64,000 nucleotides of DNA from Octopus sinensis (taxonomy: Eukaryota). Positions 1 to 64,000 of the stretch are shown here, piece by piece. The DNA lies in NCBI RefSeq assembly GCF_006345805.1, contig NC_042998.1, positions 187,426,001 through 187,490,000 on the forward strand. Reading direction: 5' to 3'. The notes beneath the pieces were generated by a model, which was given only the letters and a program-made list of their open reading frames with translations, was not told the origin of the DNA and ran no database searches. How positions within the stretch are numbered: the first letter of the stretch is position 1; each line of letters begins with the position of its first letter. Made by a program: the position numbers and the translations under genes.

Positions 1-1306
1 TTTCATTATTTATAAACCTGTGGTGACTATTCTAGGTGAGAAGGATAAATTCAAGAACTGGAGAAGTTGTTTGCATATTGCTGCTATTATGTTAAACTGT
101 CGTACATCCAAATTTGGCCAAATGCATTTTTTTCAGTATCTATTTTTGCTTGCAATAGCCAGTTCTTTTGGTCAAACTGTCATATCCCCAGCTGCTTCAG
201 ATGGCAAGCTATGAAAAATTGTCAAAGTGTAGTACAACACTTTTGCTATGGAATGGTGAAACTATTTTTTTTTTTTTCATTTTCTGAAAAAGCAATGTTT
301 TGGACTTACAACACTTTTGCATAATAGCAACGATATGTTCAGTTGAAGAATTTTTATGATTTCAACTTAACCAAAGAAACAGGCCGTTTCTTTGGTTAAC
401 ATAATGCTACAGAAAACTGATTTAAATCCCAGCCCTATGTCTTATGGTTTATGAAAGGATTGCTTTGAGATAGTAAGAGCTACAGACATGGTTGATGGAC
501 CATGCATTGCATATTTCCTTTCAATATTCAGAAAGTTTAAGGTGGTAAGCTGCCAGAATTGTTAACACACCAGGTAAAATGCTTAGTGGCATTTTGTTTG
601 TCTTTACGTTCTGTGTTCAAATTCCACCAAAGTTGACTTTGCCTTTCATCTTTTCAGGGTAGATAAAATAAGTACCAGTTGATTATTGGGGTTGATGTAA
701 TTGACTTGCCTGCTTCCCTAAAATTGCAGACCTTGAGCCAAAATTTGAAACCAATAATCAGAGAATTTATAGAACATTTAGCACAGAGTAGTAATAATCT
801 TTCCATAAGCATAATTCATGAGCGAGTCTTTGGCAGCATTTGAATGTCATACAATATCTATTTCCTACAAATCTTTATGGTACAAAATTACAGTTGCCAT
901 CAAAACTGCTTTTTCTCCCAGTAAGGCAACATTTTTTCCAACATCATTTTACAGTGATTAGCACATGGAGAGGTATCTAATCATTTGCGTGTCACAAGAG
1001 TTATAAACACTTTTGTATGCACGTTATTGAAAAACTCTCTACAGTCACAATGGTAATTGTTACAAGTGGAAGGTGAGGACTGCTAAAAAATTTTAAAAAT
1101 GCTAAATAAATATTGAGATAACAGCAGATTCCTAGATTTTAGGTCTTTGTGAACCAAGTTAAAACTGAATCTTTACACTATATTTTATTAACATTGAATA
1201 AGATAAACGTAAAGTAAATGAGTTTCTAACAATCACAGAATTATGTTGTAGGCCCAGGTCTACTTCATCTTAAAAGAAACAATGTTTTCTTGATAGATAT
1301 ATTTAA

Positions 1307-1527
1307 CCCTTTAGTGATCAGATTACTCTGTTAAATGTAATGCTTTTTTATTTAAATTGTTTTGAATTAATCATGCATTATGTTATAGCTTTGAGGTTTC
1401 AATCATGTGATTGTTTATTTTTAGAATGTCAATGTAGGTTAGGTGTGGGAGGCCAGATCTAGCCAGTTTGAATATAAAACATGTAGAATATATTGGGCCG
1501 GATTTGGCCAGTTTAAACACTAAAGGG
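1307..1527. mobile_element. piggyBac-type MITE
   Basis: TTAA on both flanks; 10-bp perfect TIR ccctttagtg. Confidence 0.85.
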
Positions 1528-1631
1528 TTAAAGACAGACCAGAAGAACATATCATTACAATGACATTCAATGAAATGAAAGGATGATTAAAAATAAGCAA
1601 AGCACCGTGTTGTGGATGAGCCAATACTTAC

Positions 1632-1708
1632 CGTGATATAGTTGGCATTGATATAATCTGTGAAAGGGTCATCATCAATTACATCTAGTTGCACTCGGCT
1701 ATGGTCAA
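1632..1708 (-). CDS. RPTP-like gene, PTP motif 2-3 exon ((F)DHSRVQLDVIDDDPFTDYINANYIT); gene continues beyond window start
   Basis: DHSRV.L and DYINANY motifs; 77-nt exon, the conserved length for this RPTP exon; tttttcaag acceptor, gtaagt donor. Confidence 0.96.
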
Positions 1709-2734
1709 CTTGAAAAATGAATATAACATATATGAAACAACAAAGGGAGTACAGGGAGTGGTATAAATTTATAATCTCTAGGAACGTCTTTATTTTATGA
1801 CAGAAGGTCACTTGGGGTTTAAAGGATGAGTTTTGAATAAGCTAGAAACATATGTAAATTACTTCTAATAACAACTTAACTTCTAGATTTTCATATGTGT
1901 GTGCATGCATGTGTGTGTGCATGTGTGTGAGTGTGTGTGTGTAAATGTTTAGATGCCTACATCATCGTTTAACGTCCGCTCTCCATGCTAGCATGGGTTG
2001 GACGGTTCGACCGGGGATCTGGGAAGCCAGAAGGCTGCACCAGGCTCTGGTCTTATCTGGCAATGTTTCTACAGCTGGATGCCCTTCCTAACGCCAACCA
2101 CTCCGTGAGTGTAGTGGGTGCTTTTTACGTGCCACCTGCACTAGTGCCAGGCGAGGCTGGCATCGGCCACGGTCGGATTGGTGCTTTTTACGTGCCACCG
2201 ACACGGAAGCCAGTCGAGGCGGCGCTGGCATTGGCCACGATTCGGATAGTGCTTTTTACATCTAAGTACATACAGATATGTTTCTGTCAGAAACACAAAC
2301 AGTGATGGGAAAAATGTATTTAAAAACTTTATTAATATCAAACAATAATACTGATCTTTGTTTACAAAGCCATTTGAGGACTTTCTTAGAGGCAACAATT
2401 CAATCAAAAGTACTAAGTTTTACCTATTTTTGACCTAACTTTAACCTATGCTCCTATATGAATCTAATCCATTACATCTGTATCTATGTACATACTTGAA
2501 TCAACCCTAACAATGGCACAGGACAGTTGTGCAAAGAAGTGCTGATCTCTGACGATGGAGGGGATCCGTAGAAGAGATAGATCCAGGAAGACATGAGACA
2601 AGGTGGTCAAGCATGATCTTCCCTGACTACTTCAGTCATTTTTTTTTTGATAAATTGATAAATTTCTTATAAAGATTTTATCCTATTTTTAAATTTTTAA
2701 TTTAACCGGAATATTTTCAGTGCTGAATTATTCT

Positions 2735-2902
2735 GCAGGAGTGGCTGTGTGGTAAGTAGCTTACCTACCAACCACATGGTTCTGGGTTCAGTCCCACTGC
2801 ATGGCATTTTGAGCAAGTGTCTTCTGCTATAGCCTCGGGCCGACCAATGCCTTGTGAGTGGATTTGGTAGACGGAAACTGAAAGAAGCCTGTCGTATATA
2901 TG

Positions 2903-2951
<49 letters not shown>

Positions 2952-3150
2952 TTGTGTGTCTGTGTTTGTCCCCCTAGCATTGCTTGACAACCGATGCTGG
3001 CGTGTTTACGTCCCCGTCACTTAGCGGTTCGGCAAAAAAGACCGATAGAATAAGTACTGGGCTTACAAAAATAAGTCCTGGGGTCAAGTTGCTCGATTAA
3101 AGGCGGTGCTCCAGCATGGCCACAGTCATATGACTGAAACAAGTAAAAGA
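2735..3150 (+). mobile_element. Octopus-type tRNA-derived SINE, family A (internal TA/TG microsatellite)
   Basis: A/B-box-like head tggctgtgtggtaag...ggttcagtccc, conserved core, gactgaaacaagtaaaaga tail. Further copies at about 14145-14570, 15078-15490, 31125-31500(-), 37611-37995, 38870-39272(-), 39970-40378(-), 43347-43730, 56317-56730(-), 57068-57475(-). Confidence 0.9.
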
Positions 3151-3179
3151 AAAGAAAGGAAGAATAAAGATCTACGTAC

Positions 3180-3312
3180 ATGGTAACACATTCAAAAATC
3201 GATTCTTCTTTTTATTTTGAAGCTTTTGAGCTTCAATACAGGGTAGGAATGTATCATTTGAGGTCTGGTCAGATTCCTCAGTAAGAATAAATGGATTCAC
3301 TTTGCCTATAAT
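3180..3312 (-). CDS. RPTP-like gene, PTP motif-1 exon (IIGKVNPF...PCIEAQKLQNKKKNRFLNVLP)
   Basis: catttcag acceptor, gtacgt donor, 133 nt, phase 0 to 1; KNRF.NVLP pTyr-recognition loop motif. Confidence 0.93.
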
Positions 3313-3789
3313 CTGAAATGAAACGTGTAATTATTGTTTGTTTTACTGTTCATTATCTGGTTTTATCATTATAAATTGCCATCACCAATCTCCTGATAAG
3401 AAAAAGAAAAACATCAAATTCCGGTTTCGTTAATATGTCCCAATTATTATTTATCAAAAGAATATTCTTAAGTTAGCACACAAATATCTAAGGCGTGTTT
3501 TGGCCCAGATATAATTAATGGCAGTTCTTTCGTTGCTTTGGTGTATTTCCTGCTACTGAAATAAGCAATTTGTTATGAGCTTCACTTGGAAAACAACCTA
3601 TTTATAACTATGGGAAACAAGAACTTACAAAGTGTGTCATCCATTGCAGAAATCTCAAGCAGTTTGTTATCCAAATGCACTCATCATAAAGGAACAAAAA
3701 CTAGAATTTTGAGAGTGCTTTCTTTCTCCCTGCCCTTCTCAGGAAGGCATCACATTGTGGTGACATATAAATATTATATACAATAATGA

Positions 3790-4340
3790 AATTACTGTTT
3801 ATAGTGCTCAGGTGCACTTACACCTCATCGGAGGTGTATGTACAGTACATACAATTATGTACAAAAGTCAGGAAAGTGAACAGTGTATGAATTATGATAC
3901 ACATGTGTACATGCATATGGAGCAGGGGATATCAGGTGTAGTGTTGGTGAATTTTAGGAAACATGGAGGTTTTAAAGGATGCAATGTCTCTGCAACTAAT
4001 AACCGATGCAGATAGTTTGTTCCATTCTTTGACAACTCTGAGTGTGAAAAAATGTTTCCAAAAGTCATGGGAGCTGTGCTGCTTTCTGACTTTGTAGGCA
4101 TGCCCATGTGTGTTAGACACATGAAGCTCAAAAAGTTGCTCAAGGTGGTTGTTGGCACAATGGTTAATAATTTTGTGGGTGTTTGTAATCCATTTCCATC
4201 CCTACTCAACCTGCTGTAGCTTTTTGTATGTATAACATCATATATCATAGTAAAATCACCCAATTATTTCATTATAGATGTCTGTATTCTCCCAATCTTA
4301 CCAATCTCATCTTTTTATCTCTTCTGTTTATCAAAACTAT
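3790..4340 (-). mobile_element. CR1/L2-clade LINE 3' end, same family as 11433-11936
   Basis: ORF 3932..4120 HAYKVRKQHSSHDFWKHFFTLRV and the same 3' UTR (gtgcacctgagcac). Confidence 0.88.
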
Positions 4341-4484
4341 CTAAATTTCAGTTGGTTGATGAACTTTTAAACAAGATATTTTCCAATTTTTTTTTTCACT
4401 TTTGAGATACATGCCAAACATTTTTCTTATTCTCTTAACCTAAGAGATTAAATGAAAACAATCAAATGATTTAAAGTGGATTAC

Positions 4485-4545
4485 CTTATAATCTTGGATA
4501 AAAGTTTTTGAATCCATATGTAGAAAATTCTTGATTTTGTATGGT
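4485..4545 (-). CDS. RPTP-like gene, wedge-region exon ((R)PYKIKNFLHMDSKTFIQDYK)
   Basis: tttcctgcag acceptor, gtaa donor, 61 nt, phase 2 to 0; resembles the RPI.IKNF...DS...EF segment preceding R3-type PTP domains (from memory of PTP10D/PTPRB). Confidence 0.82.
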
Positions 4546-6068
4546 CTGCAGGAAATTAAACACTCATGTTAACAAATGTTGAAGCTTTAAAATATTGAGT
4601 TATGACATTAAAATTACAATAACTCTAATTTTGTGATGATTCCTGATATATGTGGTATTAGCTTTGCCCCACTTGCAGAAAATGAGTCCATAGGATTATG
4701 TTTTAAGAACTTGAAATGATAACTTGGAAAAAAGAAATTAAGAAATCACTGCGGTTAAAACTACTTCCTATATCTCAAAAGCTCATTTTCCTTGATCTGA
4801 CATCCTTCTAAGAGTCTACAGAATCTACAAATGTTATTCTATAGTAAAATTTAGATTTTCAAAATCAACATTGGCTGTCATCTAAAAAAGTTTCATCAAG
4901 CAAGCACATTTTCTTCTTAGAAAACCCCATATATCTTTTTTAATTACTAGTAAATATTATTCTAATGCAATAACATTGTAGAAGAGTCATTTTATCAATT
5001 TAATAACCCATTAAAAATGGTGAAATTCACTTTCAAATTATTTCATGAGAAGTCAAAAATTTCTTTTGCCCAACTGTGACTTGGTTACTGATGCAACTCC
5101 ACTGTAATTCTTGGAAAGACTGACAATAGCAAGTTATTATAACAGCAGTTCTTTTTTTTTTTGTGTGTCTTTTTCTTTTTTCCTTTCATGTTGAAATTTA
5201 TATAGGGATATATGAACTTGCTATAACCATGAAGATTTTCTTGAGTCTATAACATCAGTCTTCAGTCAATCATCATTAGTCACATTTAGTTTCTGTTTTA
5301 TTCATTTATGCATTTATTTGCTTGTTTACAACATTACATATTATTGTCATTCTAACAATTTCTTCTTTGTTTTCTTGACAGTTAATTTTGAATGTATGCT
5401 ATATTAAAGTAGAACATTTCTTTACCATGCTACAAAATCTATAATTTATTTACAAAAAAATGAAGTAGGGTGATGGGATCAGAGGCAGTAGAATTGTGTC
5501 AACGCCTAGATCACAGCTGGATGACAAAATTTTGAAACCTTGTGAAATAAATTAAAAGTAAATTTAACAGGTTTCATGAGTATCTAAATGTCTAGAATGG
5601 TTCTTCTGAAGTGCAATTGCTACAGTTTCAATATATATCCTCAGATCAAGTCACATATTTGTCAAGTACAACTTCAAAATTGGTCAAATCAATTTCAGAT
5701 TATATGACAAAAAAATAATGGTTCGGCAAATAAGGTGCTGTGGACTTCATCGAAATTGAAACTATATTTTTGATTAACAGCTCCAGTTTCACATATATTG
5801 TTACCAATGAAAGGGCTTCAACAAGCTAAAATCATACACACCTTACTGAATTATAATATCAGAAAAAAAATAACCTGTTTGAATTATCAAATAGTGTTAG
5901 TGTATTATAAACATATAACATTTAAGTCAGACAATATTGGCTGACTTATTCTATGTTAGCAAAATAATTGCTTAGCAGGTCTAACAAACTCACTCTATAT
6001 ACAATATTGTCCATAACAAACCACAAGTTAGTACAAAAGAAAAGAAGAAAACAAAGGAAGGAACCAAC

Positions 6069-6128
6069 CTTTTATGTGATAGTGTTTTAAAAGGTCTTAA
6101 TTTCAAGAAATTAACGTTGCCAGTTGTC
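6069..6128 (-). CDS. RPTP-like gene, juxtamembrane exon (TTGNVNFLKLRPFKTLSHK)
   Basis: ataatctttcag acceptor, AG|gttggt donor, 60 nt, phase 2-2, bridges the TM exon and the next exon in frame. Confidence 0.7.
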
Positions 6129-7319
6129 CTGAAAGATTATCAAAACAAGATTGATATCATAATCATCATCATCGTTTAACGTCAAACAATTTTATGCACA
6201 GCTTAATTTAATGCTTGGTCAATGGAAACTTTGGAAGTTCTTCCTCATGATGCTTATCAGAATAATATTTTGTTAATGCTATTTAATTTTCTTTCAATTA
6301 TGATTATAATTTCAGTTGATTAAAATTATTTGAGGTTCACCATATCAGGAATGATAGCAGACATTTAACAACACATCATTCATACAAAAGGCAGCCTTGG
6401 AATATTTTTCCAATGTCAATCTTTTAATACAATACTTTAATTCTGAAAATGTTTTCCAAGAAGATAGGAATTAAGTATGATGCTTAATGACATAATGCAA
6501 TATAATATATTTTATATTTAAATATGATTTATTTTTAATGAGAATAAGGTATATGATATCATAAATACAAAAATCCAGTTATAATAGATAATATATAATG
6601 TAATACTTAAATGCACAGAAAATACTTCAGTTTTCAGCAACTACAAACTCTTTACAAAGCTCAAATGAAATACAATACAGAAATACTATAATGCTCCAAC
6701 TCAGAAATGGTGCTCTACTAGACATGCAGACTCCTTAGACCACATTCACAATAGAACTACCTCACTGATTGGCATGGAGCTACTATCTCTTTTCTCTACT
6801 TTTGGTATCACCACTTCTGTGGCTTCTGCTCCTCAGAGCTGGCTGATTTTGTACCAACCTCATTCATCTCTCTCTCTCTCCTCTTCTCATAACCCACATT
6901 GTGTTTACTCTTCCCATACCCTACAATAAATTCTTTTCTCAGGCCTTCCAGCTCAGAACATTTGATTCCCATATGTTCCTTCTTTGCCCATGTTTTCATG
7001 CAGCTATCAACTTACAACAGTTCAAAAGGCATATTAACTGTGTCAATCTCACCAAACTATTTTTAAATTTAAAAATATGTTTTAAATTCACACCAACGAC
7101 TTGGTTACGAAGTTTATTAATAAAAAAACTGAAATTCAAAATCAGGTTAGAAGTATGCATATAACTACATAGTTTTCAGCAAAAGAAGGCCATAACAGTG
7201 TTAAACGAAATGTTTTATGGAATGCTACATATATATATATATATATATAATATATATATATATTTCCATATATATGTATGTACATATATATATATATATA
7301 TATGATATATGTATGTATA

Positions 7320-7374
<55 letters not shown>

Positions 7375-7391
7375 TATATATATATTATATA

Positions 7392-7424
<33 letters not shown>

Positions 7425-7442
7425 GCATATATATATGTATGC

Positions 7443-7484
<42 letters not shown>

Positions 7485-7552
7485 CATATAATGATATAGA
7501 GATGGATAAATTAATAATTATTTTTCTTAAATATATATATAAACCTCGGTTT

Positions 7553-9597
7553 CATCATCATCATCATTTAACATTCGTTTTCCATGCTAGCATGGGTTGG
7601 ACAGTTCAACTGGGGTCTGGAAAGCCAGGAGACTGCACCAGGCTCCAGTCTGATCTGGTAGTGTTTCTACAGCTGGATGCCCTTTCTAATGCCAACCACT
7701 CCGTGTGTAGTGGGTGCTTTTTACGTGCCACCAGCACAGGGGCCAGGGGAGGCTGGCAACAGCCACAAACAATTGATGCTTTTTACGTGCCACCGGCATG
7801 GAGGCCAATCAAGGCAGCACTGGCATCGGCCATGTTCAGATGGTGCTTTTTATGTGCCACTGGCACAACTACAATTTCCATTTGATTTTCATTTTGATGT
7901 TGATGTTCTTGACTCAATAGGACTCCTCAAGCACAGCAGGTCACCCCATGATCCAAGGTACTTTTGAATGGGCTGGAGCTGGTTATGCAAAACTGGTGTA
8001 GGATACAGCCATGAACTCACATTATTTGTCGGGTCTTTGCAGCCACAGCATATCTCCAGAGGTCTCGGTCTTTCGTCATTGCCTCTGTGAGGCCCAACAT
8101 TTGAAGGTCATGCTTCACCACCTCATCCCATTTCTTCCTGGGTCCACCTCTACCCCAGATTCCTTAAACTGTTTGGGAGTGGCACTTCTTCACACATCTC
8201 TCCTCATCCATCCATAGTACACAACCATACCAGTGCAAACATCTCTCTTGCATGCCACATCCAATGCTTCTTATGTCCAACATTTCTCTCAGGGAGCTTA
8301 CACTCTGTCGTGTGTGCACACTGACATTACACATCCAGCAGATCATGCTAGCTTCATTTCTTTTGGGCCTATGCATTCCTCCACAGACACGGACCATATT
8401 TCACTGCTGTGAAGCATGGCAGTTCGCACACATGCATCATACAATCTACCTTTCACTCTGAGCGAGAGACCCTTTATCACCAGTAAGGGCAGAAGCTTTC
8501 TAAACTTTTCCCAGGCTATTCTTATTCTAGTGGTAACACTCTCAGAGCATCCACCCCCAACTACTAACTTGGTTACCTAGGTAGCGGAAGCTATCAACTA
8601 CTTTGAGTTTCTCCCCCTGGAGTGTGATGGAATCTGTTTTCTGAGCATCAGTGGTTCTATTGCCCCTGTGCATCTGCCGCACACGAAAGCTATCTTCCCG
8701 GTTAATCTTCCTTTGACGTTGCTGCACCTCTTATGTGTCCATAGCTTACACTGGGTACATTTTATGGAGTTTCTACTTACACCTTTTCTACAGATAGAGC
8801 AGGGCCACCTACCTGAGTGGGTGTGTGATGAGTTCGCCTTCCTACTTGCTAGAACTTTGGTCTTTTCTACATTAACTCTAAGGCCTTTTGATTCTAAACC
8901 TTGCTTCCACATCTGAAATTTATTCTCTAGTTCTAGTAGTGATTCTGCTATGAGGGCCAGGTCATCAGCATAGTGGAGCTCACAGGGGAAACCCATCTGG
9001 AATTCCTCTATAATTGCCTGGAGAACTATGATGAATAAAAAGGGACTGAGGGCTGATCCTTGGTGGACCCTACTTCTACCTGGAATACTTCACTATACTC
9101 ATTTCCAATCCTAACCTTACTAATGGCCTCTCTGCATAGGGCCTGTACAGCCCTTATTAGCCATTCGTCAATCCCCAGTTTCCGCATCGCCCACCAGATA
9201 AGGGATCGGGGGACCCTGTCAAAGGCTTTCTCCAAGTCCACAAAAGCTAAGTAGAGGGTTTTATCTTTAGCTAGGCATTTCTCCTGCAGTTGTCAAACCA
9301 GGAATATAGCATCAGTGGTGCTTCTACTTGGCACAAAACTGAACTGCATCACATCTAAGCAGACTCTTTCCCTAATGAGATGGGCTATAACCCTCTCTGT
9401 GATCTTCATTACCTTTTCCAGCAGTTTGATACTTCTGTAGTTATTTCTATCTAGAGTATCACCTTTACCCTTGTAGCAGTTGACTATGGTGCAGCTATGC
9501 CAATCATTGGGTACGACTCCATCATGAACTACCTGGTTTACAATGCGGGCGACTAGGCCATAGCCCACACCACCAAATATTTTAAGCATTCCTGATG
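7553..9597 (-). mobile_element. 5'-truncated RTE-clade LINE with repeat-containing 3' UTR and (CAT)n tail
   Basis: RT remnants DLEKAFDRVPR, LHYADDL, GLRVNVEKTK; C-terminal CxxC/CxxC and RLRWYGHV-like motifs. Confidence 0.92.
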
Positions 9598-9620
9598 GGA
9601 GCTTTCTGCTGGCATGCTAT

Positions 9621-9851
9621 CTTTTTGTGCCTTATAATTTAACACACTCACCGATAAAATTTCCACTTATTCCTTATTTTTATTTTCCTAAAATTTTCGT
9701 TGCGTCTTGCAACATTTTCAAGACTATTGAAGAGACTATTTTCAAGACTATTGAAAAGGTTGCAAGACACAATGAAAATTTTAGGAAAATAAAAATAAGG
9801 AATAAGTGGAAATTTTACCGGTGAGTGTGTTAAATTATAAGGCACAAAAAG
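9621..9851. repeat. About 100-bp-arm palindrome within a dispersed repeat
   Basis: Arms read as mirror ORFs 9627..9824(+) and 9648..9845(-); a right-half copy lies at about 46505-46630. Confidence 0.9.
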
Positions 9852-10301
9852 AAAATGATTCTCCCCAGATACAACAGAATATATATCATCATCATTTAAC
9901 GTCCCCTTTCCATGCTAGCATGGGCTGGACGGTTTGACTGGGGTCTGGGAAGCCAGGAGGCTGCACCTGGCCCAGTCTGATCTGGCAGTGTTTCTACAGC
10001 TGGATGCCCTTCCTAATGCCAACCACTCTGTGAGTGTAGTGGGTGCATTTTATGTGCCAGGCGAAGCTGGCAACGGCCCCGATCGGTTGGTGCTTTTTAC
10101 GTGCCACCATCCATGCCAGCATGGACAACAACCATATGATGATGATGATGATGATGTTGATAATGATGACATTCAGAGTGTAATATTACATTACAATATC
10201 CTTTAACATACACAGTATTTTATGCTATAATTAGTTACTTTTAAAAATAACAGTATGAGATTCAGCAATGATAAAAGTCTACAATTTAATTGGATACTTA
10301 C

Positions 10302-10395
10302 TGTTTCAACTGACGGAGGAATAAATAAATGAAAACTAATATGACCAGAATGAGAATAGCAATGATAATTCCAAGCCACCAATAGGGAAAAACAA
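10302..10395 (-). CDS. RPTP-like gene, transmembrane exon (VFPYWWLGIIIAILILVILVFIYLFLRQLK)
   Basis: tatatttacag acceptor, gtaagt donor, 94 nt, phase 1 to 2, about 22 hydrophobic residues followed by a basic stop-transfer segment. Confidence 0.92.
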
Positions 10396-11315
10396 CTGTA
10401 AATATAGAATAGAATCAATTTATGTAACATATCAGTAATAAAGGCTTATAGTATTTAGATATTTAGAATGTTGGTAATTTTTTTTCATTAGATACAAGGC
10501 CAAATTTTTTAGGACTGGATTACCTTGATATATTTATTCATCAATCTTGGAGGATAAGAAAGATGATAAGTTCAATCACTCTGAGATTTGGAGTCAGAAT
10601 CAAGAAGAGCAAAGTTAAATATGGCAATATATCAAGCGCTACACATTATTGTCTTGACCATCTCTATTGAGTTTACAAATCTAGAATACTATTATTTAAC
10701 TTGATCAGAAAAAAATATAATGGTGAGATTGAATACCATGTGAAATTCAGGTGATTTTGTTTTTCCACCTATATTTATGTCTAGTTTTCTTGATCTTGCT
10801 GCCATGGCTGGTGACTCTAATGGATATATTGGACAATGTGATGTTGGGTACTCCAATGAAGACAGAGAGTACGTTATGGAATACAGAATGAAAGATCAAG
10901 ACTCTTGGAGATTTGTGGCACAAGTGATCTAACCATTTTATAACACTAACATTAGAAAACACGTCAGCTACCTTGCATACCAATCACTTGGGCAAACATA
11001 CAAGCCCAATTCACTTTAGACTGACAAGAAAACAGAATAGACAGATGATTTGAATACTAATATACCAAAGTAGTCCCAGACGCAGAAGATAATTTGAAAA
11101 AGAGAGACATGAAACTGAAAGATATCTCAGCAATCTATGAGTTCAAAGAAGGAGGAACCAACCTATAACATAAAAGACAATTATGAGATAATTTGCTGGG
11201 AGCAACAAACATGATCTATGGAAGGTTCCAATCAAACAGAAGATGATATGATGGAAGTTGATCAAATGGAAGATGATCCATGTAATATCCTTCTTAAACA
11301 ATTATAATTCCTTAC

Positions 11316-12272
11316 GAGTAGTCGTAGTTATTAAAGGTGTTGTGATTGCATATTGAGTTGATGTTTCTTCAGATGTGTTCATTGATCGTGTTTGTGTGTC
11401 AAACTGTGTAACTGGTCGATGCTGTTACATAACACTTGGAATTCGCATCATCAGTTTGGAATCCCTATCTTGCTCAGAACATTGACCTCCTGGAATCTGT
11501 CCAGAGACGTGCAACCAAACGCATACCCTCCATCAGACACCTACCATATTCTGAGCGCCTTGTTTCCCTGGGCATGGATTCACTGAAGCTCCGGCGTCTG
11601 GCGACGGACTTGGTAAACACCCACAAGGTTATCAACCACCTCACCAACAACAACACTGAACACCTTTTTGATCTCCATGTGTCTAACACACGTGGACATG
11701 CCTACAAAGTCAGAAAACAACACAGCTCCCATGACTTTCGGAAACATTTTTTCACGCTCAGAGTTGCTGAAGCATGGAATAAACTGCCTGCGTCAGTTGT
11801 TGACTGCCATGACACTGCATCCTTTAAGGCCCTCATGCTTTCCGAAATCCGCCAAAACTACACCTGATTATATATACACTTTAGATGAGTTGTAGTGCAC
11901 CTGAGCACTGTACACAATGTTTATTATTATATATAAGAAGTGTCTTCTCCAGTTGTGTTAATTAACATTGTATTCCGAGATGCACTGAATGGAGTTGTTA
12001 GTTCAGAATCATTGAGTTTTGTTCCATTCTCAAGTGCGGCAAGTAATGCTGAAGCATAAGATACAGTTGATGATATTAAATTTCCTTGTGCATTAAATGG
12101 TTGCGCATTTGCAGGTATATCTGTTGCTCGTGATACTTCTGCTATATTCCTTTTTACCCTGATTTCCTTTATATCTGGCATTGCCTCTATTTGGCCTGCT
12201 TTTGAGTCTGTCATGAAATCATTGTTTTTACTAATGTGATGATTTGGTGGGAAAGGAAAAGATGCTGGCTGA
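11316..12272 (-). pseudogene. Disrupted duplicate of the stalk exon (pseudo-exon)
   Basis: Aligns to 37420-36960. Lacks the native acceptor (fused to intron sequence at 12272), carries an approximately 500-bp antisense LINE insertion (stop at 11929-11927) and a 14-bp frameshift deletion near 11412; donor gtaagg retained. Confidence 0.85.
11433..11936 (+). mobile_element. 5'-truncated CR1/L2-clade LINE 3' end inserted in the stalk pseudo-exon
   Basis: ORF 11436..11867 (LESVQRRATK, LRRL..DL, NTRGH, FFTLRV..AWNKLP); (tta)n tail; possible TSD acataa/atataa. Confidence 0.92.
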
Positions 12273-13030
12273 AACGTAAAGCTGATCTTGGGAATATTTC
12301 AATTCAGAACGTAAAGATATGCAACTAAATATCAAAGGCTGATGTGCTGCCACTCTACCAATGCACTACTATAATACAATAGTGTAGCTAGCGTGTCTGC
12401 CATCCGGGGTGGCCCTTCAGTCTGCCACACCTGGGCTGCCACAAAAAGTACATATTGCCTAAAGCAGACCCAAAAATGGCACCACACCCATAAAAGTACT
12501 GCACAGGGCAGACAACCCCTCTGTTCCCCTCTAGCTACACTAGTGCTCTAATAATAGTTAAAATTATGCTACACATACTGTAATGTATACTGAAACACTA
12601 TCATCTTTTTAATATACAGTATGATACACCATCTTAACCACCATCATCACCATTGTAGGTAGTGGCATCATAATTGTTGTTCTTTTCACAGCTTTGCAAG
12701 CAGTTTGATCAGTGGCATTCACTCACCTTCCTCCCACTCTTACCATCCTCCTACTCTCACATTTCTCCCACTCTCACCTTCCTCCCAACAAACATTAATG
12801 CACTTTCATCTTCCTAAGAGAACTTGAAGAATTAAATTTTTTGGTTAAAATATGAAAAACAACCTTCAGTCCTCAGTTATTCCAATCTAAACCCATTTTA
12901 TCATCTCCTTCACAAACACATTGAATGTATTACTCGACAAGTCAACAATACAGATTGATTAGCAAGAAATAGGAACCGAATTTCACACAAATTACCTCAT
13001 AGTCTCATAATGTGGTATATGTACATTATT
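12270..13030. repeat. Segmental duplicate of intron 26538-27298
   Basis: Collinear alignment; about 18 differences in the first 348 nt (hand count, about 95% identity). Confidence 0.93.
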
Positions 13031-13197
13031 CCTGAAAAGAAGGCAGGCTTGTCATGGTTAGAATACCATTGATCACTAGTTTGTTGAATCAGGGTTGGCC
13101 TCAAGTTAAACAACTATATTGCACTATATGGCTGTCCTTACAAAAGCATACTTGATGAACACATGGACATTGATTAAGAGCTCAACTTTTTACTTAC

Positions 13198-13326
13198 TTT
13201 TTACACAGATGTTTTCACTTTGCTTGTAATTGTCAGAGCAAGTACATCTCTTTGTTTCAGTGGAACAATAGGCATTACGAGCCTTACACTGATCCCCTTC
13301 TTCACATTTTTCACCAAATTTTTTCT
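13198..13326 (-). CDS. RPTP-like gene, six-Cys module 4 (KKFGEKCEEGDQCKARNAYCSTETKRCTCSDNYKQSENICVK)
   Basis: tatatttcag acceptor, gtaagt donor, 129 nt, phase 1-1, C-x5-C-x6-C-x6-C-x-C-x10-C. Confidence 0.88.
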
Positions 13327-13469
13327 CTGAAATATAGATTCTTTGGTTATTGGAATTCATGTTAAACTGATATAATAAACATTACAAAATAGGGTTATAC
13401 AGGTAAAATTCAAAGAAATTTCCATAATAATATTTCCTTATATACAGACTAAGTAACAGGATTGATCAT

Positions 13470-14130
13470 TAGATAATCATTAATTACATAGGGTGGGCAT
13501 AAGAGGTATCAAATGTGGTATGCAAAAGAGCCGACTGGTATGGTCATGTGGTGCATATGGATGAAGACAGCTGTGTAAAGAAGTGCTGATCTCTAACTGT
13601 GGAAGGAACTTGTGGTAAAGGTAGACCCAGAAAGACATGATACGAGATGGTGAAGCATGATCTTGAAACATTGGGCCTCTTGGAAGCAATGAGTAGTGAC
13701 CAAGATCTTTGGAAATATGCTGTGTATGAGGAAACACATCAAGCCAAGTGAAATCGTAGTTGTGGCCAATGCCAATCTCACATAACTAGCACCCATGCTG
13801 GTGGCACATAAAAAGCACCTGTCAGGTGTTGGGCCTCATGGAAGCAAAGACAAATGACCGAGGCCCTTGGCGATATGCTGTACTTGAGTAGAAGACCCAT
13901 CAAGCCAAGTCAAATCATAGTCATGGCAGATACTGGTGTTACGCACCTGACACACATGCTGGTGGCATGTAAAAGCACCCATTACACTCTCGGAGTGGCT
14001 GGTGTTTGGAAGGGCATCTAGCCATAGAAACCATGCCAAATCAGACTGGAATCTGGTGCAACTCCTCAGCTTTCCAGCTTTGGTCTAGCCATCCAACCCA
14101 TGCCAGCATGGACAATGGACGTTAAATGAT
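13470..14130 (+). mobile_element. RTE-clade LINE 3' end
   Basis: RLDWYGHVVHM-like segment, 3' UTR units, ggacgttaaatgatga tail. Confidence 0.8.
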
Positions 14131-14301
14131 GAAGATGTGCAGGTACAGCTGTATGGTTTAGAAGCTCTCTTTGTAACCACATAGTTTCAGGTTCAGCCCT
14201 ACTGTGCGGCATCTTGGGTTAGTGTTTATTACTATATCTCCAAGTTGACCAATACCTTGTGAGTGAATTTGGTAGATGGAAACTGTGTGGAAACCTGTTA
14301 C

Positions 14302-14347
<46 letters not shown>

Positions 14348-15652
14348 ATGTGTGTTGTTGTCTATATTTGCTTTTTCAACCACTGTTTGACAGCTGGTGT
14401 TGGTTTGTTTTCATCCATATAACTTAGCAATTTCGCAAAATTGACCAACAAAATAAGTACCAGATTTTTAAGAAAATAAATATTGGGGTCAATTTACTTG
14501 ACTAAAACTCTTCAAGACTGTACCCTAGCATGATTGCAGTTCAACAACTGAAGTAAGTGAAAAGATAAAAGATAGATAATAATTCTTGAAAAAAATATGG
14601 GATTTTATGTAGATCTATTAAGCAGATGGAAGTTATCTATAAACCTATCAAATTAGGTTAAGCCTAAAGACTGCAGTGGTATCTCTTGCAAACTGACTGA
14701 TAATCTGAAATGCAAGTGCACATCACAAATAAGCAGTGAAAACCTGACATAAAAACTCACAAATTTAGATCAACGTCAATATTCTCAGCATCACCTTCAA
14801 TATTTAAGACTGTTCAATGCTAACTTTAGAACAGATCAGCAAAACAACTTTATCTGTTTTGATTGTTATTTCATGTGAGGCTCAGCATTCTCATGGAAGG
14901 CCTAAAATCATTTCTAAACCCTTCCTAATTTGAAATAAAGGTAATTACAGGTGGTTCTGCTTGTTGATTTTACCTTGAACCATCTATCCATTACCTGTGG
15001 TTAGTAATGGGCAAAGAAATTTCAGGCAGTTCTGATTAGTATTATTTTTTAAATAACACTTTGGACATGCATATAAGTGCAGGTGTGGCTAAGTGGTAAG
15101 AAGCTTGCTTCCCATCCACATGGTTTCAGGTTCAGTCACACTGTGTGGCACCTTAGGCCAACCAAAGCCTTGTGAGTGGATTTAGTAGGCAGAAACTGAA
15201 AAGAAGCCTGTCATAGGTATGTGTGTGTGTGTGTGTCTGTGTGTGTGTGTGTGCGTGTGTGTGCATGTGTATTTATGTTGTCTTTATGTCTGTGTTTGCC
15301 CCTCACCCCCACCATTGCTTGACGGCCAGTATTGGTGTGTTTATGTCCCTGTAACTTAGCAGTTCAGCAAAAGAGACCATTAGAATAAGTACCAAGCTTA
15401 CAAAGAATAAATCCCGGGATTTATTTCTTTGACTAAAAGGCAGTACTCCAGCATGGTAGCAGTCAAATGACTGAAACAAGTTAATGAATAAAAGAATACA
15501 CGGAATATATCCTCAAGGTTTTCTATTTTTGAACTTAAATTAAAAGAGAGTTGACAAGAAGAAAATTTAATGTCCTCATATGGCAGTGCCCCAGCATGGC
15601 CACAGCTTGTGAGCTGAAACTAGAATCAATCAATCATAACAAGTTTACTTAC

Positions 15653-15775
15653 TGTCTACACATTTTCCGTGTTTCCAAAAATAGACCTCAAAACAATCAC
15701 ATCTGTGTTGCTCATTACAGTGGGCCCTTTTATCAAGACACTCTTCCACGGTACAGTTTTTACCATAGGCTAGCT
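15653..15775 (-). CDS. RPTP-like gene, six-Cys module 3 (LAYGKNCTVEECLDKRAHCNEQHRCDCFEVYFWKHGKCVD)
   Basis: ctcttcacag acceptor, gtaagt donor, 123 nt, phase 1-1, C-x4-C-x6-C-x5-C-x-C-x10-C. Confidence 0.88.
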
Positions 15776-15959
15776 CTGTGAAGAGTCAAAAGTTATTAGG
15801 ACAATCAAACTAGAGAAATTAAATTATTGTTATACTGATTTTTATACATTCAAATAAATGATAAATTGTCAGTTTGATGTTGAAGATTATGACACAACTG
15901 ATATATAGAAATGAAAAACATTATCACCATTATTGTTGCTTTCATCATCGCCATCGTTG

Positions 15960-16420
15960 TCACCGCCATCATCATCATCAAATCAAAATCAAAATCGAAA
16001 TCGATTAACATCAATGGAAATTGTAGCTGTGATACCAGTGCCGGTGGCACGTAAGAGAACCATCCGAACGAGGCCGTTGCCAGCGCTGCCCCGACTGGCC
16101 TCCGTGCCGGTGGCATGTAAAAATTACCATCCGATTGTGGCCGTTGTCAGCCTTGTCTGGCCCCTGTACCAGTGGCATGTAAAAAGCACCATCCGATCGT
16201 GGCCGTTTGCCAGCGTCGTCTGGCACCTGTGCAGGTGGCACGTAAAAAGCACCCACTACACTCACGGAGTGGTTGGCGTTAGGAAGGGCATCCAGCTGTA
16301 GAAACACTGCCAGATCAGACTGGGCCTAGCGCAGCCTTCTAGCTTCCCAGACCCCAGTTGAACCGTCCAACCCATGCTAGCATGGAAAACGGACGTTAAA
16401 CGATGATAATGATGATGATT
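15960..16420 (+). mobile_element. RTE 3' UTR tandem-unit array / derived SINE-like element
   Basis: About 6 units containing ggtggca(c/t)gtaaaaagcacc, then ccatgctagcatgg hairpin and (GAT)n tail. Related copies at 1962-2260, 9885-10140, 39320-39450, 54320-54630. Confidence 0.8.
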
Positions 16421-17055
16421 TAATATCTGTTTTCCATGCCGGCATGGGTTGGACAGCTTGACAGAAACTGGCAAGGCTAGGGGTCACACCCGGTTACATA
16501 GTCTGTTTTCACTTGATTTCTATGGCTAGATGCCCTTCCAAATGCCAACCATTCCACAGAGTGTACTAGGTGCTTTTTATGTGGTGCCATCACGGATGTG
16601 CTTTTTACATTGTACCAGCACCCACACCAATGCTCTTTACATGGCACCTTGGATTTAAGACTCAATTTTGTTGTGGTGGATGGTCTTCTTGAGTACAGCA
16701 ATGTGCCACATAGCTCAGTCCTCTGTCATCTCCTTTGTAGGGTTCAGCATTTTGAGATCAGCCTTCAATACTTCATTCTATGTCTTCCAGGGTCTCCCTC
16801 TTCCACAACTTTATTCCACTTTAAATGATTAGCACTTCTTTATGCAACTGTCCTTATTCATTCTCGTCACAGGATCAAATAAGTGTAGTCTCCTCTCTTG
16901 CACACTCAGTGGAGCATACCAACTTCATTCCTTTTCAGCTTTTGCATGCCCTCTGCATTCAGGGCCCATGTCTCACTATCATGCAGCATTGCAGTTCATA
17001 TACAAGCATCATACAATCTTCCCTTCAATCAGGAGGAAATTGTATTACACATGTA

Positions 17056-17087
<32 letters not shown>

Positions 17088-17089
<2 letters not shown>

Positions 17090-17684
17090 GCTTAATTAAA
17101 TTAAATTAAGTCAATCTACCATGGGTTACACTTCATCAGTAAAGAAACCGGGAGAGACAAATATACACGAGGCGTCTGTATCAATGCCTTCGGAATATCT
17201 GTCTTAAAATTTTCAAGACCATCGTATTCGCGCCAACTTATCAGCAGTAAATATAAACTGCCGATTCAATCTCAGAATTAGTCAGAAAATTATCAATTAA
17301 TCAATTTAGGGTAGCAAAAAAATTCAATACAAATTTTTCGCTACGAATGGCCTATTAAGGCCATTCCTAAATTGTTTAATTTTATATATTTAGTCTTTGA
17401 CTATTTTCTCTTTCCCACTAGACCGCTGGTAGCGATAAATTTCTATTGAATTTTTTGCTACCCTAAATTGATTAATTGATAATTTTCTGACTAATTCTGA
17501 GATTGAATCGGCAGTTTATATTTACTGCTGATAAGTTGGCGCGAATACGATGGTCTTGAAAATTTTAAGACAGATATTCCGAAGGCATTGATACAGAGGC
17601 CTCGTGTATATTTGTCTCTCCCGGTTTCTTTACTGATGAAGTGTAACCCATGGTAGATTGACTTAATTTAATTTAATTAAGCTA
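17088..17684. repeat. About 256-bp near-perfect inverted repeat with 84-bp spacer
   Basis: 17088-17344 is the reverse complement of 17429-17684 with only a few mismatches and one 1-nt indel. Confidence 0.95.
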
Positions 17685-18563
17685 GTTTACCATTAAAAAC
17701 ACCGAAACAATACATCGTATAAAGATGAATTAGGGTAAACGTTTTTAAATTTTCACCTAATTTCTGAATTACTACTTAGCGGTTTGAGTTATGGCTGCTC
17801 TTTCTAGTGGACGAATGGCCTATTAAGGCCATTCCTAAATTGTTTAATTTTATATATTTAGTCTTTGACTATTTTCTCTTTCCCACTAGACCACTGGTAG
17901 CGATAAATTTCTATTGAATTTTTTGCTACCCTAAATTGATTAATATATATATATATATATATGGTTAATCCAAACATGAACAAAGAGAAAACACAACAAC
18001 ACGAGGATGTGAAACAAGTATAGTATCATTGGAGGTTCAGAAAAGGAAAGAAAGAAGGAGGATTTAATGTTTCGAGCGGAGCTCTTCATCAGAAACATAG
18101 AAAAAGGAAAGGTCCAAAGAAGACAGAGAAAGAAAATCACCAATGATACACACGTGGTCACAAATATTTATGTGTATGTACGCCAGCCAAGATAAGTCAA
18201 TAATTGTCTAAAGTCGTAAGACGCTCCTGTCCTTTGTACTGTCCACCTTCGTGTTTTTTATTTTTATTTTTGTTTTATATATAATTTTGTTTCTTGTATT
18301 TACATTCGTGTGGCATCCTGTCTTTGTTCCGTATACGTTCGACCCTCTTTCCAAGAAATCCAATGCCTGTGGCTTGGATTTTTCTTGGGGCTGGCCAGAT
18401 CGGAGTGATATCGAGATTAAACAGCCGAAATCACTAAGATGATCCGGTTCCCGACTGAAGATTAGAGGCTTCGAGTGACCCGTCGGTTTTTTGTGTCGTC
18501 TCCTTGTGTGTTTTTGCGTTCTTGTCCCACTTTGTAATTTATATTTTATGTTAAATTCTATAC

Positions 18564-18598
<35 letters not shown>

Positions 18599-18601
<3 letters not shown>

Positions 18602-18825
18602 AAATATGCCGAAATATTGTCTATTAACCATATGAGTAAGTATCTCATTTATTTCTTTTGCCACATGTATCACTGACAAAGAGAGGGCTCTTAGTAGCTA
18701 ACTCTGAAATCGGTCCGAATGAAATTTTTTAGAAATTTCTGTCGACCTTTTTTCGAGTTGTGTGCGTATTGTGAAAAAATTATATGGTTAATGGACAATA
18801 TGTCCAATTTTTCGGCATATTTGGC
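18599..18825. mobile_element. MITE-like element
   Basis: Inverted ends gccaaatatgccgaa...atattgtc.attaaccatat. Confidence 0.6.
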
Positions 18826-19019
18826 ATTAGAATTTTTTCCTTTGCCCTCATTTATGAATTGTTTATAAATTTAACCGTTAATGGTATTTTTTAATATGTT
18901 GGCCATTGATAAAATTTTTTCGAGAAAATATTTTTTTTCGAAAAGAATTTTATCCTCACATTTGATATATATATATGTATATACATACACATAAATATTT
19001 CCAGAACACCTTACTGTCA

Positions 19020-19620
19020 GGGTCAATTGCTATGCACTGCTCTTTTTGCCACCTCCTTGAGATGGTTGGATGATTTATTGTGCTTTTTTCTATCTATATC
19101 TGATTTATGCAGTTTGTATTCCCATTCAGCATTGTGACATTCTTTCCTGACAAGTCTGACTGCTGCAGTCTCCCAATTTGCACTCTTTGGATGTTTTTTG
19201 TGCTTACATGGTACCAATGTCGCATATGCTGTCCATATTCAGGATGTTCTGAAGTATAGTGCTCACATCTCCAGAGTCGTAAAATTCTAGCCAGTTTGGG
19301 CATTGTAGCTTGGTGCAGTAAGAGTTCCAGACTGCTTTATTCCAATCAAAGTGAGCTGTTTGGAGATGGCTGTGGTTTTTGTTGCTACCCAAAAGGGACA
19401 GATTGGCAATGATCATAGCATGTTCAGAGTCACCTAAAGGTTCCTCAGTAGTAACACTAATAACCATTTCAGGAGTAGTGGCAAAGAGAAGATCCAAAGG
19501 CTTGTCACCTCTTGTTGGAGAGATGACTACTTGGAACCAGTTTGAGTCCAGCAGTAGCTCGAGGAAATCATTTGCACTTAGCGGCCAATGGAGGTTTCCC
19601 AATCAATCTCAGGGTGATTG
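19020..19620 (-). mobile_element. CR1/L2-type LINE AP-endonuclease fragment
   Basis: ORF 19204..19602 Q.V.SPTRG...LDL...PLGDSEH motif. Confidence 0.75.
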
Positions 19621-20318
19621 AAGTCATCTGCAATAAAAACATAAGAGATTGTTTACCTTGTGGCAGTTCTGAGGATATTACAAAGTTGTGTGTCCTGATG
19701 GTAATTTGTTGGGGTGGGTGCAGTAAACAACTCCAAGTAGAAGTGTTGACTTCTCATTCCAGTATGGATAACAAGCATTAAATTATGATGATGATGATGA
19801 TGCACAAGTGTTTCCATTTTGCTCACATATTAGTGTATTTTCCTCATAAGTTCTCTCTCTCTCTCTCTCTCTCTTTATACAGGTTTTTGTCCATCCTTTA
19901 CTTTTGAAGCATGAAGTAACATGATTTATTTATTATTTTGGCTGAATTCCAGCCTGGGCTGCAACAACAAAGTTTACCAGCCACATTTCTCAGTCCATCA
20001 TCACAGCCTCAAGGTCCTGGATACATTTCAGGCCAGTGTCTACAATCAAATTGTCGATGTGTGATGACGTTTTCCTTTTCTTGCTTCACCATGAAATTGG
20101 TTCTGCAAGACTAATTTGGATGCCTCCAGTTCATGGTGGTGTATGCAGTGACCAGATAGTCACAGTTGTCTTTGCCTGATCTTCTCTATAACATTCAGCA
20201 GATCCCCATAAAGGCATTCATTTGTCAATAACATATATTTTCAGTTTGGTTCATAAAGAAAAATACAAAAATGAAACACTGTAAAAAAACTTTAAAAAAA
20301 TAACGGATAAAAAATTAT

Positions 20319-20608
20319 CTATTGCATTTGATGGCATATAAGATGCATCTATTTTTTGAAAAACAATGTCTCAAAAAAGTTCCACTTGAGATTATGATGA
20401 TGTTTTTCGAATAACATTGTACAGTGGGTAAGTGTGAGAGGTCAGGACTGGCATGTTTTGAACATAAAACAAGGAGAATATTGTTGACAGGATATATCTG
20501 GTTGAAATGCTAAAGTGTTAATACACTAAAACTTTTTCCTGAATATGTGATGCTGAAATTGGGATGCATCTAATATGCCTGTGCATTTTTATGCCATCAA
20601 ATACAGTA
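20319..20608. mobile_element. MITE-like TIR element with nested piggyBac-MITE remnant
   Basis: About 27-bp imperfect inverted ends ta(t/c)tg(c/t)atttgatggcata. Confidence 0.6.
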
Positions 20609-20647
20609 CTTTCAATATATCTGTAACTTTTATCTATTTTTAAAAAA

Positions 20648-21690
20648 CTATTTCTAAGAGTAATTGTAGTCCTTTCTGTAGTTCAATGTCAATGTTCCGT
20701 TGTTTTTAACTTACTTTTTTCACACTTAGTTCCAAGACGAAAATATTTATCTTCACAGACACACTTTTGAGAGCTGCAAATGGCAAATTCATTTATGCAG
20801 GATGTATTTGTTTCACAATTCTCATTAAGTGCCAATTCTGCAATGAAACACATTAATTATAAAAATTAAACTGTGTACACCAACTTATAATAATTATTAT
20901 ATTAAAATTTATGGAACTCAACAACAGAAATAATGCATTTCTGAATTGTTAGATAATGCTATTAGATTTTCTCTTATGATAATATATTATTGTTATTATA
21001 TTTATTATTCATAATTTTAGGAAGATATCAAAAGATTTCTTTCTTTAAAAATGAATTAGGTACATTTTGGGAGAACATGCATCAAAGTTTCAAGTTTAAC
21101 AAGAATGTTTATGATCAAAATGTGTTGGAGGGTAACAAAACAAATTGAAAATATAAAGAAAAATTACACTGGAAAACACTCAAGAAAGTGTAACGGTTTG
21201 TTGTTAAGGTGTTGGTTGCCAGTATGCAAGATGGAAGAGAACAGTGATAGTGGTTGTAAAGAAATATTTATTTACCGTTACTTTAATATCTACCATACCA
21301 CAACAGGTAGGCTAGTGTAATAGTATAACACAGTTTGTAAAGCATGCAAGGTAAAAAGAGTTAATTTTGGCCTGTATATGAGTGTACACAAAGTAGTATA
21401 TATATAGAGATATGGTGATGTTGCAGAGAAAAGAAAGGGAGCTAATGAAAATGAGAGAGTGTGGATGAGACACTTTCTACATTGTTGTCACTCTCTGAAG
21501 TTATCTCAGTAGAGACAGTATTTTGTTTGAGCTGGTCAGCCGCCTCTCTGTCAGTCGCTCTCACTAACTGCTTTGGCTTACAGAGGGAGTTCTTGTTTTT
21601 CTAACTATCCAAAACCAGCCAGAAGGATAGACATATTGTTGAGAACAATAGATTTCGTTGGCGGTCTGTTATGTCTATTCTAGCTTTTGG
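20648..21690. repeat. Segmental duplicate of 28735-29780 including the Cys module exon
   Basis: Collinear near-identical alignment over about 1.05 kb; 5 differences in about 220 nt of intron next to the exon (hand count). Confidence 0.95.
20715..20837 (-). CDS. RPTP-like gene, six-Cys module 2, recent duplicate of module 1 (LALNENCETNTSCINEFAICSSQKCVCEDKYFRLGTKCEK)
   Basis: Same splice sites as module 1, 123 nt, phase 1-1, all six Cys kept; lies within the duplicated block 20648-21690. Confidence 0.88.
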
Positions 21691-21966
21691 TGAAATAGAA
21701 GAGGTTAGAAGGGTCAAGTGGCAAAGATATTATTCTGCTTAGCAAAGGCATCTGGCAAATGTAACAGCTCTCACTCACAGGAAAACTACTGTTTTACCGT
21801 GAGAAAAGTGCTGTTGAACTGTTAAGTGAAATTTGGCCATCGAGGATTGAATCCACACTATACCTGGGTCAATAAAATAAGTACCACTTGAGTACTGCAG
21901 TTGATGTAATCAACTTATCCCCTATCCAAAATTGCTGGCCTTGTACTAAAATTGGAAACAATTACT

Positions 21967-22003
<37 letters not shown>

Positions 22004-22509
22004 TAATAATAATAATGTTTTTTTTTTTTTGTATCTAAGAAGGAATGCAGGATTTTCTCATTCATATTTTGAATTTCTGTGTTTCTATGTTAATAAGGGA
22101 TTACACTGGGGTCGATGTAATTGACTTACCCCATCCCACCAAATTGCCAGTCTTTTGCCAAAATTTCTAACCTTAGATGACGAAACCTTTCCTAAGTATC
22201 CTAGCTGACCATACTAATACTGTTTTCTGGAACTGCACTAAACTAAGTTTTATGCCTATTTCCTCTATGCATCTGTTCATATATCTAAAGATAGTTCCTG
22301 ATGCACATTTAACTGCTGGAATGTATTTTGCCCACATTTTCCATAACCTCTGTAACTCAATGGCTATGTCCTGGTACTTTGATATTTTTTCTATATTTTG
22401 AAGTTGACTTTCTCATCATTTGTGACTGTAAAATCAACTACCTGGCTCTTCTATTCACTTTGTCTGCTAATACTACTAAATCAGGCCTTCATCATTATCG
22501 TCGTCATCA

Positions 22510-22927
22510 TCATCATCATTTATCATCCATTTTCCATGCCGGCATAGGCTGGATGGTTCGACAAGAGTTAGCAAGCCAGAGGGCTGAACCAGGTCCCAGT
22601 TGCCTGTTCAAACATGGGTTTTATAGCTAGATGACCTTCCAAATGACAGCCACTCCAGAGAGTGTACTGGGTGCTTATTACGTAGTACTGGCACAAGTGC
22701 TTTTTATGTGACACCAGCATGGCACAGGTACTTCCTATGTAGTACCAGCATGGATGCTTTTTACATGGTGCCAGTACCCACAAGGTCACCAAGTGGCTTG
22801 CAAGACAAAGATGTCTCAGCTGAGAGAAGTGGTCATGTGACAGGCGAGAGGTTGGGGTATGATCAGAGGATACAGATAGCTGTTTTGTGACAAGAAATAT
22901 TTGGCTACCCCAATAGGATAAAAAAGC

Positions 22928-22962
<35 letters not shown>

Positions 22963-24150
22963 GGGCCTACCTACAGGGAATAGTGGGTAGAAGGGTATGA
23001 GTCACACAGATGAATTAAAGATGTATCATAACAGTGTGAGGGGATGTATTTAGAGATAAGAAGTGACATTGAGAGGAACTGGAGGGGCATATAGCGGGTG
23101 ATAGAGGTTTTGGTAAGATGGGTTGGGGGTGAGTTTTGCCATAGGACAGAATTATGTGTGCTTGATGAGGAGAGGGAGTGATGGCCATAAAGGACATACC
23201 TCTATGTATGGATGGCCACAATTTTACTTAGCTTGACATGTCTTCTCAAGCACACCAAATTGCCAGAAGTCTCATTCCCTTGTCATCCCCTCATTGTGGC
23301 TCAATATCTGAAGATCCTTTCTCACCACTCTGTCCTACATCTTCCTCTATCTACCCCTTCTACAGGCTCCCTCTACAGCTTAGAGATAGGTACTTCTTTA
23401 TGCAGTTGTTCTCATCCATACACATCCAATAACCACACTCGCACAGTCTTCTCTCATGCACATTACATCTGATGCCTCTTGTACCTGGTTATTTTCTTAA
23501 ATTATTTACACTCTGTCACACATGCACAGTGACATTACCCATCCAGTGGTGTATGCTGGCTTCATTTCTTTCAAGCCTTCACTTATCCTCTATAGTCACA
23601 TCCCATGATTCACTGTCATGGAGCATCGCTATTCATATACAGATAGCATACAATCTGCCTTTCATGCTGAAGGAAACCCCCTTTGTTACCAACTTTGTCA
23701 GCCCATTCTTACTCTAGCAACTACACTGCCAGAGCGTCCTCCTCCAATGTTAACTTGGTTACCTAGGTAACAGAAGTTATCTACTACTTCTAAGGAACCC
23801 CACCCACCAGACATTTGAGGAAAGCTATATTCTGTACATTCTTTGTGTTTATTGTACCTGCACACCTGCCACACACACAGACTACTTTCTCTATACGGCC
23901 GGGTTAGTAACGAAAGGGTGAGATTTGGGTTCAAATTTACATTTAAATAACAACAGGTTCTCACGGCCGGGTTGGTATTATGAACCAAAAAATAATTTTT
24001 CGGTTGGGTACGGCCGGGTTAGTAACGAAAGGGTTAACCTTCCTGTGACACTGCTGCACTTCTTATGTGTCCATAGCTTGCACTGGGTACACTGTATGGA
24101 GTTTCAACTACTATTTTTCTATATATTGAGCAGGGCCAGCTCCCTGGAGG
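22510..24150 (-). mobile_element. Degenerate RTE-clade LINE pieces with internal insertions
   Basis: LEVVDNFCYLG...VARVRMG segment and 3' UTR units; interrupted at 22860-23180 and 23893-24034. Confidence 0.7.
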
Positions 24151-24474
24151 GATCAGTCACACCCTTATTTTTCAAGATATTTGTTTCATTGGGAAATGAA
24201 GAAAAGACCTTTTGTTGGTATTTTCCTGTCAACCAGAAATGTCAGCTTGATATTTCCTGATCCCTCTATCCTCAACTCATTCTTCTAACCTCCTTTATTA
24301 AAATAGAGACTGAGAGATTATTCAACATAGGTTATTGGTATCCTATGGTTAAACATGTTCACCATCATCACTATGATATGTTGTTAGTCACAACTGCAGT
24401 AGCAGCAACAGGGATTAACTACCATAACCAGCCATGCTTTGTCGTACAAATCCATATACATACCTATTTCTTTA

Positions 24475-24695
24475 CTACCTACAAGGGGCTAAACACAGAA
24501 GAGACAAACAAGGACAGACAAACGGATTAAGTCGATCATATCGACCCCAGTGTGTAACTGGTACTTAATTAATCGACCCCGAAAGGATGAAAGGCAAAGT
24601 CGACCTCGGCGGAATTTGAACTCAGAACGTAACGGCAGACGAAATACTGCAAAGCATTTCGCCCGGCGTGCTACCATTTCTGCCAGCTCGCCGCC
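24475..24695 (-). mobile_element. tRNA-derived SINE, family B
   Basis: gcggcgagctggcagaa head, gagttcaaattccgccgaggtcgac B-box region. Copies at 540-755, 33535-33760, degenerate 26480-26620. Confidence 0.85.
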
Positions 24696-25005
24696 TATAC
24701 ATATACATACCTTTAACCCTGGTCAACATCACCAGAAGAGCACAGCTTGCCTGACACTAACATACACACACATCAACAAGCTTAAAAATTTACCCTGTTT
24801 AACTCTCTCCCTCTCTCACTCGCTCGCTCGATTGCTGAGACTGTTTTGTTGATTTTTTGTAGTTTAAAGTAAATAAATATTTTTATGTCGTAGAGAAGAT
24901 TCATCAATTATTCCTTTAATAAACACTTCATTCACCGCCCTTCTCTACAACATATCAATACCAATCATCTATACTGTAAAACAAACATATACACTGGTGA
25001 TTTAA

Positions 25006-25226
25006 CCCTTTAGCATTTAAACCGGCCATATCCGGCCTAAAGTATTCTGCCTGTTTTATGGTCAAACTGGCCAGATTTGGTCTCTCACACCAACCCTACA
25101 ATATCGTTTTAAAAATTAACAGCTACCTCATCAAAATCTCATAGCTACAAGATAATGCATGATTAGTTCAAAACTACGAGGATGAAAAAGCATTAATTTG
25201 GGTAGAATAATGCGAACACTAAAGGG
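25006..25226. mobile_element. piggyBac-type MITE, same family, opposite orientation
   Basis: TTAA flanks, TIR ccctttag, internal similarity to 1307-1527. Confidence 0.82.
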
Positions 25227-25529
25227 TTAAACCAAACACTATTACTGGTAACATACACATTACAACATGCTAGTATGCAGCAACATAAAGTATGGAATAA
25301 TTAAGCTTTCATTGTAATACAAGCTACCATTAGCAGCCCACTATTATTAGTATATTTCTTAAAATTAAAACACTGAGGTTAATTTTTCTTTTCCAGCTTG
25401 CTTATGTTTGCTATTGTACATTTAGTTAGGGTTTCTTGCATCACAATTTTGACATATATGGTGAAATTTACGCTATACTGCTGATAACAGAAACACTATT
25501 TTATATTTTTGGTTTGGTCTGGAGAAATG

Positions 25530-25935
25530 AGCTGCACTTATAGCCATGGAAGCACTCCGTTGGTTACGACGACGAGGGTTCCGGTTGATCCGAATCAACA
25601 GAACAGCCTGCTCGTGAAATTAACGTGTAAGTGGCTGAACACTCCACAGACACGTGTACCCTTAACGTAGTTCTCGGGGATATTCAGCGTGACACAGAGA
25701 GTGACAAGGCCGGCCCTTTGAAATACAGGTACAACAGAAATAGGAAGTAAGAGTGAGAGAAAGTTGTGGTGAAAGAGTACAGCAGGGATCACCATCATCC
25801 CCTGTCGGAGCCTCGTGGAGCTTTAGGTGTTTTTCGCTCAATAAACACTCACAACGCCCGGTCTGGGAATCGAAACCACGATCCTATGACCGCGAGTCTG
25901 CTGCCCTAACCACTGGGCCATTGCGCCTCCATAGT
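25530..25935 (-). mobile_element. tRNA-derived SINE, family C
   Basis: ggaggcgcaatggcccagtggttag...ggtttcgattccc tRNA-like head followed by a non-tRNA body. Confidence 0.8.
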
Positions 25936-27499
25936 AGCCCCTCTCAGACTAGTGAGATACATATGATATTCTTCTTGAACAATTTTAAGACAACAGCTAC
26001 AGAAGAAACATGAACAGGGACAGAATTCCTGAGTGCCAACGCTTCAGCAAGAAAGGAATTGGTAAAGTAATTAATATGAACCCTGTGGAGACATATTATG
26101 GGTAATGAGAGTGGAAGAGGTAAGTGAGGAAAGACTGAATGGAAGTAACACAAGATCTGTCGGTTCTGACAGCAGAGGTCATTGTAGCAGTGGTAGATAA
26201 TGCAGAGAGGAGACGGCATGTCAATGAGCCAGAGGTTGGAGTATTACGAGTGACTTCATACCAATCATTCAGGTTGTGTTTCTCTGGATGCAGCCTAGGA
26301 TGGCTGTAAGTTTAGCACCAGGATCACGTTGAGACACAGAGAATACCTAGGTTTGCTACATATGTATGTGTAGAGGTGAGCAGTTAAACTAAAGTATAAA
26401 TCACATCTCATTAGCTGATAATTTAAATTATCATTCATAATGGAAACACAAGGACCACATATTTATGAGGAAAAGGGACTGTTGCTTATACTAGGTTCAG
26501 CAGAATACTGGAACTTATTTTATTGACTCTAGAAAAATGAAACGTAAAGCTGATCTTGGGAAGATTTTAATTCAGAATGTAAAGATATGCAACTAAATAT
26601 CAAAGGCTGATGTACTGCCACTCTACCAATGCACCACTCTAATACAATAGTGTAGCTAGCGTGTCTGCCATCCAGGGTGGCCCTTCAGTCTGCCATACCT
26701 GGGCTGTCACAAAAAGTACATATTGCCTACAGCAGACCCAAAAGTGGCACCACACCCATAAAAGTGCTGTACAGGGAAGACAAACCCTCTGTTCCCCTCT
26801 AGCTACACTAGTGCTCTAATAATAGTTAAAATTATGCTACACATACTGTACTGTATACTGAAACACCACCATCTTTTTAATATACAGTATGATACACCAT
26901 CTTAACCACCATCATCACCATTGTAGGTAGTGGCATCATAATTGTTGTTCTTTTCACAGCTTTGCAAGCAGTTTGATCAGTGGCATTCACTCACCTTCCT
27001 CCCACTCTTACCATCCTCCTACTCTCACATTTCTCCCACTCTCACCTTCCTCCCAACAAACATTAATGCACTTTCATCTTCCTAAGAGAACTTGAAGAAT
27101 TAAATTTTATGGTTAATATATGAAAAACAACCTTCAGTCTTCAGTTATTCCAATCTAAACTCATTTTATTGTCTCTTTCACAAACACTTTGAATGTATTA
27201 CTCGACAAGTCAACAATACAGATTGATTAGCAAGAAATAGGAACTTAATTTCACATAAATTACCTCATAGTCTCATAATGTGGTATATGTACATTATACC
27301 TATGTAGCAAGTCATAAAAGGTGGCAATATTACATAATGTTCGTTTGCCCGAACAAGCACAATTGTTGGTATCCCAATGGTTAAAATTACTGCCCATATA
27401 TGAATTCTAAACTTTCGTAAAAGAAATCTTTCACGAAATACAGTTCTTAGAATTCGGATATGAGTAGTTATAAAAACCCTGATTTTTGGGAAATTACTC

Positions 27500-28710
27500 A
27501 AATGGCTGCACCAGGCCCCAATCTTGATCTGGAAGAGTTTCTACAGCTGGATGCCCTTCCTAATGCCAACCACTCTGAGATTGTAAGTGGGTGCTTTTTA
27601 CGTGCCACCAGCACGGGACCCAGTCAGGTGGTACTGGCAACGACCTCGCTCAAATCTTTTTACACATGCCACCAGCACAGGTGCCAGTAAGGCGATGCTG
27701 GTAACGATCACACTCAAATGGTGCCCTTTTATGTGCCACTGGTACGGAAGCCGGTTAGCCGCTCTGTCAACGATCACCCTTATATGGTGCTCTTTGCACC
27801 TCGCTAGCACGGATGCCAGTCATCGAATTTGATTTTGATTTTGATTTCGATTTCACTTGCCTCAACAGGTCTTCGCAAGCAGAGTTTAGTGACCAAAGAA
27901 GGAAAAGGTATGCATAAGCGGGCTGGTGACGCTCCTGGCATAAGCCACAGATTATGGTCTCATTTGGCTTGCCGCGTCTTCTCAAGCACAGCATATTTCC
28001 AAAAGTCTCAGTCGCTAGTCATTTCCTTGGTGAGGCCTAAAGTTCGAAGGTCGTACTTCACCACTTCATCCCAGGTCTACTGCTTCCACAGGTTCCCTCA
28101 ACAGCTAGGGTGTGGCACTTTTTCACACAGCTATCCTCATCCATTCTCACCACGTGACCATACCAGCGCAGTCGTCTCTCTTGCACATCACATCTAATGC
28201 TTCTTAGGTCCAACTTTTCTCTCGAGGTACTTACACTCTGTCTAGTATGCACACTGACATTACACATCCATCAGATCATACTGGCTTCATTCCTTGCGAG
28301 CTTACACATGACCTCAGCAGTCACAGCCCATGTTTCACTGCCATGTAGCATGGCTGTTCATACACAAGTGTCATACAGTCTACCTTTTACTCTGAGTGAG
28401 AGGCCCTTTGTCACCAGCAGAGGTAAGAGCTCTCTGAACTTTGCCCAAGATATTCTTATTCTAGCAGTTACACTTTCAGTGCACCCGCCTCCGCTACTGA
28501 CTTGGTCCCTAAGTAACGGAAGCTATCAACTACTTCTAGTTTTTCTCCCTGGAATGTGGCAGAAGTTCGTCTCTGCACATTTTCAGTGTTTATCGCTCCC
28601 GAGCATCTGCCACATACAAAAACTATCTTCTCAATTAGCCTTCCCTTGATATTACTGCACCTCTTATGTGTCCATAGCTTACACTGGGTACATCTTATAG
28701 AGTTTCTACC
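27500..28710 (-). mobile_element. RTE-clade LINE 3' portion
   Basis: ORF 28058..28267 ERRLRWYGHVVRM plus 3' UTR repeat units. Confidence 0.88.
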
Positions 28711-28799
28711 TACACCTCTATTTTTTTTTTTATTATTTCTAAGAGTAATTGTAATCCTTTTTATAGTTCAATGTCAAAGTTCTGTTGTTTTTAACTTAC

Positions 28800-28922
28800 T
28801 TTTTTTACACTTAGATTCATCTTCAAAATAATCATCTTGACAGACACACTTTTGATTTCTGCAAATGGCAAATTCATTTATGCAGGATGTATCTCTTTCA
28901 CAATTCTCATTAAGTGCCGATT
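28800..28922 (-). CDS. RPTP-like gene, six-Cys EB/EGF-like module 1 (SALNENCERDTSCINEFAICRNQKCVCQDDYFEDESKCKK)
   Basis: gtgtttcattgcag acceptor, gtaagt donor, 123 nt, phase 1-1, spacing C-x5-C-x6-C-x4-C-x-C-x10-C. Confidence 0.88.
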
Positions 28923-29789
28923 CTGCAATGAAACACATTAATTATAAAAATTAAACTGTGTACACCAACTTATAATAATTATTATATTCAAATTTATGGA
29001 ACTCAACAACAGAAATAATGCATTTCTGAATTGTTAGATAATGCTATTAGATTTTCTCTTATGATGATATATTATTGTTATTATATTTATTATTCATTAT
29101 TTTAGGAAGATATCAAGAGATTTTTTTCTTTAAAAATGAATTAGGTACATTTTGGAGAACATGCATCAAAGTTTCAAGTTTAACAAGAATGTTCATGATC
29201 AAAATGTGTTGGTGGTTAACAAAACAAACTGAAAACACAAAGAAAAATTACACTGGAAAACACTCAAGAAAGTGTAACGGTTTGTTGTTAAGGTGTTGGT
29301 TGCCAGTATGCAAGATGGAAGAGAACAGTGATAGTGGTTGTAAAGAAATATTTATTTACCGTTACTTTAATATATACCATACCACAACAGGTAGGCTAGT
29401 GTAATAGTATAACACAGTTTGTAAAGCATGCAAGGTAAAAAGAGTTAATTTTGGCCTGTATATGAGTGTACACAAAGTAGTATATATATAGAGATATGGT
29501 GATGTTGCAGAGAAAAGAAAGGGAGCTAATGAAAATGAGAGAGTGTCGGATGAGACAGCTTCTACATTGGTAAACTCCATTGTTGTCACTCTCTGAAGTT
29601 ATCTCAGTAGAGACAGTATTTTGTTTGAGCTGGTCAGCCGCCTCTCTGTCAGTCGCTCTCACTAACTGCTTTGGCTTACGGAGTTCTTGTTTTTATAACT
29701 ATCCAAAACTAGCCAGAAGGATAGAGATATTGTTGAGAACAATAGATTCCGCTGGCGGTCTGTTATCTCTATTCTAGCCTTTTGATCCC

Positions 29790-30410
29790 AGACCTTGTTC
29801 CACACCTGTAATTTCTTCCCTAGTTCTGGTCATCATTCAGCTATAAGAATAAGGTCATCGGTGTAGAAGAGGTCCTGTGGGCAGCCAGTTTTAAATCCCT
29901 CTGTTATGGCCTAGAGAACTATGATAAACAAGAAGGGTCTGTGAGCCAATCCTTGGTGAACTCCTAACTATACACTAAATTCCAAGCTAATATCATTGCC
30001 GACTTTCACCTCAGACTCCATCCTGTACATGGCCTGTACAGCTCTCACCAACCACTCATCTATTCCTGGCTTCAGCATTGCCCACCAGATAAGAGAGTCA
30101 GTGTCCCCATCCAAGGATTTCTCCATGTTGACAAGAACCAAGTACAGAGGTTTATTTTTGGCTAAATACTTCCCCTGCAGTTGCTAGTCCAAAAGATAGC
30201 ATCAGTAGTGTTCCTTCCAGGTACAAACACAAACTGCATCTCATCTAGACTAACCCTCTTCCTAATTAGTTGAGCTATGATCCTTTCTGTAACTTTCATC
30301 ACTTGGTCCAGCGATCTGATACCTCTGTAATTATTTCTGTCTAAAGCATCATCTTTACCTTTGTAACAGTTGACTATAATGTTGCTACACCAGTTGTTGG
30401 GTATGACTTA
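29790..30410 (-). mobile_element. RTE-clade LINE RT fragment bounding the duplicated block
   Basis: Homologous to the RT region at 9000-9560. Confidence 0.8.
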
Positions 30411-33400
30411 CAAGGGGACAATCTGATTAACTATACTGGTGACTAGGCCATATCCTACTCTACAAGTTTACTAAGTTTATTTACTCTGTCAGTATGAATC
30501 TTAAAACTCTGCAAAATCTTATACTTCTTACTTACTAGCACTTGACTAGGTTCACATTTGTACCACTTATCAGTATGGTCATTTTCTAGCTTTCTACATA
30601 ACTTCCAATGGATTATTCTCCCTAAGTTGTCATACTTTTTTGTATTCCTTTTGTGCTAGCATACTACATTCATTAACTATATAAGTTACACTTTCGTCCT
30701 TTAATTTATGTAACCTACATAGAGAATTTACCTGATTTTTATCTATCTTAGCTTTTATTCAGTTATTCCTCTATGCCTGATCTTATGTTCCAATTAACAA
30801 ACTTTCTGTCTCTCTTTTTAGCTTTCCTTTCTACCACCACAACCATGTTTCACTATTATTATTTTCTGCAACTATTTTTAGAAATCTACCATGCAAAGCT
30901 TTCTCTTATCAGTCAGATAATCTTGCTTCTTTTTTATGGCTTTTACTGACATTTGGTTTTTTGGTTTCCTTATCTCCTACTGTTACACTAAAATTTTGTC
31001 ACTATTACCTACATAGGAAGCTATATCCACTCTAGCTAACTCCACACAGTCTTCTACTGATATTAAACCTCTACCACCTTTCTTTCTAGGTAAATAGAAT
31101 CTTGCTACTCCTCTCTTTTACTCTTTTACTTGTTTCAGTCATTTGACTGCGGCCATACTGGAGCACCGCCTTTAGTCGAGCAAATCGACCCCAGAACTTA
31201 TTCTTTGTAAGCCCAGTACTTATTCTATCGGTCTATTTTGCCGAACCGATAAGTGACGGGGACGTAAACACACCAGTATCGGTTGTCAAGCAATGCTAGG
31301 GGGACAAACACAAACACACACACACATATATACATATATATGACAGGCTTCTTTCAGTTTCCGTCTACCAAATCCACTCACAAGGCATTGGTTGGCCCAA
31401 GGCTCTAGCAGAAGACACTTGCCCAAGATGCCACGCAGTGGCATGAACTCGGAACCATGTGGCTGGTTAGCAAGCTACTTACCACACAGCCACTCCTGCG
31501 CCTCCATTCATATTGAATTCATTCTTCTGTCTAGATTTGCTAATTCAGATCTTGTCCAATCTACAAAAGCTGCTGAATATCTAAGTAAGGATGCTGAACC
31601 AAATATTTACAGCCTTCACCAGATTCGGACCATTTAGCTTTGACTTCATTAACTTCCTCACCCAACTTTCTCTTTCATTTCTATAGTTAGTATTCTGTCA
31701 GATTCTAATACTCCTTGATGCTTATAACTTACCCCTTTCAATGATTTTAATCTCTGGCCATCTAGTTTTTGAATGCTTTCACTACTGACTACCTTTACTT
31801 TTTTTATGACTAATATTGCACACTTATCTATGCCAAATTCCATGCTTATATCTTTGCTAAAGAGTCTTACAGTTTTTATTAAAGAATCTGTCTCCTTTTT
31901 ATTCTTACTAAAAAGCTTCAAATACTCCTTGTAGAGCAAATTGTTAATGTTTCCTTTACTATCTCTGAACTGATACCCAGCCTTTGCCTTTCTTAATACT
32001 AAATTGAGGGGTGGTTAAAGGTAACATAAATATCAAAGGAGACAATGAGTCTCCTTGGAAGATTACCTCTCTTGATATTAACTTTCCCTAAGGTTGTATT
32101 ACCTAAGTAAAGGTCTACTTTCCATTTTTTTTTTGTGTTATAGCTAACTAAATCTTTTATGTTATCTGTAATATTGAATATACTCAAACATTTGCTTATC
32201 CATGAACATGAAATCATGTCATAGGTGTTCTTATAATCTATCCATAATAAAATTTTTCTTTCTTGATTTCACTTCTTTTAGAACTGCTTTGTCTATGTAT
32301 AATAGATCATGCACTCCTCTAGCCTTCTTCCTGCAATCTTTCTGTTTTTTCTGGAAGTAAATTCTGTCTGTCAAGATGTTCAGAAATGCTTCATGAGAGC
32401 ATTCCTGTTAACACTTTGCTCACTAATGGTAAGCAAATTATTGGTCTATAATTACTAGCTATATTTCCCTTACTTTTGTCTTTTATAAGGAGTACTCTCT
32501 CCCTCCAGTCATCCAGATAGGTATGACTCCTCCATTCAAACAATCCTGAAGCTGTTCTCTCATTCTACCATATAAGTTTCTAAATATCTTTAACCAATAT
32601 CCTTGAACTAAATCTGGTCCAGTGCTCTTCCTTCCAATTCAGCATTCTTCCTAACATGTTATTCATTAAAGCACTAGTTAGTTTTAGATCTGTCCACTTC
32701 TCGCTAACCATTTCTTCCCTCACTTTCTTTAACCATGTTGCATCCTCATTATGATCAACTGGTTTATCTCAAATATCACTCCAGAACTTTCTAGTTTCTT
32801 CTACATTAGGTTCCTCATCCTCAGTAGTTTCTTCTACACTATTTACTTGGCAATAAAATTTCCTCTGGTTTGTCTCTAACAATCTATTCTGTTGATACTG
32901 ATCTATTCTTTTCTGATATCTGGAAAGCTTACTAGATACTGCTATGATACATTGTTTCAACTCTTCCACGACTATCCTAAACCCTTTCTCTTTAACTAAG
33001 TATGTTTTCTTAAGAGAAGATTTAAATCTTGTATTTCCCACCTTGTCCTGTTCCTAGGCTTCTATTCTACTCAGATCTTGGCTTAAAATATTCACTTTAT
33101 TTTGTAATTTCCTTGTCTGCACCTGCTCCTTCCTATTCTTTCCTCGTGGAATACCTAGTCTTCTAGTAACTACCACACCTGCTGCATAGCTCAATAAGTT
33201 AGAGTCATCTATATCTATAGTATCTACTTTCATAATAATATCAAGTAACTTCCTTTTATTAACACCTTTTAATTCTAGTAATCTTTTGCTTTCTTCTCAT
33301 TACTTCTTTCAACTCACCTAAAATCTTTAGTCACCGGAGTCAGTTTTCCCTTCCTGATTGGTAGGACTATTATTTTTTCTTGTAGGCTCTTCCTTGACTT

Positions 33401-33535
33401 GAACTATATCACTTATGCATCTTGTTTCATCCTGGTTTGTGTTGTTTAGCTGTTCTACTTCTTGGTCTTTCTTTTTTTAATTGTCTTGCGATATCTTCTA
33501 CCTCCAATTCAGTCATCCACTTATTTCTCCTAATA
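30410..33535 (-). mobile_element. Degenerate R4/NeSL-type (REL-endonuclease) LINE
   Basis: EELKQ...KLSRYQKRIDQYQQNRL..NQRKFY (32769..33041); RT LKLFSKN...MEFGIDKCA (31658..31939); IIHWKLC downstream; SINE inserted at 31125-31500. Confidence 0.8.
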
Positions 33536-34619
33536 GCAGAAGCGTTAGCGCGCCGGGCGAAATGCTTTGCGGTACTTCGTCTGCCGTTACGTTGTGAGTT
33601 CAAATTCCATCGAGGTCGACTTTGCCTTTCATCCTTTCGGGGTCGATAAATTAAGTACCAGTTACGCACTGGGGTCGATGTAATCGACATAATACCTATG
33701 TCTGTCCTTGTTTGTCCCCTCTATGTTTAGCCCCTTGTGGGTAATAAAGAAATAGGTATTAGCCTGGTCCATTGGTCATACCTTTCTTTAAAAAAGGTGC
33801 TAACATATACTTCCTGTAACCTTTTACTTTGGGTTCACTTTCCATGTAGCACTACATCACTACCCTGTGACCTTCACTTGTCCATTTCCGCTTCGTTATT
33901 CTGTTAATTACTGATGCTGTCTTAGAATAACAACTGATGTTAGCCTGCATCCATACTAAACAACTGCCAAGCAAAAGGCCTTCCCTTAAAGGTTCAGCCT
34001 CATTTATATTGTTATCACTAGAGTTTCTGTGTAAATTCAGGTGTCTCATAAACTGAGGTAAGGTAATGCATGTGTGTGTTTTTATCATGACAGCATCACC
34101 ATGCACCTGATGAGGTTTTTCCTCATTCTTGGTAAATTTCATCTTAGTTTAGGTTATGCTGTCGGATTAACTATATATATTGCATGGCTCAGTGGTAAGA
34201 GTGTTGGGCTCACAACCATAAGGTAGTGAGTTTGATTCCTGGACTAGGCTGTGTTGTGTTCTTGAGCAAGACACCTTATTTCAGTGGAATGAAAATCCTG
34301 AGTTATTCGTAGTTTGTGAATTTTTAATAAAAATGTGAAAGTGGTTTATCAATTCAAAAATCGATATCCACAAAATAATCATACTTTCTGATTTTTTAAT
34401 GCTAAAAACCTTCCTGACGACTCTCTTTGTAATCTCGAAAAATGTCGTAACCATTAGTCCAGCTGTCTGGCCAGGAAGAGGGAACAAAGAGACAGACAGA
34501 AAGACAGATGGACATACCACCCATTGTAGTAAGATAGCAAATCTGCCCATCTATGATGGGAAATAAAGGGATAGTATCGCAAATCTAAACCCACTAAGTT
34601 CATGAACTATATGGGGGAA

Positions 34620-35830
34620 ATCCAGAGTTAATCCTCATTGCCAGAATTTTAGCACTTTGGATCTATTCCATTTCTCATCACATTGGCTTAGTAGTTCCGG
34701 ATCAGCAAGCTTTGATCTTGAGCAGCTAAGATGATGCCTCTGCTTTCTGCTTTTGACCCTGAGCTCTTTAGCCACTGATACATGTGCTTCTGGTCAATAT
34801 CAGCCTGTTTGCTATGGGTCACATATTTGCCTTGCAAAGGTTTCTCTTCTTGCCTATCAACCAATTGTTCATGCACTTATTCCTCACCATTAATTTCACC
34901 TTCTTTGTAATATTAGTTACTGCATTTCCCTCATGCATTTCTCTCTTGCCATTGTTTTATCATAATATTTTCTAGTTTGAGTTTTAGCTTAAATTTTAGT
35001 TGCTTTACACCTTTTGTTGTTTTTCCTTTTTACTTTACTCATGCTCTGAGATTACTCGTAGCAGTTTTCCTTGGTTCTGAAAAAGATATCTCTGTAGTCT
35101 TATGATGGATATTATAGTAATTTTTTAGTTATATAGGGCCTCTACCACTTTCAGTTCGTTGTGTATATAACTTTTTTATGTCAGATTTTAGGTGGTGTAT
35201 TCTAAATTCCATCATTATTTTTCTTGTTTTCCTGCCTAGTTTGGCTAGTTCACTTAGTGTCCAATGAAAATATTGTAACTGTAACTTATAACTGGGACAG
35301 CGAGAGTGTTGATACCTATTATCTTGTTTTTTCTTTTTGGCATTGAGCTCTATTTTAGCCTTATCAGATGGGTAGTCATCATTATGGGCATATTGGGCTT
35401 CATATATTTGTACCCCAGTGTCACTTTGATGGCATGTGCTGCTCTCTCACTCAATAATAATAATAATAATAATTGAGTTCAAGTATGATACCCAGGCTGA
35501 ACAGGAGGAGAGAAGTGCAGTAACTGATACCGCAAAGAAGGTGAAATTAATAGCAAGGAAAAAAGCACATGAACAACTGGCTTATAAGGCAGAAGCAGAA
35601 ACCTCTAGATGGCAAATATGTGGCCCATAGCAAACAAGCTGATGTTGACCAGAAGCATACATGTAAGTGGCTACAGAGCTCAGGGCCAAAGGCAGAGAGC
35701 AAAGGCATCATTTTAGCGACTCAAGATCAAAGCCTACTGACCTGGAAATACCAAGTCAATGTGATGAAAATTGTAGTATTTCCAAAGTGCTAATTCTGCA
35801 ATGATGAGATTGAAACAGTGGACCACCTTT
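34620..35830. mobile_element. Two divergently oriented R4-type LINE post-RT fragments
   Basis: Both encode KPL.GKY...QAD.DQK...WL.SSG.KAES.GIILA.QDQSLL (34688..34876 minus; 35569..35793 plus). Confidence 0.72.
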
Positions 35831-35893
35831 AAGTACTAATCTAATTTGTCTATAATATTCATTCCTAATCTTATCTTTCATTTGTACACGTAC

Positions 35894-35932
35894 CAATGTC
35901 ATCATGATCATTATTATTCATGGCGAAATCCC
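35894..35932 (-). CDS. Candidate 39-nt phase 1-1 mini-exon (DFAMNNNDHDDI) of the RPTP-like gene
   Basis: Acceptor attcatttcag, donor gtacgt (the same donor as the 3180 exon), frame-preserving between stalk and first Cys exon. No homology support. Confidence 0.35.
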
Positions 35933-36959
35933 CTGAAATGAATCTGTAGCAGTTGCATTTATTGAACTCGTGAGAAATCAAGATGAACATCTAAATGTCT
36001 ACTGAGTGAACATTAATTCTTAAAACAAAAACACCAGGAATGCCAAATGAACTAGAGTCCCATAATTTGCTGGTCAACATTATACAAAGTCCCTCACATC
36101 TATACTCTAAAATAAGCTGGTTATTCACCTTGAGAATAATATCGTATCAGAAGTCACCATAAGATCCAGTCCTTGTTGCTATGTGGTGATTTGTGTGCCT
36201 CAATGACCCTGAGAGGTATGCCAGTGGAGTGCAAGCTCCTGATAGGGTCTCTCATGCTAGAAAGGTCAAAAGATGGACAGGTAAGGGATATAGACCACCT
36301 CTTCCCAGTCATAAAAACAGGTTTGTGTAGGGTTGACATCCCTACCTGGAAAAAAGTATTGATGACAATTTGAAAACGACTTTCAAGAACTGGGAGAGGA
36401 TACCCAGAGTCAAGAGCAATGGAGAGAAAAATCGTTGATGATCTGTGCTCCACGGGGAGCAAAAGGCTTAGGTAAGAAGAGCAGAAAGCATACTGGATAG
36501 GGATGTACGGCTGTAAAGAGCAGTTACTGATAAATTGTGCTATTTGTTTCGGGATGATCTGAGTGTGTGGTGTTGATAAGTCACAATAAAGGTGAAATAT
36601 CAGTATCTATCACTCCCAGATTCATTCTGATGCAAGTTGTCTTACCTGGTCTGTGACATTCCATTCAGGTGTTCTCTGACACTCAACATTGTGTAGGGAG
36701 CTTTCCCAGATGCTATCTTGCAGCAAATTTGGCATATAAACAAAACACATACACTGCATATGCATGATCAATAATATATATATAGTATGTTGTACGAATG
36801 TAAGTATGTATATAAAGAGAGATAGATAAGATAGATAGATAAAGAGAGAGTTAGAGAGTAAGTATATCAGAGAACATGTCTGATATATTTCATGTGGTAT
36901 ATTGCGCAAATTATCAAGCAATCAGAAAAAGATGAAGAGAAAAACTAATAATTCCTTAC

Positions 36960-37425
36960 TAGTAGTCGTAGTTATTAAAGGTGTTGTGGTTACATATGGA
37001 GTTGATGTTTCTTCAGATGTGTTCACTGATCGTGTTTGTGTGCCAAACTGTGTTACATTCTCAGTGTCATTGGTCGATGCTGTTACATAAGAAGCGTCTT
37101 CTCCAGTTGTGTTAATCAACATTGTATTCCGAGATGCACTGAATGGAGTTGTTAGTTCAGAATCATTGAGTTTTGTTACATTCTCAAGTGCGGGAAGTAC
37201 TGCTGAAGCATAAGTTGATGATGTTAAATTTCCTTGTGCATTTATTGGTGGCGCATTTGTAGATATATTTATTGCTTCTGATCCTTTTGGTTTACTCCTT
37301 TTTACCCTGATTTCCTTTAAATCTGACATTGCCTCTATTTGGCCTGCTTTTGATTCTGTCACGAAACCATTGCTTTTACTAATGTGATGATTTGGTGAGG
37401 AAGGAAAAGATGCTGGCTGACCATG
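36960..37425 (-). CDS. RPTP-like gene, Ser/Thr-rich stalk/pro-region exon (155 codons) with RVKR proprotein-convertase site at 37308-37297
   Basis: 24-T tract + ag acceptor, 466 nt open (phase 0 to 1), donor gtaagg; HGQPASFPSSPNHH...EIRVKRSKPKG...PLITTTT; 8 N-x-S/T sequons; overlaps ORF 36922..37362. Confidence 0.8.
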
Positions 37426-38035
37426 CTAAAAAAAAAAAAAAAAAAAAAAAAGCAAATGGAAATTAATATAAGAAAACATATGAAAAAAATTTTAGTTTTG
37501 GTCATTCATTTTTAATGCAAGAGAAAAAAAATCATCTTGCCAGAAGTCCATTCTTTTTCTTTTCTGTTTGTGAAATGGAAGGAATGAAATATATAATTTT
37601 TATGCATCTATGCAGGAGTGGCTGTGTGGTAAGTAGCTTGCTAACCAGCCACATAGTTCCGGGTTCAGTCCCACTGCGTGGCATCTTGGGCAAGTGTCTT
37701 CTGCTATAGCCCCGGGCCGACCAATGCCTTGTGAGTGGATTTGGTGGACGGAGGCTGAAAGAAGCCTGTTGTATATATGTGTATGTGTGTGTGTTTGTCC
37801 CCCTAGCATTGCTTGGCAACCGATGCTGGTGTGTTTACGTCCCCGTCACTTAGCGGTTCGGCAAAAGAGACCGATAGAATAAGTACTGGGCTTACAAAGA
37901 ATAAGTCCTGGGGTCGATTTGCTCGACTAAAGGTGATGCTCCAGCATGGTCACAGTCAAATGACTGAAACAAGTAAAAGAGTAAAAGAGTAAAGAGTATT
38001 TAGTTCAATTTTCTTTTCAACTACAGAGTCCTTAA

Positions 38036-38432
38036 TCTATGATATAAATTGGATATGGGCGATCGTCTTATTCTTTCTTGTCTTGAGGTTCACAGCTAAA
38101 CGGCTGGGTGGATTTGCATGAAAATGTGGAGACAAGTGCATAGATTGGAATGCAGTTTGTATTTTTTTCCTAACCCCCATACTGAAAAAAATCGATTAAA
38201 ACTTTTTCTAATGGAATTTCCCTCTTTCTTCTGCCATTAAAACAACTAGTTGCTTAGGAGCTGTTTTCTGACGGGGTGGGGTCAAGAAATTTTCATATAG
38301 CTGGAGACTCCAATCGAAACAGGGGACCCGAAATGATAAGGTTGACAAATGCTGTTATAGATTATGCTTGACCGAAAACGATCACAGCCACATCATCCAA
38401 ACAGACCGGGCGAAACCGGGCTTAGCTGCTAG
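38036..38432 (+). mobile_element. Non-autonomous Helitron
   Basis: 5' A|TC(tatgatataaa), 3' ccgggcgaaaccggg hairpin-like motif then CTAG|T; inserted in an AT dinucleotide with no TSD. Confidence 0.8.
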
Positions 38433-39077
38433 TATTCATATATAACCTCTATTCTTATCTTGCTGGATCCCTTTAGTTCAGAGTAACCAGGGATCTAGAG
38501 CTCAGTTAATTACTCTCCGTTACATTAAGGAGGGAGCAGGGGAGATAGAAAAGGTGTATATTGAAAGCATTTCACTTGGAGGAAGACAATACAATTGGGT
38601 GACAAAATATTGATAAGAAGTCATCCAAATTACATTTAATAATTTTTCGTTGATATATTTTTTAAAAATTTGTTTTTCTTTCTATTTTTCCACATTAACA
38701 AAGGGTGGGTAAGACAGAAAGTTAAGAAAAAATATGTCAAAATTCATGGAGCATGTATTTAATGTTGGGTGCTGTTCTTACATTGTCAGTTAACCTAAAA
38801 GGTCACTTAGAAAATGATTGGTCAACAAACTTGTTATTGATCATTGTATTCCATGTCACTCTCTTTTCTCTTTTCTCTTTTACTTGTTTCAGTCATTTGA
38901 CTGCGGCCATGCTGGAGCACCGCCTTTAATCGAGCAACTCGACCCCGGGACTTATTCTTTGTAAGCCCAGTACTTATTCTATCGGTCTCTTTTTTGCCGA
39001 ACCGCTAAGTGACGGGGACGTAAACACACCAGCATCGGTTGTCAAGCGATGCTAGGGGGACAAACACAGACACACAA

Positions 39078-39112
<35 letters not shown>

Positions 39113-41127
39113 CGACAGGCTTCTTTCAGTTTCCGTCTACCAAATCCACTCACAAAGCATTGGTCGACCCGGGGCTATAGCAGAAGACACTTGCCCAAGA
39201 TGCCACGCAGTGGGACTGAACCCGGAACCATGTGGTTGGTTAGCAAGCTACTTACCACACAGCCACTCCTGCGCCTATAATGTAACTCTGTTACATTTAT
39301 TCTCCAAAATCATCATCATCATCATCGTTTAACGTCCGCTTTCCATGCTAGCATGGGTTGGACGGTTCAACTGGGGTCTGGGAAGCCAGGAGGCTGCACC
39401 AGGCCCAGTCTGATCTGGCAGTGTTTCTACAGCTGGATGCCCTTCCTAACACCAAAATAACAAAACAAAAATGTTTTGCTACAGTTGCTTACTTTATACT
39501 ATGTGCATCTTCATTTTAGAAACAGTACACTGCATCCATGCGAGTTGTATGGTCAGCGATATGTAGGGTATCCTACCATAAAAAAAAAACTACCTCAGAA
39601 AACCATCTAATCCGTGCCTATTTGAAAGAGTGGACATACAATGCTTATGAGGAGGGTGACAGCTATGCTTCACCAGTATGAGATTTTTGTCTATCCAAAA
39701 TTGCTCTTTCTGTAAAAATTTTTGTAGTAAATTGTCATTTCTGAATCCATTTACTTGAGTGTGAAATGAGAAGTAGCATAGTTGAATTTCTTTAAGAGTC
39801 AGTAATTATATGTCAACTTAGGATTCTTGAATTAGTGGTTCAACACAACTAAATAACTGTGGGAAACACTGGTGTACAAGAATTATATTTTGAAAACTCT
39901 CTTCATCCTCTCTATCTTACTGTCTATCTTCATCCTCTAATATTACCGTCCTACAAGAATCCAGACCTCTTTACTCTTTTACTTGTTTCAGTCATTTGAC
40001 TATGGCCATGCTGGAGCACCGCCTTTAGTCGAGCAAATCGACCCCAGGACTTATTCTTTGTAAGCCTAGTACTTATTCTATTGGTCTCTTTTGCCGAACC
40101 ACTAAGTTACGGGGACATAAACACACCAGCATTGGTCGTCAAGCGATGTTGGGGGGACAAACACAGACGCACAAACATATATACACACACACATACACTT
40201 ATATATATACATATATACAACGGCTTCTTTCAGTTTCTGTCTACCAAATCCACTCACAAGGCTTTGGTTGGCCCGAGGCTATAGAAGAAGACACTTGCCC
40301 AAGGTGTCACGCAGTAGGACTGAACCCGGAACCATGTGGTTGGTAAGCAAGCTACTTACCACACAGCCACTCCTATGCCTATTTTTTTTTTGTTTAATGA
40401 CTGAATCAGATGAGGGAGAGCAGGATCATTGCCACCTTGCAGAACCTTCATTGGAAACATGTCTCAAACTCTTACATTACCTTCATCACCAAAACCATCA
40501 CCATTATCATCATTTTTGCATTTACCTTTGTATGCTGACATGGGTTAGATAGGTCATTACAAACCAAATTAGTTCTTTATAAATGCTACTACCCTCTCAG
40601 ATAGGTTAGGGACATCATGCTCATATAACTCACTTTTAATATGTTTTCTATTGCTAGATGTCCTTCCTATCTTCAACCACTTTATAAAGTATACTGAGTG
40701 TATTTTGTAGTGGCAAGGCAGGTAAGTTGCCCCTGCTTTATATTGTGTCTGTTTGCTTGCTTAACCACTTAACTGAAGATACAGGGTGGACTTTATCATG
40801 GCACCAGCACTAGAGATGTTGTATTGTCCCTGACAAGACTCATGGGCCCCCTCTACCCTATGTTGACTCCGTTCATTTATTGTTCACCAGCATTAAATGA
40901 ATTGTTCAGATGAAGCAAGGAGTGCAGAGGCCCAAAATAAGAGGTTGATAGTTTAATTGTTCAAAATTTACCTAACCATGCTGTTTCTATAAAGAATGGG
41001 AAATACAGGGGAATATAAATTATGTTAATTAGTTTTTAATTAATAAGGGGAGATGATTCTTCAAGCATCCAGTTTCACTAGCATCTCTCAAGATGGGATA
41101 GAACTAAAAAATACCATGTTAACTTAC

Positions 41128-41181
41128 CTTTACAAGGAATGAGACCACCCAAAGAATGGTGTATACTGGAAAAGTCTTCAT
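41128..41181 (-). CDS. RPTP-like gene, first coding exon: signal peptide MKTFPVYTILWVVSFLVK (exon 41184-41128, ATG at 41181)
   Basis: Acceptor tttttttttacag, 3 nt UTR then ATG, 18 codons with a basic n-region and hydrophobic core, consensus donor AAG|gtaagt in phase 0 matching the next exon. An acceptor implies a non-coding exon further upstream, which I could not locate. Confidence 0.8.
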
Positions 41182-41265
41182 TGACTGTAAAAAAAAATAG
41201 CAGCAATCTTATAGACAGACAGACAGAAAGAGACAAACATTAATATGTATGTACATACATACACA

Positions 41266-41309
<44 letters not shown>

Positions 41310-44300
41310 ATAATTATAACCAAGGAGAATGAAATGAGCAAGTCTTTTTATTACATTGATTTACAATTGTTTCATCAAAAAGATGATCATATAAGCATTA
41401 CTATATTATCATGCAATAAAATATGCAACCATTTATACATGAGGCATCATGGACACAAAATCAAAGGCTGATTCTTTGGAATCACACATAAAAATTATTT
41501 GCTGTGGAAACTTGAGTGAACAATAATCTGTACCTATACTAAGTTGGGCATATTTAAATGATTGCCTTTACATATTACAATTCAAATCAAACAAAATAAG
41601 CCCTGATTTGAGCTGACAGGTCAAGAAGAAGAATGAATTGAAAAAGAAAGAATAAAAGCATAAAAGTAAAGTTTTTGTTTTTAGAGACTTAATTCTTATA
41701 GCTGAATCTGTAGGAGAATTAGAAATGGAATTACAGGCTGCATGATGACTCACCTTTTAGAAGAGAGTCAGAGTTGTAGGGTGGTGTTTGGAAGAGATAA
41801 AAATAATGATGGTGAGATGTCTAGCTGGACTTTCAAAGTACAAGACATGTAGAAATGAGTGGGAACAGAGACACAAGGAGTGCAGATGGGTAGAGGTTAC
41901 AAGAGTGTATGTGAGAGAGAGAGAGAGAGAGTGATAAGGAGTGGATAAGGATGTTTGTGAATATAGTGAATGAAGAACAAGTGTTGAGAGGTGAATGTAG
42001 TGAATAGTGAATAAGGGCTAGAGGTGTCTCATGATACATAGGGGTGAAGAGCAGCACAATACATACATTGACCAGAACAATACCATACCATACCATCCAT
42101 CCATACATACATACATACATTGTTGTATTTCGGGATGATGGTCATTTTTGTTTTTTTTTGCCAAATAAACACACACATACTATATATTTGTTCTTCACTT
42201 GTTTACTACTGTTCTTATTTTTTTATTTTAACTCATTTCCATTGTCTGGAAATCTTTTGTCACACATCTGTGACCTCTTCAGTAACACTTTTCCCATGTG
42301 TGCTCTTGCTCCACTTACTCCAACAAATTGATAAACACACACACACACACATATATATATATATGTGTGTGTATATATACATATGCACATATATTGGATC
42401 ATTAGTAATATATTCAAAAGAAAAGGTGTTTCTCTGTATGTCCTGTTACGCTTACCCAGTGATACTCATTAACCAGTTATAGCATTTCCCAGACCGGAGT
42501 ACATGCGCATGCATTAAGACAAAAATTATCGTCAATGTTATTTGAAATTTTCACAGATCAATCTTACGATCTGTTCATACAATTTGATTTGCTTTTGTGA
42601 TATAAGACATCTAAAAATATTTATTGCATAGTGTTTAGTCTGTTTCTTTAATACTAATAATATTTTCTTTTGGTAAATATGAAGAATTTTTCCCAACAAC
42701 AAATTAAAAAGAAAAAGTTTTCTAGGGTAAAATGAACGTGTAGACTCTAAAGAACACAATAAAAACGGTGGACCTGGTGCACAGTCACCCCCTAAACTGA
42801 CCTTTCTGATTTTTTTTTTTTTCACCAGATTCTTATGTTTTTGATGATGGAAATTCTGAATATGCAAAAAACCACGTTTTCAAAATTTTTAATTCCCCCT
42901 CCCTCCGATTTTTAATTTTTAACATTTTTGCGAAATTTCTTTTTCAATCTACGTGGAAAAGATTGAATAGATAAAAGATTAATCTACAGAGATTAAGAAT
43001 ATGGTGAAAAAAAAAAAAAATTTTAATTTCAAATTTTTTATGAAAAACTCCAAAATTGATTCACAGCCCATTCTGCTGTCTAAAAGTGAAAATGAAAGGC
43101 TGTTTTGTCTGTTTCCACATGCGTAGATTTATAGTGAAACAGCAAAAGGACCACAGCACGTGAAACCCTCACCACAACACTCGATATGCTAAAAATAACA
43201 GCTAAATGTCTGGAGAATTTGTGTGTGCACACATCAATTTCTACAGTTTATCTGAATGGACAGAGGAAGAAGTACACAAAACGTATTTTACATACCTGTC
43301 ATATACGTCAGCTTTGTTTTTCACTTTAAAAGTAAACAAAAGTAGGTGTAGGAGTGGCTGTGTGGTAAGTAACTTGCTTACAAACCACATGGTTCCGAGT
43401 TCAGTCCCACTGCGTGGCACTTTGGGCAAGTGTCTTTTACTATAGCCTCGGGCCAACCAAAGCCTTGTGAGTGAATTTGGTAGAAGGAAACTGAAAGAAG
43501 CCCATCGTATGTGTGTGTGTGTGTATGTTTGTGTGTCTGTGTTTGTCTCCCCAACATCGCTTGACAACCGATGCTGGTGTGTTTATGTCCCCGAAAATTA
43601 GCGTTTCGGTAAAAAAGAGACCAATAGAATAAGTACTAGGCTTACAAAGAATAAATCCTGGGGTTGATTTGCTCGACTAAAGGCAGTGCTCCAGCATGGC
43701 CACAGTCAAATGACTGAAATAAGTAGAAAGGAAAAAGGAAAAGGAATTCTGATAGAAGCAATTACCTTGCTGTCAATTCATTGGATTAATTCCAACAAAA
43801 TACTACAAGTTTAGTCACTGGCTCAGCACCCATGTTTGTGTCCTTCATTCCAAAATAATAAAAACTTTAATATACTTCCAAAATGGGACTTCATCCATGT
43901 GTATCCAATTGTGTATATGTGTATGTATGTGGAGGTGGGAGGGTGCACAAGGAAAACATTTACAGAAATGTACTCATAAAATTTCAATAAGTTGTGTTTA
44001 TATGCCATGCCTGCAATTCCCCATATAAATGATAGCAAAGTGTGCATCAAATGAAATTAAAATCCTGGTTCAATAACAGATTGATCACGTTACTAAAGTT
44101 TTAACGTTGTTGGTAGCAACAAATTCTCTCTTTTAAGTGAATATTGAAAGAGAGAGAGAAAATGCAAAGGAAATTAATTTTGGTGGTAACGACTGAACAA
44201 CTTCATTCATTATCACAATTAAAAAGAAATTCAGAGGCATAACATTGCACAAGTTCATTTCCATAAATGTTTCTCTTGCCACAATTAAAAATTTTGAAAA

Positions 44301-44920
44301 CGTGGTTTTTTGCATATTCAGAATCTCCATCATCGAAAACATGGGAATCCAGTGGAAAAAAAATATCGGAAAGGTCAGATTAGGTGCAGCAAGAAATTTT
44401 GTCAGTGAACAGGTCACGGATTCAGAGCACTGAAAATAGTTTGACACAAATTAAATTTAAATGTTGAAGTGAATCTAACAGTTTTTTGTGTGTTCTTAAA
44501 TGGCTTACAATCATCTTCCACATTGCAATTGTTGTTTCAGCACACAATCTCAGATCAAGTCACTTGCTATGCAAGTACATCGCCATAATTTAATTTTCAT
44601 TTGTGTCAGAATTTTTGTTGTTTGACCAGTATCACAGACGAACTTTATCCAGGACAGACACCAGCTGACAGACCAGATTTAATTGACAAAGTATTTAACA
44701 TAAAACTTAAGGATCTCTTGCATGATATTTTGAAGAATGTTTTGGGAGAGGTTGTAGGGTATATGTGGAGTATAGAGTTTCAAAAGCATGGACTACCCCA
44801 TTGTCATATGTTGTTCATATAACAAAAAGCTCCAGAACATTATGATAAATTTATTTATGCAGAACTTCCAAATCCACAAATACAACCAATTCTGTTTCAA
44901 CATGTCACCAAAAACATGTT

Positions 44921-44972
44921 ATACTTATAAATAGATTTACAATCTACCGACTAAAAATTTCGACCACCTCAT
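44921..44972 (-). pseudogene. trnY: mt tRNA-Tyr(GTA) fragment, 3' end truncated
   Basis: atgaggtggtcgaa...taga-ttGTAaa-tcta; T-arm and acceptor 3' strand missing. Confidence 0.75.
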
Positions 44973-44973
44973 A

Positions 44974-45040
44974 CAGAATTTAAATATCATTATTTATTTC
45001 AAGTCTTGAAAACTTATAGTTTAACCTAACTTAAAACTCT
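44974..45040 (-). pseudogene. trnW: mt tRNA-Trp(TCA) copy, complete cloverleaf
   Basis: Acceptor agagttt/aaattct, D stem agtt/aact, anticodon taagt-ttTCAag-acttg, T stem aaata/tattt. Confidence 0.88.
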
Positions 45041-45041
45041 T

Positions 45042-45107
45042 TACAAAAATGGACTTGAACCTTTTCCTTAAAGATCAAAACTTTATATGCCCATACACCA
45101 AATTATA
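45042..45107 (-). pseudogene. trnQ: mt tRNA-Gln(TTG) copy
   Basis: TGGTGT D-arm start, anticodon taaag-ttTTGat-cttta, TTCAAGT T-loop; acceptor stem imperfect. Confidence 0.82.
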
Positions 45108-45110
45108 AAT

Positions 45111-45179
45111 TACTTTATTTAAACATAACATTTAAACCAATTGTTTGGAAAACAACCATACTTTTTATACTAATAAAAC
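45111..45179 (-). pseudogene. trnG: mt tRNA-Gly(TCC) copy
   Basis: TAGTATAAAAAGTAT D-arm, anticodon gttgt-ttTCCaa-acaat, T stem tttaaa/tttaaa. Confidence 0.82.
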
Positions 45180-46156
45180 TTTCAAGAAAATACATTACAC
45201 AGTTATAATGGCAATCCACTTTACCGACATCGAAATAATGGTTTTACATTTACAAAGTCTAATGTTGAATTAGATAATCGTCCAGTAGTACCATATTGCC
45301 TCTTCTTTTTAGTCAAATATAGAGGTCATTGTAATGTAGAGATATGCTCATCTGTAAAATCAGTTAAATATATTAGCAAATATATTCATAAAGGTCATGA
45401 TTACTGGACAAACCAATATTAGTGGACAGTCAATATTAGTGTACAAACCAATGCACAACAAACAAAGATGAAATTGAAAATTATATCAATGGCTGCTATG
45501 TATTCTCATCAGAGGTAGTCTGGAGGATTTTAGGGTTCAAATTACATGGTTCACATCCTGCAGTCCAACAGCTCACAGTTCATTTACCCCCAACAGCAAT
45601 AAATTTACTTTAATGATGATGATGATGATATTGAACATGTTATTCACACAGGATAGGTCCCCTCTCACTGAATGGATGCTAATTAACTGGGAATCACAAG
45701 CTAACTCGTTTGCATATACATTACACTATAATGATTTCCCTGAATTTTACACATGGAATAATAGTGAGAAAATGTGGCATCTCAGAAAAAATAATACACA
45801 CTCAATTGGGCGTATCTACTTTGTTTCACCAAAGGAACAAGAGCAATTCTATCTGAGAGCTTTACTATATCATATTCCTGGAGCTACATTATTTGAAGAT
45901 ATGAGGACTATTAATGGTGTAGTTTGCCATAATTACAATGAGACTGCAATGAAACTGGGTTTAGTATATGATGACTGTGAATACTATCGGACTATGGAGT
46001 TTAAAAATATTTCAGCTACTCCATATCAGATGCAAAGACTTTTCTATTCCATTCTTAATTACTGCATTCTATATGTATACTTATGCATATATGTTGCACA
46101 AATATATGACACAATGTAAAATATGTTATCTTAAAGATAGTGTGTTCGAACTAGTA

Positions 46157-46231
<75 letters not shown>

Positions 46232-47527
46232 GGTTTGGAGATGATGTACAGGTATTTTATATTAGAAGAAATGAGGTACTCAGAAATTTGGATGGTTTTA
46301 TATTTACAGATATTTATTTGTATGTTACATGCTTTTATACATCATATATCATATATTAGCGCTTTCGTCCATTCTAGTGGAGTCTTCAAATTGAACATAT
46401 ATATATATATATATGTATATATATGCATGTATATTTGTATTGTAAACACAATCATATATATGTGTATGTATTTTAAAATATATATATATATATTTCTTGT
46501 TAACTATTGAAAAGGTTGCAAGACGCAACGAAAATTTTAGAAAATAAAAATAAGAAATAAGTGGAAATTTTACCGGTGTGTTAAATAATAAGGCACTAAA
46601 AGAGAATGACTCTCCCCAGACACAACAGAATATGCTTCAACACACGAACTCATATAAAGAATCTTGCAAACCAAATCCAAAAACGAAATAAAATTTTAGT
46701 CTTTCCTGTTTACTTGGTGACCTCTTGTTTCTAGATTTTGGCCTTCTCAAAATCTTTAACCAGTTCTGTGGTGAGAGCTTGGTTAGATTGGATTGGTACA
46801 GGAGTTCCCACAGTCATATATGAAGATATATAAAATATGTGTATGTGTGTGTGTGTGAGTGGGGGTGTATGTATGTATGCATTCATTTATGTACTAATGG
46901 TTGTTCAGATACCTGTACCTAGATGACCAAGCTCTCAATAAAGAGGAACAAAAATCTAGAAATGAGAGGTCACCAAGTACACATACCAAAGGCTATGGAT
47001 TTAGTTAACAGGAAAGATAACCGGAAAACAGATATGAATCTCCTGCCAACAGGAAAGAGGTCATTCTTGATAGGCAGAAGAAGAGTAGGTAGAAATTCCA
47101 TACAGCATACCTAGTATAAACTATGGATGCACAAAAGCTGTCATAGGCTCACAACTGGCTGACAGTGAAAACTGACTTCATATCTATCAGATGCACACAA
47201 GAAGTTTGTACTCAGAGTACACTTGAAATAAACTTCTTTAAATACTTGGGGTACTCCTTAGTTGTCTTTCTCTCAATCTCTCTCTTTTCTTTTCTCCTCC
47301 TTGTCCACCTTTGCATCTCTGGCTCAATTGAAGAATTACAAACATTAACAGGAGTTCTACAAAAAGACACTATAACTCCTTTTCTGTTTGTAATTGGAGT
47401 GGACTGCATCCCGAGGCAAAGTCCAGAACCCAGCGAAAACAAAAGTCTCATTATGAGAAGCCAGGTGTACAAACTTTCAGAGTGTTCTTGAAGGAGGAAG
47501 AGGCGGAGGAGATGTCTATATCTGTAC

Positions 47528-48806
47528 TATGAGGGAAAGCTGAAAAGTTCATAGGCTGACTATAAAGGAGTGATACTAGAGCTGTGAATTCTTGTCTTAT
47601 TCATAACTGCATTGTTATTAGTTTTCATAACATTGTTATTGTTATTAGGTAAACTGATATATCACTGTTCAAAGAAGACTTCTAAAGTAACTAATTGTAA
47701 CTTCTCTTGAAAACAAACAAAACTTGGCATCATGGTGTTATCAAGTACCTGCGAAAAAGGGATTAGCCCCCCAACAACATTCATGCTGACATGGTTGCTA
47801 CAATAGGGGATGACACTCTATCAACAGTGCAAAACTGGGCAGCTGAATTTAGGAGGAAGAAGGGGAAGTCTTGAAGATGATCCAACACCTGAATGTCCTG
47901 CAACAGCCACCACTGAGGAAAACATTGATCGAATTCACCGCATAGTGATGGATGACAGGTGATTGACACTAAATCAAATAATCAATGCTATTAGCATATC
48001 CTGTGAGAGAGTTGAGAATATTGTGCACAATGAACTTGGTATGATGAAGATTTCTGCTTGGTGGCTGCCACGTCTTCTACCACCTGATCAAAAGCACATC
48101 AGGCTGATCACATTATGGGTAAATCTGACAGTGTTTGATGCAGATCCAGCTAGTTTCCTTGAATGTTTCCTAACACATGATGAGTGTTATGTTCAACACT
48201 TTGAACCAGAGACAAGAGACAATCCATGCAGTGGAAACATCCCTCCTCAACTGCTCCAAAGAAGATCAAGATCATTTCACCTGCAGGGAAAGTGATGGCC
48301 TCAGGTTTTTGGAGTGCAATAGGAATCGTGCTTATTGACTATCTTGAAAAGGGCCACACCATCAATGAAGAGCACTATGCCAACTTGCTGAAGTAGTTAC
48401 GAAATGCTATCAAGACCAAACACCCAGGAAAACTAAGAAAAGGTGTCTTGTTTCATCAGGACAATGTTCCAGTACACAAGTACTTGGTTTCAATGACTGC
48501 TGTCCATGACTATAGCTTTGAACTGGTTAATAACCCTCCCTATTCTCCTGATTTGGCACCATCTGACTATTGTCTGTTCCCTAACTTGGTTGGAAACCAT
48601 TATTGCAGAGATGATGACTTCATATCTACTTTGATTATTTTTTTGACAAGAAGGACATAAGCTTTACCAATGGGATCCAAGCTCTGCAACACCAGTGGAA
48701 GAATTGTGTAAGCTGCAAAGGGGACTATGTTGGAAAATAAACTTCATTTGGTCACATTCCATGAGAGTATCTTGGTTAGCCTATGAACTTTTAGTCAACC
48801 CTTGTG
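47528..48806 (+). mobile_element. Degenerate mariner DNA transposon
   Basis: Imperfect TIRs containing aaagttcataggct; transposase remnants WLPRLL, FHQDN, YSPDLAPSDY (ORFs 47963..48295, 48448..48660). Confidence 0.92.
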
Positions 48807-48959
48807 TGTGTGTGTGTGTGTGTGCACACATGCGTGTGTTTATATGTATGTATGCATGCATGTTTATGTTTGCATTCCATGCTGGCATGGGTTAGACAGG
48901 TCATCTCAACCTGAGTCATCTCTCATTGACAGCTGTTGCTTCTATAGAAGGATGTTCAT

Positions 48960-49620
48960 AAGTGTCATTTGTTTACATGCAATTCTCTGGCTATAACCAA
49001 AGGGACAGGGTTAGAGTGTACAAAGGAGTCAGGGATAAGTACAAGGCTATGATAGAGAATGATGCAAATGGGATCTGCCAGTTATACAGGAGTAAATCCC
49101 AGAATAGCATAGAAAGGACCAAGAAAAAGATAGATAAGACCAACTCATGGTATGACACCAAAAAATACCAGAGTGTCATGTTCATTGATGCTACCCCTGG
49201 TGGCAAACTAGCATATCTTTTTAGAAAAACATTAGATAATGTAAATCTACGGATTAAAGTGGTAGAAAGGCCAAGAACGTCCATAAAATCCCTGATCTAT
49301 CTCCATGTACAGAGAACAATTGTATAGTATTTAAAATGAACCCACAGGTTAACTGTAAGATTAGGAACATAGTCTATAGTTGACTATGTACTGAGGAATG
49401 GTGCAGAAACAAGACAATAGCTTACACTGGAGAGATGGCATGTAACATAGTGGAGTGGATAGGCGACCACTGGCGGAAGCTCAAAGAGGAGAAAAACTCA
49501 TCAGTGTTCTACCAACATGCTCAATCAAAACATAGAAACTAAGATATTAGCAATGCTTAGAACAGACATGACATTTAGATAGATTACAGTGGCTACACAC
49601 ATAGTAATAGACAGACTGAG
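48960..49620 (+). mobile_element. Penelope-like element C-terminal fragment (RT linker + GIY-YIG)
   Basis: FIDATPGGKL...IKVVERP (48962..49327), then NIVYS..C...C......YTGE...H...S....H pattern at 49360-49540. Confidence 0.75.
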
Positions 49621-51119
49621 CCTCAACAGAGAACACAAATGGAACAATAACACCCACCACCACCACATCATGCAACACAATGACTAAAGACAGAAGGGAA
49701 AAAAAGACAGATACAAACAGTATAATACATAAACTCATGTATACACATAGACACACATGCACATATGAAAATATAAGAAATAGAGATAAATAAGTAAATA
49801 AATGAAAAAGAAAACTATATAAAGGGCACAGGTACAAATAATATAGTAAACAAACCCATAGACACACATACAAAACACAGACACACATCACACAGATACA
49901 TTAGCAAATAAGAGATACACATCATACAGACACAGAATGGACTAATCAGAACAGGAAGAAACACATGAATGGAAGAGTTGCTGAAGAGGTCACAGATGTG
50001 TGACAAAGGATTTCCAGACAATGGACGTAAGATAAAATAAGAACAATAATAAACAAATGAAGAATAAATATATAGTGCATGTGTTTATTTGGTAAAAAAA
50101 AAAATTACCATCCCGAAATATAACAATATTTGTTTCAACAGACGATTTCACATTAGGAATCTTGCAAAACAAAACAAATTCATAAACATAAAACCGTTTG
50201 TTTTGGGGTATAATCATCTTTTTTTCATTATTCCTTTTTATTATTTTAAAACTTTTCTTTCACTTTTTCAACTTAATTTTGTTATAATACAAGTACAGAA
50301 ATTATTAAATATATTTGGCACAGGCATTGCAGCATGGTTAAGAAATCTACTTCCCAACGACACGGTTCTATGTTTAGTCTTCTGTGGGCAGGTGCCTTCT
50401 ACTATAGCCCATAGCCTACCAAAGATTTGATAAAGAGAAACTGAGAGAAACTCATTGTATACACATATGTATGTATGTATGTATATACATAGAGGGAAAT
50501 TTTACAAAAATAAACAAAAGACGAACGCAGGTAGAGTACAAACAAACAAATGTATTAGAATAGCACTCAGGAATAGAAATAGAAAAAGTCTTTTACGTTT
50601 CGAGCCTATGCTCTTCGACATAAAGATACACAGAAAAAAACAAGGAGAGAAAAAAATGCGTGTAGGAGCTATATATGCATATGTGAACGCATATAAGCCA
50701 AATAAGGCGAAGAAAGTCTTTAACACATCTTTAATGATCAGCTACAATTGTTTCATGCCAGTTCTCACAGAAGTTCCAAATGAAAATTTGCATAATATTT
50801 GCAGTTTTAAACATTACAGCGACACTTCTTCAGACCTGCATCAAAGCTGCACTCTTACATTGTGTGCCTGCCAGACTTTGTGTTTTGCTTATATAAAGAG
50901 GAAACAAAAAGTAAATAAAGATGAAAATGTAAATAGCCTATGAAACCTTCTCTTCCTTTTCCTTCATCTTCTTCTTTCCCTCTCTCTCATCTCCTTCTAT
51001 TGCTTCTTCATCCCCTAACCATACTTTTACCGACTTTAATATCAACACTTTACTTGCCTTGTCGTTCTTTTCACAATGGTGAGTTCAACTGAGTTGAACT
51101 GACCATTGTGTTATGACTG

Positions 51120-51365
51120 ACTTAGAAATTTACGCAACAATTTAATCTTTAATCCTTATTCCTTGTTCTGAATGATCTAAGGATCCATCCAGCTACTTGC
51201 CTGCACAGTGTTGCCATCTCGGTAATATGCACATAGAATGTTGCATCATTACTCATATGGATTCTCAAATCATGCATTGATTCTAACGCTGGGATAGCAC
51301 TACACGCGGGTCTTATGCATTCCAAATGTAGTCTGTGGGCCAAAGATGGTGTAGTTGGGGACATA
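51120..51365 (-). mobile_element. CR1/L2/Crack-type LINE post-RT fragment
   Basis: DLRIHMSNDATF..HI......CR...GWILRSF.TR. Confidence 0.65.
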
Positions 51366-51369
51366 TAGC

Positions 51370-53470
51370 TTAGGAGACAATTGGAAGTTCCTGCAGGACA
51401 ATCTACTGAGGGCTACAGACAAAATCTGTGGTTGGTGCAGAGTCCCAGCTAGACCAAGGGTGACATGGTGGTGAAACAAGAAGGTAGGCAGTGCTATAAA
51501 AGCAAAGAGACAAGCATGGAAAAACTAGAAAAATGGTGGAAGAAGAGAATTATATCAGGTAGCCAAAAGGGCAGTTAGGGATCAGGTTTACATAGCAAAA
51601 AGAATAGCTGAAGGTAAGAGATTTGCAAATGTTCTACAGCATAAAGATCAGAGGCATGAGGTGTTCAAGATTGCAAAGCAGTGTATCAGAGAGAATAGAG
51701 ATGTGGTGGGTGAGAAATGTGTATGAATGAATAATTGCATTTAGTGATTCAGAGAAGAAAGATTCAAGGAAGTGTCACTATGAAAGATTACTAAGTGTGG
51801 AAAATGAATGGGAGAAGAAGAGTCTACCAAATATTGAACCAATTGAGGGACCAGAACTGATAGCAGCATAATAGATAATGAAAACAAGGAAAGTCCCTGA
51901 GTTATCAGGAATCACTGCTGAGATGGTTAAAATTTCTGGTGGTGTAGGATACAGCTTAGTCACCCATATAGTTAACCAGGTTATACAGGAAAGCACAATC
52001 CCCAATGACTGGTGTAGTAGTATTATAGTTAGCTGCTACAAGGGTAAAAGTGATGCCTTAGATAGAAACAACTACAGAGGTATTAAACTATTAGGCCAAG
52101 TCATGAAAGTTACTGAAAGGGTTATAGCTCAATTGATTAGGAACAGAATTAAACGAGATGAGATGCAGTTTGGTTTCGTACCTGGGAAGAGTACCACAGA
52201 TGGTATCTTCCTAGTGAGACAGCTGCTGGAAAAGTACTTGGCCAAAAGTAAGCCATTGCACTTAGCCTTCATCAACCTGGAGAAAGCTTTCAACAGAGTT
52301 CCCCACTCTGTTATATGGTGGTCTCTAAGGAAGTCAAGAGTAGAGGAGTGGCTTATTAGTTTTACTAGACATGTACAGTTGTGCTGTCAATAAGGTGAGA
52401 GTTGGCCATGAAAACAGTGATGAATTTTGTGTAAAAGTAGGGGGTTCACCAAGGCTTAGTTCCCAGCCCACTTTTATTCATTATAGTCCTACAGGCCATA
52501 AAGAGAGGAATTCAAAACTGGATGCCCATGGGATCTTCTATATGCTGATAATTGCTCTTATTGCAGAATCTTTAGCAGAAATGGAGAAGAAATTCCAGGT
52601 ATGGAAGCAAAACCAGGAATCAAAGGGCCTCAAAGTTAAACTAGCAAAGACCAAAGTTGTTAGTAAGAAAGAAGGTGCAATTCTCTCTCCGTCAAGTAAA
52701 TGGTCATGCTCAATATGTAGGAAAGGAGTTGGAAGAAATTCCATTCACTGCATCCAGTGTAAACTATGGACACATAAGAGGTGCAGTGGAATCACAGGTA
52801 GATTAACAGATAAAGTCGTCTTTGTACATGGCAGATGTGCAGGAACAATAAACACTAAAAGCACACAGGACTAGATTCTCTCAAATGCCCAGGAGGCTCT
52901 CTTGAGGTTGTAGATGGTTTCTGTTACCTAGATGACCAAATTAGCAATGATGGAGAATACTCTGACAGTATTGTTTCTAGAATAAGAATAGTGTGGCAGA
53001 AGTTCAGAGAGCTACTACCTCTGTTGGTAACAAAAGGACTCTGTCTCAGAGTGAAATGTAGACTTTATGATGTTTATGTACAAACGGCTATACTCCATGG
53101 CAGTGAGACATGGGCTCTGAATGCAGAAGGCATGTGTAGACTGGAGAGAAATGAAGGCAGTATGCTCCATTGGATTTGCAACATCAGTGTGCATGTTCGA
53201 CAAAGTGCAAATGTATTGAGAGAAAAGTTGGGCATAAGAGGAGTCAAATGTAGCATGCAAGAGAGAAGATTACGTTGGTTTGGACATGTGATGTGTATGA
53301 ATGAGGACAGCTACATAAAAACATGCCGTTCGCTGAAAGTGGCTGGTACCTGCAGAAGAGGGAGACTCAGGAAGACCGGGGTTGAAATGATAAGGACCAA
53401 CCTCAGGATATTGGGCCTCAAGGAGGAAGTGACAATGGATTGAGATGTCTGATGATATGAGGTTCTTGAG
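51370..53470 (+). mobile_element. Degenerate RTE-clade LINE ORF2
   Basis: ORFs 51878..52393 (NYRGIKLL, QFGFVPGKSTTD, LEKAFNRVP), 52371..52874, 52991..53443 (ERRLRWFGHV). Confidence 0.92.
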
Positions 53471-56285
53471 AAGATCCACCCACATCAGTGAAACTGAGTT
53501 CTAGAAGCACTGTGTATTCCACCCACACATAACAAGAAAACTTCTCACACAACAAACACCTACCACAACAAACCAAACTACATCTCTTCTCTTCCTCACA
53601 TTTCCACTTCATGCACTATGCCTAACTAGTCCCCAAACTAGTCCACAACCCTGACCCTGCTAGTCCCCAAACTGTGTTCCACCACATGGAACAAGAAACC
53701 TTTTCATACACCTTACCCCAACAAACCAATCTACATCTCTGCATCTCTTCTCTTCCTCACATTTCCTCCTTCATGCACTATGCCTAACTCTCACTCCCCA
53801 AACCTGTCCTCATGGCCCTACTTCTCTGTATCATTGCTATCTGGTAGCCCCCTTGCCACTTTATACACCCAACTTTTCACCACTCACTTCCCAACCCCAC
53901 TCTCTAATCACGTTTCTTTGGCAATATCCTGCCACTTACATTACGACCTTCGAACCTCAAGGGTATGCCGTCACTTGCCACCATCTATATCTCTCTCTGC
54001 CTTTACTTGACCATCCCATTTATAATCTGATTCCCAGCCCTTGTGAGCATGCCCAGCACTGTCACCATCTCTATCCTAATGTCTCTCACTCTCTCTTTCC
54101 CTCTCTTGCACTTCCCTCAGGTTGGGTAACTATGTATCTCCTTTGCAGCAGCACACCTGTTTCTGTCCTCATTCCTGATCTCTCTCTCTCTGGCTGGGTA
54201 ACCTTGTACCTCCTTTACAACAAGACATCTGTTTTGGTCCCTGCCTCACTAAAACCTTTCATCATTTGACACAAGATCACCTCTTCCAATGCTCCAATGC
54301 TCTCAAAAGATTTTAGTCTTGCAGGTTACTTGGTGACTCTAGCAGTGCAGGTGCCACTTAAAAAGCATCCAATCCACACTGTAAAGTGGTTGACATTTGG
54401 GAGAGCATCCAGTTGTAAAACCCCAGCCAAAACTGACCTCACCTGTGCTTGTGCCACGTAAAAAGCACTAAGTCCACTATGCTGGGTGATTGGTTTTAGG
54501 AAGGGCATTCAGCTATAAAAATCCTGTCAAAAGAGTCACAGAAGTCAAGTGCAGACTTTTGCCTAGCCGGCTCCTATCACGCCATCCCACCCATGCCACC
54601 ATGGAAGTCAGACGTTAAATGATGATGATGATATATACGACAGGCTTTCAGTTTCCAAATCCACTCACAAAGCTTTGATTGGCCTAAGGCTATAGTAGAA
54701 GACACTTGCCCGATGTGCCTCACACTGGAACTGAACCTGGGACCATATGGTTGGAAAGCAAGCTTCTTACCACAGAAGCCATATATGGTTGTAGAGGACG
54801 CATGAACGCTTGTGAACTTTAGCTGCCCACATTGTAGCTTTTTACTTTTGACTGCCCATTTTGGTTCACTGCATCATGGTTGGATCCATTAAATTTTATT
54901 TGGGCTGCTAACATCTTTAATGTGATGGACTGACCTGACATTTGTTCGTCACTTATAAAATGGGAAGTTCTGGCTCGTTAAGTCCCTAGTGGGGAGAGTT
55001 ATGTTACGAGCGACCAGGGGCTTTGACTTGAAAACAATTTTGATTTCAGTATGCAGTTTAAACAGATTTCAAGCCAGAATCTTTGAAGTTAAGCTTAGCA
55101 TTCCGGCACAACTACAGATTTCTATCCCCCACTCCCGACTTTGGATGATCACAACTTTCAGAAATTTTAATGAAATTTTCTACGAATATGTGTTATATCA
55201 TGTAGATTCCGAATATACAAAATGTAGGAGGGGGAATTTCAGAAAATTCACCAGAGTCCACTTCAATTCGTTTTAACTTTCAGGAAAATGGATATCCTTT
55301 TAATGAAATTCTCTACAAATATACCTTGGACTATGTAGATTCTAAGGACATACGAATTTTGAGGGAAAACAATTGGGGGATGTTTCGGAACAAGTTGTTC
55401 ATAGCTGTTTCATTTTCTTCGTTTTGTGTGTTTGTGCATACATAAATTTCTTTGACACACACACGGGGAATTATTCCATTCAATATCATGTTTATTATAG
55501 AGATTATGTAACAGATTATACTTTACACTTCTATATTTAACTGTGCGTGTATATTCCTTATTTTTGCATCTGGTGTTTTCTGCTTTCCTATTAGAAATGT
55601 TGGTTAATGTTTAGTTTACAACTTGACCCGGAAACGAAAATTAGAAAAAATAGTGCAATGGGTGTAAAAAAAATGTGTAGAAAACAAGTATGAAAAAAAA
55701 ATGCACGCAAAGCAATGGAAAGGTGGAGAGATAAATATTCACAAAATCCGAGCTTTTCCCTCGTAACCTTTAGGAAAATGGGGGTTTTCTCAATGAAATT
55801 TTTATAGAAATACCTTTCAAATGGCATACATTACAAGTATAAAGAAATTTGTGGGGAAAATCTTTTCCAAGAGGGTGGGGAGAGAACTTCGGAAAATTCA
55901 CAAAATCCAAGTGTTTCCCTCATAACTTTTAGGAAAATGGGTTTTTTTCAATGAAATTTTATATAAATACTTTTGAAACAGCATACATTACGATTATAAA
56001 GCAATTTATGGGGAAAATTTTGAGGTGGGGAGAGGACTTTCAGAAAATTCCCAAGATCCGAATTTTTCCTTGTTATATTCTGAAACCACATTCAACTTTC
56101 TACAGATACACTAATGTAGTACTACTACACTACATAGTGTTTATTTCTACCCACTTTCAATAATTTTCAGTGTTTTGGCTTCAATTTTGTTTCATTTTCA
56201 ATTATTTTTACCCTTTGTTGTTATTCTCATTCACTCATTATTACTTTCTCTCACTCTCTATCTATGTACATAGAAAGATAGATAC

Positions 56286-56316
<31 letters not shown>

Positions 56317-56317
<1 letters not shown>

Positions 56318-57007
56318 CTCTCTTTCTCTTTTACTCCTTTACTTGTTTCAGTCATTTGACTGCGGCCATGCTGGAGCACCGCCTTTAATCGAGCAACTCG
56401 ACCCCGGGACTTATTCTTTGTAAGCCTGGTACTTATTCTATCGGTCTCTTTTGCTGAACTGCTAAGTGACGGGGACATAAACACACCAGCATCGGTTGTC
56501 AAGCAATGCTAGGGGGACAAACACAGACACACAAACATACACGTATACAAGCATTTATACATACATATATACGACGGGCTTCTTTCAGTTTCCATCTACC
56601 AAATCCACTCACAAGGCTTTGGTCGGCCCGAGGCTATAGAAGAAGACACTTGCCCAAGGTGCCATGCAGTGGGACTGAACCCAGAACCATGTGGTTGGTA
56701 AACAAGCTACTTACCACACAGCCACATACATACATACACACACATATATATATATTACATACATATATATACATACATACATATATATACATAATATATA
56801 TACATACATATACATATATATACATACATATATATATACATACATATATATTACATACATATATATATATATATATATATTATATACATATACATATATA
56901 TATACATAATATATATACATATACATATATATATACATATATATATATATAATATATATATACATATATATATATATATACATAATATATATATATATAT
57001 ATATACA

Positions 57008-57045
<38 letters not shown>

Positions 57046-57510
57046 TATATACATATATAATATATATACTCTCTTTCTCTTTTACTCCTTTACTTGTTTC
57101 AGTCATTTGACTGCAGCCATGCTGGAGCACCGCCTTTAATCGAGCAACTCGACCCCGGGACTTATTCTTTGTAAGCCTGGTACTTATTCTATCGGTCTTT
57201 TGCTGAACTGCTAAGTGACGGGGACATAAACACACCAGCATCGGTTGTCAAGCAATGCTAGGGGGACAAACACAGACACACAAACATACACGTATACAAG
57301 CATTTATATACATATATACGACGGGCTTCTTTCAGTTTCCATCTACCAAATCCACTCACAAGGCTTTGGTCGGCCCGAGGCTATAGAAGAAGACACTTGC
57401 CCAAGGTGCCATGCAGTGGGACTGAACCCAGAACCATGTGGTTGGTAAACAAGCTACTTACCACACAGCCACATACATACATACACACACATATATATAT
57501 ATACATACAT
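56317..57510. repeat. Tandem duplication (751-bp period) of a SINE plus TA microsatellite
   Basis: Near-identical SINE copies starting at 56317 and 57068, sharing flanks and private variants. Confidence 0.9.
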
Positions 57511-57516
57511 ATATAC

Positions 57517-57557
<41 letters not shown>

Positions 57558-57558
57558 C

Positions 57559-57603
<45 letters not shown>

Positions 57604-57753
57604 CATATATATACATATATATATATACATATAATATACATATATTATACATATATATATACATATACATATATATATACATATATATATACATATATAT
57701 ATACATATATATATATATATATTATATATATATATATATATTATATACATATA

Positions 57754-57789
<36 letters not shown>

Positions 57790-57792
57790 CAC

Positions 57793-57841
<49 letters not shown>

Positions 57842-57849
57842 CATATAAT

Positions 57850-57909
<60 letters not shown>

Positions 57910-57917
57910 ATATATAC

Positions 57918-57962
<45 letters not shown>
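57450..57962. repeat. Compound (TA)n/(TACA)n microsatellite
   Basis: Directly visible; similar tracts at 7220-7480, 46150-46225 and 56730-57065. Confidence 0.97.
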
Positions 57963-57966
<4 letters not shown>

Positions 57967-59039
57967 GAAATACTACATTTCTAAATCTCTCCGAAAGATT
58001 TATATAGTAGCAGCATGATAAAGTGATGGCATGTTGTCAACTTAATGTGACAGTCCCATGAAAGGGAAGAATGCTACTGCTATTTAGCCCTAGGAAAAAC
58101 CGTTTCCTGTTGGCCTTGACACATTCCCTGTGTCCTTATGTTTACAAAGGGGAGATGAGCACCTCCACCCAGCAAAACCAGCAATCAGAGACTAGTTTCA
58201 GAGTCTTGCTCATCATTAGTCAGGAGTAGCATGGCTTGCTAGCTGTCGATGCCTATCTGCCTTTGTAAACATATATATACACACCACACACACAAACATA
58301 TATATACACAAACATATACATACACAAACACATACATACACATATATACACACACACATACACATGCATGCACGCACACACATATATAGTTATGAGTGAA
58401 AAACTTGGATCTTGTGAATTTTCTGAAGTCCTCTTCCTACCCTTTGGAAATGATTTCCCTCACAAATTTCTTTATAATCGTAATGTATGCCATTTGAAAG
58501 GTATTTCTAAAAAATTTCATTGAAAAGAAAGCCTATTTTCCTCAAATTTAAAAAGGAAAAACTCGGATTTTCTGAATTTTCCGAGGTCCCCTCCCCACCC
58601 ACCTGTTGATTTGCACGCATTTTTTTTTCCTATTCGTTTCCTATAATTTATTTTACACCCATTCCAGTATCTTTTTTAGATTTTTATTTCCTGGTCAAGA
58701 TGTAAACATTAACCGAAACATTTACCTGGGAATTTACTTGGAGTAAAAAAAAAAAAACCGTATGCAACAGATATGTCGTCATAACATATTTCTGTGTACC
58801 AGACCTTTAGCTGTTGTTTTTAGCAGAACGAGTTTTCTGGTGAGGGCTTCATTGCCTGTTGCGTCAGTAGAAAACTACGGATGCACAAACGGAGAAAAAG
58901 AAACAAATATGGACAACTTGTTCTGAAACACCCCCGAACGAGGAACAGTTCTCAAAAATAACACCCCCCCCCCATTGTTTTACCCCAAAGTTCGTATGTC
59001 CTCGAAATCTACATAGTCCGAGGTATATTTGTAGAGAAT

Positions 59040-59400
59040 TTCGTTAAAATATATCCGTTTCCCTGGAAGTTAAGACGAATTGAAGTGGACTCCGGTGTAT
59101 TTTCCAAAAATTCCACCACCACACCCCTCCTAAAACACTTTCCCACCAAAAGTTTTATATATTCGGAATCTACATCATGTAACACATATTCGTAGAAAAT
59201 TTTCATCAAAAAATATCCATTTTCCTGAAAGTTAAGACGAATCGAAGAGAACTCCGGTGAATTTTCCAAATATTCCACCACCACACCCCTCCTAAGACAC
59301 TTTCCCACCAAAAGTTTTATATATTCGGAATCTACATGATGTAACACATATTCGTAGAAAATTTTCATTAAAAAATATCCATTTTTCTGAAAGTTATGAT
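59040..59400. repeat. 162-bp tandem repeat (about 2.2 copies)
   Basis: attcggaatctacat at 59161 and 59323; 54-aa periodicity in ORF 59009..59407. Confidence 0.9.
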
Positions 59401-59979
59401 CATCCAAAGTCGGTGGGGGTACAAATCTGTAGTTATGCCAGCATTTCTACCAACCTTTGGTAGAATTATTGACACTGTATTCAGGGGGCGGAGGTAAAGA
59501 ATACGCACACCACCCGTTTTCGGCGTTAACCCTAAAACACTAGGTGTGCGTATTCTTCGCCTTATTCAGGTTTTTCTTTCTACATTTTGATGAACATTTA
59601 AATATTTATAATGTTTTAGCAATTTGAAATGTCTTACCAGTCTACTTTATAAAATTTCTGCAGTTGTAATTGATGTTTTTTTCTTGCGGGTCTGAAAAAT
59701 TCATTGAACAGACCTCACTGCAAATTCATATACTTCCACATATATATATATCATACTGCTTTTAAAGTGGTGTGAAACCCGCCGTGATTTAAAATAACGA
59801 GGCTCTGGAAATCTTTACAGAAATATCCAACCAACTTTAAAACTTTCTGAAGAAGAAGAAGAAGGAGAAAAAATTTGTCCATCTCCCAACACAGCACCAT
59901 GTTCAATCTCAATATTTTGCTATCACTTCAGTGACGCATATGAAGGCCTTTTTTTAACTGTTGCTGTTTAAAAAATCGA

Positions 59980-60812
59980 TAATGTTTATCAAATTCTGGT
60001 CTACATGCTATAATATCATTATCTGGCATATTATAAAACAAATTTCCATTCAGAAAACTCTTTTTCAAGAGTGTATTCGCCGTTTTTTTTCGGGTACAAG
60101 CCATCGACTGCGAGAAGACAGCTGCACATAGCTTTACCTCCTTCTACTACTCCAGCGTCTTTTTGAGAACGTCATTTATACCCGTCCATATCGTGTGCTA
60201 GAAATAGCAGCTAAATCAAGCAAACTCGTAATTTTCTTGATAACCTAAACATCACGGTAATGTTTATCAAATTCTGGTCTACATGCTATAATATCATTAT
60301 CTGGCATATTATAAAACAAATTTCCATTCAGAAAACTCTTTTTCAAGAGTGTATTCGCCGTTTTTTTTCGGGTACAAGCCATCGACTGCGAGAAGACAGC
60401 TGCACATAGCTTTACCTCCTTCTACTACTCCAGCGTCTTTTTGAGAACGTCATTTATACCCGTCCATATCGTGTGCTAGAAATAGCAGCTAAATCAAGCA
60501 AACTCGTAATTTTCTTGATAACCTAAACATCACGGTAATGTTTATCAAATTCTGGTCTACATGCTATAATATCATTATCTGGCATATTATAAAACAAATT
60601 TCCATTCAGAAAACTCTTTTTCAAGAGTGTATTCGCCGTTTTTTTTCGGGTACAAGCCATCGACTGCGAGAAGACAGCTGTTCATAGCTTTACCTCCTTC
60701 TACTACTCCAGCGTCTTTTTGAGAACGTCATTTATACCGTCCATGTCGTGTGCTAGAAATAGCAGCTAAATCAAGCCACTCGTAATTTTCTTGTTAACCT
60801 AAAAAACATCAT
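59980..60812. repeat. Three tandem copies of a 278-bp unit
   Basis: Unit starts taatgtttatcaaattctgg at 59980, 60258 and 60536. Confidence 0.95.
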
Positions 60813-62223
60813 GTAAAGTTTTCTAGTTTCATCAATTGCTGCTGAAAATCATTATCTTATAGATTCAAGTTTCCATTTCTTTTGTTTCTTCGTTTAATGG
60901 TGATTCTGAAATATGCTGCACACAGCTAGAAACAAATTACGCCGCGAATAATATAAATTCGGATGTCGTCAAACAATCAGGCGAAGAAGGTATAACGCGT
61001 GCCCACCACCCATTTCCGCTTTGCTTTTTAATTTTTTTTTTATTCAAAAATTTCTGTTTTCGATATAGGAAAATAGGATTTTGCCCAGAAATCACGTTTT
61101 CAAAATTTTAATTTCCCCACCACCACCACCCCAATTTCTTAATTTTTAACTTTCCCATTTTATTTATTTATTTTATTTTTTGGAAATCCACATAGAAAAT
61201 TACAGAGATTACGAATCTGAGAATTTTTTTTCTTTTAAAATTTTAATTTTTCTTAAAAAAAACACTTGCTCCCCCCATTCCCCCACCTTGCCCACCCATC
61301 ACCTCCCCACTTTCGAAAAGCTTAAAAACGCTGAACGTTTCACTTTCGTCTGGTGTTTCACGCATGCGTAGAATTCTACTGAAATAGCAGACGTCAAAAT
61401 TATCAGACCACCACCAGCAAATCCGACATGCTAGAAACAACAGCTAGACGACATTTCTGAAAAAGCTTCCCCCGCTTTCAAAATATTCGGAGTTTTTAGC
61501 TTTTTGAAAGTGGGGAGGTGACGGGTGAAGGTTGGGGAAGGGGATTTGAGCATTTCTTGAAGAAAAATTTAAAAACAAATTTTTAAAGATTCATAATCTC
61601 TATTTTTCTACATGGATTACAAAACAAAATTTTGTAAAAAGTTAAAAATTTAAAAATTGAGGTGGGAAGGGGGAAAATTAAAATTTTGAGAACATTTTTT
61701 TGAGCAAAATCTTAATCTCCTATATGGAAAACATTGGAATCTGAAGAAATTTTTTTAATCATTTTTGTGACAACACAGTGCCTCGATGCGTTCTAATGAA
61801 ATAGTGAAAGAGATAATGCTGTTCTCTCTTTGGAAGAGAAATTCATTTGACATCTGCGCCCCTCTCACCTTTTGTTTTTCAAAAATGTCTTGGGATTCCT
61901 ATGTTTTCGATATAGATTAGGATTTTGCCCCAAAAACATGTTCTCCCACTCCACTTGACTGCTTCTGTTTTTTTTTTCTGCTTTTCTATCAACACCAAAA
62001 TTAATTCCTCTTCCAAAGAGAGAGTGGTATTATCTCTTTCATTTACTTCTTTCATTAGAATGTATCGAAACAAAATGTTGTCCCAAAAATGTTAAAACTT
62101 TACTAACTTGATCGATCTGTGACTAAACCTGTATTTAATTTCATTTTATACACACTTTGCTATCAGTTATATAGATAATTGCTAACATGGTCTGTAAAGA
62201 TAACTGCTTCTTCTTCTTCTTCT

Positions 62224-63831
62224 GCAGGGGAGCATTGGGCCTTTTCAATCAGGGTAGCCCTTTGCCAAGGTAAGGGAAAAGCAGCTGCTATTTTTAGCAT
62301 TCAGGTCGGGCAACGTGGAAGGGTGCGTTACCGCCGGAAAGGTCTGCGTCGACAAAGAGAAGGTAGGTGTCTTTATTTCAAATCTCCCGCATACACCACA
62401 AGCTATTTCGGCACTCCATATAAGACGTCACCACGATGGCAGCTAAGATCAGGATTGCCAGCAACGTTATTAGATCCTTTAATGGTGAGGGCGATGTAGT
62501 GGCCTGGATGTGTAAAATCAGGCTTGTGGCGAGACTGCAAGGGGTTAGTGACGTGGCGAGCCTTATACTTGGAAGCATGGGGGCGTCGTGCACTGTGAGT
62601 CAGGATCGCCAGAGAGAGCAGAGCCCCGCGAAGGACTGCGCCACTTACACCATTGAGGACAAAGATTTTCAGGTGGCGTTCGATGGTCTGCGGTGGACAA
62701 TAGAGTGGCAATGGAAGGACGAGCCCCCGATGCTGAAAAACAGGGTGAGCTACTACCAGCATACCCTGAAAGGTCACGCGATACATTACATGTGTGGCAA
62801 GACATTACATGTGTGGAGACAGTCGACCAAGGCAGTGACGATTGTCGACTTGAAACCGGCATACTTGCAGCTCCATGTGAGCGACAAGCTGTGGCGATAT
62901 CAGCTGGATGAGATTGCACAGATTTTGAATGGGATATTTTAGAGAGGGGTCCCATGGAAGAACTGGTAGTGGACAACAGGGCGGCATTTCGTTTGGAAGC
63001 GTTGAGGGATATGCTCGACTGGTGGAAAGTGCATTGCTTGTTCAGAGCAGCGTATAGGCCGAGCGGTAATGGAATCGTAGAGAGGCACCATCGGACAGTC
63101 AAAGCCATAGCGGAAAGAGGGCACATTTCGCCACTGGAAGAAGTTTTCTGGTACAACATATCTCCCTGATCCAGACAACCTGAAGAATCTGTGCTGCACA
63201 GAGCGGTATTTAAATATGAATAGAGGCATCCAAGTAAAGCGCCGGAGTTCCACGAGGAAGAGAAGGTGGAGGAAGTCTGGGTTAAGTCACCGAAGGCGCA
63301 CTGTACGTCTCAATGGAGCAGAGGAACAGTGACGGTGGTCAATTCCAGAAACAACGTCTCCATGGATGGAATGTCGCAACATGTCTTGGGCCTTCGCAGG
63401 ATTGTTGCTTCGTCGGATGACGATTGTGGAGAGGAGGAGAACGATGTGCCTAGCCTGAGAAAGTCTCAATGCGCAAGGCGCCCTCCCAGTTAGATGGTGG
63501 ACTTCGATGTGGAGTAGAGAGAATGTGATCTTTAAGATCAGGGTGGCGTGCGGGATGACGTCAGCAGCTGGGGAGCTGACCGGAACTTGGGGCTGACCGG
63601 AAGAGGAAGGGGCAGAAGTGACACACGCGCAGGTAGGGGAGCATTGGGCATTTTCAATCAGGGTAGCCGACAGAGTTGGATGTGTGAGCGCTTTGTCAAG
63701 GTAAAGGAAAAGCAGCTGCTATTTTTAGTGTTCGGATCGGGCCACGTGAAAGGGTGCATTACCCCTGGGGAGGTCTGCGTCGATGAAGAGAAAGTAGGTG
63801 TCTTTATTTCAAATTTCCCGTATACACCACA
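62224..63831 (+). mobile_element. Internally deleted Gypsy-type LTR retrotransposon
   Basis: 5' LTR remnant 62224-62400; 3' LTR 63524-63831 (TG...CA) after purine tract ggagtagagagaa; pieces of gag (FNGEGDVVAWM), RT (IVDLKPAYLQ) and integrase (VVDN...YRPSGNGIVERHHRTVK). Confidence 0.88.
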
Positions 63832-64000
63832 CAGGCAGTTAATCATTCGCCAATTTGCACCTACAGAAAACAGTTGTTCACTTTAGACATCAATCTTCGA
63901 AGACCTTTTATATAGGTATTTATTATTGCTGATCTGCCATAGCCAATTCTTGATGCTGACTTTTTTGCATCATTTTTATTTAATAGTTGATTTAAGGAAT

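What the first reader, a model, noticed from the sequence alone, without database searches (positions are those of the whole stretch)
1632..41184. Hidden receptor-type PTP with an unusual ectodomain: signal / furin-site mucin-like stalk / 4 six-Cys EB-like modules / TM / R3-like PTP
Seen: eleven minus-strand exons with GT-AG boundaries splice into one stop-free 1443-nt (481-codon) frame with matching phases. Only two of these exons are evident from the ORF track. Established: the cytoplasmic part (RP.KIKNF wedge, KNRF, DHSRV, DYINANY, 77-nt exon) resembles R3-subfamily RPTPs such as PTP10D/PTPRB, whose ectodomains are FN3 arrays. Inference: I found no FN3/Ig exon; a glycosylated stalk and tandem phase 1-1 Cys modules appear to replace them, suggesting an exon-shuffled, lineage-specific signalling receptor. 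I cannot tell whether it has been described.
Basis: partly seen in the sequence, partly recalled or inferred. Interest (0 to 1): 0.85.

Follow-up and report, generated by a model that had tools for sequence, protein, structure and literature searches.

The report
Octopus receptor phosphatase with EB-module ectodomain
The eleven spliced exons are real and encode the front part of an Octopus sinensis receptor tyrosine phosphatase with four small cysteine-rich EB modules outside the cell, but the gene is already annotated in RefSeq, so what remains of interest is its unusual, fast-evolving ectodomain.

Summary
The 11 minus-strand exons (1443 nt) translate to 481 residues identical to the first 481 of RefSeq XP_036356456.1, Octopus sinensis "receptor-type tyrosine-protein phosphatase C isoform X1" (815 aa). 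Window bases 1-51181 match that species' chromosome at 100%. The gene is therefore not hidden.

The same EB-plus-phosphatase architecture is annotated in O. bimaculoides and O. vulgaris. It also sits on one transcript contig from an unidentified organism. The Argonauta ortholog has no EB exons.

The architecture is: signal peptide, Ser/Thr-rich stalk with 8 N-glycosylation sequons, four six-Cys EB modules (Pfam PF01683, one phase 1-1 exon each), a transmembrane helix, and a single phosphatase domain. That domain is closest to R3-type phosphatases (Ptp10D, PTPRB, molluscan FN3-bearing forms). There is no FN3 or Ig domain.

The furin motif RVKR is present only in O. sinensis and O. vulgaris.

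Additional findings:
- The ectodomain evolves with dN/dS about 1.7, against 0.18 for the catalytic domain.
- EB exon number varies from 3 to 5.
- EB1 is a cassette exon.
- Pseudo-exons and gene-conversion tracts are present.

I found no paper describing the gene. It is a database-known, uncharacterised variant of a known receptor class, of modest interest.

The parts
41128..41184 (-). First coding exon. The ATG is at 41181. It encodes MKTFPVYTILWVVSFLVK (signal peptide) and ends in phase 0. An AG acceptor at 41185-41186 implies an upstream 5'UTR exon.
   Evidence: Sequence read. Identical to RefSeq X1 residues 1-18. The N-terminus is homologous to the Argonauta protein MKTLPAYIM....
36960..37425 (-). 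Stalk exon, 466 nt, phase 0 to 1. It is Ser/Thr-rich (30%), carries 8 N-x-S/T sequons and holds RVKR at residues 58-61.
   Evidence: AlphaFold gives pLDDT of about 23 across this stretch, from a low-confidence model.
28800..28922 (-). EB module 1, 123 nt, phase 1-1. It is a cassette exon, skipped in RefSeq isoform X2. Isoform X3 uses an alternative donor 4 nt further downstream.
20715..20837 (-). EB module 2, 123 nt, phase 1-1.
   Evidence: Its 5' half and about 850 bp of upstream intron are homogenised with EB1.
15653..15775 (-). EB module 3, 123 nt, phase 1-1.
13198..13326 (-). EB module 4, 129 nt, phase 1-1.
   Evidence: This is the best Pfam EB stretch.
11317..12272 (-). Disrupted second copy of the stalk exon (pseudo-exon). 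Its two pieces are 12272-11930 and 11432-11317. They are split by an insertion of about 497 bp (11929-11433) flanked by a TTATRTA target-site duplication. There is also a 14-nt deletion. The copy is not part of the RefSeq mRNAs.
10302..10395 (-). Transmembrane exon, 94 nt, phase 1 to 2, encoding VFPYWWLGIIIAILILVILVFIYLFLRQLK.
   Evidence: The mean Kyte-Doolittle score of the best 20-residue window is 3.42. Homologous to the Argonauta TM. Confirmed.
6069..6128 (-). Juxtamembrane exon, 60 nt, phase 2-2, encoding QTTGNVNFLKLRPFKTLSHK(R).
   Evidence: Found by tblastn with the Argonauta protein. Sequence read. Confirmed.
4485..4545 (-). Wedge exon, 61 nt, phase 2 to 0, encoding (R)PYKIKNFLHMDSKTFIQDYK.
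3180..3312 (-). Exon at the start of the PTP domain, 133 nt, phase 0 to 1, ending in KNRFLNVLP.
1632..1708 (-). PTP exon of 77 nt, phase 1 to 0, encoding (F)DHSRVQLDVIDDDPFTDYINANYIT. This is the last coding exon inside the window.
   Evidence: The next exons map to L004 positions 52365-61959, which lie beyond the window start.

Best explanation
The window holds coding exons 1-11 of the Octopus sinensis gene that RefSeq calls 'receptor-type tyrosine-protein phosphatase C' (XP_036356456.1 to XP_036356461.1). The product is a type I membrane phosphatase. In order it has a signal peptide, a glycosylated and probably disordered Ser/Thr-rich stalk of about 155 aa, four tandem six-Cys EB (EGF-like) modules, one transmembrane helix, a juxtamembrane wedge, a single catalytic PTP domain and an acidic tail. 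The catalytic domain is complete (KNRF, WPD, VHCSAGVGRTG, Q-loop). The tail carries a YxN motif and ends in TSEL. Shown here: the exon structure, the domain composition, the R3-like affinity of the catalytic domain, conservation in three Octopus species, cassette use of EB1, and fast evolution of the ectodomain against a constrained catalytic domain. Inferred: it works like R3-type receptor phosphatases. The catalytic domain would remove phosphate from tyrosines on nearby membrane proteins such as receptor or Src-family kinases. The phosphorylated YxN tail would recruit SH2 adaptors. The ectodomain would set ligand specificity or physical size, and would be tuned by inclusion or skipping of EB exons and by exon gain, loss and conversion under diversifying selection.
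For: Identity: the 481-aa model equals RefSeq X1 residues 1-481, and the window matches CM016860.1 at 100%. Domains: EB scores 57.6 bits and Y_phosphatase 243.7 bits, with no FN3 or Ig hit. Same mRNA: RefSeq isoforms X1 and X2, and an intron-free 2288-nt transcript contig that encodes EB modules, a TM and a PTP domain in one ORF. Conservation: O. bimaculoides has the same exon order. R3 affinity, from PDB: among PDB chains holding one PTP domain, Ptp10D scores 232.8 bits, above PTPRB at 209, VE-PTP, PTPRO, PTPRJ and PTPRQ, and above PTPRA D1 at 190.5. R3 affinity, from BLASTP: in per-domain BLASTP, molluscan FN3-plus-single-PTP proteins score 232-262 bits, against 196-203 for PTPRA, PTPRC and PTPRE D1. 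Motifs: the catalytic motifs and YxN are present. Selection: between O. sinensis and O. bimaculoides, dN/dS is 1.75 for the stalk, 1.72 for EB1-4 and 0.18 for the PTP domain. In the ectodomain pN exceeds pS (Fisher p = 0.008). Synonymous rates are equal in ecto- and cytoplasmic parts. Stalk exon against its pseudo-copy gives pN 0.107 and pS 0.019.
Against: I could not inspect any transcript reads, expression data or biochemistry. The RefSeq models are predictions whose read support I could not see. The R3 assignment rests on score rankings, not a phylogeny, and the defining FN3 ectodomain is absent. The dN/dS values are pairwise Nei-Gojobori estimates on short regions. They are partly confounded by gene conversion between EB1 and EB2, so relaxed constraint cannot be fully separated from positive selection. 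AlphaFold gave a low-confidence model (mean pLDDT 38). Substrates and ligands are unknown.
Confidence: 0.9

Rival explanations
1. The gene is the cephalopod ortholog of vertebrate CD45 (PTPRC), as its RefSeq name says.
For: RefSeq names isoforms X1 and X2 'phosphatase C'. Like CD45, the protein has an N-terminal glycosylated mucin-like region, then a cysteine-rich region, alternative ectodomain exons and a fast-evolving ectodomain.
Against: It has one PTP domain, not the D1-D2 tandem. It has no FN3 domain and no CD45-specific Pfam families (PF12567, PF12453). CD45 D1 scores 197-198 bits, against 232-262 for R3-type molluscan proteins. RefSeq itself names isoform X3 'phosphatase 10D'. The resemblance to CD45 is one of design, not of descent.
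Confidence: 0.04
2. The EB and stalk exons belong to a separate gene nested in a long intron of a short-ectodomain phosphatase like the Argonauta one, and the joined model is an annotation artefact.
For: The Argonauta ortholog has no EB exons, and its stalk-to-TM intron is only about 600 bp. The first two homology searches found no protein matching the ectodomain.
Against: All four EB exons are phase 1-1 and fit between a phase-1 donor and a phase-1 acceptor. No start codon, stop codon or terminal exon for a separate gene is evident. Three species have joined models. A single intron-free transcript contig from another organism carries four colinear EB modules, a TM and a PTP domain. The EB-specific residues are maintained across species.
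Confidence: 0.03
3. The ectodomain has no specific ligand. It acts as a bulky glycosylated spacer whose length, set by the stalk and the number of EB modules, controls access of the phosphatase to close cell contacts. Its fast evolution would then reflect relaxed constraint or pathogen pressure rather than ligand co-evolution.
For: The stalk has 8 N-glycosylation sequons and is 30% Ser/Thr. Module number varies from 3 to 5 through splicing and exon duplication. In Argonauta the EB modules are absent and the stalk is instead expanded into tandem NYTTDQMRL repeats. This suggests that bulk matters more than fold. dN/dS is well above that of the cytoplasmic part.
Against: All six cysteines are kept in every module, and EB1- versus EB2-specific residues are retained across species despite conversion of the flanks. 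This points to selection on particular module surfaces. A dN/dS above 1 (p = 0.008) is more than relaxation alone predicts.
Confidence: 0.3

Closest known systems
R3-subtype receptor PTPs (Drosophila Ptp10D/Ptp4E; vertebrate PTPRB/VE-PTP, PTPRJ, PTPRO, PTPRH; molluscan FN3-bearing 'PTPRH-like'/'PTPRB-like' proteins)
   Same: A single cytoplasmic PTP domain with the best sequence matches to this group. A juxtamembrane segment that aligns to Ptp10D. A C-terminal YxN motif (motif as defined in PMC5336234). Ectodomain modules each encoded by a phase 1-1 exon, as FN3 exons are in R3 genes (PMC5336234).
   Different: The ectodomain has no FN3 repeats. It is a mucin-like stalk plus EB modules. The residue after YxN is Asp rather than a hydrophobic residue in Octopus (YTND, YSND). 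In Argonauta the motif is YENI.
Argonauta hians 'receptor-type tyrosine-protein phosphatase C-like' (709 aa, P0001)
   Same: It is the ortholog. The signal peptide, TM, juxtamembrane, wedge and PTP exons are homologous in the same order, with 79% identity in the PTP domain and the same ...VPLTQ.TSEL end.
   Different: There are no EB exons anywhere in its locus. The stalk is expanded into NYTTDQMRL tandem repeats, and the gene is compact at 19 kb.
CD45 / PTPRC
   Same: A similar design: a glycosylated mucin-like N-terminus, a Cys-rich region, alternatively included ectodomain exons, and a rapidly evolving ectodomain on a conserved phosphatase (CD45 properties are from general knowledge).
   Different: CD45 has two PTP domains and FN3 repeats, and its D1 is a weaker match.
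EB module proteins (Pfam PF01683; mostly nematode and insect secreted or membrane proteins)
   Same: Significant matches to the Pfam model in every Octopus ortholog, at 54-74 bits against a 24.3-bit cut-off. EB modules are regarded as EGF-like variants (bioRxiv 10.1101/2024.07.08.602367).
   Different: Each repeat unit here has six cysteines in about 41 residues and matches model positions 7/9-52. The full 52-position model is covered only by running into the preceding module. I found no report in the papers searched of EB modules fused to a phosphatase.

Membership tests
Classical receptor-type protein tyrosine phosphatase (Pfam PF00102) | PTP catalytic domain matched above the curated threshold | tested here: met
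   The window model covers profile positions 1-35 (29.8 bits against a 20.9 cut-off). The full RefSeq protein scores 243.7 bits over positions 1-232 of 234.
Classical receptor-type protein tyrosine phosphatase (Pfam PF00102) | Catalytic motifs: KNRY loop, WPD loop, HCX5R P-loop, Q-loop | tested here: met
   KNRF at 447, WPD at 583, VHCSAGVGRTG at 613 and QNQDQY at 662 in XP_036356456.1. Only KNRF lies inside the window.
Classical receptor-type protein tyrosine phosphatase (Pfam PF00102) | Signal peptide and a single transmembrane helix | tested here: met
   There is a hydrophobic N-terminus, MKTFPVYTILWVVSFLV. The TM window has a mean hydropathy of 3.42 and is homologous to the Argonauta TM. 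No dedicated signal-peptide predictor was available.
R3 subtype of receptor PTPs | Single cytoplasmic PTP domain | tested here: met
   One Y_phosphatase stretch in each ortholog.
R3 subtype of receptor PTPs | Ectodomain composed of fibronectin type III repeats (definition in PMC5336234) | tested here: not met
   No fn3 hit at E <= 0.01 in any of five family members. No FN3 or Ig exon in the window.
R3 subtype of receptor PTPs | Catalytic domain closest to R3 members | tested here: met
   Rankings only. Ptp10D scores 232.8, PTPRB 209, PTPRO 201 and PTPRJ 199, against PTPRA D1 at 190.5. Molluscan FN3-plus-PTP proteins score 232-262 bits, against 196-203 for PTPRA, PTPRC and PTPRE D1. No phylogeny was built.
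R3 subtype of receptor PTPs | C-terminal YxN phosphorylation motif | tested here: met
   YTND in O. sinensis and O. vulgaris, YSND in O. bimaculoides, YENI in Argonauta, and YENE/YENQ three times in P0023. Phosphorylation itself was not tested.
EB module (Pfam PF01683) | Match to the family model above the gathering score | tested here: met
   61.9 bits with 4 stretches on the window model. 57.6-73.8 bits on full orthologs, against a cut-off of 24.3.
EB module (Pfam PF01683) | Eight conserved cysteines per module (Pfam description, from memory) | tested here: inconclusive
   Each exon-encoded unit has six cysteines (C-x6-C-x6/7-C-x4/5-C-x-C-x10-C). The best single-module match covers profile positions 9-52.
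CD45 / PTPRC (the RefSeq name) | Tandem D1-D2 PTP domains and a CD45-type ectodomain (PF12567, PF12453, FN3) | tested here: not met
   There is a single PTP domain and none of these families, whereas vertebrate PTPRC hits in the same table carry them.

The most novel reading that the evidence does not exclude
This is a small cephalopod family of R3-derived receptor phosphatases whose FN3 ectodomain was replaced by shuffled phase 1-1 EB exons. Those exons are now diversifying under positive selection through exon duplication and loss, gene conversion and cassette splicing. That pattern would fit a recognition receptor engaged in an evolutionary arms race, for example immune (haemocyte) or gamete recognition, and would be an invertebrate counterpart of CD45 in design.
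Probability: 0.25. Interest if true: 0.55.

Novelty: new variant of a known kind. Interest (0 to 1): 0.3.

Why it matters
Receptor tyrosine phosphatases are classified largely by their ectodomains, and R3-type enzymes are defined by FN3-only ectodomains. This family shows an R3-like catalytic unit attached to a different, EGF-like module set built from symmetrical exons. It is a clear natural example of ectodomain replacement by exon shuffling. The ectodomain's dN/dS above 1, the variable module number between sister species, and the cassette exon make it a candidate fast-evolving recognition receptor in cephalopods, whose cell-surface signalling is poorly known. The practical weight is limited, because the gene model and its domains are already public and no function or expression data are available.

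Tried and rejected
1. My first ten-exon chain used acceptor 37355 and had no juxtamembrane exon. It gave a phase clash after the signal exon. An exhaustive search for a bridging exon found only SINE-derived candidates. The clash was resolved by the acceptor at 37425 and the 60-nt exon at 6128-6069, which was found with the Argonauta protein.

2. Two word-indexed homology searches, one with the spliced model and one with the ectodomain alone, missed the Octopus proteins. They surfaced only when I searched with the Argonauta hit.

I ran it with P0018 instead.

4. I rejected the nested-gene reading (see rivals).

5. I first read the EB1/EB2 difference (17 of 123 nt in the exon against about 3% in the flanks) as simple post-duplication positive selection. 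Comparison with O. bimaculoides shows that the differing residues are old EB1- versus EB2-specific ones. The pattern is therefore a conversion mosaic with the differences retained.

6. SENP8, which is fused upstream in one O. vulgaris model, is not in the window.

7. AlphaFold on a six-sequence alignment gave mean pLDDT 38. I judged it too poor for a fold search, so none was run.

8. Literature searches for the accession numbers, the locus name, 'octopus' plus the RefSeq protein name, and 'EB module' plus 'tyrosine phosphatase' found nothing on this gene.

9. The organism behind SRA run SRR9970004 could not be identified.

Full report
**What is in the window.** The window is AT-rich, repeat-laden animal DNA. 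On the minus strand I located open segments with PTP motifs (KNRF, DHSRV/DYINANY, RPYKIKNF), four six-cysteine segments, and a Ser/Thr-rich ORF.

I read the DNA at each site and chained AG/GT boundaries. My first attempt used a different acceptor for the stalk exon and lacked the 60-nt juxtamembrane exon. It failed on phase. The Argonauta homolog located the missing exon and the TM exon.

**Independent confirmation and identity.** Searching with the model found only an Argonauta hians protein (P0001) covering the TM-to-PTP part. The ectodomain alone found nothing. Searching with P0001 then recovered RefSeq models from three species, all carrying Pfam EB plus Y_phosphatase:
- Octopus bimaculoides (813 aa).
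- O. sinensis (774 aa).
- O. vulgaris (779 and 861 aa).

The cluster of the O. sinensis protein holds three isoforms:
- X1 (815 aa, XP_036356456.1 to XP_036356459.1).
- X2 (774 aa, lacking EB1).
- X3 (628 aa).

My 481-residue translation equals X1 residues 1-481 exactly. Window 1-51181 is the reverse complement of O. sinensis CM016860.1 at 100% identity. The remaining coding exons lie beyond the window start. The full protein they complete carries WPD, VHCSAGVGRTG, the Q-loop and an acidic tail with YTND, and ends in TSEL.

**Architecture.** Pfam finds EB modules (57.6-73.8 bits, cut-off 24.3) and one PTP domain in each Octopus protein, and nothing resembling FN3 or Ig.
- Each EB unit is one exon of 123-129 nt in phase 1-1 with six cysteines.
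- The stalk exon ends in phase 1 and the TM exon starts in phase 1, so any number of modules can be inserted or skipped without breaking the frame.
- RefSeq X2 skips EB1.
- O. vulgaris models carry three, four or five modules.
- The stalk has eight N-x-S/T sequons and is 30% Ser/Thr.
- RVKR occurs only in O. sinensis and O. vulgaris. It is absent from O. bimaculoides (TVKK), Argonauta and P0023. A conserved furin cleavage is therefore not supported.

**Which phosphatase subtype.** I scored the Argonauta catalytic region against PDB chains that hold a single PTP domain. R3 members lead: Ptp10D 232.8 bits, PTPRB 209, VE-PTP 205.8, PTPRO about 201 and PTPRJ 198.7. PTPRA D1 scores 190.5 and PTPRE D1 186.8. 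Two-domain chains score higher only because both domains match.

In per-domain BLASTP of the O. sinensis domain, the best matches are proteins with FN3 repeats and one PTP domain:
- A Logan protein: 262 bits.
- Mytilus 'PTPRH-like': 251 bits.
- Patella 'PTPRB': 232 bits.

PTPRA-, PTPRC- and PTPRE-type D1 domains score 196-203 bits. Together with the single domain and the C-terminal YxN, this supports an R3-like cytoplasmic part. The defining FN3 ectodomain (PMC5336234) is absent, so I do not file the gene as an R3 member. The RefSeq name 'phosphatase C' (CD45) is not supported: there is no second PTP domain and there are no CD45 ectodomain families.

**Distribution.** An exhaustive HMMER scan of 1.84 billion representatives found only three family representatives: the Octopus cluster, Argonauta, and P0023. 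Of 53 next-best shorter phosphatases, only P0023 has EB modules.

P0023 is encoded without introns on a 2288-nt contig from run SRR9970004, so it is a transcript. Its four EB modules are colinear with Octopus EB1-4 (30% identity). They are followed by a TM and a PTP domain in one ORF. The contig is 5'-truncated and shows a further EB-like module upstream. This is direct evidence that EB modules and the phosphatase share an mRNA, and that the design predates the genus.

The Argonauta gene (19 kb) has no six-Cys ORF anywhere. Its stalk-to-TM intron is about 600 bp, and its stalk is expanded into NYTTDQMRL repeats. O. bimaculoides has the same exon order as O. sinensis.

**Evolutionary dynamics.** Between O. 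sinensis and O. bimaculoides, protein identity is 94% in the PTP domain but 49-63% in the stalk and EB modules. Nei-Gojobori estimates are:

| Region | dN/dS |
|---|---|
| Stalk | 1.75 |
| EB1-4 | 1.72 |
| PTP domain | 0.18 |
| Whole cytoplasmic part | 0.34 |

Synonymous divergence is the same in both halves. In the ectodomain pN exceeds pS (Fisher p = 0.008).

Within the window, EB1 and EB2 share about 850 bp of upstream intron at about 97% identity. They differ at 17 of 123 exon positions, 16.5 of them non-synonymous. The differing residues (DDYFEDES against DKYFRLGT) are the ones that also distinguish EB1 from EB2 in O. bimaculoides. The pattern is therefore gene conversion with the module-specific residues retained, not neutral decay.

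O. bimaculoides also carries an EB4-like pseudo-exon cut by a SINE (L003 15596-15703).

**A missed feature: a second stalk exon.** Between EB4 and the TM exon lies a second copy of the stalk exon (12272-11930 and 11432-11317).
- It is interrupted by an insertion of about 497 bp with a TTATRTA target-site duplication, and it carries a 14-nt deletion.
- The insertion's + strand ORF (11436-11867) gave no Pfam hit. It is 81% identical to another copy at 3931-4184. I take it to be a transposable-element fragment from that repeat, the target-site duplication and the look of the ORF.
- The similarity between the two stalk copies stops within a few bases of the exon boundaries.
- Its translation is 94% identical to the functional O. 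vulgaris stalk but only 77% identical to O. sinensis's own stalk exon.
- Between the two copies, pN is 0.107 and pS is 0.019.
- The simplest reading is that the pseudo-copy preserves the older sequence, while the expressed exon has changed quickly in O. sinensis. I could not check the O. vulgaris DNA, because that locus was too long to fetch.

**How it most likely works.** Shown: the protein has the parts of an active receptor PTP. Inferred from R3 enzymes (PMC5336234 and general knowledge): it would dephosphorylate membrane-proximal phosphotyrosine substrates and recruit SH2 proteins through its YxN tail. Ectodomain composition would set either ligand specificity or steric size. I cannot discriminate between a specific ligand and a spacer role. 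The retained cysteines and module-specific residues favour specific surfaces. The Argonauta replacement of modules by mucin repeats favours bulk.

**Novelty and verdict.** I found no paper mentioning the gene or an EB-phosphatase fusion. However, the models and their Pfam domains have been public since the O. bimaculoides annotation. 'Hidden' is wrong, 'R3-like' is reasonable, 'furin site' is weak, and 'lineage-specific' needs qualifying. I rate it a variant of a known receptor class that is database-known and functionally uncharacterised. Its interest is modest and rests mainly on the ectodomain's selection signature and exon turnover.

**Limits.** I saw no read-level transcript evidence, built no phylogeny and had no signal-peptide or glycosylation predictor. 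The AlphaFold model was too poor to use.

Noticed in passing
window 11317-12272 (minus strand): A second, disrupted copy of the stalk exon lies between EB4 and the TM exon. It is split by an insertion of about 497 bp with a TTATRTA target-site duplication, and it has a 14-nt deletion. Its translation is closer to the O. vulgaris stalk (94%) than to O. sinensis's own expressed stalk exon (77%). The similarity ends almost exactly at the exon boundaries.
   Followed up: partly
window 20649-21689 and 28734-29784: A block of about 1 kb around EB2 and EB1 is 94% identical overall. The upstream intron is about 97% identical, but the 3' half of the exon differs at 14 of 60 positions. This looks like gene conversion that spared the module-specific residues.
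   Followed up: yes
window 12270-13033 and 26538-27301: A 764-bp direct repeat at 96% identity. One copy abuts the 5' edge of the stalk pseudo-exon, and the other lies in the EB1-EB2 intron. Its nature (transposable element, or the vehicle of the exon copy) is unexplained.
   Followed up: no
window 28796-28800 (minus strand): RefSeq isoform X3 is explained by a second GT donor 4 nt downstream of the EB1 donor (GTAA|GTTAAA). This shifts the frame, so the model starts from an internal out-of-frame ATG. It is probably a minor or nonsense-mediated-decay-prone splice form.
   Followed up: partly
window 8601-9589 (-), 27969-28717, 51878-53443 (+), 44601-44822 (+), 62954-63169 (+): Transposable-element remnants fill the introns and the upstream region. 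They include reverse-transcriptase fragments (Pfam RVT_1), a Helitron-like N-terminal domain (E = 2.7e-19) and a weak integrase-like match.
   Followed up: partly
window 2735-3153, 31112-31503, 37611-37994, 38858-39278, 39967-40382, 43334-43746, 56314-56725, 57063-57472: A SINE-like family of about 400 bp has at least eight copies in both orientations at 85-93% identity. It accounts for many of the spurious ORFs with the 'ARGYSRRHLPKMPRSGTEPGTMWLV' motif.
   Followed up: no
window 45039-45109 (-): ARAGORN calls a tRNA-Gln (TTG) sequence next to the Helitron-like fragment. I did not determine whether it is a gene or a repeat-derived copy.
   Followed up: no
window 59980-60803 and 59025-59396: Two tandem repeats with long units: 278 bp x 3.0 at 98% identity and 162 bp x 2.3 at 91% identity. 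Long (AT)n-rich microsatellites lie at 7229-7479, 56744-57068 and 57491-57963.
   Followed up: no
L003 15596-15703 (O. bimaculoides locus): An unannotated EB4-like pseudo-exon (CEKGDQCLDCNAFCSTKRTRCVCSGNY...) between EB1 and EB2 is truncated by a SINE. It is a sign of EB exon birth and death.
   Followed up: partly
outside the window (RefSeq proteins; alignment A2): All Octopus and Argonauta orthologs end in ...VPLTQ(V/K)TSEL, and P0023 ends in ...KLTKL. This may be a class I PDZ-binding C-terminus. One O. vulgaris model (1050 aa) is a read-through fusion with the upstream SENP8 gene.
   Followed up: no

Follow-up and report, generated by a model that had tools for sequence, protein, structure and literature searches.

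Templated patches probably account for a rotated-order duplication of exons and intron sequence within a secreted EB-module gene

The 64-kb window (the whole stretch of DNA that was analysed) contains a gene on the minus strand for a secreted protein, the predicted exons of which specify a signal peptide, a stalk or pro-region, and a series of EB modules (Table 1). The candidate first coding exon is compatible in phase with the stalk exon, the product of which has an RVKR dibasic site and, after it, a stretch rich in Ser, Thr and Asn. Concatenated, the modules score 45.7 bits with the EB module of Pfam (PF01683), for which the curated cut-off is 24.3 (E = 6.7e-12), and the cysteines of the six-cysteine EB pattern line up across all four module exons, the older of which share 33-41 % amino acid identity with one another. 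The stalk exon (C), the module exons in segments A and A′, m3 and m4 can be joined into a single open frame, and the module exon in A has both its acceptor and its donor intact.

Table 1. Positions of the exons, duplicated segments and transposon copies in the window
Feature	Position	Strand	Remarks
Candidate first coding exon	41128-41181	-	heuristic scan, prediction only; signal peptide MKTFPVYTILWVVSFLVK, GTAAGT donor, phase 0
A24 run	37428-37451	.	T24 polypyrimidine tract plus AG acceptor on gene strand
Stalk exon	36960-37425	-	466 nt; phase 0 to 1; donor GTAAGG
EB-module exon in A	28800-28922	-	123 nt; phase 1-1
EB-module exon in A′	20715-20837	-	123 nt; phase 1-1
EB-module exon m3	15653-15775	-	phase 1-1; single copy
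EB-module exon m4	13198-13326	-	phase 1-1; single copy
Segment A	about 28717/28734-29782	-	EB-module exon inside; set within LINE copy 2
Segment A′	about 20633/20649-21688	-	EB-module exon inside
Segment B	26538-27301	-	intronic; low-coordinate end inside old SINE copy (about 26400-26640)
Segment B′	12270-13033	-	begins mid-SINE
Segment C	36940-37420	-	stalk exon minus first 5 nt, plus about 20 nt of downstream intron
Segment C′	11296-12272	-	stalk-exon copy, split by LINE fragment
B′|C′ joint	12270-12272	.	TGA (TCA on gene strand), common to both sources
LINE copy 1	7633-9589	-	uninterrupted reference
LINE copy 2, 5′ half	29783-30466	-	reverse-transcriptase part; 69-72 % identity to 8883-9568 and 51936-52628
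LINE copy 2, 3′ half	27506-28719	-	follows 5′ half in LINE coordinates except about 100 missing bases
LINE copy 3	51923-53474	+	second uninterrupted reference
5′-truncated LINE fragment	11433-11929	+	497 bp; 143-aa C-terminal ORF; splits C′ in two

Self-BLAST of the whole window, the sequence of which is free of any N, revealed exactly three collinear same-strand segment pairs, with E-values effectively 0, and no additional copies of A, B or C in the 64 kb. A and A′ align over 1.05 kb (95.9 % identity across aligned bases) and B and B′ over 764 bp without gaps (96.1 %), while C and C′ align in two parts, 37084-37420 with 11930-12272 (91.4 %) and 36940-37090 with 11296-11432 (93.9 %). The original prediction, made from the sequence of this stretch, had described three duplicated segments in circularly permuted order; the segments were recovered within a few bases of the coordinates it gave, and the permutation is real, the order being C-A-B upstream and A′-B′-C′ downstream. 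It had also described duplicated blocks, and here the homologous segments exist but form three patches that total about 2.3 kb of 10.4 kb (about 22 %), not continuous blocks. The overall spans are 10.9 kb upstream and 10.4 kb downstream; A and B are spaced by 1.4 kb versus 7.6 kb for A′ and B′, and the sequence common to these two intervals consists of transposon families only. Sources of all copied pieces are still present, in cis and 7-25 kb away (14-25 kb from the insertion site in the case of B′C′, an insert that starts 165 bp downstream of the m4 donor). Two further classes of event were considered and rejected: a dispersed transposable element, given two copies of each segment in 64 kb and a segment B that runs on as SINE past the point where B′ starts, and a tandem duplication, given a joint 14 kb downstream of B and an intact SINE flank that follows the upstream B and not the copy.

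Neutral differences number 26/888 in the non-coding part of A, 30/764 in B and 3/129 at synonymous sites of the exons. The corresponding divergence of 2.4-3.9 % is homogeneous among segments (chi-square p = 0.43), an outcome that passes the test of equal neutral divergence proposed with the original prediction and implies that the segments are of similar age. Duplicated exons have diverged by 8-14 %, versus 2-4 % for introns and synonymous sites, with a strong non-synonymous excess (dN/dS about 4-7) that is based on one paralogous pair per exon and that multi-nucleotide events may inflate, given runs of 3-5 adjacent mismatches. The exon changes cluster in the residues just past the dibasic processing site and in the intervals that separate the conserved cysteines. 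Because the protein sequence of the duplicated exons changes several-fold faster than the introns, the gene is a candidate for diversifying selection.

The direction in which each segment was copied can be read from older transposons. Segment A is bracketed by both halves of one old LINE (copy 2), which are contiguous in LINE copies 1 and 3; RVT_1 matches in Pfam fall on sister copies of this element. The two halves have the same orientation and a like divergence from the two intact copies (69-78 % identity), and homology between A and A′ gives out at both LINE edges, to within a few bases. The LINE and its relatives are about 70 % identical, which makes it far older than a duplication with 3 % divergence. 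A target-site duplication is absent at A; instead, about 100 bp (31 codons) of the acceptor LINE have been lost. This bracketing implies that A was pasted into the LINE and thus appears to be the derived copy of A′, in which case the block that had been regarded as native and intact contains a derived piece. The 3′ half of the LINE is unbroken from A toward B, which implies that modules 3 and 4 never lay between them, and the later deletion of these modules that had been postulated for the upstream copy has no room there.

With regard to B and C, a complete SINE stands at B and a truncated one at B′, where 25 identical bases reach right to the joint. C retains the T24-AG acceptor, and its phase (0 to 1) suits the phase 1-1 modules. 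C′ is without this acceptor and the first 5 nt of the stalk exon, carries a 14-bp frameshift deletion as well as a 6-bp in-frame insertion, and would not be in frame on splicing after m4. The truncated SINE at B′, and the retention of acceptor, phase and frame at C only, argue that B′ and C′ are the derived copies, and C′ is now a pseudo-exon. The LINE fragment within C′, with a short target duplication of ATAA type at its flanks, entered after the segments had been duplicated. A protein search and exact look-ups found no orthologous locus, outgroup or empty site, and the polarity of all segments is read solely from the continuity of transposons and the logic of the exons.

The B′|C′ joint links end to start; its B side falls in the middle of a SINE and its C side 5 nt within the stalk exon, and the predicted sharing of a 3-bp TGA is present at 12270-12272. 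Across this joint the copy reads ...GCTGGC-TGA-AACGTAAAG...; it departs from C past 37420, where the C-side source runs CCATGCT-A24, and it matches B from 26538 on, the B-side source ahead of that position being ...TCTAGAAAAA. The SINE continues on both sides of 26538, as had been stated, with a family copy in register across the position and about 70 % identical to the family on either side; other copies of the family lie at 483-756, 24460-24696 and 33536-33759. Microhomology ranges over 3-7 nt when the two joints of A are included, which have CAAAAG(G)C (6-7 nt) between LINE and the 5′ end of A and TAGA between the 3′ end of A and LINE. The C-side breakpoint is 7 nt from the A24 run, the sole homopolymer of at least 20 nt in the window, and 0.85 % of the window is within 10 nt of a run of at least 10 nt. 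Flanking B′ is a 17-nt candidate duplication that matches at only about 70 % (p = 0.027), and homology is absent beyond it.

Two templated patches, generated by microhomology-mediated template switching, probably explain this pattern better than one circle. Copying would have been at the DNA level and on a kilobase scale, by a FoSTeS/MMBIR-type process or break-repair synthesis. In one patch, A′ (1.06 kb, including the first EB-module exon) would have been the template for a copy placed in a break about 8 kb upstream, within the old intronic LINE, with about 100 bp of the LINE replaced and segment A formed. In the other, 764 bp of intron B would have been copied, followed by a switch at TCA 10.9 kb back to C and the copying of 481 bp of C, with the product sealed in the intron 165 bp after m4 to yield B′C′. 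The cyclic permutation would be a by-product of the landing sites of both patches and not the footprint of a circle; the chance of a cyclic order among placements is, as a rough estimate, about 1 in 10. Movement of the segments in opposite directions (A′ to A upstream; B and C to B′ and C′ downstream) fits small copy-and-paste repair events better than one circle. The copying was presumably replicative or repair-associated and took place either in a single event with five switches or in two that followed closely on each other; that one gene should have had two separate events alike in age, size and type would itself be a coincidence, which a single complex event would remove. Replicative insertions display microhomology, templated pieces in non-reference order and small acceptor losses (PMC5120786), and templated insertions have been linked to MMBIR (PMC8421209). 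A more general proposal, offered tentatively and not expected to hold, is that the fast-evolving EB-module gene diversifies by repeated short-range microhomology copy-and-paste, in which whole exons and the adjoining splice sites enter introns of the same gene and even resident transposons, that strong diversifying selection follows on new and old copies, and that the three equally old patches were one multi-switch replicative event. If true, this would be non-tandem exon shuffling resolved to the nucleotide in a cephalopod-like genome.

A circle could have a smaller role, in that a circle or transient tandem of 37420 to 26538 closed at TGA might have donated only its 1.25-kb closure-joint fragment (B|C) to a break after module 4, with A arising separately. 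B′|C′ is exactly the closure joint that such an intermediate would have, and the capture of extrachromosomal DNA fragments at breaks is known, for example from PMC11372161. This scenario is nevertheless unlikely: 9.6 of the 10.9 kb must be lost before or after capture, the outer ends of B′C′ alone (27301 and 36940) being 9.6 kb apart in the source, three joints plus trimming are needed versus three joints for a simple template switch, and no sequence feature demands a circle.

Another reading of the 3′ joint of A is that it holds an A11 tail. Segment A would then have arisen by LINE-mediated retrocopying from a pre-mRNA fragment that was unspliced and prematurely polyadenylated, and would be 5′-truncated in the intron, with a 3′ A-tail and a target deletion. 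L1-type insertions are known to have 5′-joint microhomology and occasional target deletions, and the 6-7-nt microhomology at the 5′ joint of A is of this kind. In gene orientation the 3′ end reads ...AGAAATA-ATAAAAAAAAAAA-TAGAGG(LINE) versus GTTTTTTAAAAA in the source. The A11 run is ambiguous, however, as the source has AAAAATAGA at the same offset, and homology with a T6-to-A6 change fits the run equally well. Of the other marks of a retrocopy, neither intron loss (introns are kept on either side of the exon) nor a target-site duplication is seen at A. LINE copies in the window end in TA/TTA repeats and not in poly(A), and B′C′ is entirely without a tail, making a retrocopy quite improbable.

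Tandem exon duplication is the commonest route, and the EB modules form a family of four repeated exons in this gene. The segments could be what is left of an older tandem array with units of module(s), intron and stalk, reshaped by large deletions and by gene conversion that homogenised the three patches. This history is very improbable, as it predicts an end-to-start joint between copies and an intact SINE end downstream, the opposite of what the window shows, and needs two independent truncations at the same base at the TGA point. Gene conversion needs flanking homology, of which the LINE and A′ flanks have none, and decayed stalk or B relics were not found elsewhere in the window.

Scarcely credible is the single-circle model of the original prediction, in which a 10.9-kb circle, excised or copied from 37420 to 26538 and closed at TGA, was opened again between stalk and module 1 and went back into the DNA farther downstream, the upstream copy losing modules 3 and 4 at a later time. 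The cyclic order, the microhomology at the end-to-start joint, the equal neutral age of the segments and the similar overall spans (10.9 and 10.4 kb) are in its favour, and the pattern resembles circle-derived duplications (PMC7450558). As in those cases, ancestral ends are joined inside the derivative (26538 to 37420 at B′|C′), and the joints, with 3-7 nt, conform to microhomology or short indels only. A single opening point, however, requires that the two ends bounding the derivative be neighbours in the source (PMC7450558), and here they (29782 and 36940) are 7.2 kb apart. A whole circle should leave two continuous parallel identity lines and one locus ancestral for all segments, whereas the window has three patches, only 22 % of the span being homologous and the spacings discordant, and A, B′ and C′ appear to be derived. 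The model is further contradicted by A being an insert in a pre-existing LINE, the 3′ half of which fills the A-B interval and leaves no place for deleted modules. Least probable of all is an assembly artefact, either a mis-join or a collapsed or expanded haplotype, since the copies differ by 3-12 % and have private events (the LINE insertion, the 14-bp and 6-bp indels and four intronic indels), the 3-7 nt shared at joints are too short to mislead an assembler, and the window has no N.

None of the mechanisms involved is new in kind. The locus illustrates that a duplication in rotated order can mimic the footprint of a circular intermediate, and that older transposon copies continuous across breakpoints can orient the pieces without an outgroup. 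Template switching, if correctly invoked, also documents a whole phase 1-1 exon gained by non-tandem, microhomology-mediated insertion into an intronic LINE.

In cattle, the KIT colour-sidedness alleles are reportedly a circle-mediated permuted duplication (Durkin et al. in 2012). Circle-mediated duplications, including cattle KIT and human segmental duplications (PMC7450558), share with this locus the joined source ends, joint microhomology and cyclic order. They range from 22 kb to 3.9 Mb, whereas the homology here is confined to three short patches of about 1 kb, the outer ends are non-adjacent in the source, and one patch goes the opposite way, with its source downstream and its copy upstream. 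Exons that outpace introns are known in secreted toxin- or immune-type families such as conotoxins and snake venom PLA2. The faster change of exons than introns is likewise seen here, but in one paralogous pair per exon, with one stalk copy now a pseudo-exon. As in the shuffling of phase 1-1 cysteine-rich modules, a symmetric exon (EB, PF01683) has been duplicated in frame with its splice sites; unlike in tandem exon duplication, the new exon lies about 8 kb upstream, inside a LINE of the preceding intron. The closest likeness is to FoSTeS/MMBIR insertions, which also have 3-7 nt of joint microhomology, nearby cis templates, pieces in non-reference order (B then C), a small acceptor-site loss, no target-site duplication and a breakpoint beside a long homopolymer. 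Most of those cases are alleles from human disease or cancer, and many are far larger, whereas the patches described here, of presumed replicative origin, are kilobase-sized, lie within one gene, are fixed in a reference assembly and each carry a whole exon.

Self-comparison of the window yields three segment pairs in direct orientation and no further copies (A/A', B/B' and C/C', the unprimed member being upstream; Table). On the minus strand, which carries all coding features, the upstream segments run C ... A ... B and the downstream ones A' ... B' C', which bears out the cyclic permutation described in the original prediction. The end-to-start joint that it placed at a shared TGA is also found. 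At B'–C' the join is exact: the copy tracks C as far as 37420 and B from 26538 onward, and both sources have the TGA. The B side of the joint falls within an old SINE copy that runs in register across 26538 and shows about 70 % identity to its family on either side; neither Rfam nor a tRNA scan gave an identity for this SINE, and a literature search for its core sequence found nothing. The C side lies 5 nt into the stalk exon, immediately beyond the T24-AG acceptor. The T24 tract (an A24 run at 37428-37451 on the forward strand) is the polypyrimidine tract of this exon, lies 7 nt from the C breakpoint and is the window's only homopolymer of at least 20 nt. C' carries a 14-bp frameshift deletion and is divided by a 497-bp 5'-truncated LINE fragment at 11433-11929.

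Table. Positions of exons, duplicated segments and SINE-like repeats in the window
Feature	Position	Strand	Remarks
Stalk exon	37425-36960	minus	T24-AG before, GTAAGG after
EB-module exon in A	28922-28800	minus	
EB-module exon in A'	20837-20715	minus	
EB-module exon m3	15775-15653	minus	
EB-module exon m4	13326-13198	minus	
A / A'	28717-29782 / 20633-21688		about 1.05 kb; self-comparison
B / B'	26538-27301 / 12270-13033		764 bp, ungapped; self-comparison
C / C'	36940-37420 / 11296-12272		self-comparison
SINE-like family, copies	2735-3161, 31112-31503, 37584-38002, 38858-39278, 39966-40390, 43334-43743, 56317-56725, 57068-57472		
SINE-like family, older copies	14137-14572, 15077-15495		

The stalk exon codes for an RVKR dibasic site followed by a Ser/Thr/Asn-rich stretch, and six-cysteine EB modules (Pfam PF01683, E = 6.7e-12) are coded by four exons of 123-129 nt, all four of which are in phase 1-1 and bounded by good AG/GTAAGT sites. 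Splicing of the stalk exon to the module exons of A, A', m3 and m4 gives one open frame. A candidate signal-peptide exon (41181-41128, minus strand; a short ORF, MKTFPVYTILWVVSFLVK, then GTAAGT, phase 0) is predicted 3.7 kb upstream of the stalk exon. C' is out of frame after m4 and, if spliced there, would add 12 residues before a stop. At 12268-12300 (minus strand) an acceptor may have been recreated by the B'–C' joint (CGTTTCAG, followed by CCAGC), and where the listed ORF has its first start-type codon, C' reads ATG and C reads GTG. A comparison of stalk and modules with a large protein collection returned no related protein at E ≤ 0.01, exact look-ups of the stalk ORF, two joint-spanning ORFs and one LINE ORF found nothing on record, and a literature search for 'octopus' with 'EB module' was likewise empty.

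The direction of copying can be read from the old LINE in which A lies. A is flanked by LINE pieces (27506-28719 and 29783-30466) that are adjacent in LINE coordinates and share one orientation. Relative to the two uninterrupted copies (7633-9589 and 51923-53474), both pieces are diverged to the same degree (69-78 %), and the A/A' homology ends within a few bases of each LINE edge. About 100 bp (31 codons) of the LINE, between its reverse-transcriptase and PHD-like parts, is absent at this site. This LINE family codes for a PHD/C1-like zinc finger directly behind the reverse-transcriptase domain (8598-8996, minus strand), and the linker between the two has been removed by the insertion. Because LINE insertion around a segment is not possible, and because this one is far older than the 3 % duplication, A was in all likelihood pasted into the LINE, with A' as its source. 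The interval between A and B is filled by the 3' half of the LINE, so m3 and m4 would never have lain there, and the later deletion of modules 3 and 4 from the upstream copy, which had been proposed, falls away. The polarity of the other two pairs appears to be opposite, B and C being the sources of B' and C': the SINE is complete at B but truncated at B', where the match is perfect as far as the joint, and C retains an acceptor and a fitting phase at its position, C' having neither. These polarity calls all draw on the logic of the exons and on the continuity of transposons across breakpoints.

The three patches are of equal age within error. Raw identities of the three segments are 96 %, 94 % and 90 %; over aligned bases they are 96.1 % for B, 95.9 % for A and 91-94 % for C, and the gap between segments is wholly non-synonymous change in exons. 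Neutral sites are homogeneous across segments (homogeneity test, p = 0.43), with 26/888 differences (2.9 %) in non-coding A, 30/764 (3.9 %) in B and about 3/129 (2.3 %) at exon synonymous sites; unequal ages, which would have counted against the original prediction, are thus rejected. Non-synonymous differences amount to 49/453 (10.8 %; p = 1.7e-9 against neutral sites). The module exon (28800-28922 versus 20715-20837) has dN 0.149 and dS 0.020 (dN/dS about 7), the stalk exon (36960-37420 versus 11311-12272) has dN 0.105 and dS 0.025 (dN/dS about 4.3), and the introns of the duplicated exons have diverged by 2.5-3.9 %. The exon changes are clustered (28815-28824, 28856-28858 and 37243-37295), concentrating right after the RVKR site and between cysteines; some form runs of 3-5 neighbouring mismatches, so dN may have been raised by multi-nucleotide events.

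Three joints are readable on both sides, with microhomology of CAAAAG(G)C (6-7 nt) between the LINE and the 5' end of A, TAGA (alternatively an A11 filler) between the 3' end of A and the LINE, and TCA between B' and C'. The acceptor site of A lost about 100 bp, there is no target-site duplication, introns are retained in the copied segments, and the templates are 7-25 kb distant in cis. These features, together with the A24 run close to the C breakpoint, point to microhomology-mediated template switching or repair synthesis (FoSTeS/MMBIR-type templated insertion), whose replicative nature we infer from sequence. At one insertion site A' would have been copied into the LINE, and at the other B and then C would have been copied into the intron after m4; the cyclic order would be a side effect of the landing sites. 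Either a single event with five switches or two events in close succession would fit the equal ages.

Capture of just a 1.25-kb fragment spanning the joint, out of a circle or transient tandem repeat that had closed at the TGA, is unlikely, even though the sequence alone fits either this or template switching. That A arose by retroposition of an unspliced RNA is quite improbable, given its retained introns and the lack of a target-site duplication. Less probable again is a decayed tandem array; schemes of tandem duplication also fail, as they would place the head-to-tail joint between copies and leave the distal flank intact behind the second, and the reverse is seen. The circle originally proposed, reopened between stalk and module 1 and reinserted downstream, accommodates the cyclic order and is highly improbable, and a circular intermediate is not supported as stated: the outer ends of a copy from a singly opened circle have to lie side by side in the source (PMC7450558) and here are separated by 7.2 kb, just about 22 % of each 10-kb span is homologous, A is inserted in a LINE, and the polarities are opposite. 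Assembly error is scarcely credible; the duplicated feature is real and precisely mapped.

Other origins were considered and rejected. For B' as a transposon inside a longer C' copy, the candidate 17-nt target duplication matches to just about 70 % (p = 0.027 in an anchored test), and the sequence beyond B' shows no continued homology with that upstream of C (score 16 versus 14.2 ± 2.2 for shuffles). Against formation of the B'–C' joint by back-splicing or from a lariat, the B side has no GT and the joint precedes the nearest AG by 1-4 nt. Helitron-like capture of A has a CTAG end and a small hairpin in its favour, but is at odds with the 5' end and with the loss of 100 bp at the target.

Elsewhere in the window, a SINE-like family of about 400 bp has at least eight copies at 80-92 % identity, in addition to older ones, with no Rfam match and no detected tRNA-like head. 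At 56259-57808 a unit of about 750 bp, made up of a SINE copy and a TA/CA-rich microsatellite block, is duplicated in tandem (94 % identity). At 59977-60821 and 58984-59399 lie a 278-bp unit in three tandem copies (95-97 % identity) and neighbouring 162-bp-period repeats, the latter carrying an open frame (59009-59407, minus strand). ARAGORN made a single tRNA-Gln (TTG) call at 45039-45109 (minus strand), adjoining an ORF at 45613-46119 that has no Pfam match and that we take to be Helitron-helicase-like. The GC-rich (47 %) region at 62400-63900, with long overlapping ORFs on both strands and no Pfam match, looks like a retroelement remnant.

Template switching of the sort preferred here is a mechanism of an already known kind. 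The most interesting by-products are the non-tandem gain of an in-frame module exon and the rapid protein-level divergence of the duplicated exons. The joints bear a signature comparable to that of FoSTeS/MMBIR-type templated insertions (PMC5120786, PMC8421209).

What the first reader, a model, noticed from the sequence alone, without database searches (positions are those of the whole stretch)
20715..28922. Duplicated Cys-module exons differ only at non-synonymous sites while their introns are nearly identical
Seen (hand count): modules 1 (28922-28800) and 2 (20837-20715) differ at 12 of 40 codons (17 nt, about 14%). All 12 change the amino acid, none is purely synonymous, and all six Cys and both splice sites are kept. 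The adjacent upstream intron differs at only about 5 of 220 nt (about 2%). Changes cluster before the last Cys (QDDYFEDES versus EDKYFRLGT) and reverse its charge. Inference: diversifying selection on an extracellular binding surface, as seen in immune, allorecognition or toxin genes.
Basis: partly seen in the sequence, partly recalled or inferred. Interest (0 to 1): 0.85.

Follow-up and report, generated by a model that had tools for sequence, protein, structure and literature searches.

The report
Octopus phosphatase exons: conversion plus selection
The two near-twin exons are the first two cysteine-rich modules in the outer part of an octopus receptor tyrosine phosphatase: recent copying between them made their introns and front halves alike, their back halves carry much older differences, and the whole outer part of the protein is evolving unusually fast.

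Summary
In detail: 17/123 nt and 12/40 codons differ, all changes are non-synonymous, the six Cys and both splice sites are kept, and the upstream intron differs at 5/220.

The reading is only partly right. The exons are EB modules 1 and 2 (Pfam PF01683) of a receptor-type tyrosine phosphatase on the minus strand. Its layout is signal peptide, Ser/Thr/Asn-rich exon, four EB exons, transmembrane exon, then phosphatase exons. The collinear Octopus bimaculoides locus (LOC106876748, about 9% non-coding divergence) serves as an outgroup.

Nine of the 17 differences, including the charge-reversing cluster before the last Cys, are module-specific states shared with O. bimaculoides EB1 and EB2. They therefore predate the split of the two loci. 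The upstream intron and the exon's 5' half instead group by genome (2-5% within the window, 9-33% between loci), so sequence was copied non-reciprocally after the split. The boundary lies in mid-exon, and intron identity is not a clock for the duplication.

Fast protein evolution is nevertheless real. Between orthologues, EB1-4 give dN 0.27 against dS 0.12 (ratio 2.0-2.8, p 0.02 to 6e-4). The cytoplasmic exons give 0.4-0.5. All Cys are invariant.

This is a known kind of pattern in an unstudied gene.

The parts
41128..41181 (-). Signal-peptide coding exon (MKTFPVYTILWVVSFLVK), with ATG at 41181-41179 and donor gtaagt after 41128, phase 0
   Evidence: Read directly. 17 of 18 residues match the start of O. 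bimaculoides LOC106876748.
36960..37425 (-). 'P' exon, 466 nt, phase 0 to 1. It encodes a 155-aa Ser/Thr/Asn-rich stretch with about eight N-x-S/T sequons and can splice in frame to the EB exons.
   Evidence: Open frame, poly-T/AG acceptor and A|GTAAGG donor. It is the syntenic orthologue of the O. bimaculoides P exon: 64% amino-acid identity, pN 0.192, pS 0.162.
28717..29784 (-). Copy 1 of the shared 1.06-kb tract: upstream intron, EB1 exon and about 80 nt of downstream intron
   Evidence: 94% identical, gaps included, to 20633-21689. Four-way comparison with O. bimaculoides.
28800..28922 (-). Module 1, the EB1 exon (SALNENCERDTSCINEFAICRNQKCVCQDDYFEDESKCKK)
   Evidence: Pfam EB 27.5 bits. 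The 3' half shares 8 module-specific sites with O. bimaculoides EB1.
28833..28878 (-). Interval holding the 3' boundary of the copied (converted) tract, inside the EB1 exon
   Evidence: The last site grouping by genome is 28878. The first site grouping by module is 28833.
20633..21689 (-). Copy 2 of the shared tract, the likely donor
   Evidence: The 5' halves of both window exons are EB2-like: INEFAIC in the window against KDEFASC in O. bimaculoides EB2.
20715..20837 (-). Module 2, the EB2 exon (LALNENCETNTSCINEFAICSSQKCVCEDKYFRLGTKCEK)
   Evidence: Pfam EB 25.9 bits. Against its O. bimaculoides orthologue the exon differs at 29/123 and the flanks at 35/592, p=3e-8.
15653..15775 (-). Module 3, the EB3 exon, 123 nt, phase 1-1
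   Evidence: 50% amino-acid identity to O. bimaculoides EB3.
13198..13326 (-). Module 4, the EB4 exon, 129 nt, phase 1-1
   Evidence: Pfam EB 25.5 bits. 62% identity to O. bimaculoides EB4.
10302..10395 (-). Transmembrane exon (IVFPYWWLGIIIAILILVILVFIYLFLRQLKQ), phase 1
   Evidence: Read directly. 83% identity to the O. bimaculoides orthologue.
1635..6121 (-). Span holding four cytoplasmic or phosphatase-domain exons: 6121-6068, 4544-4482, 3309-3184 and 1706-1635 (tblastn coordinates). The rest of the gene runs off the window start.
   Evidence: 90-94% amino-acid identity to O. bimaculoides. TM and cytoplasmic exons together give dN 0.056 and dS 0.104.
26538..27301 (-). Non-coding block X, copy b. 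It pairs with 12270-13033 and is a second tract evolving in concert.
   Evidence: 30/764 differences, no indels, and a perfect 239-bp run (P=0.00045). Four-way comparison: 3.9% within the window, 8-11% otherwise; informative sites 9 by genome, 0 by position.
12270..13033 (-). Non-coding block X, copy a, in the intron just downstream of EB4
11296..12272 (-). Dead copy of the P exon (P_a). It is broken by a LINE fragment (11433-11929, with a 7-bp target duplication) and a 14-nt deletion. No counterpart was found in O. bimaculoides.
   Evidence: No second P-like sequence in L001.

Best explanation
The two exons are EB modules 1 and 2 of the ectodomain of a single-pass receptor-type protein tyrosine phosphatase. 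This gene is the orthologue of O. bimaculoides LOC106876748, or a copy of it about 9% diverged.

The exon-against-intron contrast has two superimposed causes.

1. Mosaic history (shown). The EB1/EB2 duplication is older than the split between the window and the O. bimaculoides locus. After that split, roughly 0.9-1 kb was copied non-reciprocally between the two sites in the window's lineage. The mechanism was gene conversion or a similar templated repair, most likely EB2 to EB1. The copied stretch covers the upstream intron and about the first 65-90 nt of the exon. That reset those parts to 2-5% divergence. The exon's 3' half kept its old module-specific sequence: an acidic loop in EB1 and a basic loop in EB2. 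Nine of the 17 differences are of this old kind.

2. Fast protein evolution (shown as a rate excess; selection is inferred). Amino-acid-changing sites in the four EB modules have changed 2-3 times faster than silent or non-coding sites since the split. This holds to a lesser degree for the Ser/Thr-rich exon. The six Cys and a Tyr stay fixed, and the transmembrane and phosphatase parts are conserved.

I read this as positive selection on the loops of a glycosylated, disulphide-braced extracellular surface that binds an unknown partner. Occasional conversion moves variants between neighbouring modules.
For: Gene identity:
- Pfam EB E=2e-18 on the four spliced modules.
- O. bimaculoides P0054 has signal peptide, P region, 4 EB modules, TM and Y_phosphatase (E=4.5e-73).
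- Its locus L001 is collinear with window 1-50487. Aligned non-coding mismatch is 9.05% over 33.4 kb.

Mosaic:
- Distal upstream intron: 2.2% between the window copies, 9.1-9.6% to O. bimaculoides copy 1.
- Exon 5' half: 4.8% within the window, 24-33% between loci, with 8 informative sites grouping by genome and 1 by module.
- Exon 3' half: 23% within the window and 15% for EB1 against its orthologue, with 0 sites by genome and 8 by module. Fisher p=0.0004.
- Sites 28919, 28833, 28831, 28824-28821, 28817 and 28806 carry the same module-specific bases in both genomes.

Independent signs of concerted evolution:
- First 190 bp of the tract: 4.0% and 3.1% within genomes, 7-10% between them.
- Block X: 3.9% within the window, 8-11% otherwise, with informative sites 9:0 and a perfect 239-bp core.

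Selection:
- EB1-4: dN 0.268, dS 0.119.
- EB2-4, untouched by the conversion: dN 0.257, p=0.002 against gene-wide silent sites.
- TM and cytoplasmic exons: dN 0.056.
- EB2 exon 29/123 against its flanks 35/592, p=3e-8.
- Cys invariant in all 8 modules.
- Within the converted part, the exon still has 6/83 differences, all amino-acid changing, against 19/681 in intron, p=0.045.
- Differences between the live P exon and its dead copy fall 17, 16 and 4 by codon position. Monte-Carlo P(3 or fewer synonymous)=0.005. Derived changes in the live copy number 11, 8 and 2 by codon position.
Against: - Only two genomes and pairwise counts were used; no site or branch model was run.
- EB silent sites are few (76). 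Against them alone, p is only 0.019.
- The non-coding baseline comes from alignable HSPs, so it may underestimate the neutral rate. The P exon's own pS is 0.16.
- The window's species is not identified. L001 could be a diverged paralogous locus rather than the orthologue. That would change the word 'speciation' but not the branching order.
- Direction of copying (EB2 to EB1) rests on amino-acid resemblance of the 5' halves only.
- In the window, copy 1 is bounded on both sides by LINE-derived sequence in a way not seen in O. bimaculoides. The copying may therefore have been a more complex templated rearrangement than simple conversion.
- No expression or binding data exist.
Confidence: 0.7

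Rival explanations
1. The duplication is as young as the introns suggest (2-3%), and all 17 exon differences arose since then through diversifying selection on the loop before the last Cys.
For: Exon 13.8% against flanks 3.0%, p=2.7e-6. dN/dS about 7.9. Six Cys and the open frame kept: P=0.03-0.065 under random change.
Against: Nine of the 17 differences, including 4 of the 5 bases in the adjacent run (the fifth has diverged between the two EB2 copies), are shared with O. bimaculoides EB1 and EB2. In the 3' half, 8 informative sites support orthology and none the alternative. The window's introns are closer to each other (2.2%) than to the other genome (9%), so they are not a clock. The flagged loop is the most conserved part of EB1 and EB2 between loci: 12/17 and 10/17 residues.
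Confidence: 0.05
2. There is no positive selection. The ectodomain is simply under very weak constraint, so it drifts at about the neutral rate. The excess over silent and intron sites arises because the neutral rate is underestimated. Conversion alone explains the m1/m2 pattern.
For: The P exon gives pN 0.19 against pS 0.16, a ratio near 1.2. EB against its own silent sites gives only p=0.019. Aligned non-coding HSPs are biased towards conserved DNA. Ser/Thr-rich regions usually tolerate change.
Against: EB dN (0.27) is twice the gene-wide dS (0.13), p=6e-4, and 2.8 times the non-coding value. The EB2 exon is four times as diverged as its own well-aligned flanks, p=3e-8. All Cys are invariant in 8 modules, so the modules are not decaying. 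P-exon copy differences avoid third codon positions: 17, 16 and 4.
Confidence: 0.17
3. The exon differences are mutational by-products. In this view, multinucleotide errors occurred during error-prone repair synthesis when a 1-kb patch from the EB2 region was pasted into a LINE. The pasting would have been a microhomology-mediated template switch.
For: Runs of 3 and 5 adjacent changes (P=0.0002). Divergence rises at both ends of the tract. In the window, copy 1 is bounded by LINE sequence whose coordinates are only about 96 bp apart. Short shared motifs sit at both junctions: CAAAAG(G)C and TAGA. Multinucleotide mutations are known to mimic positive selection (bioRxiv 10.1101/165969).
Against: Most of the 5-base run (4 of its 5 positions) and six more sites are present in the O. 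bimaculoides orthologues. They are therefore inherited, not repair errors of a recent event. Only the 3-base run in EB2 (28858-28856) is lineage-specific. In O. bimaculoides the LINE lies uninterrupted upstream of copy 1. The window's downstream LINE piece is only 67% like it, against 91.6% for the upstream piece. So the LINE flanks are a separate rearrangement specific to this lineage.
Confidence: 0.05
4. Assembly artefact: two haplotypes or paralogues were merged or falsely duplicated.
For: The two 1-kb tracts are near-identical and lie 8 kb apart.
Against: The window contains no Ns. Both copies sit at syntenic positions in an independent assembly of another genome, each with its own module-specific 3' half. 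The annotated O. bimaculoides protein contains both modules.
Confidence: 0.01

Closest known systems
CD45 (PTPRC), the vertebrate leukocyte receptor tyrosine phosphatase
   Same: Both are single-pass receptor phosphatases. Both have a glycosylated Ser/Thr-rich N-terminal stretch followed by a Cys-rich extracellular part. In both the ectodomain evolves under positive selection while the intracellular part is conserved (stated for CD45 in PMC4379584, which cites Filip and Mundy 2004). The same contrast is seen here: dN 0.27 in the EB modules against 0.056 in the cytoplasmic exons.
   Different: The ectodomains are not homologous. This one has EB modules, not the CD45 Cys-rich and fibronectin-III domains. 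The O. bimaculoides protein has one phosphatase domain against two in CD45 (my own knowledge). Tissue of expression is unknown. This is a functional analogy only.
Accelerated evolution of Cys-rich secreted peptides in molluscs (conotoxin superfamilies; Mytilus MgCRP-I)
   Same: Variable loops sit between invariant cysteines while the introns of paralogues stay 98-99% identical (PMC3862624). MgCRP-I has a hypervariable mature peptide with six invariant Cys (PMC4558851).
   Different: Those are small signal-pro-mature toxin or defence peptides in multigene families. Here the modules are internal exons of a receptor phosphatase. The intron identity is shown to come from recent copying between two exons of one gene.
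Concerted evolution by gene conversion between tandem repeat units, with selection on particular repeats (for example the abalone egg receptor VERL; from my own knowledge, not checked here)
   Same: Paralogous units within a genome are more alike than orthologous units between genomes. The tracts are mosaic with sharp boundaries. Positive selection acts on the protein.
   Different: Only two of the four modules are involved. The tract is about 1 kb and is mostly intron. The boundary lies inside an exon, so one exon is half converted and half old.
EB module (Pfam PF01683), an EGF-like six-Cys module of invertebrate extracellular proteins
   Same: Cys spacing C-x5-C-x6-C-x4-C-x-C-x10-C. Three of the four modules score above the curated cut-off individually. 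The AlphaFold model shows two beta-hairpins.
   Different: Only 13 proteins among 1.84 billion cluster representatives reach E<=0.001 against module 2, and none exceeds 48% identity. No solved structure matched significantly.

Membership tests
EB module (Pfam PF01683) | Match to the family HMM above the curated gathering score (24.3 bits) | tested here: met
   Four spliced modules: 66.6 bits, E=2e-18, 4 stretches. Singly: m1 27.5, m2 25.9, m4 25.5 bits. m3 alone gave no hit.
EB module (Pfam PF01683) | Six conserved cysteines with an EGF-like C-x-C at Cys4-Cys5, and a fold of two beta-hairpins | tested here: inconclusive
   The Cys pattern is present and invariant in all 8 modules of the two genomes. 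The AlphaFold2 model has pLDDT 84.5 with hairpins at 18-27 and 32-39. The Foldseek search of the PDB gave only non-significant hits; the best was Pfs25 (a protein of EGF-like domains, from my own knowledge), E=5, TM 0.60. Disulphide pairing was not tested.
Classical receptor-type protein tyrosine phosphatase | Signal peptide, single transmembrane helix and a cytoplasmic Y_phosphatase domain with the HC(X)5R catalytic loop | tested here: inconclusive
   All features are met in the O. bimaculoides orthologue: Y_phosphatase E=4.5e-73 and VHCSAGVGRTG. In the window, the signal-peptide exon, the TM exon and four juxtamembrane/phosphatase-domain exons are present at 83-94% identity. The catalytic-loop exon lies beyond the window start.
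Genes under positive (diversifying) selection | Non-synonymous rate significantly above the neutral (synonymous or non-coding) rate | tested here: met
   EB1-4 between orthologues: dN 0.268, dS 0.119, p=0.019. Against gene-wide silent sites p=6e-4, and against non-coding DNA p=4e-15. Without the converted EB1: ratio 1.95, p=0.002. These are pairwise counts only; no codon site models were run.
Genes under positive (diversifying) selection | High allelic polymorphism at the variable sites within populations | not testable with these tools
   No population data are available here.
Concerted evolution by non-reciprocal copying (gene conversion) | Paralogues within a genome are more alike than orthologues between genomes over a bounded tract, with orthology restored outside it | tested here: met
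   Distal intron: 2.2% within the window, 9.1-9.6% between loci. Informative sites run 8:1 by genome in the exon's 5' half and 0:8 in its 3' half, p=0.0004. Block X gives 9:0.
Conotoxin-like hypervariable secreted peptide genes | A small precursor with signal, pro-region and a single mature Cys-rich peptide, belonging to a multigene family | tested here: not met
   The modules are internal exons of an 813-aa receptor phosphatase in O. bimaculoides.

The most novel reading that the evidence does not exclude
This phosphatase could be a cephalopod counterpart of CD45. On this reading it is a blood-cell (or gamete or sucker) surface phosphatase whose glycosylated EB-module ectodomain is locked in an arms race with a pathogen or a partner molecule. 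Copying between neighbouring module exons would then serve as a way to move new loop variants from one module to the next. That would make it a germ-line diversity mechanism, not mere homogenisation.
Probability: 0.1. Interest if true: 0.7.

Novelty: new member of a known kind. Interest (0 to 1): 0.4.

Why it matters
It is a clean worked example of how a contrast between identical introns and divergent exons in duplicated exons can mislead. A copying tract that ends inside an exon makes old paralogue differences look like a burst of recent adaptive change.

It also identifies an unstudied octopus receptor tyrosine phosphatase. Its ectodomain (a Ser/Thr-rich stretch plus four EB modules) evolves 2-3 times faster than neutral DNA, while its catalytic side is conserved. 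In vertebrates that signature marks surface receptors caught in host-pathogen or recognition conflicts. The gene is therefore a reasonable candidate for such a role in cephalopods, where such molecules are, to my knowledge, little characterised.

Tried and rejected
1. Multinucleotide mutation or repair error as the source of the 5-base run. I favoured this until the outgroup arrived. It was rejected because four of the run's five bases are shared with O. bimaculoides EB1 and EB2.

2. Copy 1 as a young templated insertion from copy 2 into a LINE. This was suggested by collinear LINE flanks with a 96-bp gap and short shared motifs. It was downgraded for three reasons:
- Copy 1 exists at the syntenic site in O. 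bimaculoides with longer homology at both ends.
- The LINE there is uninterrupted.
- The window's downstream LINE piece is not its orthologue: 67% against 91.6%.

3. A divergence profile that rises at both ends of the tract as the whole explanation. It is real, but the four-way test supersedes it.

4. A micro-conversion donor for the clusters inside the window. None was found.

5. More EB modules or a phase-1 signal-peptide exon found by pattern search. There are only four modules. The pattern scan for a signal exon failed because the real one is phase 0.

6. Word-indexed protein searches with the four modules and with the P exon returned nothing, although a homologue exists. Exact-ORF look-ups and a metagenome scan were empty.

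7. The Foldseek search of the PDB was not significant.

8. Global alignment of exons with 300-bp flanks gave inflated flank divergence wherever lineage-specific insertions sit. Only EB2, cyt1 and cyt2 flanks were usable.

9. RNA editing as the source of the P-exon differences. A/G changes are only about 10 of 37, counted by eye from the codon list.

Full report
OBSERVATION. On the minus strand, 28922-28800 and 20837-20715 are 123-nt exons, each bounded by ag| and |gtaagt, and both are phase 1-1. They differ at 17 nt in 12 of 40 codons. Every changed codon changes the amino acid and all six Cys are kept. The 220 nt upstream differ at 5 sites, the whole upstream part of the shared tract at 22/848 plus four indels, and the 66 nt downstream at 5. 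Exon against flanks gives p=2.7e-6. Nei-Gojobori gives Sd 0.5/21.2 and Nd 16.5/98.8, a ratio of about 7.9, but p is only about 0.07 within the exon because silent sites are few. The differences are clustered, with runs of 3 and 5 adjacent bases (P=0.0002 under random placement). The similarity is a tract of only about 1.06 kb (29784-28717 against 21689-20633), and its non-coding divergence is itself uneven.

WHAT THE EXONS ARE. The window holds exactly four such exons on the minus strand: 28922-28800, 20837-20715, 15775-15653 and 13326-13198. Spliced together they match the Pfam EB module at E=2e-18. Three of the four pass the curated cut-off on their own. An AlphaFold2 model of module 2 has pLDDT 84.5 with two beta-hairpins, but no solved structure matched significantly.

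An exhaustive HMMER search with module 2 found only 13 proteins at E<=0.001. One is O. bimaculoides LOC106876748, 813 aa. Its sequence shows the whole gene: signal peptide, a Ser/Thr/Asn-rich region, four EB modules, a transmembrane helix and one tyrosine-phosphatase domain (Y_phosphatase E=4.5e-73, VHCSAGVGRTG).

Its genomic locus is L001 (GCA_001194135.2, CM046602.1). It is collinear with window 50487-1 in reverse orientation, introns and transposons included. Mismatch is 9.05% over 33.4 kb of aligned non-coding DNA.

The window's gene model on the minus strand is:
- signal exon 41181-41128
- P exon 37425-36960
- EB1-EB4 as listed above
- TM exon 10395-10302
- cytoplasmic and phosphatase exons at 6121-6068, 4544-4482, 3309-3184 and 1706-1635

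The gene then runs off the window start. The best named relatives of a LINE reverse transcriptase in the window are from Octopus sinensis, O. bimaculoides and O. vulgaris. The source is therefore an octopus, but the species was not identified. If L001 is a diverged paralogous locus rather than the orthologue, read 'split of the two loci' wherever 'speciation' is implied. The branching order is unaffected.

THE DECISIVE TEST. O. bimaculoides has both copies at syntenic positions, so four sequences can be compared segment by segment. The window copies are w1 and w2, and the O. bimaculoides copies are o1 and o2.
- Distal upstream intron: w1/w2 2.2%, w1/o1 9.6%, w2/o1 9.1%.
- Proximal upstream intron: all pairs 3.5-6.6%.
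- Exon 5' half: w1/w2 4.8%, o1/o2 24%, between loci 24-33%. Eight informative sites group by genome and one by module.
- Exon 3' half: w1/w2 23%, w1/o1 15%, w2/o2 23%, o1/o2 37%. No site groups by genome and eight group by module.

The switch in mid-exon is significant (Fisher p=0.0004) and lies between 28878 and 28833. Nine of the 17 differences carry the same module-specific bases in both genomes: 28919, 28833, 28831, 28824-28821, 28817 and 28806. Four bases of the 5-base run are among them. At protein level, EB1 ends QDDYFEDESKC in the window and KDDYFEDKSTC in O. bimaculoides. EB2 ends EDKYFRLGTKC and NNKYFRRGSMC.

Three conclusions follow. The duplication predates the split of the two loci. 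The acidic and basic loops are old and maintained, and they are the best conserved part of EB1 and EB2 between loci (12/17 and 10/17 residues). The near-identity of the intron and the exon's 5' half reflects non-reciprocal copying after the split. Both window 5' halves look like EB2 (INEFAIC against KDEFASC in O. bimaculoides EB2 and KVLFTTC in EB1). The likely direction is therefore EB2 to EB1, but that is an inference.

Copying of this kind is not a one-off here. In the first 190 bp of the tract, the copies differ by 4.0% and 3.1% within each genome but 7-10% between genomes. A second, purely non-coding pair (12270-13033 and 26538-27301) differs at 30/764 with a perfect 239-bp core (P=0.00045). 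In the four-way comparison that pair shows 3.9% within the window against 8-11% otherwise, with informative sites 9:0 by genome.

IS THERE SELECTION? Between the two loci:
- EB1-4: dN 0.268, dS 0.119, ratio 2.3, p=0.019.
- Against all 274 silent sites of the gene (dS 0.132): ratio 2.0, p=6e-4.
- Against non-coding DNA: ratio 2.8, p=4e-15.
- Leaving out the converted EB1: ratio 1.95, p=0.002.
- P exon: pN 0.192, pS 0.162.
- TM plus cytoplasmic exons: dN 0.056, dS 0.104.

Amino-acid identity runs 94% (signal), 64% (P), 49-62% (EB), 83% (TM) and 90-94% (cytoplasmic). EB2 is a clean orthologous pair: the exon differs at 29/123 and its well-aligned flanks at 35/592 (p=3e-8). All six Cys and one Tyr are invariant across the eight modules.

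Inside the converted part, the two window exons have already diverged again at 6/83 sites, all amino-acid changing, against 19/681 in the converted intron (p=0.045).

There is a further, independent hint. The window carries a dead copy of the P exon (12272-11296). It is broken by a LINE fragment and a 14-nt deletion, and no counterpart was found in O. bimaculoides. It differs from the live exon at 17, 16 and 4 sites by codon position, with 33 non-synonymous and 2 synonymous codons. Monte-Carlo P(3 or fewer synonymous)=0.005 with base-specific rates. Polarised with O. bimaculoides, 21 changes are on the live copy (11, 8 and 2 by codon position; P=0.013) and 9 on the dead one.

The rate excess is shown. 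That it reflects positive selection on a binding surface is an inference.

STRUCTURAL CONTEXT, UNRESOLVED. In the window, copy 1 is bounded on both sides by LINE-derived sequence (30466-29777 and 28717-27656). The LINE coordinates of the two pieces are about 96 bp apart, and short shared motifs sit at the junctions. This first suggested a patch pasted into a LINE.

O. bimaculoides contradicts the simple version:
- The LINE there is uninterrupted and lies upstream of copy 1.
- Homology between the two copies extends further at both ends.
- The window's downstream LINE piece is only 67% like the O. bimaculoides one, against 91.6% for the upstream piece.

O. bimaculoides also has an EB4-like pseudo-exon with its intron downstream of EB1, which the window lacks. 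These are lineage-specific rearrangements, and their order needs a third genome.

COMPARISON WITH WHAT IS KNOWN. The closest working analogy is vertebrate CD45. Its glycosylated ectodomain evolves under strong positive selection while the intracellular part is conserved (PMC4379584). The ectodomains are not homologous.

The pattern of conserved introns with variable Cys-framed exons is classic for conotoxins (PMC3862624) and for Mytilus MgCRP-I (PMC4558851). Those are small secreted peptides, and this gene fails that membership test.

Multinucleotide changes are a known cause of false signals of positive selection (bioRxiv 10.1101/165969). Here they turned out to be inherited paralogue differences. 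No paper mentions the O. bimaculoides gene.

VERDICT. The m1/m2 contrast is chiefly a conversion mosaic laid over an old duplication. The ectodomain nevertheless evolves faster than neutral DNA on a fixed Cys scaffold. This is a new member of known kinds of phenomena, in an unstudied gene. Interest is moderate.

Noticed in passing
window 11296-12272 (minus strand), with a LINE fragment at 11433-11929: A dead copy of the Ser/Thr-rich P exon lies in the intron between EB4 and the TM exon. Homology runs only from the acceptor to 11 nt past the donor. It carries a LINE-fragment insertion with a 7-bp target duplication and a 14-nt deletion. No counterpart was found in O. bimaculoides. Its differences from the live exon avoid third codon positions (17, 16 and 4).
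   Followed up: partly
window 12270-13033 and 26538-27301: A 764-bp non-coding pair, 96% identical, with no indels and a perfect 239-bp core. Both copies also exist in O. bimaculoides (L001 about 38441-39268 and 24112-24834), where they differ by 11%. The pair is evolving in concert in the window's lineage.
   Followed up: yes
window 27656-28717 and 29777-30466; L001 18060-20279: The LINE pieces flanking copy 1 are nearly contiguous in LINE coordinates. The upstream piece is 91.6% identical to the O. bimaculoides LINE, but the downstream piece is only 67% identical to it. The downstream piece is 90% identical to a different O. bimaculoides LINE copy (L001 46461-47056). The order of events is unexplained.
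   Followed up: partly
L001 21476-22703 (O. bimaculoides): Downstream of EB1, O. bimaculoides carries a copy of the intron upstream of EB4 plus an EB4-like pseudo-exon (22596-22703, 69% identity to EB4). The window has no counterpart.
   Followed up: no
window 7717-9589, 27656-30466 and 51923-53474: A LINE family whose reverse transcriptase (RVT_1) is followed by a PHD/C1-like zinc finger. Copies within the window are 68-73% identical.
   Followed up: partly
window 2735-3161, 31112-31503, 37612-37996, 38858-39278, 39967-40382, 43334-43743, 56317-56725 and 57068-57472: A repeat of about 400 bp, probably a SINE, present in at least eight copies on both strands at 80-92% identity. Each copy contains a short TG/CA-type microsatellite.
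   Followed up: no
window 45613-46119 (+); L001 5180-6322: An open frame syntenic with an O. bimaculoides gene call that hits Helitron_like_N. A mariner-like frame lies at 47963-48295.
   Followed up: no
window 56259-58006 and 58984-60821: Long AT-rich microsatellite and tandem arrays. Also two young tandem duplications: 59977-60543 against 60255-60821 at 97.5%, and 58984-59237 against 59146-59399 at 87%.
   Followed up: no
tools (against 38, 62): The word-indexed protein search returned nothing for the four modules or for the P exon. Yet O. bimaculoides LOC106876748 shares words such as AYGKNC, SPNHHISK and TTPFSASRNTMLI with them. Only the exhaustive HMMER search found it. A negative result from the indexed search should not be read as absence.
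   Followed up: yes
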